The notes beneath the pieces were generated by a model that ran no database searches, had not been told where the DNA came from, and worked only from the letters and a program-made list of their open reading frames with translations. The position numbers were made by a program, and so were the translations under genes. A stretch of DNA of 64,000 nucleotides from assembly GCF_022539665.2 (NCBI RefSeq), contig NC_081332.1, positions 6,944,001 through 7,008,000 of the forward strand, in the 5' to 3' direction. This DNA is from Daphnia carinata. Lineage: Eukaryota. Numbering within the stretch: position 1 is the first letter of the stretch; each line of letters begins with the position of its first letter. Below, one piece after another: positions 1 to 64,000 of the stretch.

Positions 1-3000
1 TGGATTGAAGGTTTCACTGACCTACTGAATATCCTGGGCTACACTGACGATGGAAAAAAAGTATCAGCTCTCAACTACTACGGTGGAGGTGAGCTAAAGA
101 AACTGGTCAAAACTCTCAAGGTAAATCCTCAACCTGCGGTAGCCGCTGACCCTGCTCAGAACCAAGCCGCAGTCGCTGCAGAGTCGCTGTTTGATGCAAC
201 GGTTCGGACGATCTCGGCTCATTTTTGCCCAAATGACCACCAGATCTACAACACGTATGTGTTTCGTCAAGCGAAACAGGCAACCGACGAGTCATTAGAT
301 GGATTCCACATGCGGTTGACTACGCTCGCGTTGGGCTGTGGCTTCACAGATGTTGATCGGGAAATCCTGATTCAGATCATTACGGGCTGCTCAGACCGTA
401 AGATACGAGAAATTGGTCTTTCTAAACCAGGCCTGTCTCTGTCTGACCTCCTTCATCGTGGCCGCACGTTAGAGCTAACCAAGGTTCAAGCCACCAATAT
501 AGAGGACCGCTCAACGGAGGCAGTTATAGACGGGCCCAATGAGTCGAAAGTCTACAAGGTTGGTCAACGTGGCACTGGGACATCGAAGCGTGGTGAGCAG
601 TTCGGGCGGAAAAACGCAGGTCCACGGAATGTTTGTCAGTATTGTGCAAAAGATGACCATGAAAAACTATCTGATTGTCCGGCGAGAGGCAAAGAGTGCT
701 CGTACTGCGGAAAGCCCAATCATTTTGCTGCGGCATGCTACACTAAACAAAAAGAGAAGAAGGGTCATTCTCGCAGAAACAAAAGTAGTGGCTCAAACGG
801 TGGTCTGAAAAAAGACGTGCGTCAAGTAACTTTCAGTGCGACAGAAACAGACTCTGGGTCAGACAGCTCGGTCAGTCGGTTAGTCTTCAAAACAGCTGGT
901 GGCAAGGACTTATTTCCGTCCGTCTCCCTAATACTCTGCAGCCGCAAGATAAATTTCATCGTGGACACGGCTGCCGGACTAACTATCGTCAATTACCGAA
1001 TGTACAAACAACTTGGTTCCCCTGCCCTTACCACTGTTAACAGACGTGTGTTTGGGTATGACTCTGTGTGTCCCATCACCCTGCTTGGGAAGTTTAAGTG
1101 TGAAATGCGTGTTGCAAAAAGCTCCCGGTCGTGCTCAGTTGTGATACATGTTGTCCGCTCAACAACGGAACCATGCATTCTGGGATATGAAGCTGCAATG
1201 AAGCTTGGTTGCTTCAAGATGGCTGCATTTGTTGAAAACTCAACAGTTTTCAAAATAGGAAGCCCGTCGCTGTCAATTGGGAAGTACAAAGACGTGCAGG
1301 TGAAGCTACACATTGACCCGTCAGTCAAACCCATAGCACAGCCCCATAGAAGAATACCGTATCACCTACATGGCGCAGTAGAGGCGGAAGTTACACGCCT
1401 GTTAGAGAATGACGTCATTGAAAAAGCGGTGGGCCCAACGCCGTGGATCTCACCCATCCATATGACTCCGAAGAGGGATGAATGGAGGATGGTGGTTGAC
1501 ATGCGTTTAGCCAACAAGGCTATCCAGAGAGAACGCCATGTCATGCCGACCATAAGTGACATCATCTCAGATGTTGCAGGCTCCTGTTTCTTCTCAAATA
1601 TAGATCTAGTGTCGGCGTACAACCAAGTTGAGCTAGCTCCTGAGTCCCGACACATCACAACGTTTTCAACCCACATAGGGTTGTTCAGATACAAACGGCT
1701 TTTCTTTGGCGTCTCAGCTGCAGCGGAAGTTTTCCACAACCTCATCCGAGAAACACTTAAAGACATTCCAGGCGTTGTTAACCTCAGTGACGATGTTTTA
1801 ATCCATGGTCGGACAAAAGAAGAACATGACCGTAGATATGCTGCGGTACGTCGTGTCTTCCAAGACAAAGGTCTCACGATCAATGAGAAAAAGGGCAAAT
1901 TCTGCCAAACACGAGTTAAGTTTGCCGGTATCATCATCGGTGCTGATGGAGTAGAGATTGATCCGGCCAAGCGTCAAGCAGTGCTGGAAGCAGGCCGCCC
2001 ACAGTCCATGTCAGAAGTAAGGAGCTTTCTAGGCCTAACCACGTACTGCTCCAGATTTTTCTCGCGGCGTGCAGATCTGTCTGCACCTCTTCGCCAACTC
2101 ACCTCCAGAAAAGAGTTCGTCTGGTCTGAAGAGTGCGAAAGAGCTTTTCAAGACCTCAAGTCTGCAATCGCAAACCCAAGGAAACTGTCGTACTTCAGAT
2201 CGGACCGCCCAACGGAAGTCATCGTGGATGCAAGCCCAATTGGTTTAGGTGCCATCCTTACTCAACTTGACTCTCATGGCGGCCGACATGTGATTGCCTT
2301 TGCTAGTAAAGCCCTAACCCCAACTGAGTCACGTTACTCTCAACTTGAACGAGAAGCCCTGGCCATTGTATGGGGCTGTGAGCAGTTCAAAATATACCTC
2401 TTAGGAGCACCTTTCACAGTTCTTACCGATCATAAACCGTTGGTACCACTGTTCACGAACCCATCTGCCAAGCTGTCTGCGAGACTCGAACGGTGGATGA
2501 TGCGACGGCAACAGTTCGATATGCAAGTGACTCATATCGCTGGGAAAGACAATGCAGCCGACTACCTGTCGAGGCACCCACCCCAATCACTAACTGGAGA
2601 CGCAAGAGCCACGAAAGCTGCGGAGTTGTATGTCCGAAGGATTAGTAGCTCGAGTTCCCTAACAGCGATCCCAGAACACACGTTTGCGGAGGAAACCCGT
2701 AAAGACAAAGAGCTGCAGCTGGTTGTGAACGCTCTAACTAAGAATTTGTGGCACACCTTGCCAAAACAGGTGCAAGCCTCCTACAATCTCGTCAAGCAGG
2801 AACTCACAACGACTTCTGATGGCATACTTCTTCGAGGTCTACGGATTGTGGTGCCAAAGTCACTTCAAGAACGTGTCGTCCAACTTGCACACCTTGGGCA
2901 TCAAGGCATCGATCGCAGTAAGAGGCTACTAAGGTCTAAAGTGTGGTTCCCTGGAATGAATGCGGCCGTGGAAAACTTAGTGAACGCATGCTTTCCATGC

Positions 3001-4296
3001 CAAGCGGTGACGGCGAAAGCATCAAGAGAACCATTGCAAATGTCAACACTACCAGATCACCCGTGGCAAGCAGCATCGGTTGATTTCTACACCACATCCA
3101 GCGGTGGGGAAATCCTGGTCCTCATTGACGATTTCTCCAGGTTCCCAGTAGTTGGTCATGTACGAAGTACGAGCGCAACTCACGTACTCCCCACGCTTCA
3201 AGCAACGTTTGCAATGTTTGGGAATCCTGAGACGATCCGCTCGGATAACGGCCCTCCTTTCAACAGTCAAAAGTTCGAGGAGTTTTGCAAAGATCGAGGG
3301 ATTCATCATCGGAAAATCACACCCCAATGGCCGGAAGCAAATGGCCTAGTTGAGCGCTTCATGAGGACGCTCAGTAAGGTAATTCGAACTGCAGCAATAG
3401 AAAAGAAAGACTGGAAAGTAGAAGTGGAGACGTTCTTAGCAAACTATCGACTAACTCCTCACCCAGCAACCGGTGTCTCGCCCGCTGACCTTATGTTTCG
3501 CCACTCACCTCGGCAGCTGCTTCCAGAACTCAAGCGTAGGGACGCGCTTTACAAGTCAAAACTAAAGGCATACGCAGACTCACGAAGGAATGTATGCGTC
3601 TCTGGTCTGAAAACGGGGGATAAAGTCCTACTAAAGAGGCCCACCAAGCTACTCAACAAGGCAGAGAGCCGTTATGAGCTGGAACCGTACCGAGTAGTCC
3701 GCGTCAAAGGATCGTGCATCACGGCAGTTAACTCAAAGTTGACAGTGTGCCGAAACAGCAGCTACTTCAAGAAGATGTCATCCAATGTCCCGCACCTGCG
3801 TAGCAGCCAGCTGTCTACTACCAAGCCGACGCGGCAACAGACCGAACGATCCAGGATACTTACTGGCAGCTCCGTCGCTCACGTATCACCCCAAGGACCA
3901 ACTATGCTTGCTCAAACACCAAATCCAGCCGACTCATCTCTAACACTGGGTCGAGCGGGGCCTGTCTCCCCCCAGCAGTCATCTAGGCCCCCGAGTTGTA
4001 TGCAAAATGCACACCCCCAGTCAGAGATGGCAACAGAAGTGGTCGTACCTAATGACTCAGACAGAGTGGAAGGTTCTAGCGAACTCGAAGAACCAGGCAG
4101 CCCACTCGTGGCTGCTCAACAACCAGGGATGGCAGCTGAAACTACTACTCCGGACAGCCCAAGCAGTGGAGTTGCCTTTCATGGATTTGAGATGTCAGAG
4201 CGCGCACAAACAGCGGGAGCAGAAAGAAATCCTGTTGTGACGAGATCAGGCCGTACGAGTAGGCGACCGGGTTATCTGACTCAAGACTTTTTGTAA
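1..4296 (+). CDS. Ty3/Gypsy (Mag/K02A2.6-like) gag-pol polyprotein, 5'-truncated by the window edge
   Basis: Frame is open from base 1 (WIEGFTDLL...) to TAA 4296. Two Zn knuckles (CQYC..H..C, CSYCGKPNHFAAAC), protease IVDTAA, RT NLSDDVL, RNase H VDASPIGLGA/TDHKPL, integrase HHCC plus SDNGPPF...NGLVERF. Domain order PR-RT-RH-IN is Gypsy-type. Confidence 0.95.
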   Translation, partial: WIEGFTDLLNILGYTDDGKKVSALNYYGGGELKKLVKTLKVNPQPAVAADPAQNQAAVAAESLFDATVRTISAHFCPNDHQIYNTYVFRQAKQATDESLDGFHMRLTTLALGCGFTDVDREILIQIITGCSDRKIREIGLSKPGLSLSDLLHRGRTLELTKVQATNIEDRSTEAVIDGPNESKVYKVGQRGTGTSKRGEQFGRKNAGPRNVCQYCAKDDHEKLSDCPARGKECSYCGKPNHFAAACYTKQKEKKGHSRRNKSSGSNGGLKKDVRQVTFSATETDSGSDSSVSRLVFKTAGGKDLFPSVSLILCSRKINFIVDTAAGLTIVNYRMYKQLGSPALTTVNRRVFGYDSVCPITLLGKFKCEMRVAKSSRSCSVVIHVVRSTTEPCILGYEAAMKLGCFKMAAFVENSTVFKIGSPSLSIGKYKDVQVKLHIDPSVKPIAQPHRRIPYHLHGAVEAEVTRLLENDVIEKAVGPTPWISPIHMTPKRDEWRMVVDMRLANKAIQRERHVMPTISDIISDVAGSCFFSNIDLVSAYNQVELAPESRHITTFSTHIGLFRYKRLFFGVSAAAEVFHNLIRETLKDIPGVVNLSDDVLIHGRTKEEHDRRYAAVRRVFQDKGLTINEKKGKFCQTRVKFAGIIIGADGVEIDPAKRQAVLEAGRPQSMSEVRSFLGLTTYCSRFFSRRADLSAPLRQLTSRKEFVWSEECERAFQDLKSAIANPRKLSYFRSDRPTEVIVDASPIGLGAILTQLDSHGGRHVIAFASKALTPTESRYSQLEREALAIVWGCEQFKIYLLGAPFTVLTDHKPLVPLFTNPSAKLSARLERWMMRRQQFDMQVTHIAGKDNAADYLSRHPPQSLTGDARATKAAELYVRRISSSSSLTAIPEHTFAEETRKDKELQLVVNALTKNLWHTLPKQVQASYNLVKQELTTTSDGILLRGLRIVVPKSLQERVVQLAHLGHQGIDRSKRLLRSKVWFPGMNAAVENLVNACFPCQAVTAKASREPLQMSTLPDHPWQAASVDFYTTSSGGEILVLIDDFSRFPVVGHVRSTSATHVLPTLQATFAMFGNPETIRSDNGPPFNSQKFEEFCKDRGIHHRKITPQWPEANGLVERFMRTLSKVIRTAAIEKKDWKVEVETFLANYRLTPHPATGVSPADLMFRHSPRQLLPELKRRDALYKSKLKAYADSRRNVCVSGLKTGDKVLLKRPTKLLNKAESRYELEPYRVVRVKGSCITAVNSKLTVCRNSSYFKKMSSNVPHLRSSQLSTTKPTRQQTERSRILTGSSVAHVSPQGPTMLAQTPNPADSSLTLGRAGPVSPQQSSRPPSCMQNAHPQSEMATEVVVPNDSDRVEGSSELEEPGSPLVAAQQPGMAAETTTPDSPSSGVAFHGFEMSERAQTAGAERNPVVTRSGRTSRRPGYLTQDFL

Positions 4297-4486
4297 GAGG
4301 AATGCGAAGGGAAATTAAAACTCAGGAAAATGATGGTTATGTGTGTAATCCCCTTGTGAACGTGTTGTATCTCCTTCTCTTTCTCCACATGTCCGTCTCG
4401 ATTTCTGTTTCGATCTCATTGCTGTCGCCATACTCAATCTGTCACACTCAGTGTCCTTAATCCGTCCTGTGTTAGTTTTGAAGGGA

Positions 4487-4712
4487 TGTAGTGTTCTGGG
4501 CTGTCGACAGGTGGCAAGTCGAGATGGAGAAGAGAGACCGGTGTGTATCGGGCGGGCAGTGAGGGACGAGGCTAGAGACAGTGTGGTTGTCTCAGTTAGC
4601 TGTGCAATACACAGAAGTTTATCCAGCAACATCGTGGTACGTTTAATTACAAAACCTTTCGGACTATTACAAAATCATACATGGGTTTCCGTCCTCAACG
4701 ACCAGACCACGA
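4487..4712 (+). repeat. Probable 3' LTR of the left-edge Gypsy element
   Basis: Short purine tract aaggga followed by TGTAGTG downstream of the pol stop. No 5' LTR in the window, so both ends are uncertain. Confidence 0.35.
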
Positions 4713-4849
4713 TGTAGCAAAACAATTTTCGATGTAACTAGAAGTATCACTTAAACATGTGAAAGTTCAAAAGTTACTTCAAAATCGTACGATCGTGTCT
4801 TCTAACGTCGCTCTGTGGCATTGAACCACCAAGCTTCCGGTTGGAGAGG

Positions 4850-5376
4850 GGAAAATGCCTTGCCAACAGTGTTCATGGGTATTAACTCATATTTTTATCA
4901 CAACCTTTTCAATCCTACGCGCCGGCAAACGCTGTCATGGATGAACAGCAAAAGAAAATCTGTAAATATGACACCGGGCTTTTGATTTAAAATGGCGCGA
5001 CAGTGAAAGAGCGGGGCGCTGATTGCGTTAGCAGTATTTTTGTCATTCTAAAGAAAACGGAGGGACACCGACCCATTATCAATCTTCAGAGTTGAAAAAT
5101 TTCTTTTCGAGCAACCCTTTAAGGTGAAAGGTATTAAACCCATGAAAAACACTATTAAAAAGAAAGATTAGCTAGGAAAACTTGACTTGAAAGACGCCTT
5201 GCTAAACGTGACGGATTTCGGAGGTCATAGGAAATTCCTACAATTCTTTTCGAAAGACATGCGTTACGAATTCATTATCCTTCCATTCGATTTGAACGCC
5301 GTACCCTTGGGCATTCAGAAAACTTTTAAGAGTAGTGGTCGCATACCTTAGAAGGAATGGGCTACGCCTATTCATC
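4850..5376 (+). pseudogene. Degraded DIRS-type retrotransposon reverse transcriptase fragment
   Basis: Across frameshifts and stops it reads SSIFVILKKTEGHRPIINL...FKVKGI...KLDLKDA...HRKFLQF...YEFIILPFDLNAVP/WAFRKLLRVVVAYLRRNGLRLFI, the DIRS1 RT motif series, truncated just before YLDD. Confidence 0.8.
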
Positions 5377-8300
5377 CAAACCATAAGCCAAACTTTCGTT
5401 GTTTTTGACTTATAATAATAATAATAATAAATACAACCGTAAATAAATAAATATAAATAGACTTAGTCATCAATACGGTTACCATGAATTTCATTCTCCC
5501 AAGAGAAAGATTTCTTAATTTCAGTGCAAGCATGCTCTGAAGGAAAGTTTAATGGTCTTAACCGAAATCATTTGCTTACTTATTTCTTCCCTTAACACCT
5601 CATCATAGGTGAAGTGGGAAAAAGAAAATGATCTCCTCATTATTCCAGTTTTCAAATGACGGGTAGGCTGAGCATGAGGATTGACGTGAAAAACCCTTTA
5701 TCAGATGCTTACGTTCTTTCTTTCGATCGCGAAACCTTATTCAGCTTGTCTGCAGAAATTGAGAATACAAGTGTTACCAAAAGCGCGCCACAGCTGGTCA
5801 TTGGGATTCATCACGTAAGCCATGTGATTTTCAGCAAAAAAACAACAATTCTTAATGCCCAACGTCGAGCTTGAAACCATAACCCTGAGATGACGATTCT
5901 CATACTCTACTGACCAAGTGCACTTCCTGTAGTACAATTGATTATAGAAATCAATCTTGTATGTAAACATGACACCGTTTCCACTATGTTTTTGAGAAAC
6001 CATTCTCTGTTGATATGCTAATTCGCAAGACAGGAGCTACAACCAGTAAATAAAACAGATTTTGTTTTAGGTATAAGAAATCATTGTGTGAATAATTGTT
6101 AACTGACATACCTCTGTAGAAAAAACTAATAGTAAATCATTCATGAGCATCGAAGAAAAATTTAAGTTGTTGTGTCCACAAAAGTGAAACTTCATTGTCA
6201 TGTAAATTTCGTTCCACAGTGACTTCTTTTCAATTCTTTTGGCCTTGGTCAAGAATACCCTTTAGTTGGACTTCGTTTGTTAAGGCCTTTAACCCTGCTG
6301 CCCACTTTGGTGAATGAAAAGAAAAGTGCCTGTATCGACTCCAGCTTCTCCGAGTTTCTCTCTTATTCATCGGCCGTGTGTTGAACGTGTGACGGGCTTG
6401 TAACATCATTTAGAGCTGATAAACATGAAATGGTTGTTAGTCTCGTTTCTTAGCGGAACTATCTTAAACAGGTAAAATTTAATACACTGGACGGGGAATG
6501 TTGCTGGATTTTTGCGACCTAGGTTTGCCAAGCAGAAATGAGACCTGAAATTCTGAGATATTAATTGATTGTAGTTGAATGGATGCTACTTTACCGCCTA
6601 TTAACATTGATGTCAGTGGCATCAGTGTAGCTGTTTTTCTTGACATCTTAATAAGAGTCGGTTGATTGGTCGATGAAGCATTAAAAACGCTAGTAAAATC
6701 GAATGGTCCCATATTGCACTGTTTCTAGGTGGATTTTGGTTGCAGATTTCTTCATCACTCTCACTACTGGAGGGTATCTTCCTACGGCTGCTATAATGCG
6801 GTTGGACTACCCCTCGTGGGATTCCCGTGTGTGATCCTTATCCCGTTTTGTGAAGTGTTGGATCTGCCTCGATCGAGCCCAACTGAAATAAAGTGTAAGT
6901 AAACGAGAGTATTTGTACTTTTTGTTTATGTTGTGGGGCGTACACCGATCGGTAACTCAACTTGAAGCTAGAAGGAATTGACTTTTTTTTTCTTGAACGA
7001 ATAGTTCCTTTAGCTGGATAACACATTTTAGGCAATGAACCAACCTACAATGGTTACAAGAACACGCCATTAGCCTCAACATAAAGTTCATCCTGTAAGC
7101 AAACGGCCATTTAGCTCTTAACATCGTTTATTCAACGCAGTTGTCAAAAAGGCCAATCGAGAAATACCTAGAATTTTTAACGACGAGCTTTGGGTTATAT
7201 ATCACGAATCCCCAGTCACGGTAGTATCAATGGAGCACCTATTCAGGAGCTTCATCGATTCCATCTTCGATCATGCTCAACAGCTTCAACTGTTTCAGAC
7301 CATCAACCTGTCAGGTGTTGCCGATAACGGAGCGCATTTCATTAGCTTTAGCAACTTTCCAAACTTTCTCGTAGTAGCCGCTGACATCGAACCATTACTG
7401 GATCGTTCCGTGGAACGTTTCACAGTAACCTTCGATATTCCACCATTTACAATTAGCCTGACACGGCCTAGCACACATAGTACTTTCGATCCTTCACTTC
7501 CTCAAAAGAGATATATCCGTTTGACGCCCAATTACACACCCTCAAGTCAAGTAGAAAACTCGCTTCCATTTTACGATCTAAAGGGGTACGCATCTAAAAG
7601 ATGGTTCCTTTACACCTATGAGGTCGAGGAAGCAATTTTTAATGAGTAGCAAAATTTCCTAATCCCCTTTGCCCCAGCACAACAGATGGCCGTCCCCCAT
7701 TACCACGTATCGTTAGCAAAACGACCAAACACGGTCTTGTAGGTGACGAAAGAAAGCAAGTATAAAGCAAGGTTCCGACAAATAACTCGCACTTGAAGCA
7801 TCGATCAGCTAATTAAGGAGATCGGTGTAGTAAACAAGGGACCTATAACACCTCTTCACGATTTCGTAGACAATCACACCACAGATGAAAAGCACACGAC
7901 ATTCAGTGAAAGCCTAGCAAGAAATTTAATTTCTAGCATTTCATATATTTCTCCGTCCACTATCCACTCATTCTTAGAATAAGTCAACCGTTTCACATAG
8001 GACATTTTTTTACATTCCACCATCAAATACCAGTACTCCATCGGCAAACATTCCCTCAAACAAGCTCTATTATACCACAGACGCCATCAATATTTTCGAC
8101 CTTTTTGACAGTTTTTCTGAATCGACAGTATCACTACAGGGCTGAACCAGCATAGATACGCTATCGACGGAGAGTGCGGCGGGGTTCGCAACTGGAAACA
8201 GGTAGACTACCACTGTATTTGTGAGGCCCGTAGGGAGGCCTGCTTTTTTATATATATAATTGATGTAAATGTAGGCCGCTAGGGGCGTTGTTCAACAGAG

Positions 8301-8710
8301 CTTTCTTAGTGGAAGATATCTTCAAGTACCGCCTGTTCAATCATTCTTTTTAGTACAAGCAGAGGTCTTGTGATATTTCTCGCTTCAATAGAATGCTAGT
8401 GTAAATCGCCTGATTTTTTACGCCCCACAAAGTGTAACACAGATAAAAGTTAATATGTTTAAAATCAAACTAACAATTACCAAAGAGAAATCTGTGTTGA
8501 AAACCTTTTTGTTAGGCCCTTCTTCTTTATCTGCCGTCAAACTAGCACCAGATCGCCAACATTCAGCTGAATTGCAGCTTGGCGACGGGCATCTGTCAAC
8601 CGCCTACTTCACTCTTGTTTGCATTTTATTCTCTCCCTTACTGCTTCCCTCAAAGCAGCCACTCTGAGTGTAAAGTCGCGATGTGTCTCCTGCCTATATT
8701 CTGGCCAGTA

Positions 8711-10015
8711 GGGGAGGTAGGGCGTGGTTGGAACACAAAACTGATTTTTGTTCCGTACGCTTACAAAAATCGTCCAACTTGACTAAAAACTATATAGATT
8801 TGTAGCCAGTTATCTCAGCTACATAATGGTATTTTTTTTTGGGTGGTGTCAGCAAAGATAAACATCTGCTATGTGTGAAAAACTGGAGGTACCCCAAGAT
8901 GTTTCAATTGCCAATTCTACTCGGCAATTGAAACAGTGCGTCTGGGCAATTGAAACGTGGGTTTTCCCATAAGAGAGTTCCCGGTTTAATGAAGAAACTA
9001 AAACGACGATATCTCAGAATCTGGGATACGTATTTTAATGAATTTTTTACAGAAATACAAAGAATTAGGATCTTTATTTTTTAAGATATTTTATAACTTT
9101 CTATAGTAACTAAATATTATTTAATGAATTTTGGTAGTTTTCTGAATTAGGTTCAGAATACCGTTAGTAATCCAAAGAACGGTTAATAGTATGGAGATCA
9201 AATTTTTATAATCGAATATGGAATGCCCAGCCTTATATCATAATTGTTGTTAATGTCGGTAATTTAATTTTTAAAATTTTATTTCTTTAATCAACGCTGT
9301 AAATAAAAACAAAACATTATGGCAGACGATAAGTGTCAGCTACCCAGCAGACGATAAGTGTCAGCCACCCAGCAGACGATATGCGTTGATGTGCATTATT
9401 TACTTTTAAGTAGCTGGAATAGGAAAACAAGGTAGCTAAATTTTTTTCAAAACAACTAGAGGAACTTTAGCAGTAAACTCTTTGACATTTTTTTCGTCAC
9501 CACAAAAAATACACAACAACATTCAAAAACAAATTGAAAAAAAAACTCTGCTAATATGCTGCGAAGGGCTATAGCACCGTTGCCAGACTGCAGTAGCAGA
9601 GACGCGCATACGAAAGGGTCGCAATTGGAACAAGGTGTTCCAATTGCCCCTAGCATGGGTCTTCACGGAGTTTTAATGTTTATAGGGGATAAAATTTAGC
9701 TAGGAAAAAATTAATATTATCAATTTATAGCTTAATAAACGATGAATGATTCAAGACCTTTTTTAATGATTTCCTCCATCGTTTTATGTGTGAAAATGAA
9801 AAAATTGTCTGGGCAAAAACTACAAATGGACAGTCAAAAAACAACTTTCTGGGATAACTCAAAAACTTTTAGAGTCTAAAGCCTCCAATTTTTTCTGATT
9901 ATGTACAACCCTAATTCGCGTTAGCTCAAATTTTTTAAACTAAACCTCTTACATACTTGAAGTGGTAGAATTTTTGTTTCAATTGCCGTGCGTTCCAATT
10001 GCGCCCTACCTCCCC
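8711..10015. mobile_element. Non-autonomous TA-flanked DNA transposon (Tc1/mariner-pogo-type MITE), 1305 bp
   Basis: TA|GGGGAGGTAGGGCG..TTGGAAC at 8711 and its inverted copy ending ...CGCCCTACCTCCCC|TA at 10015. Removing the element plus one TA restores the integrase frame (NAL-YWP). Internal GGCAATTGAAAC-type repeats; no transposase. Confidence 0.9.
9322..9381. repeat. 25-bp tandem repeat (~2.4 copies) inside the MITE
   Basis: Unit gcagacgataagtgtcagc(t/c)accca repeated head to tail. Confidence 0.85.
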
Positions 10016-10966
10016 TAAAGCGCATTTTTGCCCGTGTGGGTTGGCAGTCTGCCGTAAATGAACTCCAACGGCGATTCCTCTGTCGGGCTCTATTTGGCCG
10101 AGTTGATTGCAAAGACTGCATCTCCAAGCAGGTTATCCCAATTGGCATGAATTGGGTCTACCCCTGCGGCTAGAATGAGCGCAAGAGTCCGCTTTACCAT
10201 TTCAACAAGTCCGTTCGTCGGGGGGTGTTCGGCAGTGGAAAAAACTTGGCTAGTCCTCCACGTTTGCATCGCTGACTCCATTTCCTCGTTAGTGAAAGCC
10301 GCCCCTTGGTCAATTATCATGCGTGTCGGAAATCCATGGCGATTGATGATCTGGTCTTTTAAAAAAGTTGACAATGGGCTCTACAGAAATGTTGGTCTCC
10401 GATGAGGCTTCCACCCATTTGGAGGGATAGTCGATTGCCACGATAATGTGTCGGTTTCCCGAAGGTGTAACTTTGAACGGCCCTAGGTGGTCGATCCCGA
10501 AAGTTTCGAACGGATGTGTAGGGGGAGGAATCGATTGAAGTGGTCCTAGGGAAAGGCTTGCACGATGTTTATAACACTGGCAATACAGGCAGGACAACAC
10601 ATACATTCGCACAGTGGCCACCAGTAGCGCTCAGACACCTGGCACAAAGTTTTTTGCAGCCCCAAATGCCCACTTCTTGGATCGCCATGACAATCACCAA
10701 TATTTACTCAATTGTTGTTTAATATCCTTAATTTGCCTTTCGTTAAGATTTTCTCCTACTCCTACCTCCCCAATACCGTCAAGTCCAGGTTCTCATGTAC
10801 GAACGTACAAGCAACTTTCGATCGAGTTTCCCCCCTCAAAACTACTTCAATTTCACATTCGAAATCCAACTCTAAGCTTGCTAGGACTCTCTGCCCTTCA
10901 AACAAAGCGTCTCCCTGTGAAGGTTTAACACAGAGATTTTTACGTGTCCCGATTTTACCGTCACCA

Positions 10967-11167
10967 GCAGGGTTGGACTATTGCGATAAAAAAAAGTATC
11001 GTGATAGTATCGCAGTATCGCGATACTGCCGGCACCGGTACCGCAACATTTCTTTTAAAAAATATCGGTAGCGGTATCGGAAGTATAAATTGAGTCTTGC
11101 GATCCCGATACTTTTAATACATGGCGCCATATAGGAGCCAAAAATATTACTACCATTTCTGTCAACA
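10967..11167. mobile_element. Possible terminus of a hAT-type non-autonomous element, interrupted by the Tc1-like insertion
   Basis: CAGGGTTGG start followed by dense GTATCG/CGATAC subterminal repeats. The matching other end was not found. Confidence 0.4.
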
Positions 11168-11169
11168 TA

Positions 11170-13626
11170 CAGTACCTGCCGAAAGTTTCCGGACAGCCGA
11201 GAGAGGCTTATGGAAAACTCGGTTTTTCTTTAAGCTCTTAAAAATACACTAATCATCTGACATAGCTGGTTGTGAAATTGAATTTTTTCCTTAAGATTAG
11301 TTTTTCACATGGTTTTTTTGGGGGAATTTTTCTTACACGGGAAAGGCCCTTTAAAATAGGAGGCAAAAGTTTCCGGACAGTGAAGAGGGCCAAGTAGCAA
11401 ACGGGGCTACTTTGGCTCTCTTTTACGGAAGAAAAAATAGGACGACGAGGGTGGACTACGGTTTAAAAAATAGAGAAGCGTTTATTTAATAATATAACAT
11501 GTGATTTTGCATACCATGCCATATGCAGAATCAGTCTAATTCCTACTTAAAAACGGCAAATTTTAATTTCTAGTCTATTTTCGCTTTCTTCCCAACTAGC
11601 GCAATTGCCAGTTTTCCCTAATTCATACATTTTTAATCATTGAGCGCTAAAATTAAAGTGCGCTACGACTACAACGCAAGCCGCTAGAGGCTCTGGAGTC
11701 AGGGGGCTAGGGTTGAAAAGTGTGGAAAAATTGGAAAACATTTTTGATCGTGATAAATAATGTGAAAATGGATTAAAAAATAATTCTCTTTCATCTTCGA
11801 AGAACTTTTATTAAAGCCTATCTAATGTTTTAAAAACATGGTGTTTTTAATAGCGGGTGTGTCCACCTTTGGCCCTTACAACTGCTTCACATCTTTTCTT
11901 CATAGAAAATATGTACTTTTTCAGGATCTTACGAGGGATGGCATTCCAGGTTTGTTGTACGTTTCTCCATATGGAATCTTGTGATGTGCGTTGACTCTTA
12001 TCTAATTTAGAATCGACATAATCCCACATGGCCTCGATGGGGTTTAGGTCGGGGCTCTGAGGGGGCCATATCATACGCACAATATCACCTAATATAAAAC
12101 ATAATAGTTACTAAATTAACAAAGGAAAACACTATTATGTAGGCAAACCAGATGCTTCCTTTTTGTCCAAATAATTTCGACACAGTTTGGATGAGTGCTT
12201 AGGATCGTTATCCTCTTGAAAAACGAATCCTTTTCCTATTAGGCGTTTACCTTCCGGGAGAGCTGTATGTACCAATATGGAATGATACATCTTTTTGTCC
12301 ATGATGCCCATGATTCGTTTCATTTTTGTGACACCTTGAGTGCATATACCCGCCCACACCATTATGCTACCACCACCGTGTTTCACGGTAGGTGTTAAGC
12401 ACTCTTTTTTAAATCTTTCACCGGGTCGTCTACGAACGAACAATCGTCTTTTGCTCCCGAAAAGTTCAAACTTGGTTTCGTCCGTAAATAGCACTTTCTC
12501 CCATTTTTCCCTTGACCATTTGACATGTTCTTTGGCAAAGGCAAGTCTTTTTTTTATGTTTCTGATAGTTAGTAACGGTTTACGGGCAGAAACTCTTCCG
12601 AAAAGATTCCAGGAATGTAATGCTCTATTAACAACTGAATGACTTACTGGCAATTTTCTTCCGATGTTCATCTCCTCCGTGATGATTCTTAAATCTTTTC
12701 GCCGATCACGAAGAGCACATAGTTTAAGATAGCGCTTATCAGATTGGGTTAGCAATGGAGGACGTCCACTTCTAGGTAAACTTACACAGCTGTTGGTATT
12801 CTTAAATCGTTTTATGGTGTCGTGCACTGTTGATGGTTTTACGGCGGTTAAAGAGCTAATTTGCCTGACGGAAAACTTTAACTTAAAATATGATATAATT
12901 TCACTTCTTTCTTCAATAGAAAGATCTTTCCTTTTTTGGCGATTCATTGTAACAGTGTTGACGGCAAGAAACAATATTGTATACTAGTAAAAAACCAAAC
13001 ATTTTCCTTTTGTTTGACAAAACGTAGCAAAATATTTAAATGAGAGCACCAAAAATGTTTTCCAATTTTTCCGCACTTTTCAACCCTAGCCCCCTGACTC
13101 CAGAGCCTCTAGCGGCTTGCGTTGTAGTCGTAGCGCACTTTAATTTTAGCGCTCAATGATTAAAAATGTATGAATTAGGGAAAACTGGCAATTGCGCTAG
13201 TTGGGAAGAAAGCGAAAATAGACTAGAAATTAAAATTTGCCGTTTTTAAGTAGGAATTAAACTGATTCTGCTTATGGCATGGTATGCAAAATCACATGTT
13301 ATATTATTAAATAAACCCTTCTCTATTTTTTAAACCGCAGTCCACCCTCGTCGTCCTATTTTTTCTTCCGTAAAAGAGAGCCAAAGTAGCCCCGTTTGCT
13401 ACTTGGCCCTCTTCACTGTCCGGAAACTTTTGCCTCCTATTTTAAAGGGCCTTTCCCGTGTAAGAAAAATTCCCCCCAAAAAACCAAGTGAAAAACTAAT
13501 CTTAAGGAAAAAATTCAATTTCACAACCACCTATGTCAGATGATTAGTGTATTTTTAAGAGCTTAAAGAAAAACCGAGTTTTCCATAAGCCTCTCTCGGC
13601 TGTCCGGAAACTTTCGGCAGGTACTG
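11170..13626 (-). mobile_element. Tc1-like DD38E (Intruder-type) DNA transposon, 2457 bp, with 577-bp TIRs and TA TSD
   Basis: TA|CAGTACCTGCC...GGCAGGTACTG|TA. TIRs 11170-11746 and 13050-13626 are nearly identical. AAAGTTTCCGGACAG occurs twice in each TIR. Confidence 0.96.
11847..12947 (-). CDS. DD38E Tc1-family transposase, two exons (12947-12149, 12088-11847)
   Basis: Paired-like HTH with GRPP, then LFTDETKF and FQEDNDPKH. A 60-bp GT..AG intron (12089-12148) joins KKEASG to DIVRMIWPPQSPDLNPIE. Ends in the typical GGHTRY*. Confidence 0.92.
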
Positions 13627-16600
13627 TATAGCTCTAGTATAACGCTAGAATATTTTAGTCCTCACAGTCGGCTACTGCTGCCGGTTAATTCGTTTCGTTA
13701 CGTCGACTTCCCTTAGAGATCCATCAAATAGTATTTCGAGTTTGACGAAATACTCTTCATTGCAATCGATATTTATTCAATACAACGCACGCTGCCTTTG
13801 TCAACCTAAGTCGAAAGGCTTTTCGGTGTTGAAGGAAACATTCTCCGCACAACGAGGAATGGGCTTTCCTATACAAATTTAGAAAAAATGCCTAAAACAA
13901 AACAAGAAAAGAAATGCAAAAATTTACTATTACTTTATTTTTATTGTTGGTCAACTGATAAACTAAATTAGTTTTACTTTTTAAGGTCCAATCTGCAAGA
14001 AATTTTAAGAATCAATGCGAAGGGTGCAATATTTACTACGGTTACCTTTTCTAAATCCACTGCCAGCCCTTCCCAATGTACCTGTAAATAAATTTCATGT
14101 ATGATGCCTTCTCTCCTATTATCTATCCCCAGTAGTGTTGGCAATTCGAATCGGTTTTTGCCTCATTTCCCCATCTCCCTTACTGTACTTAATCTTACAA
14201 TTGATAGTGTTGCTCCCTAATTAATTACAGCCAGCACTTTCCCGACCCCTATACTATCGGAAGTTGGTAAATTTTTCTCGGCGGAAAACCCCACCCGATC
14301 AGCGCCGTTCTGCCCACGTGGAACCGCCTAACCCGTTTCCCGAATTTCCTGCCAATACCGGCTGATGTGCCCAGCAGCGGTGCACCGGTAGCATTTTCGT
14401 GTATCTGGACCGCATGCTCCTCTTCTCTCCGTAGCAAAATGAACTTGGGGCTGTCGACTTCTACTTTCCATTCGATCCAACCTGGCAGTCAGCTCAGTGA
14501 TGGAATCCTCAGATTGAGCCAGAACAGTAGTTAAATCAGCCAGAGGAGAACGGACAGGACTAGGGCAGGATACTGGACAGGTAGACGTGGGTGGTTGGCT
14601 GGAAAAAGGTGGTGAAGATGGAAACGGTTACCCCATTTCTTGTAGTTCGATGCATTCGATAAAAGCCGCAAGCTTGCTGGAGGCGTCGTCATCATGGCAG
14701 CTACATGTTCCCACTCTGCCAAGCCATTTATTAGGAGCGAAACCGATTGTTCTGGGTAAGGGCATACGTAGACTGCCTACAGATCTCTGCAGCTGCCTTT
14801 ACTGTGTAAGCTTTTATTTCTGTAACTTTGTCTTTCTCATAGGCATCACCCGTTGAGCGCGTCAGTGGTGGCTGCAGCTACGCCAATAGAGATTTGAAGG
14901 TATTTGCATGTTAACGTGGTAGCTTGTTTTCCTATCAGAGCGACTGTAGTTTCGCAAAACAGATCACCCGTTCCGTGTCTGGGAGAACGGGCCATGCATC
15001 CGTAAACACGAAGAAGAAAACAAGGTCGTAGCAGGTGGCAGACGCAGGCAAAGTACGTCTCTGCCCGTAGAAACATTGTGGCAAGAAAATGAACCGGGCG
15101 TGGAACAGTTGTGAGGCCGTAAAGAAGATGATGCTGACGGCGCAGCTTTACTATTTACCGTGAATACCGGCCTTGAACGTTTCAGAGCTGTCGGCTTGGT
15201 CCCAACGGCAATTTTCCAAGAAAGTATCTATGCTTTTCGAAATTGCAGCGCCACTATGGAAATTGCATATCTACTAGCTAGAGAAAACGAAGAGGATTAC
15301 TGGATTGGTTCGATTGCATGGCACCAGTTCACGCGTCTAGAGGCTTCGGCTGCAGGAACAGCAGTAAAGAAGTGGGTAATAGTAATGAAAATGTTTCCCG
15401 ATCATTTACTGCTATGAGTACCAGCACGATTCAAGTCAAAGAAATCCTATTTCCGTAATTGCATTAGCAGTGAAAAAAGTCATTCTTCACGGAGATGATT
15501 TTGATCACCAGCTAGGCAGTTTTCCAATTCTGGATGGTAAAAACTCGGACGATGCCGATGAGGACGAGTTGACACGAAAGCAGGAGCTTTAAAATAACCA
15601 TTATTCCCATATTCGCGGATTATTTTAATTTAATTTTAATTTTAATTTTTTAACGGATTATTTTTAAATTTTATTCCCATATGCATCGGAATGGAAAAAA
15701 AAACCACTGTCTACCATTGTTAAAAGTTTTCCTATTTCTTTTTCGTTTTGGAAAGGTAATTCTTTTACAAAGGAAAGCTTCCTAGACATTGCATGCGCTA
15801 CATTCTCCTGTAATACGATAATCGAATGGCCTCCTGCTACCGACTGACGTTTTTTTTTGTTCGATCAGCACCAGCGATATCCCGATTCACGCATCGTTGG
15901 GCAAGAGGGAAATCTGACCAGTGGCGCTCGGAGTTTTTTTTACAAATTGCGGGACGATCCGAATTTCTTACAACGGTTGCAGTTTGCTTCTGATAATCGT
16001 CATCCGGAATCACTCTGTTCGTCAAAGAGCTGAGCCCGCATATTGCTGTCCTTAAGAATACCCTTTTTTAAAGCAGAACGGAAGCACTCACTTTCGAAAA
16101 TTATCGCCATCAAATACTGTCATGGACCGGCAACTATTTTCCTCACGTGATCACTAGACGATATTCACGAACTGAATAATATTCTGAATGGTCTATCTTC
16201 GTTGTCCAACGATTTATTCTATGCAAGTTCCGATGGGTTTTCTCAAGCTTTACAGCGTGGACGCCCTTCATTTCAAGAAACGTCGTTGACCGAATGCAGC
16301 TTGCAGGAATGCTTGGCAAACAATTAGGTGGCGCTGCGGAAAACTTTCGTTTAGTGACCGAAACCTTTTTCAATGTGTTTTTCTCAACCCTCAGCATCAG
16401 CGTTGCAAGAAAACGGTTCCACTGTCAGCAAGACCGCCTAGTTTCTATGGGAAACCAGTTGGTGCTACAAACTACGTTAAGGCGCAAGTGAGAGGAGGCC
16501 TGCACATTCACGCTCTAGGGTGGAACGGCTTGCGTGATTTGATTGTGCGATTTGATTGTGTTACCAGCGTCACTATGTTCTGTCATGTACCCCCATCTAG

Positions 16601-18014
16601 TGTCCTGATCCCATCTCCCCTCGATAGATGGCAGACCGAAAGACAGGCGACGGGGTCGTCTGCTCGCAGTTATGCAAGGAATTTGTTCCCTCGCCGTCTA
16701 CCGAGTGGTCTAAAGAAGGAGCTCTGCAATACTGCTGGCTTCGCTTCGCGAACCCTTAGTGAACTGTGTTATACTTCAAGTGTCGCAAAAATGTGTGTAA
16801 GCAAATATACTTGTTCCGTATATCATTCAGAGTCTTTTTCACCTTCTTTTCCACAGCTATTCGTCCCCATCATCACCTACTTCTCACGTTCTGAGTCCGA
16901 CGCCGGCAACATCCGTAACAACCTACCTTGATTTCGTTGTCAAGGCAAAAACGGATTTGTTTACGCTTGTGTGAGATTAATTAAAGGAATTGAATATCGT
17001 TTAGCTGGAAACAAGACAAAGAGCTGCATTTTTGAGTGCTCAAATCCAACAGCGAATGGCAAAGTTGATTTCGAAAATGATTTTACGCTAACCGTTGCTT
17101 CACGCAATATTCATAAACGTAACAAAACTTGTATGTAAAAATGCCAAAAAAATCACATGCTACGCAACGGATGCCTTTACTTGTTGTTATGAAACTCTTG
17201 TAAGGACTATACATATATTTGCTTATTTCGGATTTAGGTAAACGAAACGTGGTCTTATTGCATGCCGTATCACCTGGGATAGAAAAACGGCAAAGTGGTT
17301 CTGAAAAACGTAAAGCACAAGAAGAAACCAAAAAAATCCACTGGCATGCGACTTACGAATACGAATTCGGTTTCCATCCTGACCATCCGCTGTAAAGTTT
17401 ATACGTACAGCGTATTCAGTCGAAGTTTCTAGTCCCCATTCCGACTCCTCGACCACCGAAATCACTACCGCCCCGTCCTAAAAGACCATCACAGAGAAGG
17501 TAATTTTCCAGATATTAGTGATTTGCGCTAATACTGCATGCCTCAAGGTTCTTCATTATGGCAATTGATATCGCAGCATCTGAATTTTCCATCTGGGGGA
17601 GCAATCGCCCAGCTGTTTGGCGGATGACATGTCGGAAGGCTACCCTACTTCCAACCTATTTCTAGAAAATTTATTCAGAGACCAGAACTCAGTTAATTAT
17701 TTAAATTATTTCGATTTGCTATTGCTATCAATTGATTCTCTTGTTTTTGACAGATTTCAGGTGTAGGGCGTTACATTAGAAGAGAAGTTGAATTTCAATA
17801 TGCAGAGGTCGAAGTCTCATTACCCAGAACTATTTACTTTGAAGCTATACAGCAAACTGTCAATGAAGTTGAAATCATTTGTAAGAAAGCATGTATATTT
17901 TTTTTGTGATTCACAACATCAGGATGCAAAATGCTAAACAACTGAAAAATAAGGTATCGTATGTTGAGATTATGACCACTATGCTAGTAACGATGCCTTG
18001 TCATACGTTCCTCA

Positions 18015-18309
18015 TGTTACGGTTTGAGGGCCATTTGACGCTACTCCCCACCTTGGGTTCTGGATCACGCCACGAATGAAAAACAACAGGTAGTTGTTTG
18101 CTCGTAAAATGGCACTCACACTCAATTAGAAAAATGAAGATGTAGGTCTACTTTTAGTTTTAATACACACACATTTGGTTCACGCAAGTTAACAAAAAGC
18201 ACGCGAAGGTACACCCGCCATCTAGCGGCAGGATATTCACTTAGTCATAAAACACATATAAGGTCTTTTAATAGTAGAAAAGAGGTGCCAGAGGGCAATA
18301 AAGGTAACA
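18015..18309 (-). repeat. 3' LTR of degraded Gypsy element D
   Basis: TGTTAC...GTAACA termini. On the minus strand it is preceded by the purine-rich agaaagggccgag and lies downstream of the integrase C-terminus. Confidence 0.6.
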
Positions 18310-21304
18310 CTCGGCCCTTTCTGAATCAAAGTTGCACAATAACTAATACAAATAAAACAATTACGGTTTTCTGGAACTTCGACATTTCGAAAAAGCCACC
18401 GAAAAAGGGAAAATGAACGAGAAAAGAAAGGAAAAAATTAAAAACAAAAAGGGACAATACTAAAAAAGAGAAAATTTTTGTAACCCTGAGGCTCACTGTT
18501 CTTAGTACACATTGCAAACGAGACACATTAAGACGAAGATGACGAAGATTCGTTGACTGCCACTTCTTCCGACTCGCCCCACCCAGCATCCGATCGAGCG
18601 TGGAAACGGCGGACTTGGCAAACGTGCACGTTAAAATGCCAATGGGATGGTTCCTTCCGCTGAGCCGACAGGTCTTCAACTAGGTAGGTTGTTTGTGACA
18701 ACTTCCTCACTACCTGGAATGGTCCAACAAACTTAGGAAGGAATTTTTTTTAAATTATTTTTTCTGGGCTTCTGGCGGACAGAACGAGGTCACGAAGGAA
18801 AAGCTGGGTTCTAGTTTCTGTGTGCGATCTGCTCTTTCCTTCGTTTAAAGTTGTTTTTCTGAAATTGAACCTCTCAGCCAGAAACGCGCGACAAAAATAT
18901 GGCATGCGGCTCATTTTCGTCCCCTGACCAAAGGAGAAATATTTTCTATTGCCAGAACAGGCGGACGACCATTAACTAATTTAGGCGGCGTGACTTCGGT
19001 TGTGGCTTGACGAGCAGTGTTAATAGCGTAAGTTGCCGCTGCAAATGTAAGTCCGTTCGTAAGTGTAAGTCATGTTCGGCATGAAAGAAGGCGCAAAAGG
19101 CAAGGGTGAGACTACAATTGATTCGCTTGACCAGTTTCTTTCGGTCTTCGGATGTTCCGCAGTAGCCAAAATATGCTTTGTTTTCCAACGCGTTACCCAT
19201 ACGACAAACATCTGTCATGTGATGGCGACCACCCGACCAATTGCGTGTTTGTGGTTTTGGCAGAAAGAACAAGTCTTCAAAAATTTTTCCACTCTACACT
19301 ATTCAGCCGTGGCCACCAAAATCGACTTTTAATTTAAAACGAGTTCTTTCCACACCCTGGTGCCCAGTTGCACTCTATGCAGGATAGAGGGAACAACAAG
19401 GAGTAACTTCTTGCTACAGTGTTTGTTTCTTTTATACAAGACATTTTTACGGGTAACAAAATCTTCGGAAATTTTACAAGTTGTAGGGACGTCTAACGCT
19501 AAAAATATTTTTTCGTAGCTGGCTGTTGTTGTCTTGGCGTCTTGTTGTTGCAAAAGGGCGGGCTCTCGTGAAGCAAAACCCACATATGGTTCTTTTACAG
19601 CGAATAGTAGAAGCGACGTTGAGCGAATAGACAGCGTGGAGTTATCTGTCTCAATAATCTCAATAACTCAATAAATTGTCTTCCTTAAACGTAGGCACGC
19701 AATTTCGTGACCGCCCAAACCACCGCCAAACACTCAAATTCGTTGGTGTGATACCGTATTTCAGACACCCTTCTGTTAATGAAAGTCACAGGTCGGTGTC
19801 CTTCACCAGCATCTAGCGTCAACACTACTGCAAGACCATTCTGATTTGCGTCGGTCGGAATGGTGACTTCCAAAGCGTCATCGAAATGAGCCAGAACAGG
19901 AGCATTCGTAAGATGCGTATAGCCTGCTGTTCTTTGTGCCTTCGTGACATTCCGTCCACCTCCAATCAGCATTCTTTTTGAGGAAAGCGTGTAAATGAAG
20001 AGCCAATGACGCAAAATCTGAAACAATCCGTCGATAATACGACTCAAGTCCAAAAAATCCTCGGAATGATTGAAAATTCGTAACAGTCATGGAAGTCAAG
20101 GCCAATGCGCGCACTTTTGCGCCTCCGGGTGGATTCCTTCCGCATCAATTTCGGGTCCTAGACCGAACACATTGGTGGCGCAAAAAACGCATATCTCAAT
20201 GTTAAGAGACAAATTTGCTTGCTCTAGAGCTGTTAATGCCAACTCTAGACGTGCCAAGTGCTCTTCAAACGATCGGCCAAACACCAAGATATCGTCTAAA
20301 TAAACTAGGCACATGTGCCACTTCAAGCAGACCAAAACTCTGTCCATCAAACGTTGGAGCGACGCCGGAGCATTGCTCAAACTAAACGGTAGACGTTCAA
20401 GTTGTTAGAGACCATCTGGAGTGGCAAAAACCCTCTTCATTTGGTCCTCCAACGCTACAGGCATCTACCAATATCCACTGACTAGATCGAAACACGAAAA
20501 AAAGTGAGCACCGGCTAGCGTGTCCAAGGCATCGTCGATCCGAGGTAACAGATAAAGTTTGCGTTTTGCATCCGAATTAAGACGCCGAAAATCAACCCAA
20601 AAACGATAGTCACCAAAATGTTCCTTGCGAACTAAAACGAGGAATGACCTTCATGGGCTAAACGATTCTTTGGCTGCACCGTGTTCCAGCATCTCTTCAA
20701 TCTTGTCAGCGATAATCTGACGTCTGAACGCCGACATTCGATATGGGACTGATTTGACCGGACGCGCATTTCCCGTGTCGATATGATGCAGAACTTTGTG
20801 CGACGGTTGTGTGACCAAAATCTCGTTTAGACGACAGGAAGCATTTTCGTCGACGCTCAAGCATAATCAGCAACTTTTCTCGTAGGCCAGAATCTACTCA
20901 TTCCCCAAAGAACGGTGGCGCATACCTTAGGTGCCCCGTCTGTCAAGGTAGACAACACGGCGTCTTCGTTTACCTCAACGGCGCAAAAAAAAAATGCCAG
21001 CGCTTCAGTTTCAATTATGCAGGAAAATATTTTGCAAGCGGTATCTTCGTCAGTCCTCTATTTACAGTGACGACACTCGCAGGTAATTCCCACTCTTTCC
21101 CGGGTTCCAGCAAGATTGAACTTTGCGAAAGCTGTACCCAAGATATTCGACGACAATCTCCCCTTTACAAAGACTAGCGAGTTGTGTGGAACTACCTGGT
21201 GCCCATCTGCCTTAACGGACATTCAACCACGTCGCTTCGATGGCGACTGTTCCGTGAAAGACTCTATGAGACCGTTGCTGACGTCGACGTCTTTTTCATT
21301 CCTC
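18310..21304 (-). pseudogene. Degraded Gypsy element D, pol portion (RT-RH-IN)
   Basis: Fragments HHIDTGNARPV..PYR, CLVYLDDILVFG, TDANQNGLAVVL..YHTNEFECLAVVWA, TAEHPKT and FNVHVCQVRRF, with many stops and frameshifts. Confidence 0.9.
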
Positions 21305-21507
21305 TGTAAAGTTTCCAAATCCCGTGTACTTGCAGTGAGTTGCCGAAACAACTCCGCCTTACATGTTACAATCATGCAGTACTTATACTACTAAAGGATA
21401 CAGATATTGAAGGTAAAGTGGGAGGAGATAAGTCCACTTTCAGTTGTAAAACGCTTGAGGAATGTATGAGGTGTGGCTTCCTTTGGATAGCCTTTGGGCT
21501 CGTTACA
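21305..21507 (-). repeat. 3' LTR of element A
   Basis: TGTAAAG...CGTTACA, 203 bp, with an adjacent PPT (aagaggggaaggaa on the minus strand). About 11 mismatches to 51583-51785 by eye. Confidence 0.95.
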
Positions 21508-21775
21508 TTCCTTCCCCTCTTCGATAAGAAGAATTGGTCTTCTAATTTGCATGTTCCGTCACCAACTACATTCGTTGCTATGGGCAAATAAAATAACTGG
21601 TTCCTCCACCTAAGATTTATGGAAAAGAATTGTAGGTAATTTTAATAAAGTTGCTGGCGTATTGTCTTCTCTCTTTTCGTCTCTTATTCTTGCTTTTCTT
21701 TCTGCCCGGTATTTCGGCTATGCTGATTATGGCTTGTTCATTTCCCTCGCGGCTGTATTGTTGATGTTCCTTTCT

Positions 21776-22297
21776 TTAAGTTTTAGTCAGGGAATTACTG
21801 TTATGTTTTAGTTCCCATTTTTGGAATATGGTTTGCGCTCTTGTGCTGCATGTTTCTGATTCAGCCGCGTGTCCATGAGAATCTTTTATTCCTGCATCTG
21901 CTCCGTGTAGCAGTAAAATCTCGATCATGTCGATTCGGTTGAATCCGGTTGCTACGTGTAAGGCGGTTTCGCCTGAGTCGTCTTGTTGGTTGATATTGAT
22001 GATTCTCTTTGCGCAAATTTGGGTGGCCAGATCTTCTAGGCCATACATGGCTAAATAATGCAGAACGATTCTGCCGTCAGGTGTTGCAATGTTGATGTTA
22101 GTTGGTGTCCATATTAACTTTGAACATTCTTGGTTTTTGTGTGAGATTGCCAACATTAAGGGAGTTTCTCCGTTGTAGTTGCGAGCTGTAAATTCGCAGT
22201 TGTTATGTTTTAGGATCCTAAGTAACAGTAGATCATTTTCGGCCGCTGCGATATGGCCAATTGTTTTTCCGTGGTAGAGGTTCTCCAGCGCGAGCAC
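21776..22297 (-). CDS. Ankyrin-repeat protein carried between env and the 3' LTR of element A (5' end degraded or uncertain)
   Basis: Four ANK repeats: GKTIGHIAA, GETPLMLAI, GRIVLHYLA, GETALHVAT...LLLHGAD. Intronless and in the same orientation as the element. Confidence 0.88.
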   Translation of the reverse strand: MLALENLYHGKTIGHIAAAENDLLLLRILKHNNCEFTARNYNGETPLMLAISHKNQECSKLIWTPTNINIATPDGRIVLHYLAMYGLEDLATQICAKRIININQQDDSGETALHVATGFNRIDMIEILLLHGADAGIKDSHGHAAESETCSTRAQTIFQKWELKHNSNSLTKT

Positions 22298-22607
22298 GAT
22301 GAAGAGATGTTGCCGTTTACAAGAATTTTAGAAAAACATTTTGTTTTCGAGCATAATTATATGGATACTGATGCTCCTGATGATTTTGTTATTGATTTCT
22401 GAGTCTGTTAGTTTTCTAGTTGTGTTATTCGGAAATACAAAATTGTTGTTTGAGTTTGGTTGTTTTGTTTGTTTTTACTATAAATTTTTCAAGTATTAGA
22501 TAGTGGCTGGGAGGGTGCTAATTTATTATGGAATTGCCTATAGCGGCAATATTGACTTGTTAGCGGATCATTGTTAATGGACTTCACTTTCAATAACCTT
22601 GGAGATT

Positions 22608-25244
22608 TCACTTTTTGGCTGAATTACTGCTGTCTGTTTCTGGCATGCACCGACATAGGTCTTTCCAGACCATGCCATACCCGACGACGTAAGTACATGT
22701 GGTATGTTTTCCTGTACAACCGTTTAGGTGTGTCAGCTTCTTTGATAGATGGGTAGATTGATGAATTTGGTGCGCTTGGCCTTGGTGGGCTCGTTTGAAC
22801 TTGTCTTTCAGTTGACAGCTGTGCGGGTGCGGACGTTCTTATGAATGGTTGTTCGATGACAATGTCTGAATGGTAATCTGTTTCTCGTGCTGGTAGCATT
22901 GATACGAGTTCGTGTTGTTCCTCTATGCGATCGTCGCATTTTCTTGTAGGCTTCTGGTTTCTACGGATATGATTTTTAATCTTCAGATAGGGTTGCAAAT
23001 GATGAAGATCCGTAAGCATACGAGAAATAGCACAAATCCAATTGCTGAAAGACCTATTATTTTCAATTTGTCGAACCATGAGAACATATGATCTATCTGA
23101 TTATCTTGTTGTTCTGACATCACAATATCTCCAGAATTGGAATTTCCCTCTTGCAATCTGCCTACTAGGTCATTCAGGATATTTAATTGATCCATCTCCA
23201 TTGTCGCGTGTGCTGAGTGACTTTTCAGCGAGAAGTCGAAATTATTAAGGTGGAGTTCTTCAAATTCTGTAATGAGGTCTAGATTAGGCATGTTAATGGT
23301 AGGTTTCTGGCGTATCCAATCTCCTGTTGTAGAATTGCGTTCCCAGGTATGTGGATTTCCATTTAAATTTACTAACGGCGTTTTCCAAAAACAATCGGAA
23401 TATGGGTGAATTGACCATCCATCTGTTCCGATCGTACAATTCTTTCCTTCGTAAGTAAAGAACGGTTGAAATCCGCATTTTGTTTCGTTTGCTGATATAA
23501 AAATCCTTTTGGCTTCGCATTGTTGAAGTGTCATTGCTTGACCGAAGCCTTGTAATCTCGTGCAGATAGGTAAGCCTACTGCAGCTGCAGCCAAAATGCA
23601 TTGGTTTGGGCTAATATAACAGCTTGTGTTCTTTTAATTGCTGATAGTTGACAATAAACGTCTCGAATTTCTTTTGCAAGCTTGTTCTCGTGTTCCGTTT
23701 CGATGCTGATTTTATATTGGTCGTGCATTTTATTTAATTCTTATTTAATTTTGTCGTTGAGTTTTTCAATATTGTTCGGTAGACCGCTCTCCAAATTTTC
23801 ATTAATTAGTGAATCTTCAGTGTTCTGATCTATTGAAATTATCAGGGATTCTGCGGGTGGTAATTTTTGAATGTTTTTTTCCTCGATGGCCTGAATTTGA
23901 CTATATTCTGTTGTAGTCGTTGTTTAAGTTGTTGCTAATGGGGTCATTCCGCTTGTCTGTGTTAATGACTGCGGAGTCGTCGAACTTTCCTTTACTTTTG
24001 TCGTACTCGGCGTAGTCGAGCTTGGCTGATGCGTTATTGTTGTTGCTGTTGTTGTGGAACTTGTCGTTGTGGGCGTTGATGTTGTTGCTATTGTTGTGGA
24101 ACTTGTCGTCGTGGGCGTTGTTGTTGTTGTTGACATAAGCTTTGTAGTTGTAGTGGTTGTTGAGGTTGAAGTTACTTTAGCAGTTGTCGTAGATCTAATA
24201 GTAGTAGTGGTGGGCTTAGTGCTTGTTGACGTGATTATTGGTTTTGTAGTTATGGAAGGTTTTGTTGTTGTTGATGTCATACTGGGTTTGGTTGTCATTT
24301 TTTGCGTTATCGTTGCTTTGTTGGCTGCTGTGCTTGTAGCTGACTTACTTGTTGTCGTGGTTTTACCGTTGTTTTTGTCGTCGTTCCCAAGGTTGTTTTT
24401 ATTATGGGCTTTGTAGTCGTCGTAGCGCTTGTCGTTTTTGTGGATTTTTCTGTTGTGGGCGTGGCAGGGAGAGTGACCATAGTTTTGTTCTTTTCTGATT
24501 GGTTGTTGATATCCCTTTGCATTAGTGGCGGTATAGAGGGGAGTGCTTTCCCGTCCAATGGCTGTTGAGTATGTAGCGCTATAATGGCTGCCGCTGAAAG
24601 TGTCCTTATTTGATGTGGGTTGCGATATTCAAAGCTAAATTGTTGTTTTTTACTGGAGCTGTGACAATGCCCCAGGCTCACACGTCCTACTCTTTGTGTT
24701 AGACACTTCCTATCTGATGATGGTGAATATAAACCAGTTCTATCTGTTGCCAGGAGTTGTCCTGTGTGTTCGTATGTGCCCCAGATTGAGCTTGTGTTGG
24801 CGCATTCCTGGAGAACGAGCATTGTTGTGTTGGCTTTTACACAGTTGTTCGTGTTGAACGGTCTGATGGTGAAATCAGAGGTATATTCGAAAGCTTGTCC
24901 TCGTTCTGTCGTTCTGCTGCAGTTAGCAACTGTAGTTTGTGATCGCACTAATGGGTCATTACTGGTTACCAGTGTTCTAGTTCTTCTTGACATTTGGTCC
25001 AATCCGCGTCGCATTCTTCTAGTGTCATCTGTTTGTTTATTCCGTGATGAGTCAGACACTCGGTGCTTTCCCATTTTTCAACAATCCCCAGTCAATCATG
25101 TCCCAGATTATATTTCCGCTGCCGGGATTAGTTTTTAAAATTCCTCCGAATATCGACGAATTAATCGTTGTTGTTATCGCTCTTCGCTGTTCTTGTTGTA
25201 TCTCCTGCATTTCCGCTAACGTTGTATCCGGGAAGTTTTCTTGG
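22608..25244 (-). pseudogene. Element A env-like glycoprotein, 3' portion (ricin-like domain 2, Thr-rich mucin, C-terminal ectodomain, TM, tail), frameshifted
   Basis: Homologous to the B env at 42215-44810. TM IIGLSAIGFVLFLVCLRIFIIC. Tail with PSAP and CTGKHTTC..DLCRC. A signal-peptide remnant survives at 36075-36151. Confidence 0.9.
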
Positions 25245-26528
25245 AGGTCGGAGAAAAAGGCCCAGACGAAAAAGGCCCACGAAAAAGGCCCATACGAAAA
25301 AGGCCCATACAAAAAAGGACCACTTTTTTTCAATTTTATAAGTGGGCCTTTTTCTCCAGTCAATTTCCATGTTCCTAAACACTTTATATATATACTTTAT
25401 ATACTTGTTTCCAAAATGTAATTCCAACCTCCTATTCCGTGGAAGTTGGAATGTACAAAGGTTGGTAAGATGTACATAAGGTTTGCCGAGATGAAACAAT
25501 GTTAGCTTATGTACGCTAGTTAATCTTTGATTATTTATTCGGTAGCAATCTGATTTCGGATTATGTTAGTATTTATATATTGCTAATATCCCGTTAAATA
25601 AAGTTCATTTTTCACAATTTATGTTTATTTAATTACTATCGCTTCTTCTAATATAATATAAGAAATATATGTTTTTCGCACTCAGCCTTGTTTTGTCCAC
25701 CCTCTTTGATCATGCCCCCCCCCAACCCTTAGTCCATCTCCTTTATAACTTCCCTTTGTCGATACCTATGCCATAGGTAAAGACCACTGATTTGTTGTGA
25801 ATACGGAAACTGAATGAGTTCCGCGTGGCTTTTGTGGTTGCTGGGAACAAAGATATGTTAATACGAAGACTAGTTTATTATTATTAACATTTGATAAATA
25901 ATTTTTATAGGAAGAACATTACAAACTTAAACTATCGTTTGAGATAAGGACAAATAAAACTATTATAATTCAATATTGATTCTCATACCATTTATTTCCT
26001 TATCACATTTTCAATTCTTTTCACGATTACAAAGAGCCTCATAAATATTGTTACGTTGGCAATATCCGATTCGCCACTGCAGTAGCGACAACAGCGCTAG
26101 GACGGAAATCCCGCCCCAATTATGGCCGTCCATTGGAGCACCACCCTCGTCGCCGGATATAAAAGGGGCGATATTGCACTTCTGTGTGGCTTTTTGATTA
26201 ATTGGTTAGGGCAATTAGTTTGCAGTTGTGTTATTAATCCTTTTGGTGAAATACACATTATATTTTAATCTGAAGCACGACGTCTCTATCTTGGTACAAG
26301 ATCCATCCGTGACATGGTGTAGATGCAGGGTAACACCTGTTAGGCTGAGTAAGGTAAGCGCAATTGTTGTTCTTTTCGCACGGGTCTTGGGGAGTTTTTG
26401 AATAAGGAACCTGGAGGCAGGTGCTGTTTAGGGGTCTTTGGGAAGTGTGACCGGCCGGCTAGAAAGTGCCTTAAATTGCCGTGGTACAGGACCACAGACC
26501 TGGCCGATTTCCTTGATTCGCTGTTAGG

Positions 26529-29500
26529 TTGAAGACCCGTCCGAGTAAGTTGTTGAGAGTTGTTGGAGAGAAAGACGTAGCTCGGTGGATGAGTACGGAT
26601 CCGCCTAGGCAGAGCAGGCGTTTACGAGGGTTAGCCGCGTCCCCGATAAGCGGGGAAGGACAACGCAGCGTTGGTCTTGACGGAAGTCAGGCGGAATCTC
26701 TAAAGAGAGTTACAGAAGTAGGGGCACAGACTGCCCAAGCGATCGGCCATACCATTCCGAGAAGAGAAATCGTATCACTGAACCCGATCGGAGAATCGAA
26801 CGCGAGGACAAATTCCTCTTGTAGGTATCGGAAGCTCGTTCAGGAAGCAAGATCGAGAGATAGTGGTGTAGGAGAACAAACGTGTATTGATCCGAGGGAG
26901 CAACAGGAGGTAGCCGAAAAGCAAGGAATCTTTAACGAGTGCTCAAGGGAAGGAAGTGATAAGGGGTTAGACGATTTTTCTGGAGCTTTACCACTCGTGA
27001 TAGCACCAACGCTTGAAATGGCCCAGCGTGCTGAATTTAGGGGAAACGATGGACCTCCCGCCCGTGCACCTGCACAGGCAGGAGGAGCCGTTCAGCGTGC
27101 ACCGGCTCATCCATCGCAGTATCGTGAAGCACCAGTCTTCCGCGGAGGACCAGACGACGATGCCGCTGAATGGATGGAACGTTTCGAGAGGACCGCCAAT
27201 TTCAATGGATGGGGTCCCGCTGAGAAAGCGGAATACTTTGGCTTATTCTTAGAAGGTACAGCAAAGGATTGGCTAGCTTGTCAATTAGGGGAGGTGGTCT
27301 GGGACGATGTTGCTCCGGATGACGCCGAACCCGGGATAAGGGGCCTACGAACCCGATTTTTAGATACATTTCGATCGGAGGATTTCGACCGTTATCATAA
27401 AGCTAGGCTACGTAGCCGAAAGCAGGAGGCCTCGGAGAGGGTCGTAGGATATTTCTACGACGTGCTAAATCAGTGCCGTAGGTTGAACCCTAGGATGCCT
27501 GAAGCGAAGAAAATAGATTATCTGTTGCGTGGGCTTAATCAGCCTTTGAAGCGAGAAATGACCATTAAACAGCCCCGGACGACAGATGAATTTTTGAAAG
27601 CACTCAAGATTTATACTAGGGCATATGAGGATTCAGAGAAACCAAATCAGGCAGTTAATTTTATGGGACAAGCGAAGGATCCTATTCCACCCAAGCGAGT
27701 CACGTATGCTGACTCCGAAGAAAGGCAAACTCCGTTGAAACAAGAAGCCTACGAGTACGACGCAAAGCGAGACGGCACGCGCCAAGGGTCGCATGACGAG
27801 TTAAAAAATTTAATACGCGATATGGCAGCTCGGATAGAAGAGCTGGAACGAGGCACTAAACAACTACGCCTGGGAGGGAGAGGGGAGAAACCTAAACCCT
27901 CCCGAACAGCAGACGGAAGGCCAATCTGCCACCGATGCGGACGCTCCGATCATATTGCTCGTAACTGTGAGACCGATTTGAGTAATACGAGGCCACGATC
28001 ACCAACACCTAGTCGGGAAGGAAGGGAGAACGAAAGGAGACCAGATGGACGTGATGTGGACCGACGCGGACGTGAGAACTCGAGACGAGATGGAAGCCAA
28101 GATGGGAGGAGAAACGTAAGTCGAGAACGCTCGCGTTATAATAGGGACGATAGTAGGGAAAGTCGTAGCCCTAGAACGGTTTCTAGACCTCCAGCGGACC
28201 GTGATCAGGGTCAAATGGCGGTGGGAATGATTTCACTCGAAGAAAAAGGGAAGAAGAATGATGAGCTTAAGGAGGCTGAAAATGAAGACAAAGGGGCTGG
28301 CTGTGAGATGGAATCGCTCGGAGAAAAGGGGGAAGAGAATTGTAAAGTCGAAGAAGGCATAAAGGATAAAGGAGAAAACGTACCGATCTATTTGACCTAC
28401 TCTCCGCGTCTCATATTCGAAGAAGTCAACTGTAAGGGATTGGCCGTCAAGGCAGTTATTGATACTGGAGCCGTAATTTCAGTTGCTTCGCCAAGCCTGC
28501 AAGAAAAGCTAAAAGCACCGTTGGTGGAATGGGAAGGACCGGCCATCATTATGGTAAATGGTCAAAGTACACAACCTCTTGGTGCCATTCAGTTGGAAAT
28601 TGAACATCGGGGCCACAAGGCCAGTGGAAAAATCATTCTCTTGGAAATGAAAGGAATAGAACTACTGTTAGGGAACGATTTTTTAAGCCAGTTTGAGCGA
28701 TTGGTGGTTCAGTACAAGAAGACGGGGGCAGTGGCATCTCTAGGTGAATTGCCAGTGAATGTAATCAACGAGCAGATAATCTCGCCTCCAAAGCTGGTAG
28801 CCAAGATAGGAAGAATGCTGCCACCGAGAACCTTTGCTCTAGTGGAAGTAGAGCTTACCGCGCAAGAGAAAAACATTTGGATGGTAGAGCCTTCGGACAA
28901 GTTAGCTCGAGTCAAAGGCATTACTACTGGGAAGGTATTTGTGTCCAGTGAATCCCCGCTAAACCGAGTGTTTGTTGTGAACTTAACGTACCAGAGAGCC
29001 TATATCCGAGAGGGGACCGTTTTGGGACAGATGGAAGAAATAGAACCTGTTGTTGTGACAATAGATGAGGAAGAGAAAATGGGAATAAAGGATGACGAGG
29101 AGAATCTAGCCGTAATGGCACTCAGTCGAGGAAAGTTCTCTCCGTCCAGCGTCGCCCCTATTCCCAGGGAGACATTCAGGGCTAGGATTGCCGAAAGCTT
29201 ATCACCCCCAGAAACAGAGAGATTGATTGACCTGTTAGAAGAATTTCATTCATGCTTCGCGCTGGCCGATAGTGAGCTGGGAGTTTGTCGTGTGGCCAAG
29301 CATCGAATCGACACGGGCAACACACCACCAGTTCACCAACCTCCGTACAAGAGCGCATGGAAAGAACGAGCCATTGTACAGCGACAGGTCGACGAGATGC
29401 TGGAAAAAGGTGTCATTGAGCCTTCCACCAGCCCTTGGGCATCGCCAGTTGTCTTGGTGAAAAAGAAAGATGGAAATTGGAGATTCTGCGTGGACTATCG

Positions 29501-32024
29501 GAAGCTAAACGTCGTCTCTGTGCAAGATGTTTACCCACTACCGCGGATTGAGGAAACCCTAGCCAGGATGGGGAACGCCTGCATTTTTTCGACAATGGAT
29601 TTAGAAAGCGGATACTGGCAAGTGCCTATGGACGAAGCTGATAAAGCCAAAACAGCATTTATCACGCCCGACGGGCTCTACCAATTTTTGGTAATGCCGT
29701 TTGGTTTAGCTTCCGCTCCCGGAACATTCCAACGGATGATGGACCTGGTACTAGCCGGGCTCCGATGGACGATCTGCCTCGTCTACTTAGACGATATCAT
29801 CATCTACGCGGGGGATACCAGGGAACATCTAATACGACTCCGGCAGGTACTGAGTGCCTTACACAAAGCTGGATTAAAGATCAAACTAGTAAAGTGCCAA
29901 TTTGCAGCCCGGGAAGTAAAAGCCTTAGGGCACGTAATCAGCGGGGAAGGCATACGCCCAGACCCAGAAAAACTAAAGGCAATTGAAAAATTTCCGTCTC
30001 CGTGTTCCTTTCATAAACCCGCTGACCGACTAAAATGTGTTAGGAGCTTTATCGGACTCTGTTCGTACTACAGGCGATTCATTGCGCAGTTTGCGCATAC
30101 TGCTAAACCCCTAACAGACATGTTTTAAAAAAGGGCATGCTTTGTATGGAGAGAACCTCAAGAAGAAAGCTTCAATTTATTAAAACAAGCGCTGATCAGA
30201 GCCGCTACGTTAGCCTATCCTGATTTTTCCAAACCTTTCGAGATCCATCCTGACGCGTGCGATTACGGTCTTGGAGCGGTGTTGTTACAACGCATCGACA
30301 ACGTGGAGAGACCCCTCGCCTACGCGAGTCGTCTCTTGACAAAAGGCGAGAACAATTATTCCATCACGGAAAAAGAATGCCTCGCGATGGTCTGGGCGGT
30401 GAAGAAATTTAGAAGCTACATTTGGGGAATTGAGACCGTGGTTGTGACTGACCATCACGAGCTTTGTTGGCTGTTAAGTAAAAAGGATCTGGCCGGACGT
30501 TTGGCTCGTTGGAGCCTGCAATTACAAGAATTTTTACTAAGGATTGTACACCGTAACGGTAGACTGCATGCGGATGCGGACACGTTATCGCGTTATCCAG
30601 TCAACATTGTCACAGAAACAGATGTGTCACTACCCTGCATAGTGGCAGCCTTAAGTATCGATCATGACAATAAAGAGAAATTACAACGCGCCCAGCAAGA
30701 GGAATGGGATCAAGTGTTTGCTGCAATCAAACGAGGAAAACTCCGAGGGCAGTATCGGATTCAAGATGGCCTGTTATTCTGCGAGAAGATCGTCGATGAT
30801 GGACGACTCCTAAAACTGTGTGTACCCCAAACATTCAAAGAAGAGGTTATGCGCGCTTGCCATCATGACATCACGGCTGGACACCTCGGAACTAGACGCA
30901 CTCTAGCGAAAGTGCGAGCTCGTTACTATTGGTGGAAAATGGACGAAGACGTTAGTAGATTCGTTCGCAGTTGTCGAGAATGCCAATCACGTAAGTCAGT
31001 GTACCAGCGGCCAGCCGGGTACATGGAAGTAATAAAAACAGAACGTCCGTTTGAAAGGTTGGGAATAGATATCCTGGGACCGTTCCCACTATCAAAAATG
31101 GGGAACAAACACATCGTCGTGGCAGTAGATTATGTTACGAAATGGGCAGAAACTAGAGCGCTTCCGAGTGCCGACGCCAAAGAAGTGGCCGATTTCCTGG
31201 TAAAAAGTGTGTTGTTACGTCATGGCGCCCCGCGCCAGCTAACTACGGATAGAGGCCGCTGTTTCATCGCAGAACTCACCCAACATGTGGTGAAGGCCAT
31301 GGAGACTAACCACCGTATGACAACGGCCTATCGTCCGCAAGCGAACGGCTTGGTGGAACGGCTGAATCACACGCTGTCTGACATGCTTTCAATGTATGTC
31401 AGCTCAGATCATCGGGACTGGGATGAGTCACTACCCTACGTGACGTTCGCGTACAATACCAGCCGTCAAGAGACCACCGGAAAGACGCCATTTTACTTGG
31501 TGTATGGGAGAGAAGCCGTTCTCCCCATCGACGCGATGGTAGGCGCGGATCCCAACCCTGCGTCGCCAAAGGACAGGGATCCGACCGAATGGGCAATCGA
31601 ACGTCTCCAACAGGCACGATTGTTAGTGCAGGAGCGCGCAGCCCTTATACACCGTAACCAAAAGGAACAGTATGACAAAAGAAGGAGAGAAGCACCCACT
31701 TACCTGCCTGGAGACGAAGTTCTGGTGTACAAACCTATTCGAAAGGTAGGAAGATCGGAAAAACTTTTGAATCGATGGTATGGTCCATATAAAGTGGTAC
31801 GCCAGACCACCCCAAGCAACTACGAAATACGCCTAGGCCGCTCTCCCAAAACAGAGATAGTACATGTCGAGCGTATGAAATCATTCATTGATGTCGTTGG
31901 AACTCCGCCACCGCTCCCCAAGCCGGACAGCAAGGATGTATCCCCGGAAACGTCACAATCTAACTTACACGAGGCGTCGCCAACTGCCGCCCCAGAAGGG
32001 TCAGCGACCCCGAAACGAAACTGA
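26529..32024 (+). pseudogene. Element C gag-pol with one in-frame stop at 30126-30128
   Basis: Capsid-like gag, CHRCGRSDHIARNC knuckle, VIDTGA protease, VYLDDII RT, RNase H, HHCC and DDE integrase, GPY motif. ORFs 26529 and 30279 share a frame. Confidence 0.93.
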
Positions 32025-34080
32025 CGATGGTCAACGGAATCAGGAAAGTGATGTCAATGGAATGGGGACCCCGCCTGCAGAGGAGACGGTACCGGAACCA
32101 GGAATACCAACAGCAACCCCGGATGGGACTGGTTTAAGACGATCAGCTCGAGGAAGGATACCGAGGAAGCAATTCATACTAGCACTACCATTTTTCCTTT
32201 TGTTTTTGACACTAAACGCACCGTTGAAAATATCGGCAAAAGAGATCGTGGCCTACCAAGGAGTAATCTTCAAACCCGAAAAAGATGTAGCCTTCTCAGA
32301 CTCAGAATGGATAGTTGTCTCCGACTTCACCTTCGACACTCTAGAAAAAGTCATTAAACAATTACAGTTTATATTAGAAGTGCGAATGGGTACATTGATT
32401 TACCGGAACGACGCCTTGGAAGACAAATTCAAAGAACGTTTTCGGCGGCAGCTGAATGTTCGCACACAGGTAGAAATAGCAAAACTGCGTGAAAGCCATC
32501 TACGACTTAATGAGTTGAAGGAGGCCGTTGGAATAAAGGATCCAAGAAGGAAGAGAGCAATAGCTGATGGCGGAGGAAAGATCCTAAACTGGCTGTTTGG
32601 AGTAGCCACGCAGGAAGACCTAGAACATGTGAACGAGAGAATAAACAAATTATCCACAGAAACCACGTCAATTGTGCACGCCATGGAGGTTCACGCATCT
32701 CTAATTAATGAAACCTTGTGGGAAACTCAGGCTGCAGCAAAAGCCATCGGAGAGTTACGGGTCACCTTTAACCACGTCGAAGCCGAAGCATGGAAGGTCA
32801 GCCAACAAGTTGGAAGTTTTCAGCAAGAGATGGAGCGGCAAGCGTCAGCCACCGTGAAAATCGATAATGTCTTTCGACACGTTCAGAAATCCCTCGCTTG
32901 GATAGACGAATCGGTGACCAATTTCGCCGTTGGACTAGCGACAATGGCGACAGAAAGGCTACCAGCTACGCTTTTTCCGCCTAAGCAAGTAGAGTTAGTG
33001 TTAAAAGAAGTGAAAAACACCTTGCCAACGGGTTGGACGCTGAGTCCTTCAATCCAAATGGGTGATGTTTGGAAATTCTATAAAGAAGCCACAGTTTTAG
33101 TAGCCGCGGTAGATGACTTTTTAAGGATCTTTATTCACTTACCTGTGTTTGAATTTCCATTTAGCTTTACGCTTTACGAAGTGGTTAGTCTGCCGCGCCC
33201 GGTGAATGATGCGACACAAGGTGCCCAATTTCATCCTTTACCACCGTATCTGGCTGTGGCAACCGACCAGCAAACATTTGTGGAACTATCAGCAAAAGAC
33301 GCGTCTCGTTGCTTAACATCGCCCACGGCAATTTGTCCAATAAGTAGAGCCATCAACAAAAAACACCGCGAGCCGGGATGTGCCATGGCCCTATTTTTAA
33401 AAGATGAAGAATTAAGCCATAAGAATTGTGCAACCAAATTGTCAAAGTGGGATGGACAACAGACGGCGTATTTGGGAAACCGTCGCTGGGGTTTTTCTGC
33501 CGTCAAAGATACTACAATTACGATATCCTGTCCAAGTAATCGACGAACGTCAAATACGATAATCAAACGAGAGTCGTTCGACATATTCGAAGTGCCCATG
33601 TCCTGTTCGGTATATACAGATGACTAGATCTTCCAAGCCAGCCTCAAGAAAAATATCCGCCATTCTTCAGGCAATAGAACGCTCCCTTCTTTAGCCGAAT
33701 TAGAGGAAGAAGGACAAGTGTGGCAAGAGGACAAGGCACCTGATATCACAAACCTACGGCCTCGTTATATCACGGACTGGAACAATGTCACGTTGTTATC
33801 TCGCCGCACGATGACGCAAGCACGGATTTCCCTGATGGCACAACACTTACGGTCATTGGAAGAAGAGGAGCAAGAGAGAAAAGGCGTAGATCATCTAGGA
33901 ACAATTCGTTACCCCTACGAATGGGTCGCCGTACTGCTGGCTCTATGTACCGGCCTATCATTATTCGCGTTCTTCTCTCGCCGCTATGCCCTTTTCACGC
34001 TCGGAAATCTATCCAACCGAGTGGCTGAATTGGAACGCCGCCTTGCGACACATGAAGCGTTGATAGAGGAGGAAGTGTAA
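32020..34080 (+). pseudogene. Element C env-like class I fusion protein (errantivirus/baculovirus F-like) with a TAG at 33625
   Basis: Hydrophobic signal FILALPFFLLFLTL, furin site RRKR followed by fusion peptide AIADGGGKILNWLFGVAT, heptad repeats, Cys-rich region, C-terminal TM WVAVLLALCTGLSLFAFF. ORF 33718-34080 is in frame with 31888-33627. Confidence 0.88.
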
Positions 34081-36177
34081 TTTTACCTGCATTGGAGTAA
34101 TTTTATGTGTTTTTGTAGTCCCACAGTAGTCTGATTTTTTTTTACTTACTCTTTTTGGTGTTCACATTACTTTGTAGTAATTGATGGTTCCTTTCACTCC
34201 ATTTATTTGTTAAACTCACACAAACATCGGCACTAGAACGGCACTTTAGAAAAGCAGCGGGAACGATGTCTTGTAGGATCGAGAGTTAAGAACAGACTGA
34301 ATAGCGTGGGTGGAAAAGGACGCTAACTCGCCCACGCCATCTCTTGGCTGGCCGATGAGTATTTGTACCGCGAGCGCTAGATGGCGTGGCGGCTGCCCAA
34401 ACTTTTATTCGTAGAAAATGCTTTTATTTACTTTATCCCCTTTTATAAGTAAAGTCCATGTCGTGTAATCCCTCTCTTCCCCGTAACACACAAAAAAAAA
34501 AAAAAATTAGATTTTAGAATTCGACACAAACGCGATCGGGACGATTCGCGACTTAAGGAGGGGGATGTTACGTTGGCAATATCCGATTTGCCACTGCAGT
34601 AGCGACAACAGCGCTAGGACGGAAATCCCGCCCCAATTATGGCCGTCCATTGGAGCACCACCCTCGTCGCCGGATATAAAAGGGGCGATATTGCACTTCT
34701 GTGTGGCTTTTTGATTAATTGGTTAGGGCAATTAGTTTGCAGTTGTGTTATTAAGCCTTTTGGTGAAATACACATTATCTTTTAATCTGAAGCACGACGT
34801 CTCTATCTTGGTACAAGATCCATCCGTGACAATATATTAAAATCATAACCTACTGCTATAAATATGCCAAGCGATTACTGCTGACTGTTACCTTGGAGCG
34901 CTTTTCACCAAAGCAATAAATAGTTCGAGCAAAACTGGAATATGCAATTTGCGCAGGAACGTCTATGAGTCAAACTTAAATAGTTAATGCATGGCTTTTT
35001 TAAAGAGCAATATTTTGTGAAAGAATAACTTCACCTTTAGTCCGAAAGAACCATCTACGTCTCTGGTAATAACTCGCGTTTTTCCAGCTATTATAAATGA
35101 ATTTTTGCGTTTCGAGTCTTGTTTTCCCCCTTATGCATATTTTCAAGCAGCTATTGTTTACCTAATTATACATCATATACTACAGTGAAATATAATAAAG
35201 CTTTGCATTTGCGGTCAACAAAACTACTAACAATTACAAATCCATTTTAATTATTTTGTACCATTAAGGACTTCTTTTAATGAGTCTGTTATTAGTGAAG
35301 ACACTAAACCTTTTAAAATGAATCTAACATTTTTTTTTCTTCAAATTTTCCAAAATCATGGAAGGCATGCCAATGTATTTTTATAAAAGACTATCGCGCC
35401 ATGTCTTGCACATGAAAGAACACGAGTTTAGCTCATCTATGAGTTGGTATCAGTATTTCATACGATAAGTTTTCTTTTTTTTTTTTGATTTGGTTTAATT
35501 ACTTTATGTTCTGTCTTTTCAGTTTCTTTTTCTTAATGTTGGCTTTTCTCTTTTACTGTTGTTGTTCCTTTCTCTTTTCCTTTTCTTCAGGTTTCCAGGT
35601 CCAGTCTCACAAAACAAAGTCCTTCATGGTAGAAAACTGTGGCTCATAGACGTTCCTACGCAAATTGAATATTCCAGTTTTGCTCGAACTATTTATTGCT
35701 TTGCTGAAAAGCGCTCCAAGGTAACAGTCAGCAGTAATCGCTTGGCATATTTATAGCAGTAGGTTATGATTTTAATATATTTATTAGGCTCTTTGTAATC
35801 GTGAAAAGAATTGAAAATGTGATAAGGAAATAAATGGTATGAGAATCAATATTGAATTATAATAGTTTTATTTGTCCTTATCTCAAACGATAGCTTAAGT
35901 TTGTAATGTTCTTCCTATATAAATTATTTATCAAATGTTAATAATAATAAACTAGTCTTCGTATTAACATATCTTTGTTCCCAGCAACCACAAAAGCCAC
36001 GCGGAACTCATTCAGTTTCCGTATTTACAACAAATCAGTGGTCTTTACCTATGGCATAGGTATCGACAAAGCCTTGATGGAATGAGATATTGAATGGAGA
36101 TATTGATGGAATGATGGTTAGTAAGTGGATGAATATTATTATCAGTTCCATCTGTGAAATAAAAATTTGAAGGTTTT

Positions 36178-39100
36178 TTAGAATCTTGATACTTCATTAC
36201 GTTGCCGTAAGTTGTATCGTGGATTCGTCATTCTAGTAGGCGCAGGATAATTTGGTATAGGACCGGGAATATTTGGTGTGGTGATGTTGTGAAACTCTTC
36301 TTCTGTCGTTTGATATATACACTTTTTAGGGGGAGGCTTTCTTTCGTTGTTGCTGCTGTGTTTTCTTGGCCTTCCTGGCCCTCTTCGTACTGCCTCATTA
36401 CCCGGTCGGTTGATCTCATATGATGTCCCTTCTGTTCCTTTATTTCCTGGGACGTACAATTTTAGGCGGTTGACGTGTACTATTGATTTTAGTTTTTCAC
36501 TGTTGGCATTTTGAATCTCGTAAGTGAGATCTGAGTAATTTTTGGTAATTTTGAATGGTCTATTCCACTTGTTGATGAGTTTTCCGGCAGTTGGTGGGGC
36601 TTTTAGTAGCACAAAATCACCAATGTTGTATTTAATTGCTTTTGTTCCTTCGTCGTAATATCTTTTTTGTCTTGTCTGCGCCCGAAATAGGTGTTCCTTC
36701 GCTAGTTGCTGAGCCTTCTTCCATTGATGTGAGTACATTACACTGGTGTCTTCGTATGTCTCGTATCGTCTGTCTATTTTGATGTCGTTCGAGAGCACAG
36801 GGTGTCTTCCAAAGAATAGGAAGAATGGGGTTTGTTGTAGTGTTGATTGCTTCGCTGTGTTGTAAGCAAATGTGACGAACGGGAGATATTTGTCCCAATT
36901 TCCAGGTTCACTTCCCACGTAGCAAGCTAACATGTTACACAGGGTTCTGTTAAATCGTTATACTAATCCGTGTGTTTGGGGGTGGTATCCTGTTCTTATT
37001 TGTTTGATCTTGAACATTTTGCAAATTTCTTGGATTAAGTACGACAGGATGTTAGTCCCTTGATCTGTTAGGACTACTTCGGGGGATCCATATTTCGTAT
37101 AAATATCATAAACCAAGATTGTAGCAATTGTTTGGGCAGTGTGATCTTTCATCGGCACTAAAAAAACGAAACGACTGGTGTAATCTGATAGGACTAAAAT
37201 GTACCTATGTCCCTTTTCGCTTATTGGAACTGGACCCACAATATCCATCGCAAGTCTTTCCCACACCCTTTCAGCTGGGGACATAGGTTGCAATGGTGCT
37301 TTACTTCCTCCCATAGCTGTGCGTTTTACGCATTTTAAGCAATTTTTGATGTATTCTGTTACGTTTTGTCGCATGTGTGGAAAGAAGTATTGCTCTCGCA
37401 GTCTGGCTATTGTTTTTTTCTATTCCTAAATGTCCTGCTAACATGTGGTCATGATTTGCTTGTAAGATCCCTGTGACTGACGTCCTAGGGACTACTAGGT
37501 TTCCTTGCCTATCCGTTAATAAACCTTTTTCGTTGATTATAAAGCTGCTTCTAAATCTGTTACTTTTCTGATCTTCTTGTATATTCATCATTAATTTTTG
37601 GCAATATTTATCTGCTTGCTGTTGTTCTAGCCATTTGTCTTCTCTCCAAGACCTTTTGCTTTCACTTCCAATTTCTCTTTCCATACCGTTGCTTTCCTTT
37701 TTATGATTTTCCCTTTCAAAACTTTCACTTTCTGTCTGACTACTTTCGTTTTCTCTCTCAAGTTGTTCTTGTTTCCTTAATTTTTCAATTTGTAGTTTGT
37801 TTTTTATTCTTTCACTTTCTTTTCGATTTCTTTCAAGCTCTTTTATGACAATTTCTTTTTCCTTTGCCCTTGTTTCTACTCTTGCTAGTGGCACTATGGG
37901 AATACGGCTTAGGGTGTCAGCATTTTGGTGCGACTTCCCAGGCCGGTATCCAATGACGATGTCAAATTCTTGTAGTTTGAGTGCCCATCTAGCTAATCTT
38001 CCTGCGGGTTCGGTCTTGCTCATTAACCATTCTGAAGGTCTATGGTCGGTAAATACGGTAAATCTGCGTCCGTATAGATATGTCCTAAATACGTCAATTG
38101 CGTGGATAATTTCGTAAGCCTCTTTCTCTGTGGTTGACCACTTGGCCTCGCGATCGTTCAGATGTTTAGAGCTATACGCGATGACGACTTCCACGTCGTC
38201 TGATTCACGGGTTTCCCGTACGTCGGACTCCGCTGAATCCGCTGATTGAGGTAGAGTCTGCATCTGAGCCAAGACTGCTCCTATTCCATATCCTGAAGCA
38301 TCTGTGTAGATGATAAATTCGCGCGTGAAATATGGATACCCTAGGATAGGTCTAGTTATGAGACAGTTCTTGATACAGTCAAAAGCGTCCTTTTGTTCCT
38401 CTCCCCATTTCCACTCGGCTGATTTTCTCGTTAGCGCTGTCAGTGGGTGGGCTTTATCAGCAAAAGCCCTGATGAATTTTCTATAATAGCTAGCCAGACC
38501 TAAAAATGAGCTCAATTCTTTCACGTTTTTGGGAGCGGGGTATTCTATGATTGCTTCTAATTTTTCCGTACTCGGTGTTATTCCTTTTTTCGAAACAATG
38601 TATCCTAAATAATCTAATTCTTCCTTGAAAAATTCGCATTTCTTCCGTTTTAACTTTAGTCCTGCGTCTTTAAGAAGCTTAAACACCGCTTCTAGATGTG
38701 TCACATGTTCAGCAATATCATTACTGAACACTATGATGTCATCCAGATAAACCAATGCGAACCTGAACAATACTGATTTCAAGATGTTATTCATTGCACG
38801 TTGAAAAGTGCTTGATGCATTTGTTAATCCAAATGGCATTCTATTAAATTCGTATTGTCCAAGTTCACAGATGAAAGCGCTTTTGTGTTTGTCACTTTCT
38901 TCTATCTCGATCTGCCAGTAGCCGCTCAGTAAGTCCAATGTTGAGAAGTAAACTGATCCACTCAATGCTTCAATGGTGTCATCAACTCTTGGTAATGGAT
39001 ATTTGTCTTTTACGGTTATTTTGTTTAGTGCCCTATAATCAATACAGATACGCATTTCTTCGTCTTTTTGGGTACCATTACAATGGCTGCTGCAAATGAA

Positions 39101-40169
39101 CTGTGACTTTCTCTAGTAATTTTGTTACTTAACATTACTTCAATTTTTGTTTTTACAATATGTTTTAATGCTTCTGGAGTTCTGCGCAATCTTAGAGTAA
39201 TTGGGGCGTTGTATCCTATGTTAATGGGATGCTTTACATCAGTTGCTAGGCCCAAATCTGATTCTTTTTCTGCGAATAGGGCCCCATGTTTTTTTAATAG
39301 AATTTCAATTTTAATGCGTATCTCTTCAGAGATGTTGGTTGTTTCACCTTCGTGGCTTTGTCTGATTCGTTTTGATTTCATATTATTGTCTGATTGGGAA
39401 AAAGATTCTAGGCTGCGGTAATCTGCTTCTGTAAGGTCATTGTTATCGTTATTTTCTGGTTTTTGGTCTGGGAGGAGTGGAATGTGAATGCCTACTTTGC
39501 CAAATGTTAGGCTATATATTGGGTGTATATTTGTTCCAAAGTTGTGTTCTACCCCAAAATGGTCGTAATTGATCTGTCTGTTTCTAGTATTAATTTTTAC
39601 ATTGTTGCTTGATAAGAAGTCTAAGCCCAGGATACAAGTTTCACTTAAGTTTCCCATGATAAAGAAATGATGATTAATAACGTGATTGTCGTTAATGATA
39701 ATTGAAAATTCAAATTTTCCCATTGATTTTAGTATTTCCCCTGAAACCGTTCTAAATATTGGTGAGGGAGTGTTTTTAATTTCTTTAAGTTCTTCCCTCT
39801 TCTTTAGGTTGAAAAATATGCTGTCTGAAATTAAACTGGCTGCGGCCCTTGTATCTACTAAAGCGTATTTCTTTTCCAAAAATTCTAACGGGTAAACGTA
39901 TTAGTTTGGGTATCGCTGATTCTAAATTATTTGTTGGGGAATTATTTGGTAAGGATATCGTGTTTACTACATTGGACGGCGGTTCGGATTGTTGATACGT
40001 GCCATATCTGTCCAACATTCTCGTGGAATGCGTCCTCTTTTATTGCCATTGTAACAGATAATAATCTTATTCCCAAGGGTGTCGAGGGTGTTTGGCTGGT
40101 TTTGTCGCTGCTATGGGTATTGTTGAGGATAACCCGGGTTTTGTTGATACACTTGTTGATTGTTGTGTG
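36178..40169 (-). pseudogene. Element A pol (PR-RT-RH-IN) and 3' end of gag, frameshifted; gag truncated by B's 3' LTR
   Basis: ALVDTRA, VYLDDII, TDASGYGIGA, HDHMLAGHLG, MDIVGP, TDQGTN, ending YNLRQRNEVSRF*. Confidence 0.93.
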
Positions 40170-40372
40170 TGTAAAGTTCCTTATACCTCGTGTATTACAG
40201 TGGATTGTCGTAACAATTCCGAATTTCATGGTACAAACATGCAGTATTTATACTACTTAAGAACACACAAATTGAAGGTGAAATGGGAGGGGATACGTTC
40301 ACTTTCACTTGTGAAACGCTTGAGGGATGTAAAGGGTGTAGCTGTCTTTGGATAGCCTTTGGGCTCGTTACA
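40170..40372 (-). repeat. Internal LTR (3' LTR of element B), a diverged variant
   Basis: TGTAAAG...CGTTACA, 203 bp, same PPT as A. Clearly more diverged from the outer LTRs in its first ~120 bp. Confidence 0.93.
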
Positions 40373-40592
40373 TTCCTTCCCCTCTTCAATAATAAGAATT
40401 GGTCCACCAATTTGCTTTTTCCGTCACCGTCTACAGTTGTTGCTATGGATGAATAATAAAACTTGTTCCTTCACCAAAAACATATAAAAAAGAGTCATAT
40501 GTGTTTTTTAAAAAGATTGTTGACGTAGTGCCTCCTTTCTTTTCTGCTTTGATTCTAGCTTTTCTTTCTGCCTGGTATTTCGGCTATATTGA

Positions 40593-41165
40593 CTATAGTT
40601 TGCTCCTTCCCCCTTTGGCTGTCTTGCTGGTTTTCTCTTCTTTTAGTCGAGAGGTTACCGTTATGCTCCTGTTCCCATTTTCCGAGGAGGGTTTGCGCTC
40701 TTTTACTGCATGCTTCAGTTTCCTTTTGTTGGTCGTCTGGTTTGTTCGTTTTCGCGGAGGTTGACATTGAAGATAGTCTTCACTGTCGTATCCTATTGTA
40801 AAGTCAACACTGTAGTCACTTTCCAAATCGGGTTCTATTCCACTATACGCCATTAATCCCTCGTTTTCATCATCACTTGATTCACTACTGTCATTTACTT
40901 CCTCTTTATTTCCGTAAAAGTCGTTCTTTTCCGTTTCTATTCCATTCCATCCCATGTATTGCACTAATTTCTTGTTTTCATCCGCACTTTTCGCACTTGC
41001 TTTTGCTCTGCAGTCCGGTTGGCTATCCTCACTTTCGGTGTCGTCGATGGTGATCAGTTCGTATACTTTTTCCATTTTCCCGGGGATTATGGTACCTTTA
41101 TAGTCGTAAACTTTGGTGATGAAATTATTAGCCATGTTGGAATGAATTAATGGTACGTGGTGCAC
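40593..41165 (-). CDS. Unknown acidic/basic ORF in the post-env slot of element B
   Basis: 190-codon ORF with an acidic tract (DSSESSDDENE) and a basic NLS-like tract (PPRKR..KRKLK). Sits where A has the ankyrin ORF; no recognisable domain. Confidence 0.45.
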   Translation of the reverse strand: MHHVPLIHSNMANNFITKVYDYKGTIIPGKMEKVYELITIDDTESEDSQPDCRAKASAKSADENKKLVQYMGWNGIETEKNDFYGNKEEVNDSSESSDDENEGLMAYSGIEPDLESDYSVDFTIGYDSEDYLQCQPPRKRTNQTTNKRKLKHAVKERKPSSENGNRSITVTSRLKEEKTSKTAKGGRSKL

Positions 41166-42214
41166 ACTCTGAATTGTGAAACTTTGCAGGATTTATGTCG
41201 TTGAAACACTGGGGAGAGTTTCGCATTTTTGCAAACCTTTCAAAGTTTGTCGCATTGCTTTTCTCTTTTCCTTTAAGTTCTTGATTCTATGTTCTTAATT
41301 TATTAACAAGTTTTCGTGCATTTAATTTTGTTCTCTTTTCTGTTTTCTCACCTTGGTTCTACGTCTTGTGATGCGTTGACAATTGGATTTATCGTAGTGC
41401 GAGTCGACGAAAATCCTGTTTGTATTTGAACTTTCTTTATTCCTTTTTAATTGTTGTCCGTTCTTATAGAGATTTTATTGAACTTCTTGAGTTAGTTATC
41501 TTCGTTCTTTTCTTTCGTAGAGATTACTGCTTCTTTTTGTTGCTCTTGTTTGAATAAACAATTTATATATTTTTTGAGTAATAATCTGATTTCTTTCAGC
41601 AACCATCTTGGATACGCACGTTACCGCGATGTCTATCCTTTGAGGTTCGCCCGGTTTCTTTGGTGGCTGGAGTCTGGTGATGATATTTATCACCCTACTC
41701 CAACGTCTTCTCGGTTGATTGAGCATCTCCAAGAAGAACATGAAGATCGGTTGGCGATAACACATGTTGCCCAGATTTACAATTATCTACTCTATGGTGA
41801 TCCTCTTCCCGGTGGACGAATGATTATATTTTCCTCTGTTTGTGTTATTATTTGTGTTTGTTTGTTATTTTGTAGTTAAGGTGTTAGGTGGAAATACAAA
41901 AAAATTATTCGAGTTTGTGTGTTTGTTTGTTTTGTCTATCATAAAGTTTTTTAAGTTTATTGTTTTGTTTTTGCTTTTGATTTTGTAGATAATTTGTCAG
42001 TTGGGAATACAAAATGTTATTTGAGTTTGTTTTACTATAAAGTTTGAAGTAAGGCACAATGGTAAGGAAAAAAAAATAAGAATCAACTTAATTGTTGAAG
42101 TTTTTAAATGCTGGTAAGTGTTATTCGCTGGGGCTGCTAATTTATTATATAATTAATGAAATTTTCAAGGGCTATGTTTAGTGGCTACTTTTAATTTCGA
42201 TGACCTTGGGACTT

Positions 42215-45200
42215 TTACTTTTTGGCTGAATTACTGTTGTCTGTTTCTGACATGCAACGACATAGGTCTTCCCAAACCATGCCATACCCTACTACGTAAG
42301 TACATGTTGTGTGTTTTCCTGTGCAACTTTTGGGTGTGTCGGCTTCTTCGATAGATGGGTAGATTAATGAATTTGGTGCGCTTGGTCGTGGAGGGCGCAC
42401 TTGACCTTGTCTTTCCATTGTCAGTTGTGTAGGGGCGGGTGTTCTTACGAACGGTTGTTCGATGGCTATTTCTGAATGATAATTTGTTTCTCGTGCCGGT
42501 ATCATTGATGCCAGTTCGTGGTCTTCCTCTATGCCATCATCGTATCTGCTTGTAAACTTCCGGTTTCGGCGGATATGTTCTTTAATCTTCGAGATGGGGT
42601 TGCAAATGATGAAGATTCGTAAACATACAAGGAATAGCACAAATCCAATCGCTGAAAGGCCTATTATTTTCAATTTGTCGAACCATGATAACATGTGACC
42701 TATCTGATTATTTTGTTGCTCTGACATCACAATATCTCCAACAGAATTGGAATTTCCTTCTTGCATTCTGCCAACTAGGTCATTTGGAATATTTAATTTT
42801 TCCATCTCCATTGTCTCGTGTGCTGGATGACTTTTTAGCAAGAAGTCGAAATCATTTAGGTGGACTTCTTCAAATTCTGTAATGAGGTCTAGATTAGGCA
42901 TGTGGATGCTAGGTTTCTGTCGTATCCAATCTCCTGTTGTAGAGTTGTGTTCCCAGGTGTGTGGATTTCCATTCAAATTCACTAACGGTGTTTTCCAAAA
43001 ACAATCGGAAAATGGATGAATTGACCATCCATCTGTTCCGATCGTACAGTTTTTTCCTTCGTAAGTAAAGAACGGTTGAAATCCACATTTTGTTTCATTC
43101 GCTGATATAAAAATTCTTTTGGCTTCGCATTGTTGAAGTGTCATTGCTTGACCGAAGCCTTGTAGTCTCGTGCAGATTGGTAAACCTACTGCTGCTGCGG
43201 CCAAAATTCCATTTGTTTGAGCTAAGATAACAGCTTGTGATCTTGATGATGGCTGATAGTTGACAATACATATCTCGAATTTCTTTTGCGAGTTTGTTCT
43301 CGTGTTCTGTTTCAATGCTGATTTTGTATTGGTCGTGCATCTTGCTTATTTCGTATTTAATCTTTTCGTTGAATTCCTCGATGTTTTTGGGGAGACCGCT
43401 TTCTATATTTTCAGTATTTAATGATTCTTCTGTTTTCTGGTCCATTAACAGGGATTCTGCTGGCGGTAAATGTTGAATATTGTCTTCTTCTATGGCCTGA
43501 ACTTGATTTTTTTCTGTTGTAGTCGTTGTTTCTGCTGTAGCTAATGGGGTCATCCTGGCTGTCTGTGTTGATGGTTGTGGGGTCGTCGAACTCTCTTTTA
43601 CTGTCGTCGTACTTTGCGTAGTTGTGTTTGGCTGGCGCGTTGGTGTTGGAGCTGTTGTTGTGGAACTCGTAGTGGGCATAGTTGTCGTTGACGTAGGCTT
43701 AGTAGTTGTACTTGTTGTTGAAGTCGAAGTTATTTTTACAGTTGTCGTAGGCCTAGTTGTAGTGGTAGGTTTAGTGCTTGTTGACGTGATTATTGGCTTT
43801 GTAGTTGCTGGGGGTTTTGATGAAGTTGACGTCATATTTGGCTTAGTAGTAATTCTATGCGTTGTTGTGAGTTTGTTTGTTGCTGTGGTTACAATTGGCC
43901 CAATTGTAGTCGTAGTTTTTACCGTTGTTTTTGTCGTTGTTCCCAATGTTGTTTTTATTGTTGGCTTCGAAGTCGTCGTCGCGCTTGTCGTTGTTGTGGA
44001 TTTTTCTGTTGTGGGCGTGGCAGGGGGCGGGGCCAATGTTTCATTCTTTTCTGATTGGTTGTTTACTTCTCTTTGCATCAGTGGTGGAATGTATGGGAGG
44101 TTTTTCCCGTCCAATGGGTGTTGAGTGTGTAGTGCAATGATGGCTGCCGCTGAGAGCGTTTTTGGCTGGTGGGAGTTCCGATATTCGAAACTAAAATGTT
44201 GTTTTTGGCTGGAGCCGTGACAATGCCCCAGGCTCACTCGTTCTACTCTCTGTGTGAGACACTTTCTGTCTGATGAGGGTGAATGTAACCCCGTTCTATC
44301 TGTCGCCATGAGATGCCCTGTGTGTTCGAATGTGCCCCAAACTGAACTGGTTTTAGCGCATTCCTGGAGCACTAACATTGTCGTTTTGGCTTTGATACAT
44401 GTGTTTGTATTAAAAGGTCTGATGGTAAAATCAGATGTGTATTCGAAAGCTTGTCCTTGTTTTTTTGTTCTGCTGCAGTTAGCAACTGTAGTTTGTGATC
44501 GCACTAATGGGACATTACTGGTTACAAGTGTCCTTAGTTCTTCTTGACATTTGGTCCAATGCGTGTTGCATTCTTCTAGTGTCATCTGTTTGTTTACTCC
44601 GTGGTGTGTTAAACAGTTTTCATTCGGTGCTTTTCCATTCTTCAATAGTCCCCAGTCAATCATGTCCCAGATTATATTTCCGCTACCGTGGTTAGTTTTT
44701 AAAATTCCTCCGAATAGTGGCGAATTAATCGTGGTTGTGATTGCCTTTCGTTGTTCTTGCTGAATTTCTTGCATTTCTGCCAAAGTGGTGTCCGGGAAAT
44801 TTTCTAGGATGTCTGGATTGGTGTTTACAGTTTCGAAGATCCATTTTTGTGTTATGCTGTTTTTGTCCTTTCTGCACTCTGTTAGTATGATAGTTTGTTG
44901 GTTTCCGAGTGTAATACAGAGGTTTGATTCCTGTGAAATTAATTGATAATTTTGTTGATCTAGGATCCATCTTGTAGAATATTCTGAACATTTGGCCACG
45001 ATCACTCTGGCTGCTTCTCCTTCTGTGATACATATATCACCGTTCTGCACTCGGATTGTTTGGTCAACGATGTATTCGAATTCTGATCCTTGTGGAAGTG
45101 GATCATCGTTTTTGAGACGAAAGTATGAGGTTACCTGGTTGCTTTCTTCTGGTTTGTATATTATGTATATCGTTGCGTTGTAATTCACGAACCGGTCTTT

Positions 45201-46254
45201 CTCTCCGATTCTGACTGATTGTGGATATCCCATTCTGATTGGTCCCCAGGCGTACGAAATGCTGTAAAGGCGTTTGCCTGAGTCTTCAAGGGGAGTGCTG
45301 ATCAAGAACGTAACTTCCTGCTGAATGGATCGTTTCCGTTTGGTTAACTGTAGTTCCCTGTAGTCCTTACACACCGATGTATCTAGGTGAGTGTTCTGAA
45401 TGCATGTATGTATAGTTGTTTTGAACATCTCGTACAGTTTTCTCGTAGTTTCAGTTGGAAAGATTAGGTATGTGAGCGGTATGCCCATAACTTTGTAACC
45501 TTGTGGTGTTATGTCCCGATCTGGTTTTAGTTGAGGAATGAAATCTCGATCTGTCGATTGGTGTCGTAGAGACGGCTGGTGTTTTCGTGTTCTGGCAATC
45601 TTGGGAGTTCTAAACTCCTTTAAGCAGTGTTTGTATGTATGAATTGTTTGTTGTTCTGTCTACCCACACAATTGTATTCTGGTTCTGGATGAAGTGTCCT
45701 TCTTGTTGTGTTGTGTTCAAAGGTCCGAAAGGACTTTCGATTAGGTCGTCTGGTTTTTCTTGTTGTAGCGTGATTCGTTCTGCTACACAGTTGAGGGTAT
45801 GGTATTGTTTTATGGCATACCATTGCCCTTCGCCTGTCGGAGTGGCTGTAAAACTTAGTCCTGCTGGTCCGGTCTGCATGTTGTTATCGCCACACTTCTT
45901 GTCGTTCACCATTCTCCAGCATTCCAGTGGGGTAATTAGTTTAGTTTCTTGTGTATATATTGTGTCGAAAGATCCGATCCAAAATGATCCAGTTATTTTC
46001 TTTGTTTTTATCCATTGCTTGCAGGTCCAGCCTTTCCAAGAAGCTGCTGGTTTCTGTGTCGTTTTTAAAGTGTACAACGTGGATATTCTGGGTAAGTGAG
46101 CTGTATCTGATTCTTTGTTGTTGCAGTAATATGGTGCTTCTATATCTAAAATTCCTCTGGTCTTTACGTTCTTGCAGTCGCATACGGTTGAATAGATGGG
46201 ATATGTGGATGGAATGATGGTGAGTAATTGGATGAGTAATAGTATCAGTTCCAT
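42215..46254 (-). pseudogene. Element B env-like glycoprotein (~1,350 aa reconstructed): class III-like fusogen with two ricin-B-like domains and a mucin region; several frameshifts
   Basis: Signal MELILLLIQLLTII; CDC..C; GWTC..FWIG..ITPLEC..QWYA..IVW; KRKRS; beta-trefoil-like C/QxW/QxF repeats; Thr-rich tract; helix; FGQAMTLQQC..CGFQP; TM; tail. Joined from ORFs 45610-46254, 43095-45488 and 42215-43315. Confidence 0.85.
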
Positions 46255-46277
46255 CTGCGAAAAGAAAATTTGTATGT

Positions 46278-48900
46278 TTAGAATCTCGATACTTCGTGGC
46301 GTTGCCGTAAGTTGTATCGTGGATTCGTCATTCTAGTGCGTGCAGGATTATCTGGTATGGGACCGGGGATATTTGGTGCGATGGTAATACAATTCTCCGC
46401 CCTTGCTGTTTGACGTATATGCGTTCTAGGGACAGGCCTTCTTACGTTGTTACTGAAGTTTGATGATCATGATTTGCTCGTAAAATTCCGTTGATTAACG
46501 GTATAGGGACTACTAATTTTCCTTGTCTATCTGTTAATAGACCTTTTTCATTGATAATAAAGTTGCTTGAGAATTTCTTATTTCTATTTTTCTGGCTATC
46601 TTCTTGTATTTTCATCATTAGTTTTTGACAATATTTATCTGCTTGCTGTAGTTCTATCCATCTGTCTTCTCTCCAAGACCTTTTACTTTCACTTCCAAAT
46701 TCTCTTTCGAAACCTACGCTCTTCTTTTGAAGACTTTCCCTCTCAAAACTTTCGCTTTCGTTTTGAATACTTCCATTTTCTTTCTCTAGGTGTTCTTGTT
46801 TCTTTAATCTTTCGATCCTTAGCTTTTCTTTTAGTCTTTCACTTTCTTTTCAAATATTTTCAAGCTCTCTTATGACGGTTCTTTTTTCCATTGCCCTTGT
46901 TTCTACTCGTGCTAGTGGCACTATGGGAATACGGCTTAGGGTGTCAGCATTTTGGTGCGACTTCCCAGGCCGGTACCCAATGACGATGTCAAATTCTTGT
47001 ATTTTTAGTGCCCGTCTAGCTAATCTTCCTGCGGGTTCTGTCTTGCTCATTAGCCATTCTAAAGGTCTATGGTCTGTAAATACGGTGAATCTGCGTCCGT
47101 ATAGATATGTCCTAAACACGTCAATTGCGTGGATGATTGCGTAAGCCTCTTTCTCTGTGGTTGACCACTTGGCTTCGCGGTCGTTCAGATGTTTAGAGCT
47201 ATACGCTATGACGACTTCCACGCCGTCTGATTCACGGGGTTCCTGTACGTCGGACTCCGCTGAATCCGCTGATCGAGGTAGAGTCTGCATCTGAGCCAAG
47301 ACTGCTCCTATACCATATTCTGAAGCATCTGTGTAGATGATAAATTCGCGCGTGAAATCTGGATACCCTAGGATAGGTCTAGTTATGAGACAGTTCTTGA
47401 TACAATCAAAGGCGTCCCTTTGTTCCTCTCCCCATTTCCACTCGGCTGGTTTTCTTGTTAGCGCTGTCAGTGGGTGGGCTTTATCAGCAAAAGCCCTGAT
47501 GAATTTTCTGTAATAGCTAGCCAAACCTAAAAATGATCTCAATTCTTTCACGTTTTTGGGAGCTGGGTATGTGATGATCGCTTCTAGCTTTTCGCATTTC
47601 TTTCTTTTCAACTTTAGTCCTGCGTCTTTAAGAAGCTTAAACACTGCTTCTAGATGTGTCACATGTTCAGCAATATCATTGCTGAACACTATGATGTCAT
47701 CCAGATAAACCAATGCAAACCTGAACAACACTGATTTCAATATGTTATTCATTGCTCGTTGGAAAGTGCATTTGTTGGTGCATTTGTTAGTCCAAATGGC
47801 ATTCTATTGAATTCGTATTGTCCAAGTTCACAGATGAAGGCGGTTTTGTGTTTGTCACTTTCTGCTATCTCGATATGCCAGTAGCCACTTAGTAAGTCCA
47901 ATGTTGAGAACTAAACTGATCCGCTCAATGCATCAATGGTGTCGTCAATTCTTGGTAATGGGTATATATCTTTTACGGTTATTTTGTTAAGTGCCCTATA
48001 GTCAATACACATACGCATCTCTCCATCTTTTTTGGGAACCATTACATTTGCTGCTGCAAATGGGCTGTGACTTTCTCTAATAATATTGTTATAAATCATT
48101 ACTTCAATTTTTGTTTTGACAATTAGTTTTAATGCTTCTGGTGTCCTGCGCAATCGTTGAGTTATTGGGGCGTTATTTCCTATGTTAATGGAATGTTTTA
48201 CATCAGTTGCTAGTCCTAAATCTGATTCTCTCTCTGCAAATAGAGCTTCGTGTTTGTTCAATAGATGTTCGATTTTAATGCGTATCTCGTCAGGGATATT
48301 AGTCACTTCACTTTCTTGGGTTTGTCCAATTCGTTTTGATTTTTGGTTAATTTCTGATTGGGAAAAAGATTCTAGGCTGCGATAATCTGCTTCTGTCAGA
48401 TCGTTGTTGTAGTTACTATCTGATGATCGATCTGGGAGGAGTGGGATATTAATACCTGCCTTGCCAAAAGTTATGCTGTATACTGGGAGTGTGTTTTTTC
48501 CAAAGCTATGTTCTTTCCCGGAATGATCGTAATTGATCTGACTGTTTTTAGTATTAATTTTTACATTGTTGCTCGATAAGAATTCTAATCCTAATATGCA
48601 AGTTTCGTTTAAGTTTTCCATAATAAAGAAATCATGCTTAATGACGTGATTGGTGTTAATGGTGATTGAAAATCCATATTTCCCTTTTGATTTTAGTATT
48701 TCTCCTGACACCGTTCTAAATATTGGCGAAGGGGAGCCTTTAACTTGTTAAAGTTCTTCATACTCCTTTAGATTAAAAAATATGTTGTCTGAAACTAAAC
48801 TGGCTGCTGCTCCTGTGTCTACTAAAGCTTTAATTTCTTTTCCAAAAATTCTAATGGTTATACGTATTAGTTTGGGTATCGCTGTTTCTAAATTTTGTGT
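46278..48900 (-). pseudogene. Element B pol (PR-RT-RH) with the integrase core deleted
   Basis: ALVDTGA, VYLDDII, TDASEYGIGA. At ~46465, ANHDH joins directly to the integrase C-terminal tail, so ~1.1 kb present in A is missing. Confidence 0.92.
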
Positions 48901-48929
48901 TGGAGCGTTGTTTGGTAGGGATATTGTGT

Positions 48930-51438
48930 TTACTGCATTGGACGGTGGTTCGGGTTGTTGATACATGCCATATCCGTCCAACATTCTCGCGCAATGTGTA
49001 CTCTTTTATTGCACTTGTGGCAGATAATAATTCTATTTCCTAGGTTGTCAGTGGTGTTTGGTTGATTTTGTCGTGGCTGTGGGTATTGATGAGTATAGGA
49101 TGGGTTTTGATGATACACCTGTTGATTGCTATGCGGTTGAAAGTTCGGTCGATTGTAGTGTATCGGTCTGTTGTTGTACGGAGGTCTCTGGTGTGTTTGT
49201 TGGTAAGTTGGGTAATTAGGTTGCCTATACCCTGTGGAGGTACCTTCTCTTCTTGGTGAAGTATAGTTGGTGCGGTATGGGCTGTTATCTCTGCTTCGAT
49301 TGAAGTTTTGGTCACTAATGGAGCCTCTGCTATTCGGTCTATCGTGAAATCGGACTCGCGGATTTTGTGGTCTGGAGTATCGATCACTTGATCGCGAAGA
49401 AGATCTTTGTTCGTACTGATCTGCGGCTGCTATGGTTATATCGGTATCCTGTGACAATTCACGATTTTTATTAGTATTTTCCAGTTCACGTATTTTTTAT
49501 TTTAGGAATTCGATTTCTGTCTTTTGTTGTGAAAGTTCGTTATCTTGTTGTTTCTCGTGATGCGTTATCCCTGCGATTACCGCTTTTATTTCTTTCCCTT
49601 CTGCAGTCTCCTTGCTATATAGGATGCCTTCGGATATGATAAGTTGTTTACATAACTGATCAAAATCTTTGGGGTCTTCGGGCATTCTGAAATAGAGTTC
49701 AGCTCTGAATTTTGGTAAAATGCCCTTGCATCAGAATTTTGATTTTGGTATAGTCTCTCATTCTTTTTACTGTGTTTATGAGTCGGCCTTCGACGATGGT
49801 CTGATTTTTCTTCTTTGCCTTCAATGGACTCGTAGAGGCTGTTGATTCTTTAAATAAAGGCTTTGCATTTCTCTTCAGGTTTTTGTCTTAGCGTAGATAA
49901 CTTTTTTCTTTGTGCTGCTAAGTCGTATGCATCTTGGAATCTTACAATAATGGCAGTTTTCCATTCGTCAAAACCTAACTCGTCACCTTGCCCTTCTACG
50001 TAGTTTCCAAGCCATTCTAGGGCATCGCCTTTAAGTCTGTCGGAGAAGAATCGTATTTTTTGGTTGTCATCCCAGTCGTTGTTGCGTGCTACATGTTCTG
50101 CGTCCTTTAGCCATTCTTTTATTAATTTATCAGTACTTTTCCCTTTGAAAATTGGAATTGACTTTTTGTCTTCTCTCGAAAATAATTCTCCTAATGCTTT
50201 CACAATCGGTTGGGTTGTGGATGTATCGATGCTATCGCTATCCGTTGTGTCGCGGTCAATTCTCGAAGTTTCTTTGTGTGAAAGTTCACATTTTGACTTT
50301 TTCTTTGAGAGTCTGATACTTTTGTTTTAGTTGAAGGAGGTTATCGTTTTGGATCTCGATTTGGTTTTTTAGGTCGTCGTTAAGTTGTTGTAGCTTTTCG
50401 ACTTGTTCTGATTCTAGCTCGAAGTGAAGGGATTTGTCTCCTTCTGTTATTGAGTTTAGGTCGTTTATCTCACTCACTAGTTTCGTTATTTCTCCTGGTT
50501 CGTTGTAGGCGTCGAAGTCTTCGACTTCGGCGAATGTTACCTGTTGCTTTCTATATTCTTTTATTCTATTCTCCAGATACGAAATTTTTTCTTTTCGGTT
50601 TCCTGCCTGTATATTGGACTTTTGTAATTCCGTTTCGAGATTTTTATTCTTTGTAGTACTATCTATCAGACTTCTTCGTAAACCTGCTTTTTCTGCTAAG
50701 GTTTTTTCAAGGATCTCTTTTGTTTCTTTTGTTTCTCTCTGAAGTTGTTTGTTTGCTTCTAAAGCTGCTTTTATCCGTTGTTCGGCGTCTTCTAACCTCG
50801 TAACCAGTTGTTTTCTTTCAACTTCAAGTTTGCTAATTATTTCTTGCCCTTCTCTCTCAACAGCTATATTGTTTTCGTCCTTTTTTCGTAAAAGGTTTTG
50901 GTTCTCTGTTGCTGTGGCAGTTTCAAGGTTGGTTTCTAATTCGCTGATTCGATTGGCATACTTTTCAAGGGCGTTTTTGAGTGCTTCATTACTTTCTTGG
51001 AGTTGCTCAAGGGAACTACTTAGGGTGTATTTGGAACTGTTTGCCTTTTTCTTGTTGCTATCTAGCTGTTTTCGTATACCTTGTAACTCGTAGTTTAAGT
51101 CAGATGAATATTTCTTGTCAGCTATCTGCGCAAGTATTACTTCTTTTTGGAGGACTCTGATTGTACCGAATAGGAATTCTTTTTCTTTACCATGAACAAT
51201 GCTAATCTGTTGCAATATACTGTAAAGGTTTTCAGTGTTGCCACCGAGGGATTCTACGTGATTTTTAAATGGCTTTGTGGTGTTTGTAATAGTTTCTGCT
51301 GTTATACCACTTGGTGCTTGCAACGTTTGTTCTAACTATGAATATAATTGCAATGCGTTGTGTGTCTCTTTGCTAACTTCTTGTTTCTTAGATTCTATTT
51401 GTTGTATATGTGCTTTTGTCGTAATGGTCTGATGGCAT
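48930..51438 (-). pseudogene. Gag of the A/B family: long N-terminal coiled coil, capsid-like domain, Arg/Gln-rich linker, degenerate Zn knuckle
   Basis: ORFs 50286-51323 (heptad-rich), 49850-50203 (PIFKG..EWL..AE..ARNNDW..LKGDALEW) and 48930-49457 (CHKCNKRVHIAREC). Confidence 0.88.
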
Positions 51439-51440
51439 TC

Positions 51441-51449
51441 GCTTACCTT
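51441..51449 (-). promoter_or_regulatory. Putative leader 5' splice donor (AAG|GTAAGC) for a subgenomic env mRNA
   Basis: Consensus donor just upstream of the gag ATG (51438). Pairs with the polypyrimidine-CAG acceptors directly before the env ATG at 46255 (B) and 36152 (A). Confidence 0.6.
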
Positions 51450-51582
51450 TTGATGGTGTTCCTTGGTCTGGTAGAGCTGTTGGAGACTCGTCGGGGAAAT
51501 GTAGAGCACAATCACTGAAATAATTTACGGGTAAGAAACTTTGTACTGGACAACAAGTGTGAGTCTCGTTGGGACAACTAAT

Positions 51583-51785
51583 TGTAAAGTTTCCAAATCC
51601 CGTGTATTTGCAGTGAGTTGCAGAAACAACTCCGCCTTACATGTTACAATCATGCAGTATTTATACTACTAAAGGATACAGATATTGAAGGTAAAGTAGG
51701 AGGAGATACGTTCACTTTCACTTGTGAAACGCTTGAGGGACGTATGAGGTGTGGCTTCCTCTGGATAGCCTTTGGGCTCGTTACA
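51583..51785 (-). repeat. 5' LTR of the A/B compound
   Basis: 203 bp, TGTAAAG...CGTTACA, about 95% identical to 21305-21507 by eye. Confidence 0.95.
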
Positions 51786-53050
51786 CCTTCTTTCTTCCTC
51801 CAAAAAGTTTCCCTACCTTACCTAATTTATCTCTCTATTTTCCTCCACCTCTAAATCCTTATTTTCCTGGAGCGGTCTGTTGTACGGTTACGAACTTGAG
51901 TTTAGCAAAGTTGTCCTTCCACCTTCAGCGGTAGGGTCCCCTCTACCCGCACAAGCTTGTTGTCAACGCCTCTAAGTTTATTTTTCGGTGCCTTTCGATG
52001 AGGGTCAAAAAATTTTGAACGAGGCTTACCCGTACAGCACCACATTACCACCGAGTCGACAAATGTGGTGATCTCTTTACGTTTACTACCCAGACCTGGA
52101 TAAGGGGCAAGGCTGGCCGCCTTTCAAACAAAATAAATCCTTTTAGAGGCGCCGATGTCCCCATCGTTTTTTGCCGGACAATCCCTAGCTATAATATGAC
52201 CTCGTCGATTGTATGAATAGCACAAATTTTGTGGGGAACCTCTCAGTTTAAATCCACCACCCATCCGCGGAGCACTTTGTCCTTGATTAACTGCCATCCG
52301 TGACACCGAAGACGAAATTTGGTTGGCCAAGCGGTCTCCCAGATTTTGAAAGAGTCCTGCGTTGCTGGAGCAGCGACATTTTTCGGAGGGGCTGTGAAGA
52401 CAGGGGGCGTCGTTTGTACAATTGGCGTAAGTGTAGACGCGGCTACACTTAGCAGTGGAGGCGTCAACCCAAGTTGTGCTTTTCCTCCGCCCAACCCTCT
52501 AACCCAGCTACATACTCAATAAGCCCTTGCACATCCCCAACCGTAGAAGAAGCGTGGTATGGAGCTGACAGCGATCGGCGAAGAACGGACTGTCTGCGCA
52601 GCTGACTAAGCGGCAGCAAGTGCTTGAATAGCCTCGTTTTTTGTTGTTGTTGTTTGTTAATAATTCCGAGATATGTGATTCAGCCTCCCCGAGTTAGGCC
52701 ACTTGATTCTGTTTCACCGCTGCTACTGCTTCAGCAAACCTACTCAGCGCCAGAACCAGCTCGGCGCTGTCTGCATATCTGAGGGTACGGTTGTTTCTCC
52801 CGCAAAGACAAACACCAACTTGGGACAGTTCGTTTTTGTCGCTGGACGAACAATACGAGCTCTTGCTGTTGGATGGTGAACCTTTCCCCTCTGGTTCCGA
52901 AGGTAATACTGTGATTCGAAGCCAAAAAAGGGATCTGTGACGTCAGGATCCAAATCCGACATGCAGAACCAGTAATAACCGAAAATACGAAAATGAAGGA
53001 AAAAAACAAGAGGCAAAACAAAAAAAAAACGGAAAAAAGATGCTAAATGC
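51786..53050 (-). pseudogene. Remainder of element D: degraded gag and protease
   Basis: Degenerate knuckle CYSYNRRGHIIARDC and a protease-like VDS site. Collinear with the D pol to the left of 21305. Confidence 0.65.
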
Positions 53051-54699
53051 AACTAAGGTCACGACCAAAAAAATATTCTATACGGAGAATAACAAAACTC
53101 CACCAAAAAAACCGCCGTCAAAACCCAAGAAAGTGAAAAAATCGACAATGGTCTCTTAGCACAATGCGAAAACAAAATCCTTTCCTTGCCGAGCGAGAAA
53201 AAATATGAAAGAAAAAACCCTTCCACTCCGCCAATACGATCGCTCAAAAGAATACAGAAATAAGAATATCACGCGTGACTAAAAAAATGTGTGGAGCGTC
53301 GAAAAATAAAAGAAAGAGAAAAAAAGAAACGATTGCAAAAGACAAAGGAGGGAGGGATAATAGAGCGCATAAAAAAGAATAAATTCAAGTTCAATGCAAA
53401 TAAAAAAAATAGTTGGAAATTGAATGTTTAGTAGCCTAGGGCTATAGGTGAGGAAGGGGTTAAACTACCCGCCCCGATATCCTACCCTTGGGCAAAGACC
53501 TCGCGTGGGGTTGTAATCAACTCCCAGACAGCATTCTCAAGGAGCAAACCGCGACGAACCGCGACTGGCGACGTCAAGGTAAGCCGAAATTTTGCGAGTT
53601 TGATCGAACATCGGATATCGTGCAGCTCCCAGAGATATGACGGCAAACAGGCGTGTTTCTCAAAGCTGGTTTTAAGCTTTTCTATTTTGATAAACATCGT
53701 CTGCTGGTTAGCATGTACAGCAACATCCAGAAAAAAGGCACCCCCTTCCCCCCCCCCCTACGGTCGCCGAAAATCTAACAATATATCGTTAGCGCTAGAT
53801 GGCATTTTTTTGGCAGCATATAACTAAAAATAATCATACGATTTCTTTTGGCTCGACGACAAAATTCGAGACCGTTGCGAAGTTTTTTTGCTGCGAGCAA
53901 ATTAAAGAAAACGAACCAAATTAAGAAATTTTGAGCAGCACCAATTGTCTGAATCGTAGCCTTTTCCCCGCTTCACTTTTTTTCTCAATTTTCCGTTGTC
54001 GTATTTTTGCTTGCAGCAAATATTAGAAAAACTTCTTGGTCACAGGCGATTTGAGTTCTCTTCAAAGAAATTCAATGAATGTCTCATCTTTGTTTTTTTC
54101 AATCTTACTTTGACCAAATATCTGTCTTTATAGATTGCGAAACGCAAATTTTCGCCCGGGAGGCTATGCAAGGAACCATCAGCCATATTCGTTACATTCA
54201 TCTCTTCTTTCCCACGCTTGCAACCCTTTTTCCTTCTTCCGCCAACAGGTCATCTGCCGATAACTCTGGCCTTCAACGTTCCTTCTACTTGGCCTTCAAA
54301 CTTGTCAAATCTTCATATAGGTGTTACACTCACACGCAGAATATCAATTCCGTTTTGGGACACCCAAATAATCCGAAACGACCTTGCTCCTTCGTAGAAA
54401 TGTTGCCCTTTTTTCAGATGGCAGTCAGTCTTCAGTAAGTCTTCAGCCAGTTCCATTGCAGTCGTCATCACAGTCAGTCTCCTTTCAGAGTTACAGTCAC
54501 AGTAAGTCTCATATCGTCAACTGTTAACTTGATCTTTGTAAACACATTAACCACTGTGCAAGAATAAAGCTCACCATCACACTATACCACTATTCCCGTT
54601 ATTCAATATTTAAAAGTAAGGAAACATTTCCCATCCTTACAATAATGACTGTATGCAGAAGCTAATTTAGAAAATTACCAAGATTCTTTAAACAATATT

Positions 54700-55114
54700 T
54701 CGTTATTACAGGAAGTTAAATATATTAAAAATTCGAAAATAGTTTTTTACATTATGCTAAAAATTACATCGAAATACGTATCCAAGATTTTGAGATATTT
54801 TAATTTTAGTTTCTTCATAAAAATGGGAGCTTTCTTATTCGAAAATTCACGTTTCAAATGCCCCGACGCCCTGCTTCAATTGCCCAGAATGATTGGCAAT
54901 TGAAACATTTGAAGTATTTTCGGTTTTTTTACCTTTTAACATCTGTTCAAAAATTTCCGAACCCCCCCCCCCCCAAAAAAAAAAAAACAAAAAAACATGT
55001 CTGGATCTTGATAACTAGCTCCAGAACTATATATTTTTTTAACTTAGTTTGACAATTGTCTTACTCGGCGGCAACAAAAATTATTTTTGTGTTCCAACCA
55101 CTACCTCTCTCCCA
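54700..55114 (-). mobile_element. Diverged terminal fragment related to the 8711-10015 MITE family
   Basis: The reverse complement reads TA|TGGGAGAGAGGTAGTGGTTGGAACACAAAAATAATTTTTGTT..., aligning to 8711 onward, including the CAATTG repeats. Confidence 0.75.
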
Positions 55115-55602
55115 TAGTCGATGCGAAATATTCTTCGAAATCTTGGGTACGTTTTTTTTTCTTTTGCATTTCTTGATTTTTTTTTTCAACGATGTTAGAT
55201 TTTGGGATATACGTGAATGTCAATTGCTGGTATTCAAGACTTTAACCCAATTTTTAAATTGTTTTGTACCCTGCAGTAGAAAAACATGAAAATTAGAAAA
55301 ATAAATTGTCATGATGGCAGAAATCACAAACGGAAAAGTGTTTACTGTGGCTAGCAATTGACAACTTATTTATTAGTATCAGAATTACAGATTAATTTTA
55401 TCTTACGACAATACTAAGAAGTTAAGATATCCCACAGGTTGGTAATGTAGCCGATGTTTAGCAACATGCGTTTCAAGAGGGATTGTACTGGGCCGTGCTG
55501 TAGCGACGTTCTTCAATTGGTTTCTACTCCGACAGTCTACTTTCACTTCTACTGGTTCAAAGAAAACTAAAATGTTGAACTGTATCACAAGAAGAGGGTA
55601 GA

Positions 55603-58600
55603 CAGACTTGCCGTGCGATCAATTTCGTGACGATGAGTTTGAGTTCGATCAAACTTATCTTCGCGATTAATTTCCTGCGCCATATATCGGTCAATAAAAT
55701 AAACATGATTAAAATTGGTACAGATATTTGTTCTTTGAGCTTTAATTTAAGACTTAAGCCGTTTTCTTTTGTTAATTTTCTTATTTTTACTGATATCGAA
55801 CAAGCCAAAAGCATTAATTCGACACACAAATAATTGATTAACTCTTACAACCATTTATTGATTTTAGTCATTTTACCAATTATTTAGCATTTGGTTGTTA
55901 ATTTTTAAAAAAAGTAACATTTCAAAATGTTTGTCAGTAAGTTGATATCTCTTCGCGGTAAAAATTAGTCCAGCTTGACTAAAAAGTCTCTCGACTGCGG
56001 CGGAAGAGGGCAAAGTCACGTTATATCGTCTAAAAAAATTACATTAGTGATGAATTACGTATAATGACAATACACATAGAATGTCGGCACGGCACTTACT
56101 TATACATTTTCATGATGGTTGGATAATTTGGTAGGTCATCTAGATTTCCACACATCTTAAGGAATGTCTCTACTTTATCAATTACCTTTGACTTTTCATT
56201 TCGTTTAGTAATTGAGGCACACAAATCCTTCGCGCGTCTCTGTTTTTTCTCCGGACTGGGATCTGATATTGAAAAAGAGGTCCCGTCACTTGAATCATCC
56301 GAACTATAAAGAACGAACAAATGTAATGAAATAAAATTTGCGTCAGAATTATTACTCTTTAACTGTAAGTTATAATTTACGATTCGGACTCGTTGTTTAG
56401 TCCCTGAAACCGGACAAATTCTCCTCTGAGCAAAGTTTTTGCGCGACGAACATCGTCTTCATTATCCAACCATGAGAGCTTAAAAAATGGGTTGGTAATC
56501 GTAGCCAAACGTAGCTCATTCTCTGAGAACATGTGTTCAAATCTAGAATTATTGCAAAAATATCTTATTGATCTATTCAACTATTTTAAACTCGGAATTG
56601 AGAAAAAAAACAAAAAATATTACCTCTCATAGATAGCGTCAAGCAGTCCAGTGATTAGTGATTGACATTTAATAATCGACGCATTGTCTTGTAGCAAAGC
56701 CAGTTTTTTTTTAAAACAGAAATTGTTGGAAGTAGGAACCCCAAGCCGATATTCTTCTCGCCTTGCAACACGTCTAACGCATCAGTGATATATCGCATTA
56801 TCTTCGTGTATTCCTTCAGGAACTGCTCCTCGTTAGGCGTGAAAGGAGTTAAACGAAGCTCTTCAAAAAGTTTCCTCATTTCACGACTCTTCGTTCTCAA
56901 TAATCGGACAATGCAGCGTATAGCGTAATACTCTGAATTCCATCTTGTTTCGTTTTTTTGAATGAAAAGTTGTCCAATTAGTTCCATTATGAGGTCCGAA
57001 TTCAGGGAACTTAATGTTTGTTTATTCAGCAACAGTTGAATTTTTACAAGCGTCGAATTTCTCGATTCTTGAAATGTGTGATCTTGAATCTTTGATATAT
57101 CAGCCTTCGCTATCAAACTCAGCAGATGACAGGCACATTTTCGGTGCATAGGTAGAGTGGGATTCACATTGTTAGCGAAAAAGTCTTGTGTGATTCTATC
57201 GTCAATAATTTCACCAATTTCGAAGTATAACATGTCTTCTTCGTCAGATTGTTCAAAGTCATCATCATCATAATTGGGCACATCAGATGCATTCCCACTC
57301 TCCCGAAACGCCTTTAAAAAATTTGAACCGTTGTCAGTTGTTGCCCCTCGCAGCTTGTCAACAACTTCATATTCCTTGTGGAGATCTTCAATCATTTTTG
57401 TCAGCACGTCATACGTATGGCGCCCTTTGATCCGTCGTATGGCAAGACAGGGACTTCTTCGTTTTAAGGATTGAACGTCAAACCAATGAATCGTCTCACC
57501 GAGATACGATTTCCTTCTACTAGTCCATGCGTCTATAGTCGTTGCTGCATCTGTAGATTTGCTAAGAGCATCAATCAGCTGTAACCTTCTTTCATTGTAT
57601 ATAGTCTCCAGTCTGTTTGTAAAAAACGTTCGTCCGTGTAAAACTAGATTCGGGGCCATACTATTAACTAGTTGTTTGAAACCAGGTTTCTCGACGGTAT
57701 AAATTGGTAAGACGTCAACAACGAGGAAATTCTAAAAAGAAATATCAACATTTATGAAAGAAATACATTAAATAGTCTAAATGAAATGAATTAATTAACA
57801 ACACCCAACTATCAAGATCTTCTTGTGTAATTATCGCACGTCTATTTACTGAAATAGGTGTGTTATTGAGGCTTGTTGGATTATCCAGATGTTTTACAGC
57901 ATCTTCCCAAAGTTTAAGATGTCCAAGCTCCTTATTGGAATCATGATTCTAGAAGGGTATTATAAAAAGTTATCGTGTTAGTCTGACATGCAAGAATATA
58001 TATTTAAAAGATATGTAAGAAAATACCAACAACCAAGAAATGCCTTTTGGCATTGTATCGAGAAGAATGAGGCACCACAAGTGGTTTTTCAGAACCATCC
58101 CTTTTCTTTTTTGGGACGCAGCCAGGATATAAACAACGATATAGACTGACATTTTTGCCAGGCACTTCCCCTACATATGTCAAGAATTCTGCAGGTAAAA
58201 CCAGTTTCTTTAAAGGAATTACAGTGCTGCTACAAAAATACAAACAAAAAGTTAATCACACACAATACATTTGATAGTTAGATAAGAAATTGTTACCTAG
58301 CATTGGGTTGCGATACATGATTCGTATTTGGACATGCATTCTCATCACCAAAATCTTCATTATCGGACAGCCCCGACATAGTTATTGTTGCACTGCTTCA
58401 CTTTACAATACTATAATTGGAATATAAATACAATAATGAAATTTATGAAACTAATCTGACACTACTGACAGTACTTTTCAAAAAACGTTGACAGTTTGAC
58501 TAGTGCACCACTTAAGTAGTAACATTCTTGGCACTTAACTATATTTACTATCACTAGATGGTGTGCAGTAAGAAATATTGATTGCAAAGTTGAGTTTGAG

Positions 58601-58723
58601 TTCGATCAAAAATTTTGAGTTTGATCGCGATCAAACTCATTCTTAAATGAGTTGAGCGATCAATCAATTTTTGAGTTTGAGTTTGATCTCGATCAAAAAT
58701 TGAGTTCGATCACGGCAACTCTG
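55603..58723 (-). mobile_element. hAT (Tol2/Ac-like) DNA transposon, ~3.1 kb
   Basis: TIRs CAGACTTGCCGTG / CACGGCAACTCTG, subterminal GAGTTTGAGTTCGATC repeats, and GGTAGA on both flanks. Confidence 0.9.
55870..58380 (-). pseudogene. Multi-exon hAT transposase (about 7 exons), frameshift at the T-run near 56705
   Basis: BED-like YRCLYPGC..NAKRH; TTIDAWTS..SYLGETIHW; TTDNGSNFLKAF; CACHLL; ETRWNS; dimerisation motif LPSSAAVERLFSQAG. Short GT-AG introns. Confidence 0.88.
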
Positions 58724-60160
58724 GGTAGAAGTCTGGAGGAGTTTCTATTTTTTGGGCTGTTATGGTGGTAGGCCATCAAATCGAAACCAGAAATTCGGTT
58801 TGTTCTTTTAATTGTTTTAACTAACCTGTGTGTTTTTAATTGCCAAAAAATTTACAGCGGCGCGTGCCGTTGTGTTTTGTTTGATGGCGTTGCCTTTATG
58901 TATTGGCGAGTAGCTTTTACTAAACAAGTTGCTGATCCGTATTGTCGGGAAATAAAGTATCAGAGCTATGAAACCGTGTAACAACATATTATAGCTAGTC
59001 GAAATTCTTGGGCCAAAAGAAATGTATTTATACAGTATATGGTAACTCGAAAAGAGTTTTAAAAACTCAGAATTACGCTTCCGCCCAATTTTTTATCTTT
59101 GGTACACGGAATATTTATAAAGACCCCAAGTGTGTCATGTTTTAAACTATAAGAAAGCTAATTGAAATCTCTTAATAAATTCTTTTACTTCTTTCTTTTC
59201 TACTCCTCAGCCGTTCAACTACGCAATGGAGACAAAATAGCCTTCTGTCTGTAAAACCCCTACAGCTGTTAACATAATTTTATTTTCACGCAGCGTAAGC
59301 ACAATTCCACTTGCTGATAAAGTTCCCCAATAATTGTGAAATACCAAGTACTAAGGAGATCCTACTGAAAACTTCCGGTGGAATTTGAATAACAACAAAA
59401 ATTAATGGGTGCGCCGCAAACATAGTGATATTCCGTGGGGTTATTAGGATGTTTTCAATTTTTTAGGTAGGAATCATACACACACAAAAAACGAGTTATA
59501 CGAGAAAAATTAACGGTTTAAGACATTCCACTTTTCAGTTCAAATATGAATTGACCAAAAGGTTTCTAAAAATTTTGGCTACGAGTTTTTGCTTGACATT
59601 TCAAATTATAGCTTTATTTAAATCATTGTACTAGGTCAAGAACAAATTTGGTTAGGAGAATATTTTGGAATACAATAGAAAGAAGGACCACGAATATTAC
59701 CGAAAGAGCATTTCCTTATAATGGGAGATATTTTGTAAAGTGTTTTAGAGTAATCTTTGTCTAAATGAATCGTTCTGGGCATCGGTCTTTAATTATTATT
59801 ATCTAACGTCTCTGCGGAATGCTCATAGTGCATTTAATATATATTTTTTTCACGCTTCACATAACAGTCTCTCTTTCCGGTGATCGTAGGGTATCTAGAT
59901 ATAACCGTAGCCGTTTGAGCCAAGCACATTTTGCGTTATCGTACAAGGCGCTGCTAGAACGGACGCTCGCTCTGAATTCGTGTATCAGCTTCTCGTCTTG
60001 AACTAGCTCCAATTCTAAATTTAGATATAAAAGAAAGTTTTAGTAATTTCAAAAATAGGTAGCTGTTTGGATCAGTTGAAAAACTCTACTCGAAGCACGC
60101 GCATTCGCATGCTGTAGTTTGCACAAGAATTTTCGTCAAAGAAATTTAATAAAAATTGAG

Positions 60161-61207
60161 ATGGCTGGTTCTTTGATAGCATCTTGTTTGTTAATTGCAG
60201 CTTGCTGTTTATTTTCTCAGCTCATTCGTGTGATTGTTGACAAAAACGTTTCGACACCTTTGTCGAAGCTTCTATTCCTGGAATTCGTTGCTTCCGCTGA
60301 GCTTTGTGCTGCCTGCTTCGAGTTGATTGTGGGTAAATGAAACACAGTTCAAGGTTGTACAAAGATAACATAGTTTTTCGTTGCTACGATAAAAGTTGCG
60401 GAAGAATACGGCATTTGGGTGTACGCCGTGATATTATTTCTTCTTACTCTGTGGTGGGCCGCACATTGGGGTGATTCAGCTGCTTGTCCTTACATTCATC
60501 TTGAAGCATACCTCGATGGTTCTATCAGTTTTAGCCATGCTTTTCTTGTTTCCTTGGCAGAAATAGCGGGGGGCCTGGCTATATACAGGTATCTAGGTTT
60601 AAAAGTACGAGTTCATTAATTGGTTAATTCACATAATTTTTTTTTAATTTGCTTTAGGTACGTTCAATATACTTGGGATTTGCAATTATCGGTACACAAC
60701 AAATCGGTCTGGGATTGCGACGCTGATCTACACGTAATATCTGTTTTGTTATTAGTGCTTAGGTTAACGTCAGCTATTGATACGAATCACAGGTGTCTGC
60801 ATTTCACGGAGCATTGGTCGAAGGTGTCGCGACTTTTCTGTGTAGGATCGTATCAAGGACTATTGCTGAGCTCGAACCACGTTTTGGAACTGCTCTTGAT
60901 GCCTTCGTTGGTACTTCCTTAGTTGTTGCAGGTAACCAAGCACGAAAAACCTGTGCCAAGTAGGCCTAATCAGAGCAAATGCTGAAATATAATATTTCTT
61001 CTTGTAGCCTGTGACTATTCTGGCGGATATTTCAACCCAGTATTGGCAACATCTCTCAAACTGAACTGTCGCGGAAATACTTTTGCAGAGCATTTTATCG
61101 TCTATTGGATTGGCTCGATCGCTGGATCTTTCCTTTCGTGGTGGACCTATCCTATCGTTCAAGGAAGTCTATTTCCCAGACAAGCAATAAATAAAAAATA
61201 TCAATAG
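60161..61207 (+). CDS. Unorthodox aquaporin (AQP11/12-like superaquaporin); exons 60161-60332, 60396-60588, 60658-60733, 60793-60931, 61008-61207
   Basis: Spliced product has EF..SAELCAACFEL, WGDSAACPY (first NPA replaced), EGVATFLCR, SGGYFNPVLATSL and VYWIG. All introns are GT-AG and keep the frame. Confidence 0.92.
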
Positions 61208-62364
61208 TATCGGGTAAAATTTTTCAATGCGAAAAGAAACCTATTTCTGATGATGATATGATAATGATTAATAAAATTCCTTACGTAAGGATTAAAAAAA
61301 CTTTTAATTGTATCGAACGGTTTCTTGTTTTTCTTCTGAACCACTGAAACAATCTGCTAAAATAAGTCAAAACAGTATTTCTTCGTTCAGTGTTCGCCAT
61401 TACGGTTAGGCTTTGTTCGGAGACGGATCTCTCGAACATCCGCCAACCCAACAGTCATTATTAACTAACCGGTCAGCCTAGTTCATGAACATTTTCATGA
61501 GATCTTTTTTGCAGTTATAAACGATAAGAAAACACAATACAATTTTCACACATTAGAGAAGAAATAATATTTTAAAGTCTTACTGACGAAGCTTCAAATT
61601 GCCTATTCAAAGTATTATTCGCGCTTTTTTCGTCATTTTTTTTACAAATTTTGCAGTATAAGGCACCGGGGTTTTATGTAAGTTTGCTACTTGTTTTCGC
61701 CGAACAGGTCGCGTTTTAAATGAAGCTCCACAGATCTCATAAATATGTAAACGGCCGCAACAGTAGATAGCGTGCTGTTATAATATAACAAAAACTTCAT
61801 CACGGGGAAACGTGTTGGATGTGGAATGTCGTAGGCCTACCTTTCAACTGCGATTTTCAAAGACGAATCTTTAAACCGATTCTGTCAAGACACGAAATCT
61901 AAAGCGAGATCCGATTTCGAACGGGATTGCGTGAAGCAGGCTTTTAAAATAAAAGCTTGTAATATATTGAATTACATGAATATTTAAACTGCTTGGATAA
62001 ATAGTAATAGAAGGATACGTGCTGTTTTCGCGTTTTTGGTCTTTTGAATGTTTTTACGCATAGTAGCGCATATGGGGTCATCATGCGTGATGAGTATCAC
62101 GGACGCAGCGATTATAATGCACTTTTCTTGTGGTGCGTAATCACAATAAGACTCCGTCGGCAATATTTTGTTATTACTTTCATATTTTTCTGTAACTTCT
62201 ATTTTTACGGATAGCTCTTTACAGGGGATACATTGAATCCACAATCGATGCGCATCCCCGTGGAACGTATTTGCCTATGGCGCTCATACAAATGAAGATG
62301 TGTGGTTTTATAGGCTAAAGTGGAATACTTTCAAACCTTAATACTTTTCACCTCTAATATATAT

Positions 62365-62924
62365 TGTAACAGTACACTTGGACGCGAACGTCCAATGTAG
62401 CAGGGGTCTTTTCTGTTTTTAACGAGATTGGAGCGTTATGGCCACCGGCTAGTCTTGATAGTTACTCTTCGGTCTGAAATTAATTCAATACAGATTCGAA
62501 GTTTAACATGTCAGGCCGCCGGGCCTCTACACTATCGACAATCAATGAACCACCGCACACTCACACTCAAACTCACCAAACCAACACTGTCTGAACAAAC
62601 ACCAATTGTCACTCTACTAACGAAATGTCGATCGAAAAAAACTAAAAACAATAATTGAATCTTACTCTCTCTGTATCGTTCTTCCCTACTTTTTGTCCTA
62701 CCTTTTTTTTTATAAACTTCTCGCCACCAACGCAAAACCCACGATCCCCTGACGCAAGATCGACGACAATCTTGCATCATTCCCGGGATCCTTTTACATT
62801 TCCGGATGTTCGTTTTGATTTCGGTTTCTCCCAAGGGTTTAGGGCAACCTTCAAATGACTTTTTTATTTCTAGTTTTATTTTTATTTCCTGATTAACAAA
62901 ACTAACATTTTAAATTTCGTTACA
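62365..62924 (-). repeat. Probable 3' LTR of the right-edge Gypsy element
   Basis: TGTAAC...GTTACA termini. A G-rich tract (gtggggcgggaa) lies between the integrase stop and the LTR on the minus strand. Confidence 0.65.
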
Positions 62925-62959
62925 AAGATTCCCGCCCCACAAAGTGATCGACCCGATCA

Positions 62960-64000
62960 CTAACAATACTTAGTACATTTTTCATGACTCCGCAGATAGT
63001 AGGGATTATTTTTCAACGTCCTCCTCAATCGACATTTATTTTTGCTCTTACGTTCTGTTGCCTGCCCGAAACTTCTATGAGAACTGGGGTTACTCCGCTC
63101 AGCATCCAGACTTTTCGACGTATCGCTCCGCGATCCGACTGGCCTTTCAGGTCCTTCTCCCCCCGCGAGACCAGACCTATGTCCCATGGACGTCTGCGTA
63201 TTCACGAGCGGGTCCATCGTACCCTCTTGCCGTCGAACCCGACCGCGATCCCCGGTTACAGACACTTCTTTGTTACTATGAAGGCTGACAACAGAACCGG
63301 CTTCCAAGTCATTTCTAATAAAGAACATTTTCATTCGACTAACGTGGACAACATCACATAATCCCTTCTTCCTGCGGCAACTTGTTAAGAGATAATTTAA
63401 ATCGTTCAATTTTTTAACTACCCTGAACGGGCCAAAATACCGACACATAAGTTTTTCAGAACGACCCTTCCGTCGGAGTAGAGTGAAAACTAATACTAAT
63501 TTCCCAGGATCATAGGACATCGGTATACGTCTTTGATTATAATGGTAGCGCTGTTTCGCACGGACGATCGCTAACTTACGGCGCACGTCTTCCTGTAGGG
63601 ACTGTATTTGATTGGCATACCGAAATATCGAAGGGACATCGGGGTGACGGTCAACTTCATTAAAACGATTTTTTAACTCCACGTCTATCGGTAGATTTGC
63701 CTCACGTCCATACAGTAAATAGAAGGGGCTACAACCAATGGAATCCTGGCGGCTGGTATTATACCCGAAAGTCACGTACGATAATATTTGATCCCAATTC
63801 TTTTGGTTAGTGTTGACGTACATTGATAGCATTTGGGCCAGGGTTCGGTTATAGCGCTCCACTAGGCCGTTACACTGTGGATGATAGGCGGTCGTCATGA
63901 TATGCTTACTTTTCAAATCGGAAAATAGCTGTTTGAAAAATTTGGAAGTAAAATATCGCCCCGATCTGTCAACAGTTTCAACGGTACTCCATGTTGTAAG
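62960..64000 (-). CDS. Gypsy integrase C-terminal part, truncated by the window edge
   Basis: TTAYHPQCNGLVERYN, SPFYLLYGR, GPF motif, VVHVSRMK. Confidence 0.9.
   Translation of the reverse strand, partial: LTTWSTVETVDRSGRYFTSKFFKQLFSDLKSKHIMTTAYHPQCNGLVERYNRTLAQMLSMYVNTNQKNWDQILSYVTFGYNTSRQDSIGCSPFYLLYGREANLPIDVELKNRFNEVDRHPDVPSIFRYANQIQSLQEDVRRKLAIVRAKQRYHYNQRRIPMSYDPGKLVLVFTLLRRKGRSEKLMCRYFGPFRVVKKLNDLNYLLTSCRRKKGLCDVVHVSRMKMFFIRNDLEAGSVVSLHSNKEVSVTGDRGRVRRQEGTMDPLVNTQTSMGHRSGLAGGEGPERPVGSRSDTSKSLDAERSNPSSHRSFGQATERKSKNKCRLRRTLKNNPYYLRSHEKCTKYC

Follow-up and report, generated by a model that had tools for sequence, protein, structure and literature searches.

The 64-kb stretch of Daphnia carinata DNA analysed here (the window) probably holds two degraded elements, likely nested, that represent subfamilies of a gB-type errantivirus similar to Dcar_errantivirus_6. 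Its env is predicted to carry an attachment arm, two β-trefoils on a Thr-rich stalk set between the two gB halves, and is followed by one acidic-ankyrin gene. Pfam detects Gypsy gag and pol on the minus strand, gag precedes pol with the PR-RT-RH-IN order expected of a Ty3/Gypsy errantivirus, and the ORF behind pol encodes an env with a signal peptide and a transmembrane segment (TM). The retrovirus-like Gypsy lineage proposed in the first-pass annotation is sustained.

Organization of the locus

Three 203-bp LTRs (51785-51583, 40372-40170 and 21507-21305) frame two copies, B and A.

51583..51785, minus strand: outer 5′ LTR, TGT...ACA (203 bp; 192/203 identical to 21305-21507)
40373..40387, minus strand: polypurine tract of B (sequence)
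40170..40372, minus strand: middle LTR, the 3′ LTR of B (exact terminus joined to A gag)
25250..36095, no strand assigned: unrelated 10.8-kb insertion in place of the 5′ env of A (sequence comparison, Pfam)
25754-36071: long-TIR element within the 10.8-kb insertion
26049-34831, plus strand: F-type env Gypsy inside the long-TIR element
21508..21522, minus strand: polypurine tract of A (sequence)
21305..21507, minus strand: outer 3′ LTR (LTR comparison)

An earlier description of two copies with the layout LTR-gag-pol-env-ORF-PPT-LTR stands as to the order of the parts but not as to two complete copies, since there are three LTRs and A has neither a 5′ LTR nor a primer-binding site (PBS) of its own. 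The terminal CA of the middle LTR is fused straight onto the gag C-terminus of A. The polypurine tract (PPT) GAAGAGGGGAAGGAA lies directly 5′ of two of the LTRs. An antisense ORF at 41496-41879 has no Pfam match and nothing convincing among the relatives' loci or stored proteins, and is probably due to chance.

gag, pol and splice signals

51564..51582, minus strand: degenerate PBS (11-nt core identical after the LTR in relatives L006 and L007; the window differs at the 5′ end)
51436..51447, minus strand: candidate major splice donor AG/GTAAGC, with the gag ATG two bases behind (arrangement shared with L006 and L007, not L017)
48930..51438, minus strand: gag with coiled-coil N-part, Ty3 capsid and degenerate zinc knuckle; early stop and frameshifts (Pfam, sequence)
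46455..48950, minus strand: pol of B, PR-RT-RH; frameshifted, integrase core deleted (Pfam, alignment)
46255..46275, minus strand: splice-acceptor-like pyrimidine tract and CAG adjoining the env ATG at 46254 (sequence)
36178..40169, minus strand: A gag C-terminus and pol (PR-RT-RH-IN), broken (Pfam, alignment)
36096..36177, minus strand: A env acceptor and short 5′ stub, limits approximate (36096-36355 aligns to 46199-46455)

The PBS is degenerate in the window and intact in L006 and in L007, where tandem copies share an LTR. Its primer may be tRNA-Gln; no tRNA gene was found in the eight loci scanned as a check on the primer. The 5′ gag of the window is possibly an A/B chimera. The pyrimidine tract and CAG abut the env ATG directly, and YAG/ATG occurs at 11/11 env starts versus 79 of 1804 background ATGs, in agreement with the splice acceptor suggested earlier. 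No clear acceptor was seen at the ankyrin ORFs. Env is likely produced from a spliced RNA. Unspliced RNA of intact members would yield Gag and Pol, and joining of the gag-start donor to the env-ATG acceptor would give the RNA for Env.

The accessory gene

40507..41135, minus strand: B accessory gene, acidic N-terminus and C-terminal tail, repeats deleted (P0049 residues 25-176, 60%, E 9e-56; 423-492, 60%, E 2e-20)
21776..22285, minus strand: A accessory gene, ankyrin repeats and tail, 5′ part deleted (P0049 residues 278-498, 77%, E 6e-108)

The cargo behind env had been thought to differ between A and B and to occupy a swappable slot. Instead, the A ankyrin ORF and the B acidic ORF both match the D. 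carinata protein P0049, and four D. carinata proteins join a B-type acidic N-terminus to A-type ankyrin repeats in one chain. These homologues were found by query with the ankyrin ORF of A; none of 396 candidates scored when the B acidic ORF alone was compared with longer proteins. By sequence comparison, each ORF is what a separate deletion has left of a single acidic-ankyrin gene, which is intact in D. carinata. The lesions of the copies had also been called complementary. A is indeed missing ~1.4 kb from the 5′ part of env together with most of its gag, and B ~1.1 kb of integrase, but neither copy covers P0049 residues 177-277, the B env has three frameshifts (two within the segment absent from A) and A and B belong to distinct subfamilies.

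A post-env ORF of 347-575 aa is present in 9/9 relative loci with at least 1.2 kb behind env (six ankyrin, three RING), so env and the post-env ORFs recur and are not one-off insertions. Two ankyrin types and one RING type are found across deep clades, and in these alignments cargo turnover is seen only between such clades. The accessory ORF of L007 precedes the PPT and LTR, inside the element, and the per-ORF dN/dS check gave 0.21 for the RING ORF. An accessory gene between env and the 3′ LTR is, across the loci compared, recurrent and conserved. By analogy with viral IκB mimics and E3 ligases, the ankyrin protein, or in the distant clade the RING-finger protein, would act on host signalling or on protein turnover.

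History of the locus

The outer LTRs are 94.6% identical, whereas the middle LTR matches them at 170/201 and 168/201 positions (84%), and 36 of the 47 variable LTR sites unite the outer pair. The target-site duplication flanking the outer LTRs is inexact (AAGG/GAGG), and the flanks of the locus are gag/PR and RT of a single older Gypsy. A and B are 79-95% identical per block with dS of 0.15-0.54; judged by their divergence, they are distinct subfamilies. The LTR identities appear to fit best the insertion of one subfamily into the gag of another, and together with the exact LTR-end junction and the flanks from one older Gypsy they favor a nested composite over two sister copies. Element A would have landed in the pol of the older Gypsy, and B would have entered the gag of A, pointing the same way. 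The 5′ LTR of B would then have been lost when the two gag regions recombined, and subsequent deletions and a transposon insertion would have inactivated both.

Two other histories were weighed. A pair of sister copies that had exchanged the cargo of a post-env slot would agree with the lack of a common Pfam domain in the A and B ORFs, the failure of the B acidic ORF alone to find a longer homologue and the variation of cargo between deep clades. This history is very improbable: the four proteins that join both parts and the ankyrin-gene tail that B retains refute it for the window, and the count of three LTRs also speaks against it. A head-to-tail tandem, LTR-B-LTR-A-LTR, from which the PBS and most of A gag were later lost by microhomology deletion, is unlikely. 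The 7-bp GAACTTT that the LTR terminus and gag have in common where they join and the L007 tandem, with its shared LTR and intact PBS, speak for it, but a middle LTR that is equally distant from both outer LTRs and a joint exactly at the terminal CA do not. The nested composite remains the preferred history.

The env protein has a gB-type fold

42215..46254, minus strand: env of B, signal peptide, gB N-half, insert, gB C-half, TM and cytoplasmic tail; three frameshifts (sequence; folds of intact relatives)
22608..25249, minus strand: 3′ env of A (trefoil 2, stalk, gB C-half, TM), frameshifted (Pfam, alignment)

Models of two intact relatives (the L006 env and P0203) were compared with the PDB using Foldseek, and every match listed was a herpesvirus gB. 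The best E values were 2e-12 and 2e-14 with low TM-scores of 0.14 and 0.30-0.32, all of which describe the relatives' models rather than the window env. The model of the two-trefoil relative is weak overall (pLDDT 57, pTM 0.29), and a sequence search of the PDB with P0015 gave 0 matches. Baculo_F matches to the window env are below cutoff and TM-proximal only (E 3e-4 and 0.01), and the env of the Gypsy nested in the 10.8-kb insertion scores 8e-25. The first-pass annotation was right that the env is not F-type but not that the lineage has a new entry-protein class of its own; on the modeled folds it belongs to the already known HSV/gB class and bears an insert. Env would trimerize as a class III fusogen. 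Daphnia names are attached to 39/48 env homologues.

The trefoil-stalk insert

45330..45341, minus strand: furin-like KRKR at the insert start (motif)
44832..45248, minus strand: β-trefoil (ricin-B fold) domain 1, limits approximate (Pfam; L006 residues 329-475, Z 17.0, rmsd 2.7, 138 aligned)
44184..44654, minus strand: β-trefoil domain 2, limits approximate (Pfam; L006 residues 504-623, Z 15.6, rmsd 2.2, 117 aligned)
43515..44033, minus strand: Thr-rich mucin-like stalk, 173 aa with 79 Thr, 18 Ser and 20 Pro (composition)

The trefoils and stalk sit between the gB halves, before the long central helix, as placed by secondary structure and the known anatomy of gB; the lists of structural neighbors were taken up by trefoils and supplied no residue ranges for gB. 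Ricin_B matches the B env with E 1e-15 and the A env with 4e-10 and is above the Pfam cut-off in the env ORFs of 9/9 relatives, and structure comparison of the relatives' trefoil models gives Z of 15-17. These matches and the stalk composition confirm an env with a lectin-fold, mucin-like insert, as proposed earlier. In 60 proteins that have both gB halves, 22-58 aa separate the halves in 13, 134-258 aa in 14 and 376-867 aa in 33, and an insert contains none, one or two trefoils. A furin-like motif is present in 19/33 long-insert versus 2/27 short- or no-insert relatives; it is missing from the other 14/33 long-insert proteins, and the 33 include near-duplicates. Collagen of 92-94 triplets takes the place of the Thr-rich stalk in L002, L004 and P0136.

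The dN/dS of the trefoils is 0.07-0.31 in six pairs, and by this measure they are under purifying selection; the stalk is the fastest-evolving part (0.14-0.74). The C-x-D motif holds the canonical sugar-binding Asp of R-type lectins. A crude motif count found this Asp in 5/139 C-[LIVM]-x motifs of the inserts; the trefoils might accordingly have a protein ligand, or no ligand at all.

In the tree, which was built from the env C-half only, insert-less relatives occur and one, P0164, lies within the insert-bearing group. No claim is made for a single origin of the trefoil, as group support is weak (81/48) with one loss inside. Nor is host ppGalNAc-T claimed as the trefoil donor: it was top for L006 but nearly tied with many trefoils, and was not top for P0203.

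The trefoil-trefoil-stalk is likely a built-in attachment arm with putative glycan binding. A furin-like cut at the insert start would keep the fusion-loop half attached and release the N-terminus of the arm, which would reach toward glycans or mucus on host cells. Three stalks of the collagen sub-clade would zip into one triple-helical fiber. The insert might alternatively be a shield or spacer, acting as a glycan cloak or a stabilizer of the prefusion trimer. The scarcity of the canonical Asp, the relatives without an insert (P0164 included) and the rapid evolution of the stalk fit this role, but it is doubtful because the trefoils are duplicated, conserved by selection and placed at the tip of the stalk, and rigid collagen was substituted in one sub-clade. 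An attachment arm is the reading carried forward here.

Relationship to catalogued errantiviruses

Residues 80-239 of window ORF 45613-46332 are identical to Dcar_errantivirus_6 at 149/160 positions (93%) in env domain I-II, compared by eye over this env stretch only with the reference row in supplement file 3 of PMC13524379. Dcar_errantivirus_6 is a D. carinata element with an HSV/gB-type env and 7 copies (Chary & Hayashi, eLife 2026, PMC13524379). In the available parts of that source it is filed under Branchiopoda_C2, and its sisters among the HSV/gB-type (C2c) errantiviruses of Branchiopoda are Dcar_5, Dsin_4, Dmag_7 and Cdub_7. The entries for Dcar_5, Dcar_6, Dmag_7 and Cdub_7 give neither LTR nor PBS, and supplement file 5 says no more than 'extra domain(s)', for Cdub_3 and Dcar_7. 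The available text of the paper has 0 mentions of lectin, mucin, collagen, ankyrin, splicing or accessory gene. Judged by the env match, PMC13524379 already lists this lineage among its gB-type errantiviruses. Searchable published text contains no two-trefoil and stalk insert between gB halves, no range of none, one or two trefoils, no Thr-rich or 92-94-triplet collagen stalk, no furin-like site tied to long inserts and no splice acceptor directly on the env ATG (11/11). A pattern search of viral contigs gave 27 matches, 0 confirmed.

Implications

A broader interpretation is offered tentatively, as a possibility with the odds somewhat against it. The elements may form an infectious, complex retrovirus-like cladoceran lineage whose class III fusogen acquired a receptor-binding arm, a captured and later doubled lectin fold on a protease-released stalk, which passed from mucin to an 80-nm collagen fiber, and whose spliced ankyrin or RING genes are now listed in RefSeq as Daphnia host genes. 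Errantivirus transmission is called elusive in the available text of the eLife paper (PMC13524379). A small, separately foldable trefoil in a laboratory-tractable host would make receptor use directly testable, and the graded series at one site (0, 1 or 2 trefoils; mucin or collagen stalk) would be a route for a class III fusogen to gain an attachment module. The conserved post-env ankyrin and RING genes parallel those of complex retroviruses and suggest that the multi-copy 'ANKRD1-like' RefSeq genes of D. carinata are retroelement cargo.

Comparison with known systems

Dcar_errantivirus_6 and its sisters share with the window the Gypsy gag-pol-env order, the gB-type env and a Daphnia host. 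The Drosophila errantiviruses gypsy and ZAM are likewise env-bearing Gypsy elements that express env from a spliced RNA; their env is F-type, and they are not known to have a post-env gene or lectin arm. Herpesvirus gB and the class III fusogens of rhabdo-, chu- and xinmo-like viruses share the fold of the relatives' env models. gB has a furin loop before its long central helix, and the window env has a putative basic cleavage site in the same position; unlike gB, the Daphnia env carries an insert of ~130-870 aa, trefoils and stalk, in that loop. Collectins and ficolins are trimeric and place lectin-fold heads on a collagen stalk. The collagen sub-clade resembles them by analogy only, since its heads are β-trefoils and are membrane-anchored within a fusogen. 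Rotifer LTR elements have extra captured ORFs near env, according to the accessible part of PMC5408684. Burro, a giant planarian Gypsy, bears an env as well as ankyrin and RING motifs, and as far as the available text describes it these motifs lie within one polyprotein with an F-like env (PMC6431247). The Daphnia elements differ from Burro, so described, in encoding ankyrin and RING proteins as separate post-env ORFs beside a gB-type env.

Env fold, insert and stalk

AlphaFold models were made of two intact env relatives, the env of locus L006 (pLDDT 57) and the stored protein P0203 (pLDDT 76). Herpesvirus glycoprotein B (gB) was the only fold among the PDB matches listed for either model, and matches to viral predictions were chiefly rhabdo-, xinmo- and chu-like glycoproteins and included some gB; TM-scores were low. 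The first-pass annotation was right that the env is unlike the F-type env of errantiviruses. The insert between the N- and C-halves of the gB-like env contains two β-trefoils in L006 (Z = 17.0, rmsd 2.7, 138 aligned; Z = 15.6, rmsd 2.2, 117 aligned) and one in P0203 (Z = 16.5, rmsd 2.6, 131 aligned).

A profile search returned 656 relatives at E ≤ 0.001, and the best 150 of the 656 were examined. Across the 60 stored proteins in which the two gB halves are both present, the insert spans 22–58 (n = 13), 134–258 (n = 14) or 376–867 residues (n = 33); the set includes near-duplicates and is biased because the query contained the lectin. Ricin_B matched 10 of the 14 proteins with 134–258-residue inserts (E ≤ 0.01). 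Asp is present in 5 of 139 C-[LIVM]-x motifs of the inserts, which counts against a classical lectin. The dN/dS estimates that the annotation had proposed were 0.07–0.31 for trefoils (six pairs) and 0.14–0.74 for stalks, with several dS values near saturation. Between the L008 and L010 env genes, dS is 0.25 in the trefoil region and roughly 2 or higher in each gB half, which looks as if the elements had recently swapped their lectin module.

The window has a Thr-rich stalk; in L002, L004, P0024 and P0136 the stalk consists of 92–94 Gly-X-Y triplets. A gB C-half tree (46 rows, skipping 16 near-duplicates or fragments and one sequence that was too short) places the collagen-stalk forms in a single group (support 99/96) within a 100/98 group containing the window copies. 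Among proteins with a long insert, 19 of 33 carry a furin-like motif after the N-half, compared with 1 of 14 that have a single trefoil and 1 of 13 that lack the insert. A helical, coiled-coil-like stalk is predicted in the L005 env, L006 env and P0208 where others have mucin or collagen, possibly a third stalk type.

Organization of copies A and B

Self-comparison and motif mapping located three LTRs.

LTRs of the gB-type copies
51785-51583, minus strand: LTR 1 (outer), 203 bp
40372-40170, minus strand: LTR 2 (middle), 203 bp
21507-21305, minus strand: LTR 3 (outer), 203 bp

Pieces of Gypsy gag and pol (Pfam) and a long env lie between them. The two-copy layout first proposed holds for the gag, pol and env pieces of A and B but not for the LTRs, of which there are only three, and the A and B lesions do not fully complement each other. 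The 5′ part of A's env is replaced by a 10.8-kb insertion carrying an unrelated F-type element. Block by block, A and B are 79–95% identical (dS 0.15–0.54) and therefore represent two subfamilies. The same polypurine tract (PPT) precedes the middle and last LTRs, and a degenerate primer-binding site (PBS) follows the first; its core also follows LTRs in L006 and L007.

The outer LTRs are identical at 192 of 203 positions, the middle LTR matches them at 170/201 and 168/201, and 36 of 47 variable columns unite the outer pair. The middle LTR stops precisely at its terminal CA and is followed by the C-terminus of A's gag with no PBS between. The block measures 30.5 kb from LTR to LTR and is flanked by a gag knuckle and protease remnant (~52060-52200) on one side and, on the same strand, by an RT-RNase H (20830-19673) on the other; the target duplication around it matches at 3 of 4 positions. 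The best reading is that B jumped into A's gag and recombination then deleted the 5′ LTR of B. A tandem array with a microhomology deletion is a possible alternative, favored by 7 bases common to both sides of the LTR-gag joint and by a natural head-to-tail tandem in L007 (3390-3945: ankyrin gene, PPT, single LTR, intact PBS, next gag).

Splice signals

Env starts were examined in B and in the 10 loci where the Met of the signal peptide could be seen. YAG immediately precedes the env ATG in 11/11 starts (background, 79 of 1804 ATGs), and 8–12 of the 15 bases upstream are pyrimidines. The window, L006 and L007 share a candidate donor, AG|GTAAGC, two bases 5′ of the gag ATG; L017 lacks it. These sequence signals suggest that the env RNA is spliced.

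The accessory gene

The top matches to A's ankyrin ORF were four D. carinata proteins. One, the acidic-ankyrin protein P0049, matches B's acidic ORF (residues 25–176, 60%, E = 9e-56), B's out-of-frame tail (423–492) and A's ankyrin ORF (278–498, 77%), so the window holds one accessory gene broken twice. The P0050 cluster ('ankyrin repeat domain-containing protein 1-like', 405–413 residues) has 8 members, near the 7 copies listed for Dcar_errantivirus_6 (PMC13524379), and its genes probably sit inside elements.

Among 22 loci, 17 have a clear env end and 9 have at least 1.2 kb after it. All 9 carry a 347–575-residue ORF there, and post-env ORFs are thus not one-off insertions; a 3′ LTR after this ORF is visible in L007 alone.

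Post-env cargo
L004, L007: ankyrin, window's type
L008-L010, L012: ankyrin, second type
L015, L017 (Pfam), L016 (identity): acidic RING finger

Cargo follows env clades, so turnover is deep and rare rather than copy to copy. The suggested swappable slot survives between clades but not between A and B, which carry one gene. L017 has four post-env ORFs (10947-13999): one encodes an acidic RING finger, one gives a weak match to an integrase C-terminal (SH3-like) domain and the other two are unknowns. L016 has the same set. A second acidic post-env ORF is common to L009 (6618-7208) and L012 (6738-7427; E = 1e-5), both of the second ankyrin type. A 127-residue antisense ORF between B's env and accessory gene (41496-41879, plus strand) returned no homologue.

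Surrounding elements

The window is a transposon nest.

Other features
26049-34831, plus strand: young F-type env Gypsy (Baculo_F, E = 8e-25), LTRs 98.9% identical, 4-bp ATAT duplication, single stops in pol and env
25754-36071: non-coding element with ~437-bp inverted arms (97–99% identical), interrupted by the F-type insertion
25250-25753: 500-bp AT-rich piece with GAAAAAGGCCC repeats, adjoining the inverted-arm element
11167-13629: Tc1/mariner, 580-bp TIRs 98.6% identical, transposase fragment at 12135-12983
958-3700, 10042-10692, 19673-20830, 52060-52500, 63221-63976: Gypsy remnants
56655-57731, minus strand: 358-residue stop-to-stop ORF, no Pfam match
8709-9164 and 54648-55116: inverted match, 72%

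With the F-type Gypsy nested within the gB-type element, the two errantivirus env classes occur together at this locus.

Proposed working and relation to known elements

Anatomy, fold class of the relatives, conservation, splice signals and a single accessory gene are the established base of a working model. Env would trimerise and be cleaved, with a lectin-tipped arm pointing outward. Collagen rises 0.29 nm per residue, and stalks of about 280 residues could form a triple helix of roughly 80 nm. The accessory protein may modulate immunity or ubiquitin.

The env search gave 48 matches among 1962 candidates, 39 of them named Daphnia magna or sinensis; 44 contain Ricin_B, 5 contain collagen and 3 are gene models fused to ankyrin repeats. 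The first-pass annotation had taken this combination of features as possibly undescribed. The Chary & Hayashi catalogue (eLife, PMC13524379) lists Dcar_errantivirus_6 (D. carinata, ENV_HSV, 7 copies) with no LTR or PBS, and a comparison by eye of 160 residues of the window env with its supplementary sequence showed 11 differences; the family is therefore already catalogued, and D. carinata or a closely related species is the probable host. Lectin and ankyrin had no match in the accessible text of that paper or its preprint, and for two relatives the supplement marks 'extra domain(s)' that it does not name. No env discussion was found in the available part of Rho et al. (PMC2996953). Literature searches, chiefly of openly readable papers, listed no account in Daphnia of a gB env that bears a lectin or of ankyrin genes behind env. 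In other animals, planarian Burro elements are known to have ankyrin and RING motifs (PMC6431247), and rotifer elements to carry additional ORFs (PMC5408684).

What the first reader, a model, noticed from the sequence alone, without database searches (positions are those of the whole stretch)
21776..22440. Ankyrin-repeat gene carried inside an LTR element
Seen: an intronless four-ANK ORF lies between the env stop (22608) and the PPT/3' LTR. Established: small ankyrin proteins act as host-immunity modulators in polydnaviruses (IkB-like vankyrins) and poxviruses. Inference: a captured accessory gene, possibly antagonising NF-kB signalling or silencing. Function is unproven.
Basis: partly seen in the sequence, partly recalled or inferred. 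Interest (0 to 1): 0.8.

Follow-up and report, generated by a model that had tools for sequence, protein, structure and literature searches.

The report
Water-flea retrovirus carries ankyrin accessory gene
This is a broken piece of an extra ankyrin-repeat gene that a family of envelope-bearing, retrovirus-like elements of water fleas keeps between its envelope gene and its end repeat; relatives keep the gene intact and conserved, and it likely helps the element by binding a host protein in the nucleus.

Summary
Four ankyrin repeats do lie between the env stop and the PPT/3' LTR, but not as an intact small ORF. There is no ATG at 22440, an in-frame stop sits at 22328-22330, and homology to relatives starts only at 22285. 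The piece is the 3' half of a 413-543 aa gene (acidic region, CxNCxxKT motif, about seven ankyrin units, basic tail). A second copy in the window keeps the complementary parts in the same slot. The element is a gB-type errantivirus close to the published Dcar_errantivirus_6. All 8 of the 21 related loci with over 1 kb behind env carry an ankyrin ORF there, and 3 of 48 env-like proteins are D. magna env-ankyrin gene models. Relatives show purifying selection, the ankyrin tree broadly follows the env tree, and a sister env clade carries a different ankyrin gene in the same place. So this is a real clade-wide accessory gene that my searches did not find in print. The IkB/vankyrin reading has no specific support: sequence and fold searches give only generic ankyrin matches. 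Function is untested.

The parts
21305..21507 (-). 3' LTR of copy A (203 bp, TGT...ACA)
   Evidence: 192 of 203 identical to the LTR at 51583-51785; 166 of 204 to the LTR at 40170-40372
21508..21522 (-). polypurine tract
   Evidence: read directly; same tract before the LTR of copy B
21617..21775 (-). basic C-terminal tail of the accessory gene, beyond the stop at 21776-21778
   Evidence: same frame; matches P0007 to 21623; A-vs-B dN 0.21, dS 0.97 over 63 codons
21776..22285 (-). ankyrin remnant of the accessory gene in copy A: four repeats plus cap, no start codon of its own before 22156
   Evidence: Pfam Ank_2 E 2.7e-18; 83-94% identical to D. carinata models P0001/P0002, 77% to P0007
22286..22607 (-). 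spacer between env and the remnant, with the deletion junction near 22286; 22286-22380 unassigned
   Evidence: 22381-22494 is 74% like 41837-41956; in-frame TAA at 22328-22330; no significant match for 22286-22380
22608..25279 (-). 3' part of env of copy A, in several frames
   Evidence: 83% DNA identity to env of copy B over 2677 columns; tblastn pieces in different frames; ricin-B lectin domain
25754..36071 (.). element with 295-bp terminal inverted repeats inside env of copy A, itself holding a + strand F-type errantivirus at about 26049-34831
36095..39900 (-). env 5' fragment, integrase, RNase H, RT and protease of copy A
   Evidence: Pfam RVT_1, RT_RNaseH, Integrase_p58_C, aspartyl protease; order RT-RH-IN
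40170..40372 (-). 3' LTR of copy B
40507..40719 (-). C-terminal tail of the same accessory gene in copy B, joined to the N-terminal part with the ankyrin repeats deleted
   Evidence: P0007 residues 423-492 match 40710-40507 and residues 161-175 match 40752-40708
40746..41135 (-). acidic N-terminal part of the accessory gene in copy B, with its ATG at 41135
   Evidence: 80% to P0002 residues 1-103, 64% to P0007 residues 25-162
42215..46332 (-). env of copy B (gB-type by likeness to a published family; ricin-B domain, Thr-rich stretch, TM-like segment)
   Evidence: about 93% like Dcar_errantivirus_6 over about 160 residues, compared by eye
46376..51335 (-). pol (integrase largely missing) and gag
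   Evidence: Ty3_capsid E 6e-9
51556..51785 (-). 5' LTR (51583-51785) and decayed primer-binding site
   Evidence: the intact site in L008 is one base from the tRNA-Gln 3' end listed

Best explanation
The stretch is a deleted remnant of an ankyrin accessory gene that a clade of envelope-bearing Ty3/gypsy elements of water fleas carries between env and the 3' LTR; the full protein likely enters the nucleus and binds a host transcription or chromatin factor to favour the element's expression. Shown: position, the breaks in this copy, the longer architecture (acidic low-complexity region, CxNCxxKT, ankyrin stack, basic cluster), linkage to env across lineages, purifying selection in relatives. 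Predicted: a disordered acidic N-terminus and a stack of about seven ankyrin units. Inferred: expression from a spliced or internally started RNA, nuclear location, the ankyrin stack as binding surface and the acidic region as recruiting arm. This copy is probably not functional. My odds: about 0.9 for a clade-wide accessory gene; about 0.45 for the nuclear transcription/chromatin role.
For: P0007, P0008, P0009 and P0207 join the acidic region to the ankyrin repeats, and window copies A and B each keep complementary parts in the same slot. 3 of 48 env-like proteins are D. magna models that run from this env into the same gene, 37-38% identical to P0007. Of 21 env loci, 8 have over 1 kb behind env and all 8 carry a same-strand ankyrin ORF; 6 of the 8 are uninterrupted. 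L008 reads env, ankyrin, PPT, LTR, primer site, gag, pol. L005 vs L008 ankyrin core: 40/20/108 differences at codon positions 1/2/3 in 182 codons, dN 0.18 with dS saturated. The env tree splits 100/100 into a clade with this gene and a clade with a second ankyrin gene. The N-terminus is 20-27% Asp/Glu in 7 of 7 proteins with the Cys motif, and basic clusters lie behind the repeats or before the motif. Model: pLDDT high over residues 101-350, low over 4-101; it superposes on 7-repeat domains.
Against: No expression, localisation or binding data. Nuclear location rests on simple basic-cluster patterns that are common by chance. The fold match is tied among AnkB, Bcl-3, gankyrin, Notch and EHMT1 (Z 19.6-20.8), so no partner is indicated. 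PPT and LTR behind the ankyrin gene were seen in only 1 of the 8 loci; L003 has about 1 kb after the ORF with no tract found. 13 of 21 loci are too short to test. The DNA context of the D. carinata models was not seen. The D. magna fusions are automatic gene models. Metagenomic contigs of multicopy elements may be collapsed, and their hosts are unnamed. The ankyrin tree has long branches and its deep splits have only 87-88% support.
Confidence: 0.6

Rival explanations
1. The protein is an IkB mimic that binds host Rel/NF-kB proteins and damps Toll/Imd signalling, as polydnavirus Ank proteins do.
For: Similar repeat number; Bcl-3 is among the tied best fold matches (Z 20.7, rmsd 3.2, 219 aligned, 17% identity) and IkB-beta is listed (Z 19.2, rmsd 2.5, 200 aligned). 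No DSGxxS-type degron in 13 of 13 sequences scanned (motif recalled). An enveloped element might meet innate immunity.
Against: The fold matches are ties with non-IkB ankyrin proteins. Polydnavirus Ank-H4 and -N5 consist of only an ankyrin domain (PMC3359993 passages), whereas the intact relatives are 413-543 aa with large extra regions. The best viral fold hits are pox and giant-virus proteins at 14-26% identity.
Confidence: 0.2
2. The protein acts in the cytoplasm on the element's own cycle (Gag, Env tail or membrane traffic) or recruits a host enzyme there.
For: Tight co-inheritance with env. Env ends in a conserved Cys/His-rich tail. Ankyrin stacks are general adaptors (established knowledge).
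Against: Two weakly related ankyrin genes fill the slot behind homologous envs, which fits a host-facing role better than a fixed structural one (inference). Basic clusters suggest nuclear import.
Confidence: 0.25
3. It is passively carried host DNA, a one-off transduction without function for the element.
For: Both window copies are broken, and P0002 looks like a further shortened form.
Against: Present behind env in lineages whose ankyrin proteins are only 33-38% identical; strong third-position bias; open frames in 6 of 8 loci; outside the family the closest proteins were at most 36% identical in the three searches. The window copies are also broken in env and pol.
Confidence: 0.04
4. The truncated four-repeat piece in this copy is itself a selected, functional mini-gene.
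For: The frame is open over 183 codons and 94% identical to part of P0002.
Against: No ATG before 22156; the junction cuts between repeats; copy B has a different deletion; LTR divergence is only 5-6%, so an open frame needs no selection (inference).
Confidence: 0.06

Closest known systems
Branchiopod HSV/gB-type errantiviruses, closest Dcar_errantivirus_6 (PMC13524379; seen: passages, supplement searches, part 1 of supplementary file 3, rows of file 2)
   Same: gag-pol-env Ty3/gypsy layout; env N-terminal region about 93% identical by eye (11 differences in about 160 residues); 7 copies listed for D. carinata.
   Different: [quoted passage not shown] The four related families looked up are listed without LTR or primer-site calls.
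Polydnavirus vankyrins / Ank proteins (PMC3359993 passages; PMC3757122 listing only)
   Same: Ankyrin protein encoded by a virus-like element of an arthropod; no degron pattern found.
   Different: Vankyrins have an IkB-like domain, and the two studied consist of it alone. This gene is about three times longer, with acidic, Cys and basic regions, and shows no IkB-specific likeness.
Burro giant gypsy elements of planarians (PMC6431247 passages)
   Same: Ankyrin repeats encoded by a Ty3/gypsy element.
   Different: There the repeats are inside a 4,873-aa ORF1 polyprotein; here they form a separate ORF behind env.
Extra ORFs of bdelloid LTR retrotransposons (PMC5408684 abstract and one passage)
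   Same: Additional ORFs captured 3' of pol.
   Different: GDSL esterase and DEDDy exonuclease as ORF3; 'ankyrin' occurs 0 times.
Accessory genes of complex vertebrate retroviruses between env and 3' LTR, such as nef, tax/rex, tas/bet (recalled, no call)
   Same: Same slot; host-facing regulatory role is the working analogy.
   Different: No sequence relation tested or claimed; different retroelement family.

Membership tests
Ty3/gypsy errantivirus, gB-type env | LTRs, PPT and tRNA primer site | tested here: met
   Three 203-bp TGT...ACA LTRs and PPTs; primer site decayed in the window, intact and tRNA-Gln-like in L008
Ty3/gypsy errantivirus, gB-type env | gag, then PR-RT-RH-IN order | tested here: met
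   Ty3_capsid, aspartyl protease, RVT_1, RT_RNaseH, integrase
Ty3/gypsy errantivirus, gB-type env | env of the gB type after pol | tested here: met
   About 93% like Dcar_errantivirus_6, listed as ENV_HSV (compared by eye); env fold not predicted here
Ty3/gypsy errantivirus, gB-type env | target-site duplication around the outer LTRs | tested here: inconclusive
   3 of 4 bases match; the flanks read as gag/protease and RT of one older gypsy element
Polydnavirus vankyrin | protein made of an ankyrin domain only | tested here: not met
   Intact relatives are 413-543 aa with acidic, Cys and basic regions; only the remnant is small
Polydnavirus vankyrin / IkB family | IkB-like ankyrin domain | tested here: inconclusive
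   Bcl-3 Z 20.7 (rmsd 3.2, 219 aligned) tied with AnkB, gankyrin, Notch, EHMT1
Polydnavirus vankyrin / IkB family | binds Rel homology domains and inhibits NF-kB | not testable with these tools
Cellular IkB (Cactus type) | N-terminal phosphodegron | tested here: not met
   Recalled pattern D[ST]Gxx[ST] absent from 13 of 13 sequences
Poxvirus ANK-PRANC proteins | C-terminal F-box-like PRANC domain (recalled) | tested here: not met
   No F-box, PRANC or SOCS-box Pfam hit at E 0.1 in P0007 or the 6 locus ankyrin proteins scanned

The most novel reading that the evidence does not exclude
Water-flea gB-type errantiviruses are 'complex' invertebrate retroviruses: a whole clade keeps a dedicated accessory slot behind env, filled twice by different ankyrin genes (and followed by a fifth ORF in one subclade), whose products counter host silencing or innate immunity.
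Probability: 0.35. Interest if true: 0.8.

Novelty: new variant of a known kind. Interest (0 to 1): 0.62.

Why it matters
Errantiviruses are described as gag-pol-env elements. A conserved gene behind env, kept under selection across a clade of cladoceran elements, would give an invertebrate parallel to the accessory genes of complex retroviruses. It offers a single, testable protein for asking which host pathway restricts enveloped retroelements in a model crustacean. It also explains several Daphnia gene models named 'ankyrin repeat protein' or 'tankyrase-like' as parts of retroelements rather than host genes.

Tried and rejected
No whole genome was held, so copy number and context in this genome were not examined. 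No sequencing run was listed, which is no evidence on expression. Direct scans with the remnant found no confirmed locus in metagenome or viral contigs; viral contigs gave nothing for env or the second ankyrin type and 3 weak generic hits for the first. The full HMMER search was swamped by long repeat proteins; 3 of its best 150 were family members. No donor gene was found by sequence, fold or Atlas features. No IkB-family chain was among the best 60 in three PDB sequence searches; this does not exclude the family. An antisense ORF in the spacer of copy B (41496-41879, +) had no match in the loci or elsewhere in the window, and its apparent likeness to 22286-22380 failed shuffle tests: rejected. 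PxVxL (1 of 9 type I sequences), LxCxE and tankyrase-binding patterns (0) are not conserved: rejected. YN00 failed on saturated pairs; NG86 dS was saturated in 16 of the 17 locus comparisons, so no exact ratio is given for them. A model of the second ankyrin type and an Atlas look-up of the extra C-terminal domain were not obtained. No complex was predicted. Three look-ups of earlier findings returned nothing. Paper searches: searches gave 0 papers; searches listed none that, from title, abstract start or passages read, describes an ankyrin ORF behind env. Subscription journals, Repbase entries and bioRxiv supplements were not searched.

Full report
Observation. On the - strand, ankyrin repeats (Pfam Ank_2 E 2.7e-18) lie between the env stop at 22608-22610 and a purine tract followed by a 203-bp LTR at 21305-21507. 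The ORF is not as described. The frame has a TAA at 22328-22330, is open from 22327 to 21776, and has its first ATG at 22156, inside a repeat. There is no ATG at 22440.

What the piece belongs to. The closest proteins are Daphnia carinata gene models: P0001 (83%), P0002 and P0006 (93-94%), P0007 (78%), P0008 and P0009 (67%), plus an unnamed representative P0207 (58%). All other listed hits were at most 36% identical. P0007, P0008, P0009 and P0207 are 385-499 aa and carry an acidic region before the repeats, and three of them a CxNCxxKT motif. P0001 and P0007 align to the window only from 22285 down; P0007 continues past the stop at 21776-21778 to 21623. So copy A lacks roughly P0007 residues 35-277. 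DNA at 22381-22494 is spacer, 74% like the spacer of the second copy. 22286-22380 could not be assigned.

A second copy in the window. A related element (copy B; env 83% identical, LTR 166 of 204) has, in the same slot, the acidic N-terminal part with its ATG at 41135 and the C-terminal tail, joined with the repeats deleted. A and B are thus complementary remnants of one gene. Both elements are decayed: env is in several frames, B lacks most of its integrase, and A is interrupted by nested insertions.

The element. It has Ty3 capsid, protease, RT, RNase H and integrase in gypsy order. The env N-terminal region of copy B differs from Dcar_errantivirus_6 at 11 of about 160 residues, counted by eye; that family is listed as HSV/gB-type with 7 copies (PMC13524379 supplement). 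The host is therefore most likely a Daphnia close to D. carinata (inference). The outer LTRs are 192 of 203 identical; the target-site match is 3 of 4 bases.

Linkage to env elsewhere. Of 48 proteins found with env, 3 D. magna models (P0145, P0146, P0163) run on into the same ankyrin protein at 37-38% identity to P0007, two of them with the acidic region and Cys motif. An env profile fetched 21 loci. Thirteen have 562 bases or fewer behind the match and cannot be judged. The other 8 all carry a same-strand ankyrin ORF right behind env; 6 are uninterrupted, L008 has one stop and L003 one frameshift. Three (L003, L005, L008) are the window's type. Five are a second type; L012 and L013 show RT and integrase upstream, L011 integrase. 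L008 reads env, ankyrin, PPT, LTR, primer site, gag, pol, which may be a tandem, a circle or collapsed copies; it is the only one of the 8 where PPT and LTR were seen. The hosts of these contigs are unnamed; one env cluster includes a D. pulex protein.

Selection and history. In the ankyrin core, L005 and L008 differ at 40, 20 and 108 of 182 first, second and third codon positions (dN 0.18, dS saturated). All 10 second-type pairs show the same bias. The tail shared by copies A and B gives dN 0.21 and dS 0.97 over 63 codons, against 0.037 and 0.34 for env; that sample is small. The env tree (23 rows; L017, L018, L020 left out as too short) splits 100/100 into a clade holding all first-type elements and one holding all second-type elements. 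Within the first type the ankyrin tree broadly follows env, with long branches and 87-88% support at deep nodes. The two types align at 24%, and each profile scores the other type no better than generic viral ankyrin proteins, so two captures are possible but not shown.

Structure and mechanism. The model of L005 (mean pLDDT 64, 9 sequences) has a disordered N-terminus, helices at 91-143, six helix pairs at 166-347 and a separate helical C-terminal part. Residues 120-350 superpose on 7-repeat domains, with AnkB, Bcl-3, gankyrin, Notch and EHMT1 tied at Z 19.6-20.8. Foldseek and sequence searches give only generic ankyrin hits. The N-terminus is 20-27% Asp/Glu in 7 of 7 proteins with the Cys motif, and basic clusters are present. 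I infer a nuclear adaptor: the stack binds a host transcription or chromatin factor and the acidic arm recruits or mimics, favouring the element's expression (about 0.45). An IkB mimic (0.2) or a cytoplasmic helper (0.25) remain open. None of this was tested. The window's piece has no start codon ahead of the repeats and is probably inert.

Comparison with what is known. It works, by position and likely role, like the accessory genes of complex retroviruses (recalled). It is not a vankyrin by size and architecture: the polydnavirus proteins studied in PMC3359993 consist of the ankyrin domain alone (passages). Ankyrin repeats are known inside ORF1 of planarian Burro elements, and LTR elements are known to capture ORFs downstream of env (PMC6431247 passages; PMC5408684 abstract). 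The survey that lists this family does not mention ankyrin in its text or held supplements, nor does the D. pulex LTR survey in its main text (PMC2996953 passages). 'errantivirus' with 'ankyrin' gave 0 papers; searches added no description. Repbase and subscription journals were not searched.

Verdict. The finding is real but misdrawn: a broken copy of a longer gene. The gene is a conserved, clade-wide accessory ORF of cladoceran gB-type errantiviruses, apparently undescribed, with function untested. New variant of a known kind; interest 0.62.

Noticed in passing
L009, L011, L012, L013, L021, directly behind env: A sister env clade carries a different ankyrin gene (repeats first, acidic tail; 47-52% identical to L011). 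It scores no better against the window-type profile than generic viral ankyrin proteins. Four of four full-length members share an L-K-[VL]-R stretch in the tail; likeness to BET-binding motifs is recalled and untested.
   Followed up: partly
L011:6618-7208, L009:6738-7427, end of L013: A further acidic ORF behind the second ankyrin type, with a shared LDV..RK[IV] stretch seen by eye; no convincing Pfam hit.
   Followed up: no
L003, L005, L008, C-terminal part of the ankyrin ORF: A conserved helical domain of about 80 residues after the repeats, absent from the window lineage; no Pfam hit.
   Followed up: partly
window 42215-46332 (-): The env holds ricin-B lectin domains and a Thr-rich stretch, and ends in a conserved Cys/His-rich tail; 'lectin' does not occur in the main text of the errantivirus survey.
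   Followed up: partly
window 26049-34831 (+): A young F-type errantivirus (LTRs 98.9% identical, Baculo_F E 8e-25, ATAT on both sides) nested in an element with 295-bp terminal inverted repeats (25754-36071).
   Followed up: no
window 21305-51785: Copies A and B form one composite with only three LTRs; B appears to sit in gag of A with its 5' LTR lost, and the composite interrupts an older gypsy element.
   Followed up: partly
L021: A contig of a Bacteroidetes MAG holds this env and ankyrin gene; probably animal DNA mis-binned (inference).
   Followed up: no
window 11167-11746 and 13050-13629: 580-bp inverted repeat, 98.6% identical, probably a DNA transposon.
   Followed up: no

Follow-up and report, generated by a model that had tools for sequence, protein, structure and literature searches.

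The env gene of a defective Ty3/gypsy element of Daphnia carinata encodes an HSV/gB-type class III fusogen that is split, between its fusion module and its central helix, by an insert of about 680-700 residues. This insert is structured rather than featureless: a dibasic site is followed by a pair of ricin-B-type beta-trefoils and then by a stalk rich in Thr. The evidence tips towards a reading in which this is a gB-type fusogen whose intact copies are likely cut at the dibasic site, with the trefoil pair likely forming a stalked cell-attachment head. All positions refer to the window, the stretch of 64,000 nucleotides of contig NC_081332.1 that was analysed (Table 1).

The element and its published relatives

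Gag and pol of the element are fragmented and env is broken; because env is interrupted by three frame changes (near 45615, 45528 and 43245) and the integrase core is gone, this copy is without fusion ability. It is assigned to Ty3/gypsy by its gag, its pol order RT-RNase H-IN, an env downstream and its LTRs, partly by way of a sister copy (39112-36178) in which RT, RNase H and integrase follow in this order. No target-site duplication is identifiable by eye around the element, and no partner gene of the gD/gH/gL kind is evident in it.

Membership of the HSV/gB-type family is already in print. Chary and Hayashi (eLife 2026; PMC13524379) list Dcar_errantivirus_6 as HSV/gB-type under Branchiopoda, and domain I-II of the window env is about 93% identical to it (149/160 residues; P0001 80-239, compared by eye), which puts the window env in the Branchiopoda C2 group. 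As far as the available parts of that paper go, Branchiopoda C2c ENV proteins, Dcar_errantivirus_6 included, share with it the Ty3/gypsy gag-pol-env setting and the two aromatic fusion loops, whereas the window copy is defective and lacks the intact gag, pol and env demanded by the inclusion rule of PMC13524379. The same parts describe a C2c bridge pattern shared by Branchiopoda HSV/gB-type errantiviruses and tardigrade elements, and the authors see the gB-type env as part of an ancient metazoan-wide association. No published account of the insert was found: ricin, lectin, trefoil and mucin appear nowhere in the main text or the text supplements of PMC13524379 except in a tick species name, the supplement has the comment "extra domain(s)" on two other Branchiopoda rows, and the listings returned by literature searches held no description of the insert.

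Table 1. Features of the env-bearing element and of a second env copy, in window coordinates
Feature	Position	Strand	Remark
Second env copy, C-terminal two thirds (trefoil 2, mucin, crown, TM)	22588..25249	-	83% identical
LTR 3' of env, TG...CA	40170..40372	-	purine tract adjoining
env, HSV/gB-type class III fusogen	42215..46254	-	minus-strand translation; three frame changes
Cytoplasmic tail, Cys/His-rich end	42215..42595	-	like end in L001 and L002
Transmembrane segment	42596..42673	-
Remaining central helix, beta-rich crown with FG-x4-L-x2-C, C-terminal arm	42686..43243	-
Long central helix start (gB domain III equivalent)	43251..43358	-	then frame change near 43245
Thr-rich mucin-like stalk	43497..44024	-	Thr 79/176 residues
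Beta-trefoil 2, ricin-B type	44169..44666	-	boundaries approximate
Beta-trefoil 1, ricin-B type	44817..45290	-	PF00652; boundaries approximate; Cys pair absent from first subdomain
Dibasic KRKR at insert start	45330..45341	-	predicted proprotein-convertase site
Third-frame short stretch between two frame changes	45528..45615	-	positions approximate; P0004 217-244 matches 45613-45530, 82%
Class III fusion domain and part of flanking PH-like domain	45646..46044	-	P0001 97-229
Fusion loop 2, QWYA	45814..45825	-
Fusion loop 1, SFWIGS	45970..45987	-
Hydrophobic signal-peptide-like N-terminus	46189..46254	-	end approximate; ATG at 46254
Fragmented pol (RT, RNase H)	46442..48747	-	no integrase core, by comparison with sister copy
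Fragmented gag	48930..51335	-	Ty3 capsid PF19259 scores above cut-off
LTR 5' of gag	51583..51785	-

A class III fusion module

Env was translated from the minus strand in three pieces, from N- to C-terminal P0001, P0002 and P0003. The initial annotation had read them as a class III fusogen carried by a Gypsy element and interrupted by a large insertion, and the motifs on which it drew are real: GWTC, SFWIGS, ITPLEC, QWYA and NTIVW all lie in P0001, the start of the long helix in P0002, and FG-QAMT-L-QQ-C with a hydrophobic segment in P0003. Structure prediction and comparison, the check it had suggested, upheld the class III assignment. In the AlphaFold2 model of P0001 (mean pLDDT 85.5) an elongated beta-sheet fusion domain is set within a PH-like domain, and comparison with 48,161 chains returned class III fusogens for all 11 chains with Z of at least 5, the next row scoring 4.1; on this result the reading as a non-fusogenic membrane protein of cellular origin is rejected. 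For the N-terminal piece, the class III fold is thus confirmed at the level of the predicted structure. SFWIGS is located at the hairpin turn that links strands 97-115 and 122-131 of the model and QWYA directly precedes strand 174-191, giving bipartite aromatic loops at the domain tip; the two loops noted earlier are also borne out across relatives, with an aromatic residue in 43/43 aligned sequences for loop 1 and 42/43 for loop 2, against 3/43 in each of two control stretches.

The C-terminal half can be followed in a relative, P0029, which is 35% identical in this part and whose model has a helix (800-855), strands (872-958) and a TM (1037-1063), that is, the long central helix, beta-rich crown and C-terminal TM of class III proteins. 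The best PDB matches of a full-length relative are gB (E 1e-11; 36/36 among the matches listed), and the insert falls between the part that aligns with gB residues 121-353 and a helix of 56 residues. The full-length model has a pTM of 0.43 and does not fix the placement of the trefoils; its N-terminal strand reaches pLDDT 92-94, against 62-65 in the P0001 piece alone. The Cys of this strand and of the core are near-invariant in aligned relatives. In a complex prediction from the N- and C-parts of P0029, run without alignment, the partner folded poorly. By analogy with gB, and as the collagen repeat of relatives implies, the protein would be a homotrimer held by its central coiled coil.

Plain sequence searches miss the class III relation, since neither Pfam nor PDB sequence searches gave a fusogen match. 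Pfam found ricin-B in the three env pieces and otherwise one sub-threshold Baculo_F match around the TM, dismissed as a TM artefact; none of the pieces matched PF24664 or PF00974, and P0001 and the trefoil stretch, when compared with PDB sequences, drew chance matches only. The Monjiviricetes fusion protein family PF24664 is reached by an insert-free relative, P0096, which passes its cut-off (31.8 vs 27 bits).

Among known fusogens, the fusion domain matches HSV-1 gB (2gum; Z 9.8, rmsd 4.0, 132 aligned) and HCMV gB (5cxf; Z 9.4, rmsd 3.9, 158 aligned), and the order of fusion module, linker with basic site, long helix, crown and TM is that of herpesvirus gB. Identity to gB is only 8-11%, however; the fusion module of the window env is shorter and its linker holds the trefoils and stalk. 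Vesiculovirus/lyssavirus G, thogotovirus GP and baculovirus GP64 share the fusion-domain fold at Z 6.2-8.8. We know of no trefoil or collagen insert in rhabdovirus G, thogotovirus GP, GP64 or PF24664 proteins.

Could the Gypsy lineage have independently captured a rhabdovirus-like G, as the initial annotation proposed? The class III matches do include vesiculovirus and rabies G (Z 8.8 and 7.6), the top BFVD rows for one relative are mostly negative-strand RNA virus glycoproteins, and PF00974 is weakly matched by two relatives (E 0.006, below the cut-off). The fold scores of gB (9.8) and Chandipura G (8.8) are too close to single out a rhabdovirus, though, and the listed PDB matches of the full-length relative are all gB. 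The Branchiopoda family is catalogued as HSV/gB-type with its C2c pattern common to tardigrade elements, in the available parts of PMC13524379, and one insert-free relative is itself a tardigrade protein. Viral contigs scanned with alignment A1 gave 55 pattern matches, none of them a relative. Independent capture is highly improbable on these grounds.

Two trefoils and a stalk in the linker

Trefoil 1 matches PF00652 with 58 bits (cut-off 29), and the model of a relative contains two whole trefoils whose tandem-trefoil matches reach Z 14-15.6. The beta-trefoil fold, Cys pairs and QxW-type repeats are those of ricin-B, and the tandem arrangement resembles R-type lectin domains (GalNAc-transferase, type II RIP B chains, HA33). 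The canonical R-type Gal/GalNAc site consists of an Asp and an aromatic residue. Unlike in R-type lectins, these were seen in none of 5 subdomain motifs in the window and none of 81 in 25 relatives, counts made without a positive control, and the window env has no toxin A chain. Judged from sequence, the trefoils are best classed as ricin-B fold rather than lectin, and since the canonical sugar-binding residues are absent their ligand may be non-sugar. An atlas search for a trefoil donor gave mixed matches, under 0.9.

It could be argued that the insert rides along neutrally, as host sequence lodged in a tolerant loop with no role. The corresponding domain II-III linker of gB is flexible and variable in the parts of PMC12240383 available, and one relative nested among the carriers, P0047, is without the insert. 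Between one pair of defective copies, however, dN/dS is 0.11 for trefoil 2, the one trefoil covered, 0.12 for the crown and 0.36 for the mucin stalk. By this measure trefoil 2 is shown to be under purifying selection, which largely refutes a passenger role. The trefoil Cys are also conserved (39-42 of 39-45 aligned rows and 16-18 of 18-20), and the insert persists throughout a clade in which the fusion modules share 29-68% identity with that of the window. A passenger is scarcely credible against this evidence.

A series of inserts at one site

The initial estimate of about 700 inserted residues agrees with the spacing from fusion module to helix, which is 705 residues in the window env and 18-62 in 19 insert-free relatives. 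The 52 proteins with both halves fall into three spacer classes (18-62 aa, n=19; 134-277, n=17; 376-705, n=16), and PF00652 is matched at E<=0.01 by 10/14 short-insert and 0/17 insert-free proteins. Across the relatives, the number of trefoils at this single site runs from 0 through 1 to 2. In both trees, quick searches with midpoint root and SH-aLRT support below 95, one branch (SH-aLRT 92, 94) unites all carriers with P0047. A word-limited search with the C-part of P0029 returned only P0029 itself.

A basic motif follows the fusion module in 15/15 long-insert proteins and 2/14 short-insert ones, where shuffles expect 7.7 and 6.2; these counts come from related sequences and hence are not independent, and the search span of 60 residues was chosen after one of 45 had given 12/15. 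The strict form [KR]x[KR]R occurs in 7/15 long-insert proteins, and in the window env P4 is K instead of R. In the short-insert forms the stalk is 8-79 residues long, and most of these forms lack the basic site.

In sister envs the slot of the Thr-rich mucin stalk is occupied by collagen. L002, a single open frame of 1345 aa, has a collagen repeat of 92 triplets between trefoil 2 and the helix, a rod of about 80 nm. Literature searches found no collagen triple helix within a viral-type fusogen. Collectins, ficolins and C1q carry a binding head on a trimeric collagen stalk, and the L001/L002 forms resemble them by analogy, with a predicted trimeric collagen stalk and a head; in contrast to collectins, the head is N-terminal to the collagen, consists of a beta-trefoil pair, and sits on a stalk rooted in the central helix of a fusogen.

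Attachment head or shield

Some viral glycoproteins carry mucin domains that act as a shield. Trefoils and stalk could likewise be a shield or clamp that covers the fusion module, holding the prefusion state or hiding it from host defence. The missing sugar-binding residues would suit such a role, as would the less constrained mucin, the loss of the whole insert in P0047, and the short stalks of the short-insert forms, which, mostly with no basic site beside them, would leave the first trefoil near the core. However, a collagen rod of such length puts the trefoils far off the core, which fits reach better than cover, and a single slot is filled by stalks of two unrelated chemistries. A shield is a serious but rather unlikely alternative.

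If the trefoil pair is an attachment head, intact copies would be secreted and assembled into trimers as in gB, and cleaved at KRKR. Conserved disulfides would keep the N-terminal fusion module on the C-terminal core after the cut, and the trefoil pair, by then the free end of the membrane-anchored fragment, would bind a ligand on the host surface, for which a protein or an unusual glycan is more probable than galactose. Fusion would proceed by the usual class III refolding. Other herpesvirus gBs have a furin site within the domain II-III linker (PMC12240383, available parts). According to the parts of PMC13524379 at hand, HSV entry requires gD, gH and gL besides gB, and how errantiviruses with a gB-type env enter cells is not known.

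A more far-reaching scenario, for which the case is suggestive but tentative, is that one clade of cladoceran retrotransposons built a one-gene entry machine stepwise from a bare gB-type fusogen: a trefoil would have entered the domain II-III linker a single time, then been duplicated, set free by a cleavage site that arose later and raised on an interchangeable stalk. The 80-nm collagen triple helix of the sister elements would continue the coiled coil of the trimer, making a collectin-like spike that does the receptor binding of the herpesvirus partner proteins.

For one large clade, a domain pair that is named, separable, under selection and placed at a defined site supplies a candidate for the attachment step that is missing, and one that can be tested. 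How much a class III fusogen tolerates in its linker can be read from the forms found in nature (0, 1 or 2 trefoils; no stalk, mucin or collagen; with or without a basic site). Among the Daphnia database entries titled "Ricin B lectin domain-containing proteins", many are likely to be pieces of retrotransposon env rather than host lectins.

The envelope gene and its element

The env of the window is spread over three main open frames, P0001 (the N-terminal part with the fusion module), P0002 (the insert and the start of the central helix) and P0003 (the C-terminal part), and comparison with close natural relatives reveals a change of frame at three points, near 45615, 45528 and 43245. Fragments of reverse transcriptase, RNase H and Ty3 capsid lie upstream of env. 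Because of the frame changes and the loss, relative to the sister copy, of about 1.1 kb with the integrase core, this element copy is defective. A search with P0001 returned 29 proteins, and all 27 named ones belong to Daphnia magna or D. sinensis. The upstream LTR, at 51583, shares 93.8% identity with the far LTR (21305) and 82% with the near one (40170), and this closer likeness to the far LTR suggests, on sequence, a nested or chimeric tandem (LTR-gag-pol-env-LTR-pol-env-LTR). The gag N-terminus is apparently coiled-coil-rich, with no Pfam match. The env cytoplasmic tail ends in a Cys/His motif (C-x-G-x-H-x-x-C...W-E-D-L-C-R-C), conserved in the metagenome loci L001 and L002, that may serve metal binding or acylation. 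In the sister copy, the interval from env to the downstream LTR holds an ankyrin-repeat frame; another, 33% identical, lies downstream of env in L001 (5369-7024), and near the window env only the end of such a frame remains. The frame appears to be an accessory gene of the element family.

Features of the window by position
Feature	Position	Strand	Remarks
env gene	ATG 46254 to stop 42215	-	three main open frames
KRKR basic site	45341-45330	-	
LTRs	51583-51785 and 40170-40372		about 203 bases
LTR segments compared	21305-21514, 40170-40379, 51583-51790		
Sister copy used for integrase comparison	36096-40179		
gag N-terminus	50286-51335	-	349-residue frame
env tail end	42215-42330	-	Cys/His motif
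Ankyrin-repeat frame	21776-22327	-	sister copy
Ankyrin remnant	40642-40722		27-residue end
Gypsy element with F-type env	26049-34831	+	266-base LTRs, 98.9% identical
Inverted repeat pair	25754-26048 and 35777-36071		295 bases, 98.6% complementary
Tc1/mariner-like element	11167-13629		580-base inverted repeats (98.6%)
Transposase frame between them	12135-12983		
Degraded retrotransposon fragments	19329-20404 and 52124-52498	-	
Old dispersed repeats, inverted	8709-9164 / 54648-55116		72% identical
Old dispersed repeats, inverted	31317-31471 / 63744-63898		70% identical

A class III fusion module of known type

The class III relation is not visible in Pfam or PDB sequence searches. Five N-terminal parts were used to build an HMM, which at E<=0.001 detected 420 proteins (the best 150 of 420 listed). 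An alignment of 74 of the proteins found in this way gave a P0001 model with a mean pLDDT of 85.5. Compared with 48,161 representative chains, the model matched 11 at Z>=5, the next row standing at 4.1: herpesvirus gB, Chandipura and rabies G, thogotovirus GP and baculovirus GP64. Herpesvirus gB was the best match (Z 9.8, rmsd 4.0, 132 aligned). With all 11 chains class III and Foldseek concordant, the initial annotation was right to call env a class III fusogen, though this was already published. Strand turns of the model hold SFWIGS and QWYA, which are aromatic in 43/43 and 42/43 aligned rows, respectively. The full-length relative P0029 is 38% (N part) and 35% (C part) identical to the window; its model has a 56-residue helix, a beta-rich crown and a TM. 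Its best PDB matches are gB (E 1e-11, with low TM-scores of 0.13-0.15), and in BFVD glycoproteins of negative-strand RNA viruses make up most of its matches, alongside gB and entomopoxvirus proteins. The insert-free P0096 scores above the PF24664 cut-off.

Branchiopoda errantiviruses with HSV/gB-type ENV have been catalogued by Chary and Hayashi (PMC13524379), and residues 80-239 of P0001 match the Dcar_errantivirus_6 domain I-II row at 149 of 160 positions, counted by eye. The authors favour ancient association over recent captures, and one insert-free relative is a tardigrade protein, consistent with the C2c group shared with tardigrades described there. The independent capture by a Gypsy element that had been proposed is thus unsupported.

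The trefoil insert and its history

P0002 matches PF00652 (ricin-B trefoil) in two stretches, with 58 bits against a cut-off of 29, followed by 176 residues of which 79 are Thr. In the P0029 model both trefoils are complete, at residues 303-444 and 484-656, with Z up to 15.6. Fifty-two proteins have both halves, and in these a spacer of 18-62 (n=19), 134-277 (n=17) or 376-705 residues (n=16) separates the fusion module from the helix. At E<=0.01, PF00652 was found in 10 of the 14 short-insert proteins and in none of the 17 without an insert, and a short-insert profile matches one or two copies per protein. Trees were built from 42 of the 52 proteins plus the window's piece, leaving out ten that were fragments or incomplete gene models (P0002, P0009, P0025, P0026, P0030, P0032, P0038, P0089, P0120, P0143). 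Trees of the N and C parts, built separately, each have one branch that unites all 26 carriers with the insert-free P0047 (SH-aLRT 92 and 94), and insert presence changes twice, against 13.5-13.6 times in shuffles. The simplest reading of these sequences is one gain and one loss, on a midpoint root only and with support below 95. Between the window's two env copies dN/dS is 0.11 in trefoil 2, 0.12 in the crown, 0.36 in the mucin stretch and 0.31 in the tail. Many Daphnia database entries that carry the name 'Ricin B lectin domain-containing protein' match the window env; they probably represent pieces of env rather than lectins of the host.

In the available part of supplement 4 of PMC13524379, Cdub_3 is labelled 'extra domain' and Dcar_7 'extra domains', the domains unnamed; by eye, they resemble the one-trefoil P0074 and the two-trefoil P0072, respectively. 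The insert had therefore already been noticed, but is not identified in that part. A literature search, of incomplete coverage and so not proof of absence, returned no paper that describes a trefoil, a mucin or a collagen insert in the gB-type env of a retrotransposon. That a gB-type env was captured is already known. The module of stalked trefoils, the stepwise series in which it occurs and the form with collagen appear to be undescribed, and they touch on a question that PMC13524379 leaves open, namely how elements with gB alone enter cells.

Collagen stalks and a putative cleavage site

PF01391 occurs in 5 of 59 matches to the trefoil stretch, and Gly-X-Y runs directly follow trefoil 2 in 6 of 312 proteins. 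A metagenome scan gave four loci. L002 has a single open 1345-residue frame, 43-53% identical to the window's pieces, that runs from the fusion module end through a basic site, two trefoils, 92 Gly-X-Y triplets and the central helix to the crown and TM; in L001 a complete N-part and 93 triplets are followed by a stop ahead of the helix. Collagen rises 0.286 nm per residue, at which the rod computes to about 80 nm, and the three chains that collagen requires would come from the class III trimer.

Such a rod would be hard to square with a core-packed fusion module unless the chain were cut before the trefoils. The 60 residues that follow the fusion module contain a loose basic motif in 15/15 long-insert, 2/14 short-insert and 7/17 insert-free proteins (shuffle expectations 7.7, 6.2 and 7.8), and a strict one in 7/15, 1/14 and 1/17; a 45-residue window, tried before the 60-residue one, held the loose motif in 12/15 long-insert proteins. 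The herpesvirus gB furin site is located in the domain II-III linker (PMC12240383). The N-terminal and the core Cys are near-invariant, and the N-terminal strand is confident in the full-length model, not in the piece alone, which fits a predicted two-chain protomer held by putative disulfides.

Attachment or shield?

A canonical R-type sugar site consists of an Asp plus an aromatic. The 81 motifs of 25 relatives and the 5 of the window include none with this combination, by a scoring that had no positive control. Given its absence, the insert domains are classed, from their residues, as ricin-B fold and not as lectins. The missing site counts against a classical lectin, and so lends weight to the main rival reading, in which the trefoil/stalk module is a shield or clamp. 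Most likely, intact env would be secreted as a trimer and cut at the basic site, its stalk-borne trefoil heads would bind a host surface ligand, and the class III core would then fuse the membranes; we infer the attachment role from the architecture.

Other elements in the window

The two halves of the sister gB-type copy are separated by a Gypsy element whose env is F-type (Baculo_F, E 8e-25), and the two env types are found within 20 kb. The 295-base repeat pair flanking this F-type element is probably a DNA transposon that received it. The window also holds a Tc1/mariner-like element, old dispersed repeats and degraded retrotransposon fragments, read by eye as RT/RNase H-like and zinc-knuckle-like.

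Follow-up and report, generated by a model that had tools for sequence, protein, structure and literature searches.

Introduction

In retroviral Env proteins the binding unit stands before the cleavage site, and in adenovirus and reovirus fibres, the filovirus GP mucin domain, RSV G, the collectins and the ficolins a binding head is carried on a trimeric or extended stalk. Target-cell recognition by env-carrying retrotransposons is an open question for nearly all elements outside Drosophila, according to the main text of PMC13524379. A close described relative of the element studied here is Dcar_errantivirus_6 of Branchiopoda C2c, listed there as ENV_HSV with seven copies and a tRNA primer site that was not found (Chary and Hayashi 2026, PMC13524379). 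In prefusion HCMV gB, as described in the text of PMC7935361, the domain III helices lie on the three-fold axis and the cleaved tether that joins domain II with domain III is the membrane-distal knob.

We analysed a window of 64,000 nucleotides of Daphnia carinata (contig NC_081332.1, positions 6,944,001 to 7,008,000 of the forward strand), in which a sequence-only reading had noticed tandem ricin-B-like domains and a mucin-like stalk inside a retroelement env. The text of PMC13524379 describes five domains, I to V, for HSV/gB-type errantivirus env proteins; to these the env of the window, in a broken copy, adds two predicted beta-trefoils and a stalk.

Element and env gene

The element is of the Ty3/gypsy LTR type, with a Ty3 capsid, RT and RNase H upstream of env and LTRs on either side (Table 1), and the gag-pol-env order was also found in two related loci (L008 and L014). 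In the env of copy B both a signal peptide and a C-terminal transmembrane helix were read by eye, and the ORF 43095-45659 (minus strand, 854 aa stop to stop) holds the trefoils and the stalk. The gene has two frame breaks, one between about 45616 and 45527 (~45,570) and one near 43,245; it is decayed and cannot yield a protein in a single frame. With these two breaks and the integrase missing, copy B does not qualify as an intact errantivirus. By eye, no TGG-type primer site was seen beside the upstream LTR, and ARAGORN found no tRNA genes. The copy A env, 83% identical to that of copy B at the DNA level, lacks trefoil 1. The second domain and the stalk had been described as conserved in copy A with a varying stalk length; both are retained and the stalk is about 50 bases longer than that of copy B, but both are frame-broken.

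Table 1. Features of the copy B element, its env gene and the copy A env remnant, with positions in the window
Feature	Position	Strand	Basis or remark
Upstream LTR of copy B (TG...CA; about 204 bp)	51583..51786		
gag and pol of copy B, decayed (protease, RT, RNase H; without integrase)	46455..51335	-	
env of copy B	starts 46254, ends near 42218	-	spread over three frames
5' part of env, made up of a hydrophobic signal peptide (from Met 46254), domain I and the start of domain II	45616..46254	-	
Two aromatic fusion-loop motifs of domain I	45990-45973, 45834-45817	-	conserved; set by eye against the domain I-II row of Dcar_errantivirus_6
End of the domain II region, past the frame break	45342..45527	-	frame switch in tblastn of unbroken relatives
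KRKRS, furin-like cleavage site at the domain II/insert boundary	45341-45327	-	
Predicted beta-trefoil 1, two Cys pairs, first subdomain Cys-free	44823..45260	-	predicted model, VIA-align, Pfam
Predicted helical linker joining the trefoils	44664..44822	-	predicted model, low confidence in second half
Predicted beta-trefoil 2, three Cys pairs and a helical insert with a fourth pair	44178..44663	-	model, VIA-align, dN/dS
Helical insert of trefoil 2	about 44564-44475	-	predicted model
Thr/Pro/Ser-rich stalk, 176 aa	43509..44036	-	T 45%, P 11%, S 10%
Domain III central helix, start near 43367	43245..43367	-	frame break near 43245
Domains III-V, transmembrane helix, cytoplasmic tail with His/Cys motif	42218..43243	-	
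env transmembrane helix	about 42667-42602	-	judged by eye in translations and alignment
LTR downstream of copy B	40170..40373		
env remnant of copy A: linker, trefoil 2, longer stalk, core	22588..25249	-	several frame breaks

Every motif quoted in the sequence-only reading was located in this ORF on the minus strand (FEYIVDQ at 45080, QKWIFE at 44849-44832, WGLLK at 44654, QHFSFE at 44201-44184). The first domain had been taken to begin too late: its true start lies about 180 bases upstream (about 45260), outside the span that had been noted. The KRKRS motif is present as reported; with Lys instead of Arg at P4 it is furin-like and does not match the strict R-X-K/R-R form. The cytoplasmic tail ends in a His/Cys motif (42319-42254, minus strand), which is conserved across the env family and is possibly a zinc-binding module.

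A predicted class III fusogen

Compared by eye, 149 of the 160 domain I-II residues of Dcar_errantivirus_6 are identical to those of the window, and the env lineage is therefore one already catalogued in PMC13524379. Since this N-terminal part is about 93% identical to that of a catalogued HSV/gB-type errantivirus, the prediction for the env is a class III fusogen of gB type, not a retroviral SU/TM protein. The earlier reading had correctly placed the module inside a retroelement env; the gB-type identity and the membrane-anchored placement of the module had escaped it. With herpesvirus gB and the class III glycoproteins of rhabdo-like, chu-like and xinmo-like type the env has in common the N-terminal aromatic loops, the long central helix and the cleavage loop between domains II and III.

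We modelled P0026, an unbroken relative that shares 27% identity with the window in the insert (pLDDT 58, pTM 0.29). Foldseek matched this model in the PDB to PRV gB (6esc, E 3.5e-10), to HSV and VZV gB and to other class III entries, and also to ricin-type B chains (ebulin, E 3.6e-12); the BFVD matches were rhabdo-like, gB, xinmo-like and chu-like glycoproteins. The insert and the poor placement of the domains keep the global TM-scores to gB low (0.12-0.19), so that the match backs the domain folds and not their arrangement. Among the best 50 structural matches of VIA to the full P0026 model only trefoils were found, without gB ranges, and searches of PDB sequences, by phmmer with the 854-aa ORF and by a profile of the core, gave no match. 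An atlas search with P0129 yielded leads below 0.9 to gB and Monjiviricetes fusion clusters; nine pattern matches in IMG/VR viral contigs included no relative. An F-type (class I) env was considered and rejected: Baculo_F reached 14.9 bits against a cut-off of 24.1, near the transmembrane region only, and what follows the furin-like site is a trefoil and not a hydrophobic fusion peptide.

The insert lies between domains II and III, past KRKRS and ahead of the long domain III helix. Cleavage as predicted would leave the trefoils and the stalk as the N-terminus of the membrane-anchored subunit, projecting, by analogy with gB, from the tip of the trimer. Relative to the cleavage site the module stands on the side that carries the membrane anchor, the reverse of the retroviral order. 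The corresponding HCMV gB loop amounts to about 46 unresolved residues according to the text of PMC7935361, whereas in the env proteins with the insert it has 130-845 residues with folded domains.

Trefoil domains and stalk

The Pfam Ricin_B_lectin profile (PF00652) matched the ORF in two stretches (E 1.3e-15, 58.1 bits, cut-off 29), and a scan of this kind, together with structure prediction, was what the earlier reading had proposed as a check. The segment 45260-44175, folded with ten relatives (mean pLDDT 72.6), gave a model of two beta-rich domains. Trefoil 1 (model residues 1-146), in which the pLDDT per 10-residue block is 70-90 over most of the domain, aligned by VIA-align to actinohivin and the lectin domain of mGalNAc-T1 with Z 15.5 and rmsd 2.1-2.4 A, 115 residues being aligned at rmsd 2.1. 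For trefoil 2, 136 residues aligned to 5foy_A (Z 13.4, rmsd 3.6 A), and two-domain lectins aligned over the entire trefoil-pair model with a large rmsd. Both domains are predicted, in line with these models, to be ricin-type beta-trefoils. They share 29% identity over 55 aa (E 5e-7) and, by this similarity, are related to each other. Atlas searches with the insert led to Ricin_B clusters; when the trefoil model was compared with BFVD, the named matches in the top 50 included no viral fusion glycoprotein. The three-fold Cys-paired repeats were recovered in both trefoils, with the corrections that trefoil 1 has two Cys pairs and that trefoil 2, with eight cysteines of which two lie in the helical insert, has a fourth. 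The stalk, put at about 170 residues in the earlier reading, has the 176 of Table 1, and by composition it is the long Thr/Ser/Pro-rich tract expected of a mucin-like segment.

R-type lectins such as the ppGalNAc-T domains, the ricin and ebulin B chains, CBM13 and actinohivin have the same fold, Cys pairing and QxW-type motifs, and the tandem pair resembles the ricin and ebulin B chains. The window domains differ from them by identities of 13-23%, a 50-aa helical linker between the trefoils, the lack of Cys in the first subdomain of trefoil 1 and the missing canonical Asp/aromatic site. In the family alignment the cysteines are retained at 25-30% identity, and most of the invariant columns hold Cys, Trp or a hairpin residue; a conserved surface patch was not identified on the trefoils. 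A host gene or a toxin gene was rejected as the identity of this ORF, the domains being in frame within env.

The ricin 1-alpha site comprises Asp22, Asp25, Gln35, Trp37 and Asn46, and R-type sites accept substitutions that shift the sugar preference, as stated in the text of PMC8705660. In the five Cys-paired subdomains of the window the canonical Asp is replaced by Thr or Lys and the stacking aromatic by Ala, Thr, Glu, Gln or Gly. Among the relatives listed we counted 194 Cys-paired subdomains in 49 proteins by a pattern that missed one Asp case (P0073): an Asp two after the first Cys occurred in 3/194, an aromatic two before the second Cys in 4/194, and both together in none. Judged by these residues, the window trefoils and the listed family lack the canonical galactose site, and the term glycan-binding, as used in the sequence-only reading, finds no support in that form. 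Beta-trefoils elsewhere use other surfaces to bind sugars or proteins, so the env trefoils may bind through another surface.

Distribution among relatives

A profile of the domain III-V core retrieved 511 representatives at E <= 0.001 among 1.84 billion, of which the best 150 were used. Pooled with other matches, 63 covered domain I/II and the core, and removal of one duplicate left 62. Among these listed relatives, which span domains I-III, trefoils are absent in 15, single in 19 and paired in 28 (P0046 and P0068, whose trefoil matches came in three pieces, were scored as two-trefoil proteins), and in all 47 bearers the trefoils sit at the same single position. In the 15 insert-free env proteins listed the loop measures 13-41 aa in 14 and 120 aa in one. 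The trefoil profile was seeded partly with segments that were then counted, and Pfam was used as a check: Ricin_B was found at E <= 0.05 in 14/19 single-trefoil proteins listed and not in the other five. From signal peptide to transmembrane helix the gene is in frame, with the domains inside it, in unbroken relatives that include P0008, P0009, P0013, P0017, L011 and L014-L017. Relatives with an organism name were all from Daphnia among the matches listed. By eye, about 11 of the 15 Branchiopoda C2 rows shown in PMC13524379 resemble trefoil-bearing lineages and four resemble the insert-free P0149.

In an unrooted tree of the core (64 rows) trefoil number is clustered, with 7 changes against a shuffled mean of 28.3. 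All 30 two-trefoil rows fall in a starred group of 36 together with five one-trefoil rows and one insert-free row, 13 insert-free rows make up one starred group, and one-trefoil rows are found in several deeper groups. As viral class III proteins have no such insert, we infer that the trefoil was gained, then duplicated and then lost in some lines. Three close relatives (P0029, P0030, P0049) have lost one or both trefoils, which means that the module is dispensable or that those copies are defective. Two sister env proteins (P0087, P0091) carry other inserts in the same loop, namely a 120-aa Cys-containing segment without a trefoil match and a weak trefoil between long helical stretches.

The spacing from the last trefoil to the core is 94-437 residues in 29/30 two-trefoil env proteins listed. 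Many of these stalks are Thr/Ser-rich; those of P0014, P0015, L013 and L014 contain little Thr/Ser and many helix formers. Of 500 shuffles, 13 and 25 reached the heptad signal of L013 and L014, and 202 and 195 that of P0014 and P0015, with 24 stalks tested. In L006 (152-4186) 54+38 Gly-X-Y triplets replace the Thr-rich stalk in frame to the transmembrane helix; L005 (41-3253) has 93 such triplets, after which the ORF stops; and P0244, P0276 and P0279 hold Collagen and Ricin_B in the same record. The stalk chemistry is swappable, being Thr-rich, collagen or helix-rich.

A loose cleavage motif ahead of the insert was found in 29/30 two-trefoil, 5/19 one-trefoil and 3/15 insert-free env proteins listed, a contrast partly due to chance, because the stretch searched is longer in the two-trefoil proteins (median 70 vs about 32 aa). 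The strict R-X-K/R-R motif occurs in 9/30, 3/19 and 3/15, respectively. Most one-trefoil env proteins among the relatives listed have neither stalk nor cleavage motif.

A donor search with the trefoil alignment gave 73 proteins (160-657 aa), the named ones all from Daphnia, with no donor outside env evident. The best structural matches of P0026 domain 1 were ppGalNAc-T lectin domains (Z 18.4 and 17.7), which we take, from this model, as a lead toward a host donor of the trefoil only. Databases already bear an automatic Ricin_B label on env proteins, and the name 'Ricin B lectin domain-containing protein' is borne by many Daphnia gene models that match the env insert; by sequence, these are probably element fragments and not host immune lectins.

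The main text of PMC13524379 makes no mention of ricin, lectin, trefoil, mucin or ankyrin; in its seven text supplements lectin is absent and ricin occurs once, inside a species name. The figures, including Figure 5-figure supplement 1, may depict extra domains, as some of its lineages were modelled with AlphaFold. The text of PMC5408684, on extra ORFs of rotifer elements, does not mention lectin, ricin, ankyrin or collagen. In the literature searched, mostly outside subscription journals, no account of a retroelement env with a trefoil came to light.

Selection

The ratio dN/dS was estimated from the single pair of copies A and B. It is 0.115 in trefoil 2 (154 codons) and 0.107 in the core, 0.05 in the linker (52 codons), 0.38 in the stalk and 0.24 in the tail. 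By this pairwise estimate, trefoil 2 is under purifying selection.

Function of the insert

We lean, by a modest degree, to the view that the trefoils and the Thr-rich stalk are a built-in attachment antenna which binds a cell-surface ligand outside the canonical ricin galactose pocket. The fold match, the insert position, the conservation in the family and the selection on domain 2 are the part of it that the data bear out. By analogy with herpesvirus gB, the env would form a trimer with the domain II-III loop at its membrane-distal tip on the three-fold axis. Once cleavage had freed the trefoils at the N-terminus, three stalks would extend from the coiled coil of domain III to the outside and keep the heads at a distance above the particle; ligand binding would bring the particle to its target cell, and the domain I loops would then fuse the membranes. 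The stalk would act as a spacer with exchangeable chemistry. A collagen helix requires three chains and a free end, and collagen stalks fit the antenna for this reason. Head and stalk here are within the fusogen chain and run on into its central coiled coil, unlike the arrangement in viral attachment proteins, collectins and ficolins.

The trefoils might instead cap the tip of the prefusion trimer or control its triggering, to be displaced by proteolysis or pH, the ligand being secondary or absent. The missing sugar residues and the structural look of the conserved ones suit this reading, as do 11/13 listed short-stalk, one-trefoil env proteins that have no cleavage motif and carry the domain directly between domains II and III; for env proteins without stalk or motif a fixed cap fits equally well. 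We nevertheless judge it unlikely overall, because stalks of 94-437 residues, some of them collagen, would place the heads far from the core, and duplication of the domain with growth of the stalk in one clade suits avidity and reach better. Less probable again is a pair of classical galactose/GalNAc R-type lectins with an O-glycan shield. The R-type fold, the presence of ppGalNAc-T lectin domains (Z 18.4) and of type 2 RIP B chains among the best structural matches, the 55% Thr+Ser of the stalk and the tolerance of R-type sites for substitutions that alter sugar preference (PMC8705660) speak for it; the 0/194 listed subdomains with both Asp and aromatic speak against the lectin. The glycan shield of the sequence-only reading, taken as the main role of the stalk, is hard to reconcile with collagen, helix-rich and short stalks that look non-glycosylatable and take the place of the Thr-rich one. 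The two broken copies of the window and the relatives without the insert would suit a module that was captured as a neutral passenger, or one that is an artefact of sequence decay. Both possibilities the selection and conservation results exclude, with hardly any doubt left: dN/dS is low in domain 2 (single pair), unbroken relatives are in frame from signal peptide to transmembrane helix, and the cysteines persist at 25-30% identity.

Returning to the attachment antenna, we put forward a wider scenario tentatively, as one that may well prove wrong. In Daphnia errantiviruses a class III fusogen would have acquired an R-type domain at the trimer tip, with a host ppGalNAc-transferase as a possible source, duplicated it and gained a cleavage site and swappable stalks, and the resulting collectin-like antenna would set which cells (e.g. 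germline) or hosts are entered. The env family supplies a discrete, foldable candidate for a binding domain, about 140 aa long and open to expression by itself. Its members also form a natural series in which the number of heads runs from zero to two and the stalk is of several types. Moreover, the family indicates that a class III fusogen can accommodate in its domain II-III loop as many as about 845 residues, a collagen tract among them.

Surroundings of the element

A third LTR of about 204 bp lies at 21305. Between 21305 and 51786 the order is LTR, copy B, LTR, copy A, LTR; identity is 94% between the outer LTRs and 82% for the middle one. The gag of copy A lacks its 5' part. In copy A an ankyrin-repeat ORF follows env (21776-22327, minus strand), and such an ORF was found in 10/10 downstream ORFs scanned in related loci (L003, L005, L010, L011, L015, L016, L017, L019, L022, L024); it is a conserved fourth ORF of the element family. 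Copy B gave no match to it.

The copy A env is split by an element with inverted ends (25754-36071), in which a second Ty3/gypsy element is nested (26049-34831, plus strand; LTRs 99% identical). The latter has an F-type env (Baculo_F, E 8e-25), and an F-type and a trefoil-bearing env thus stand side by side in the window. Furthermore, a Tc1/mariner-type element is located at 11167-13629; its inverted repeats measure 580 bp and its transposase ORF spans 12135-12983.
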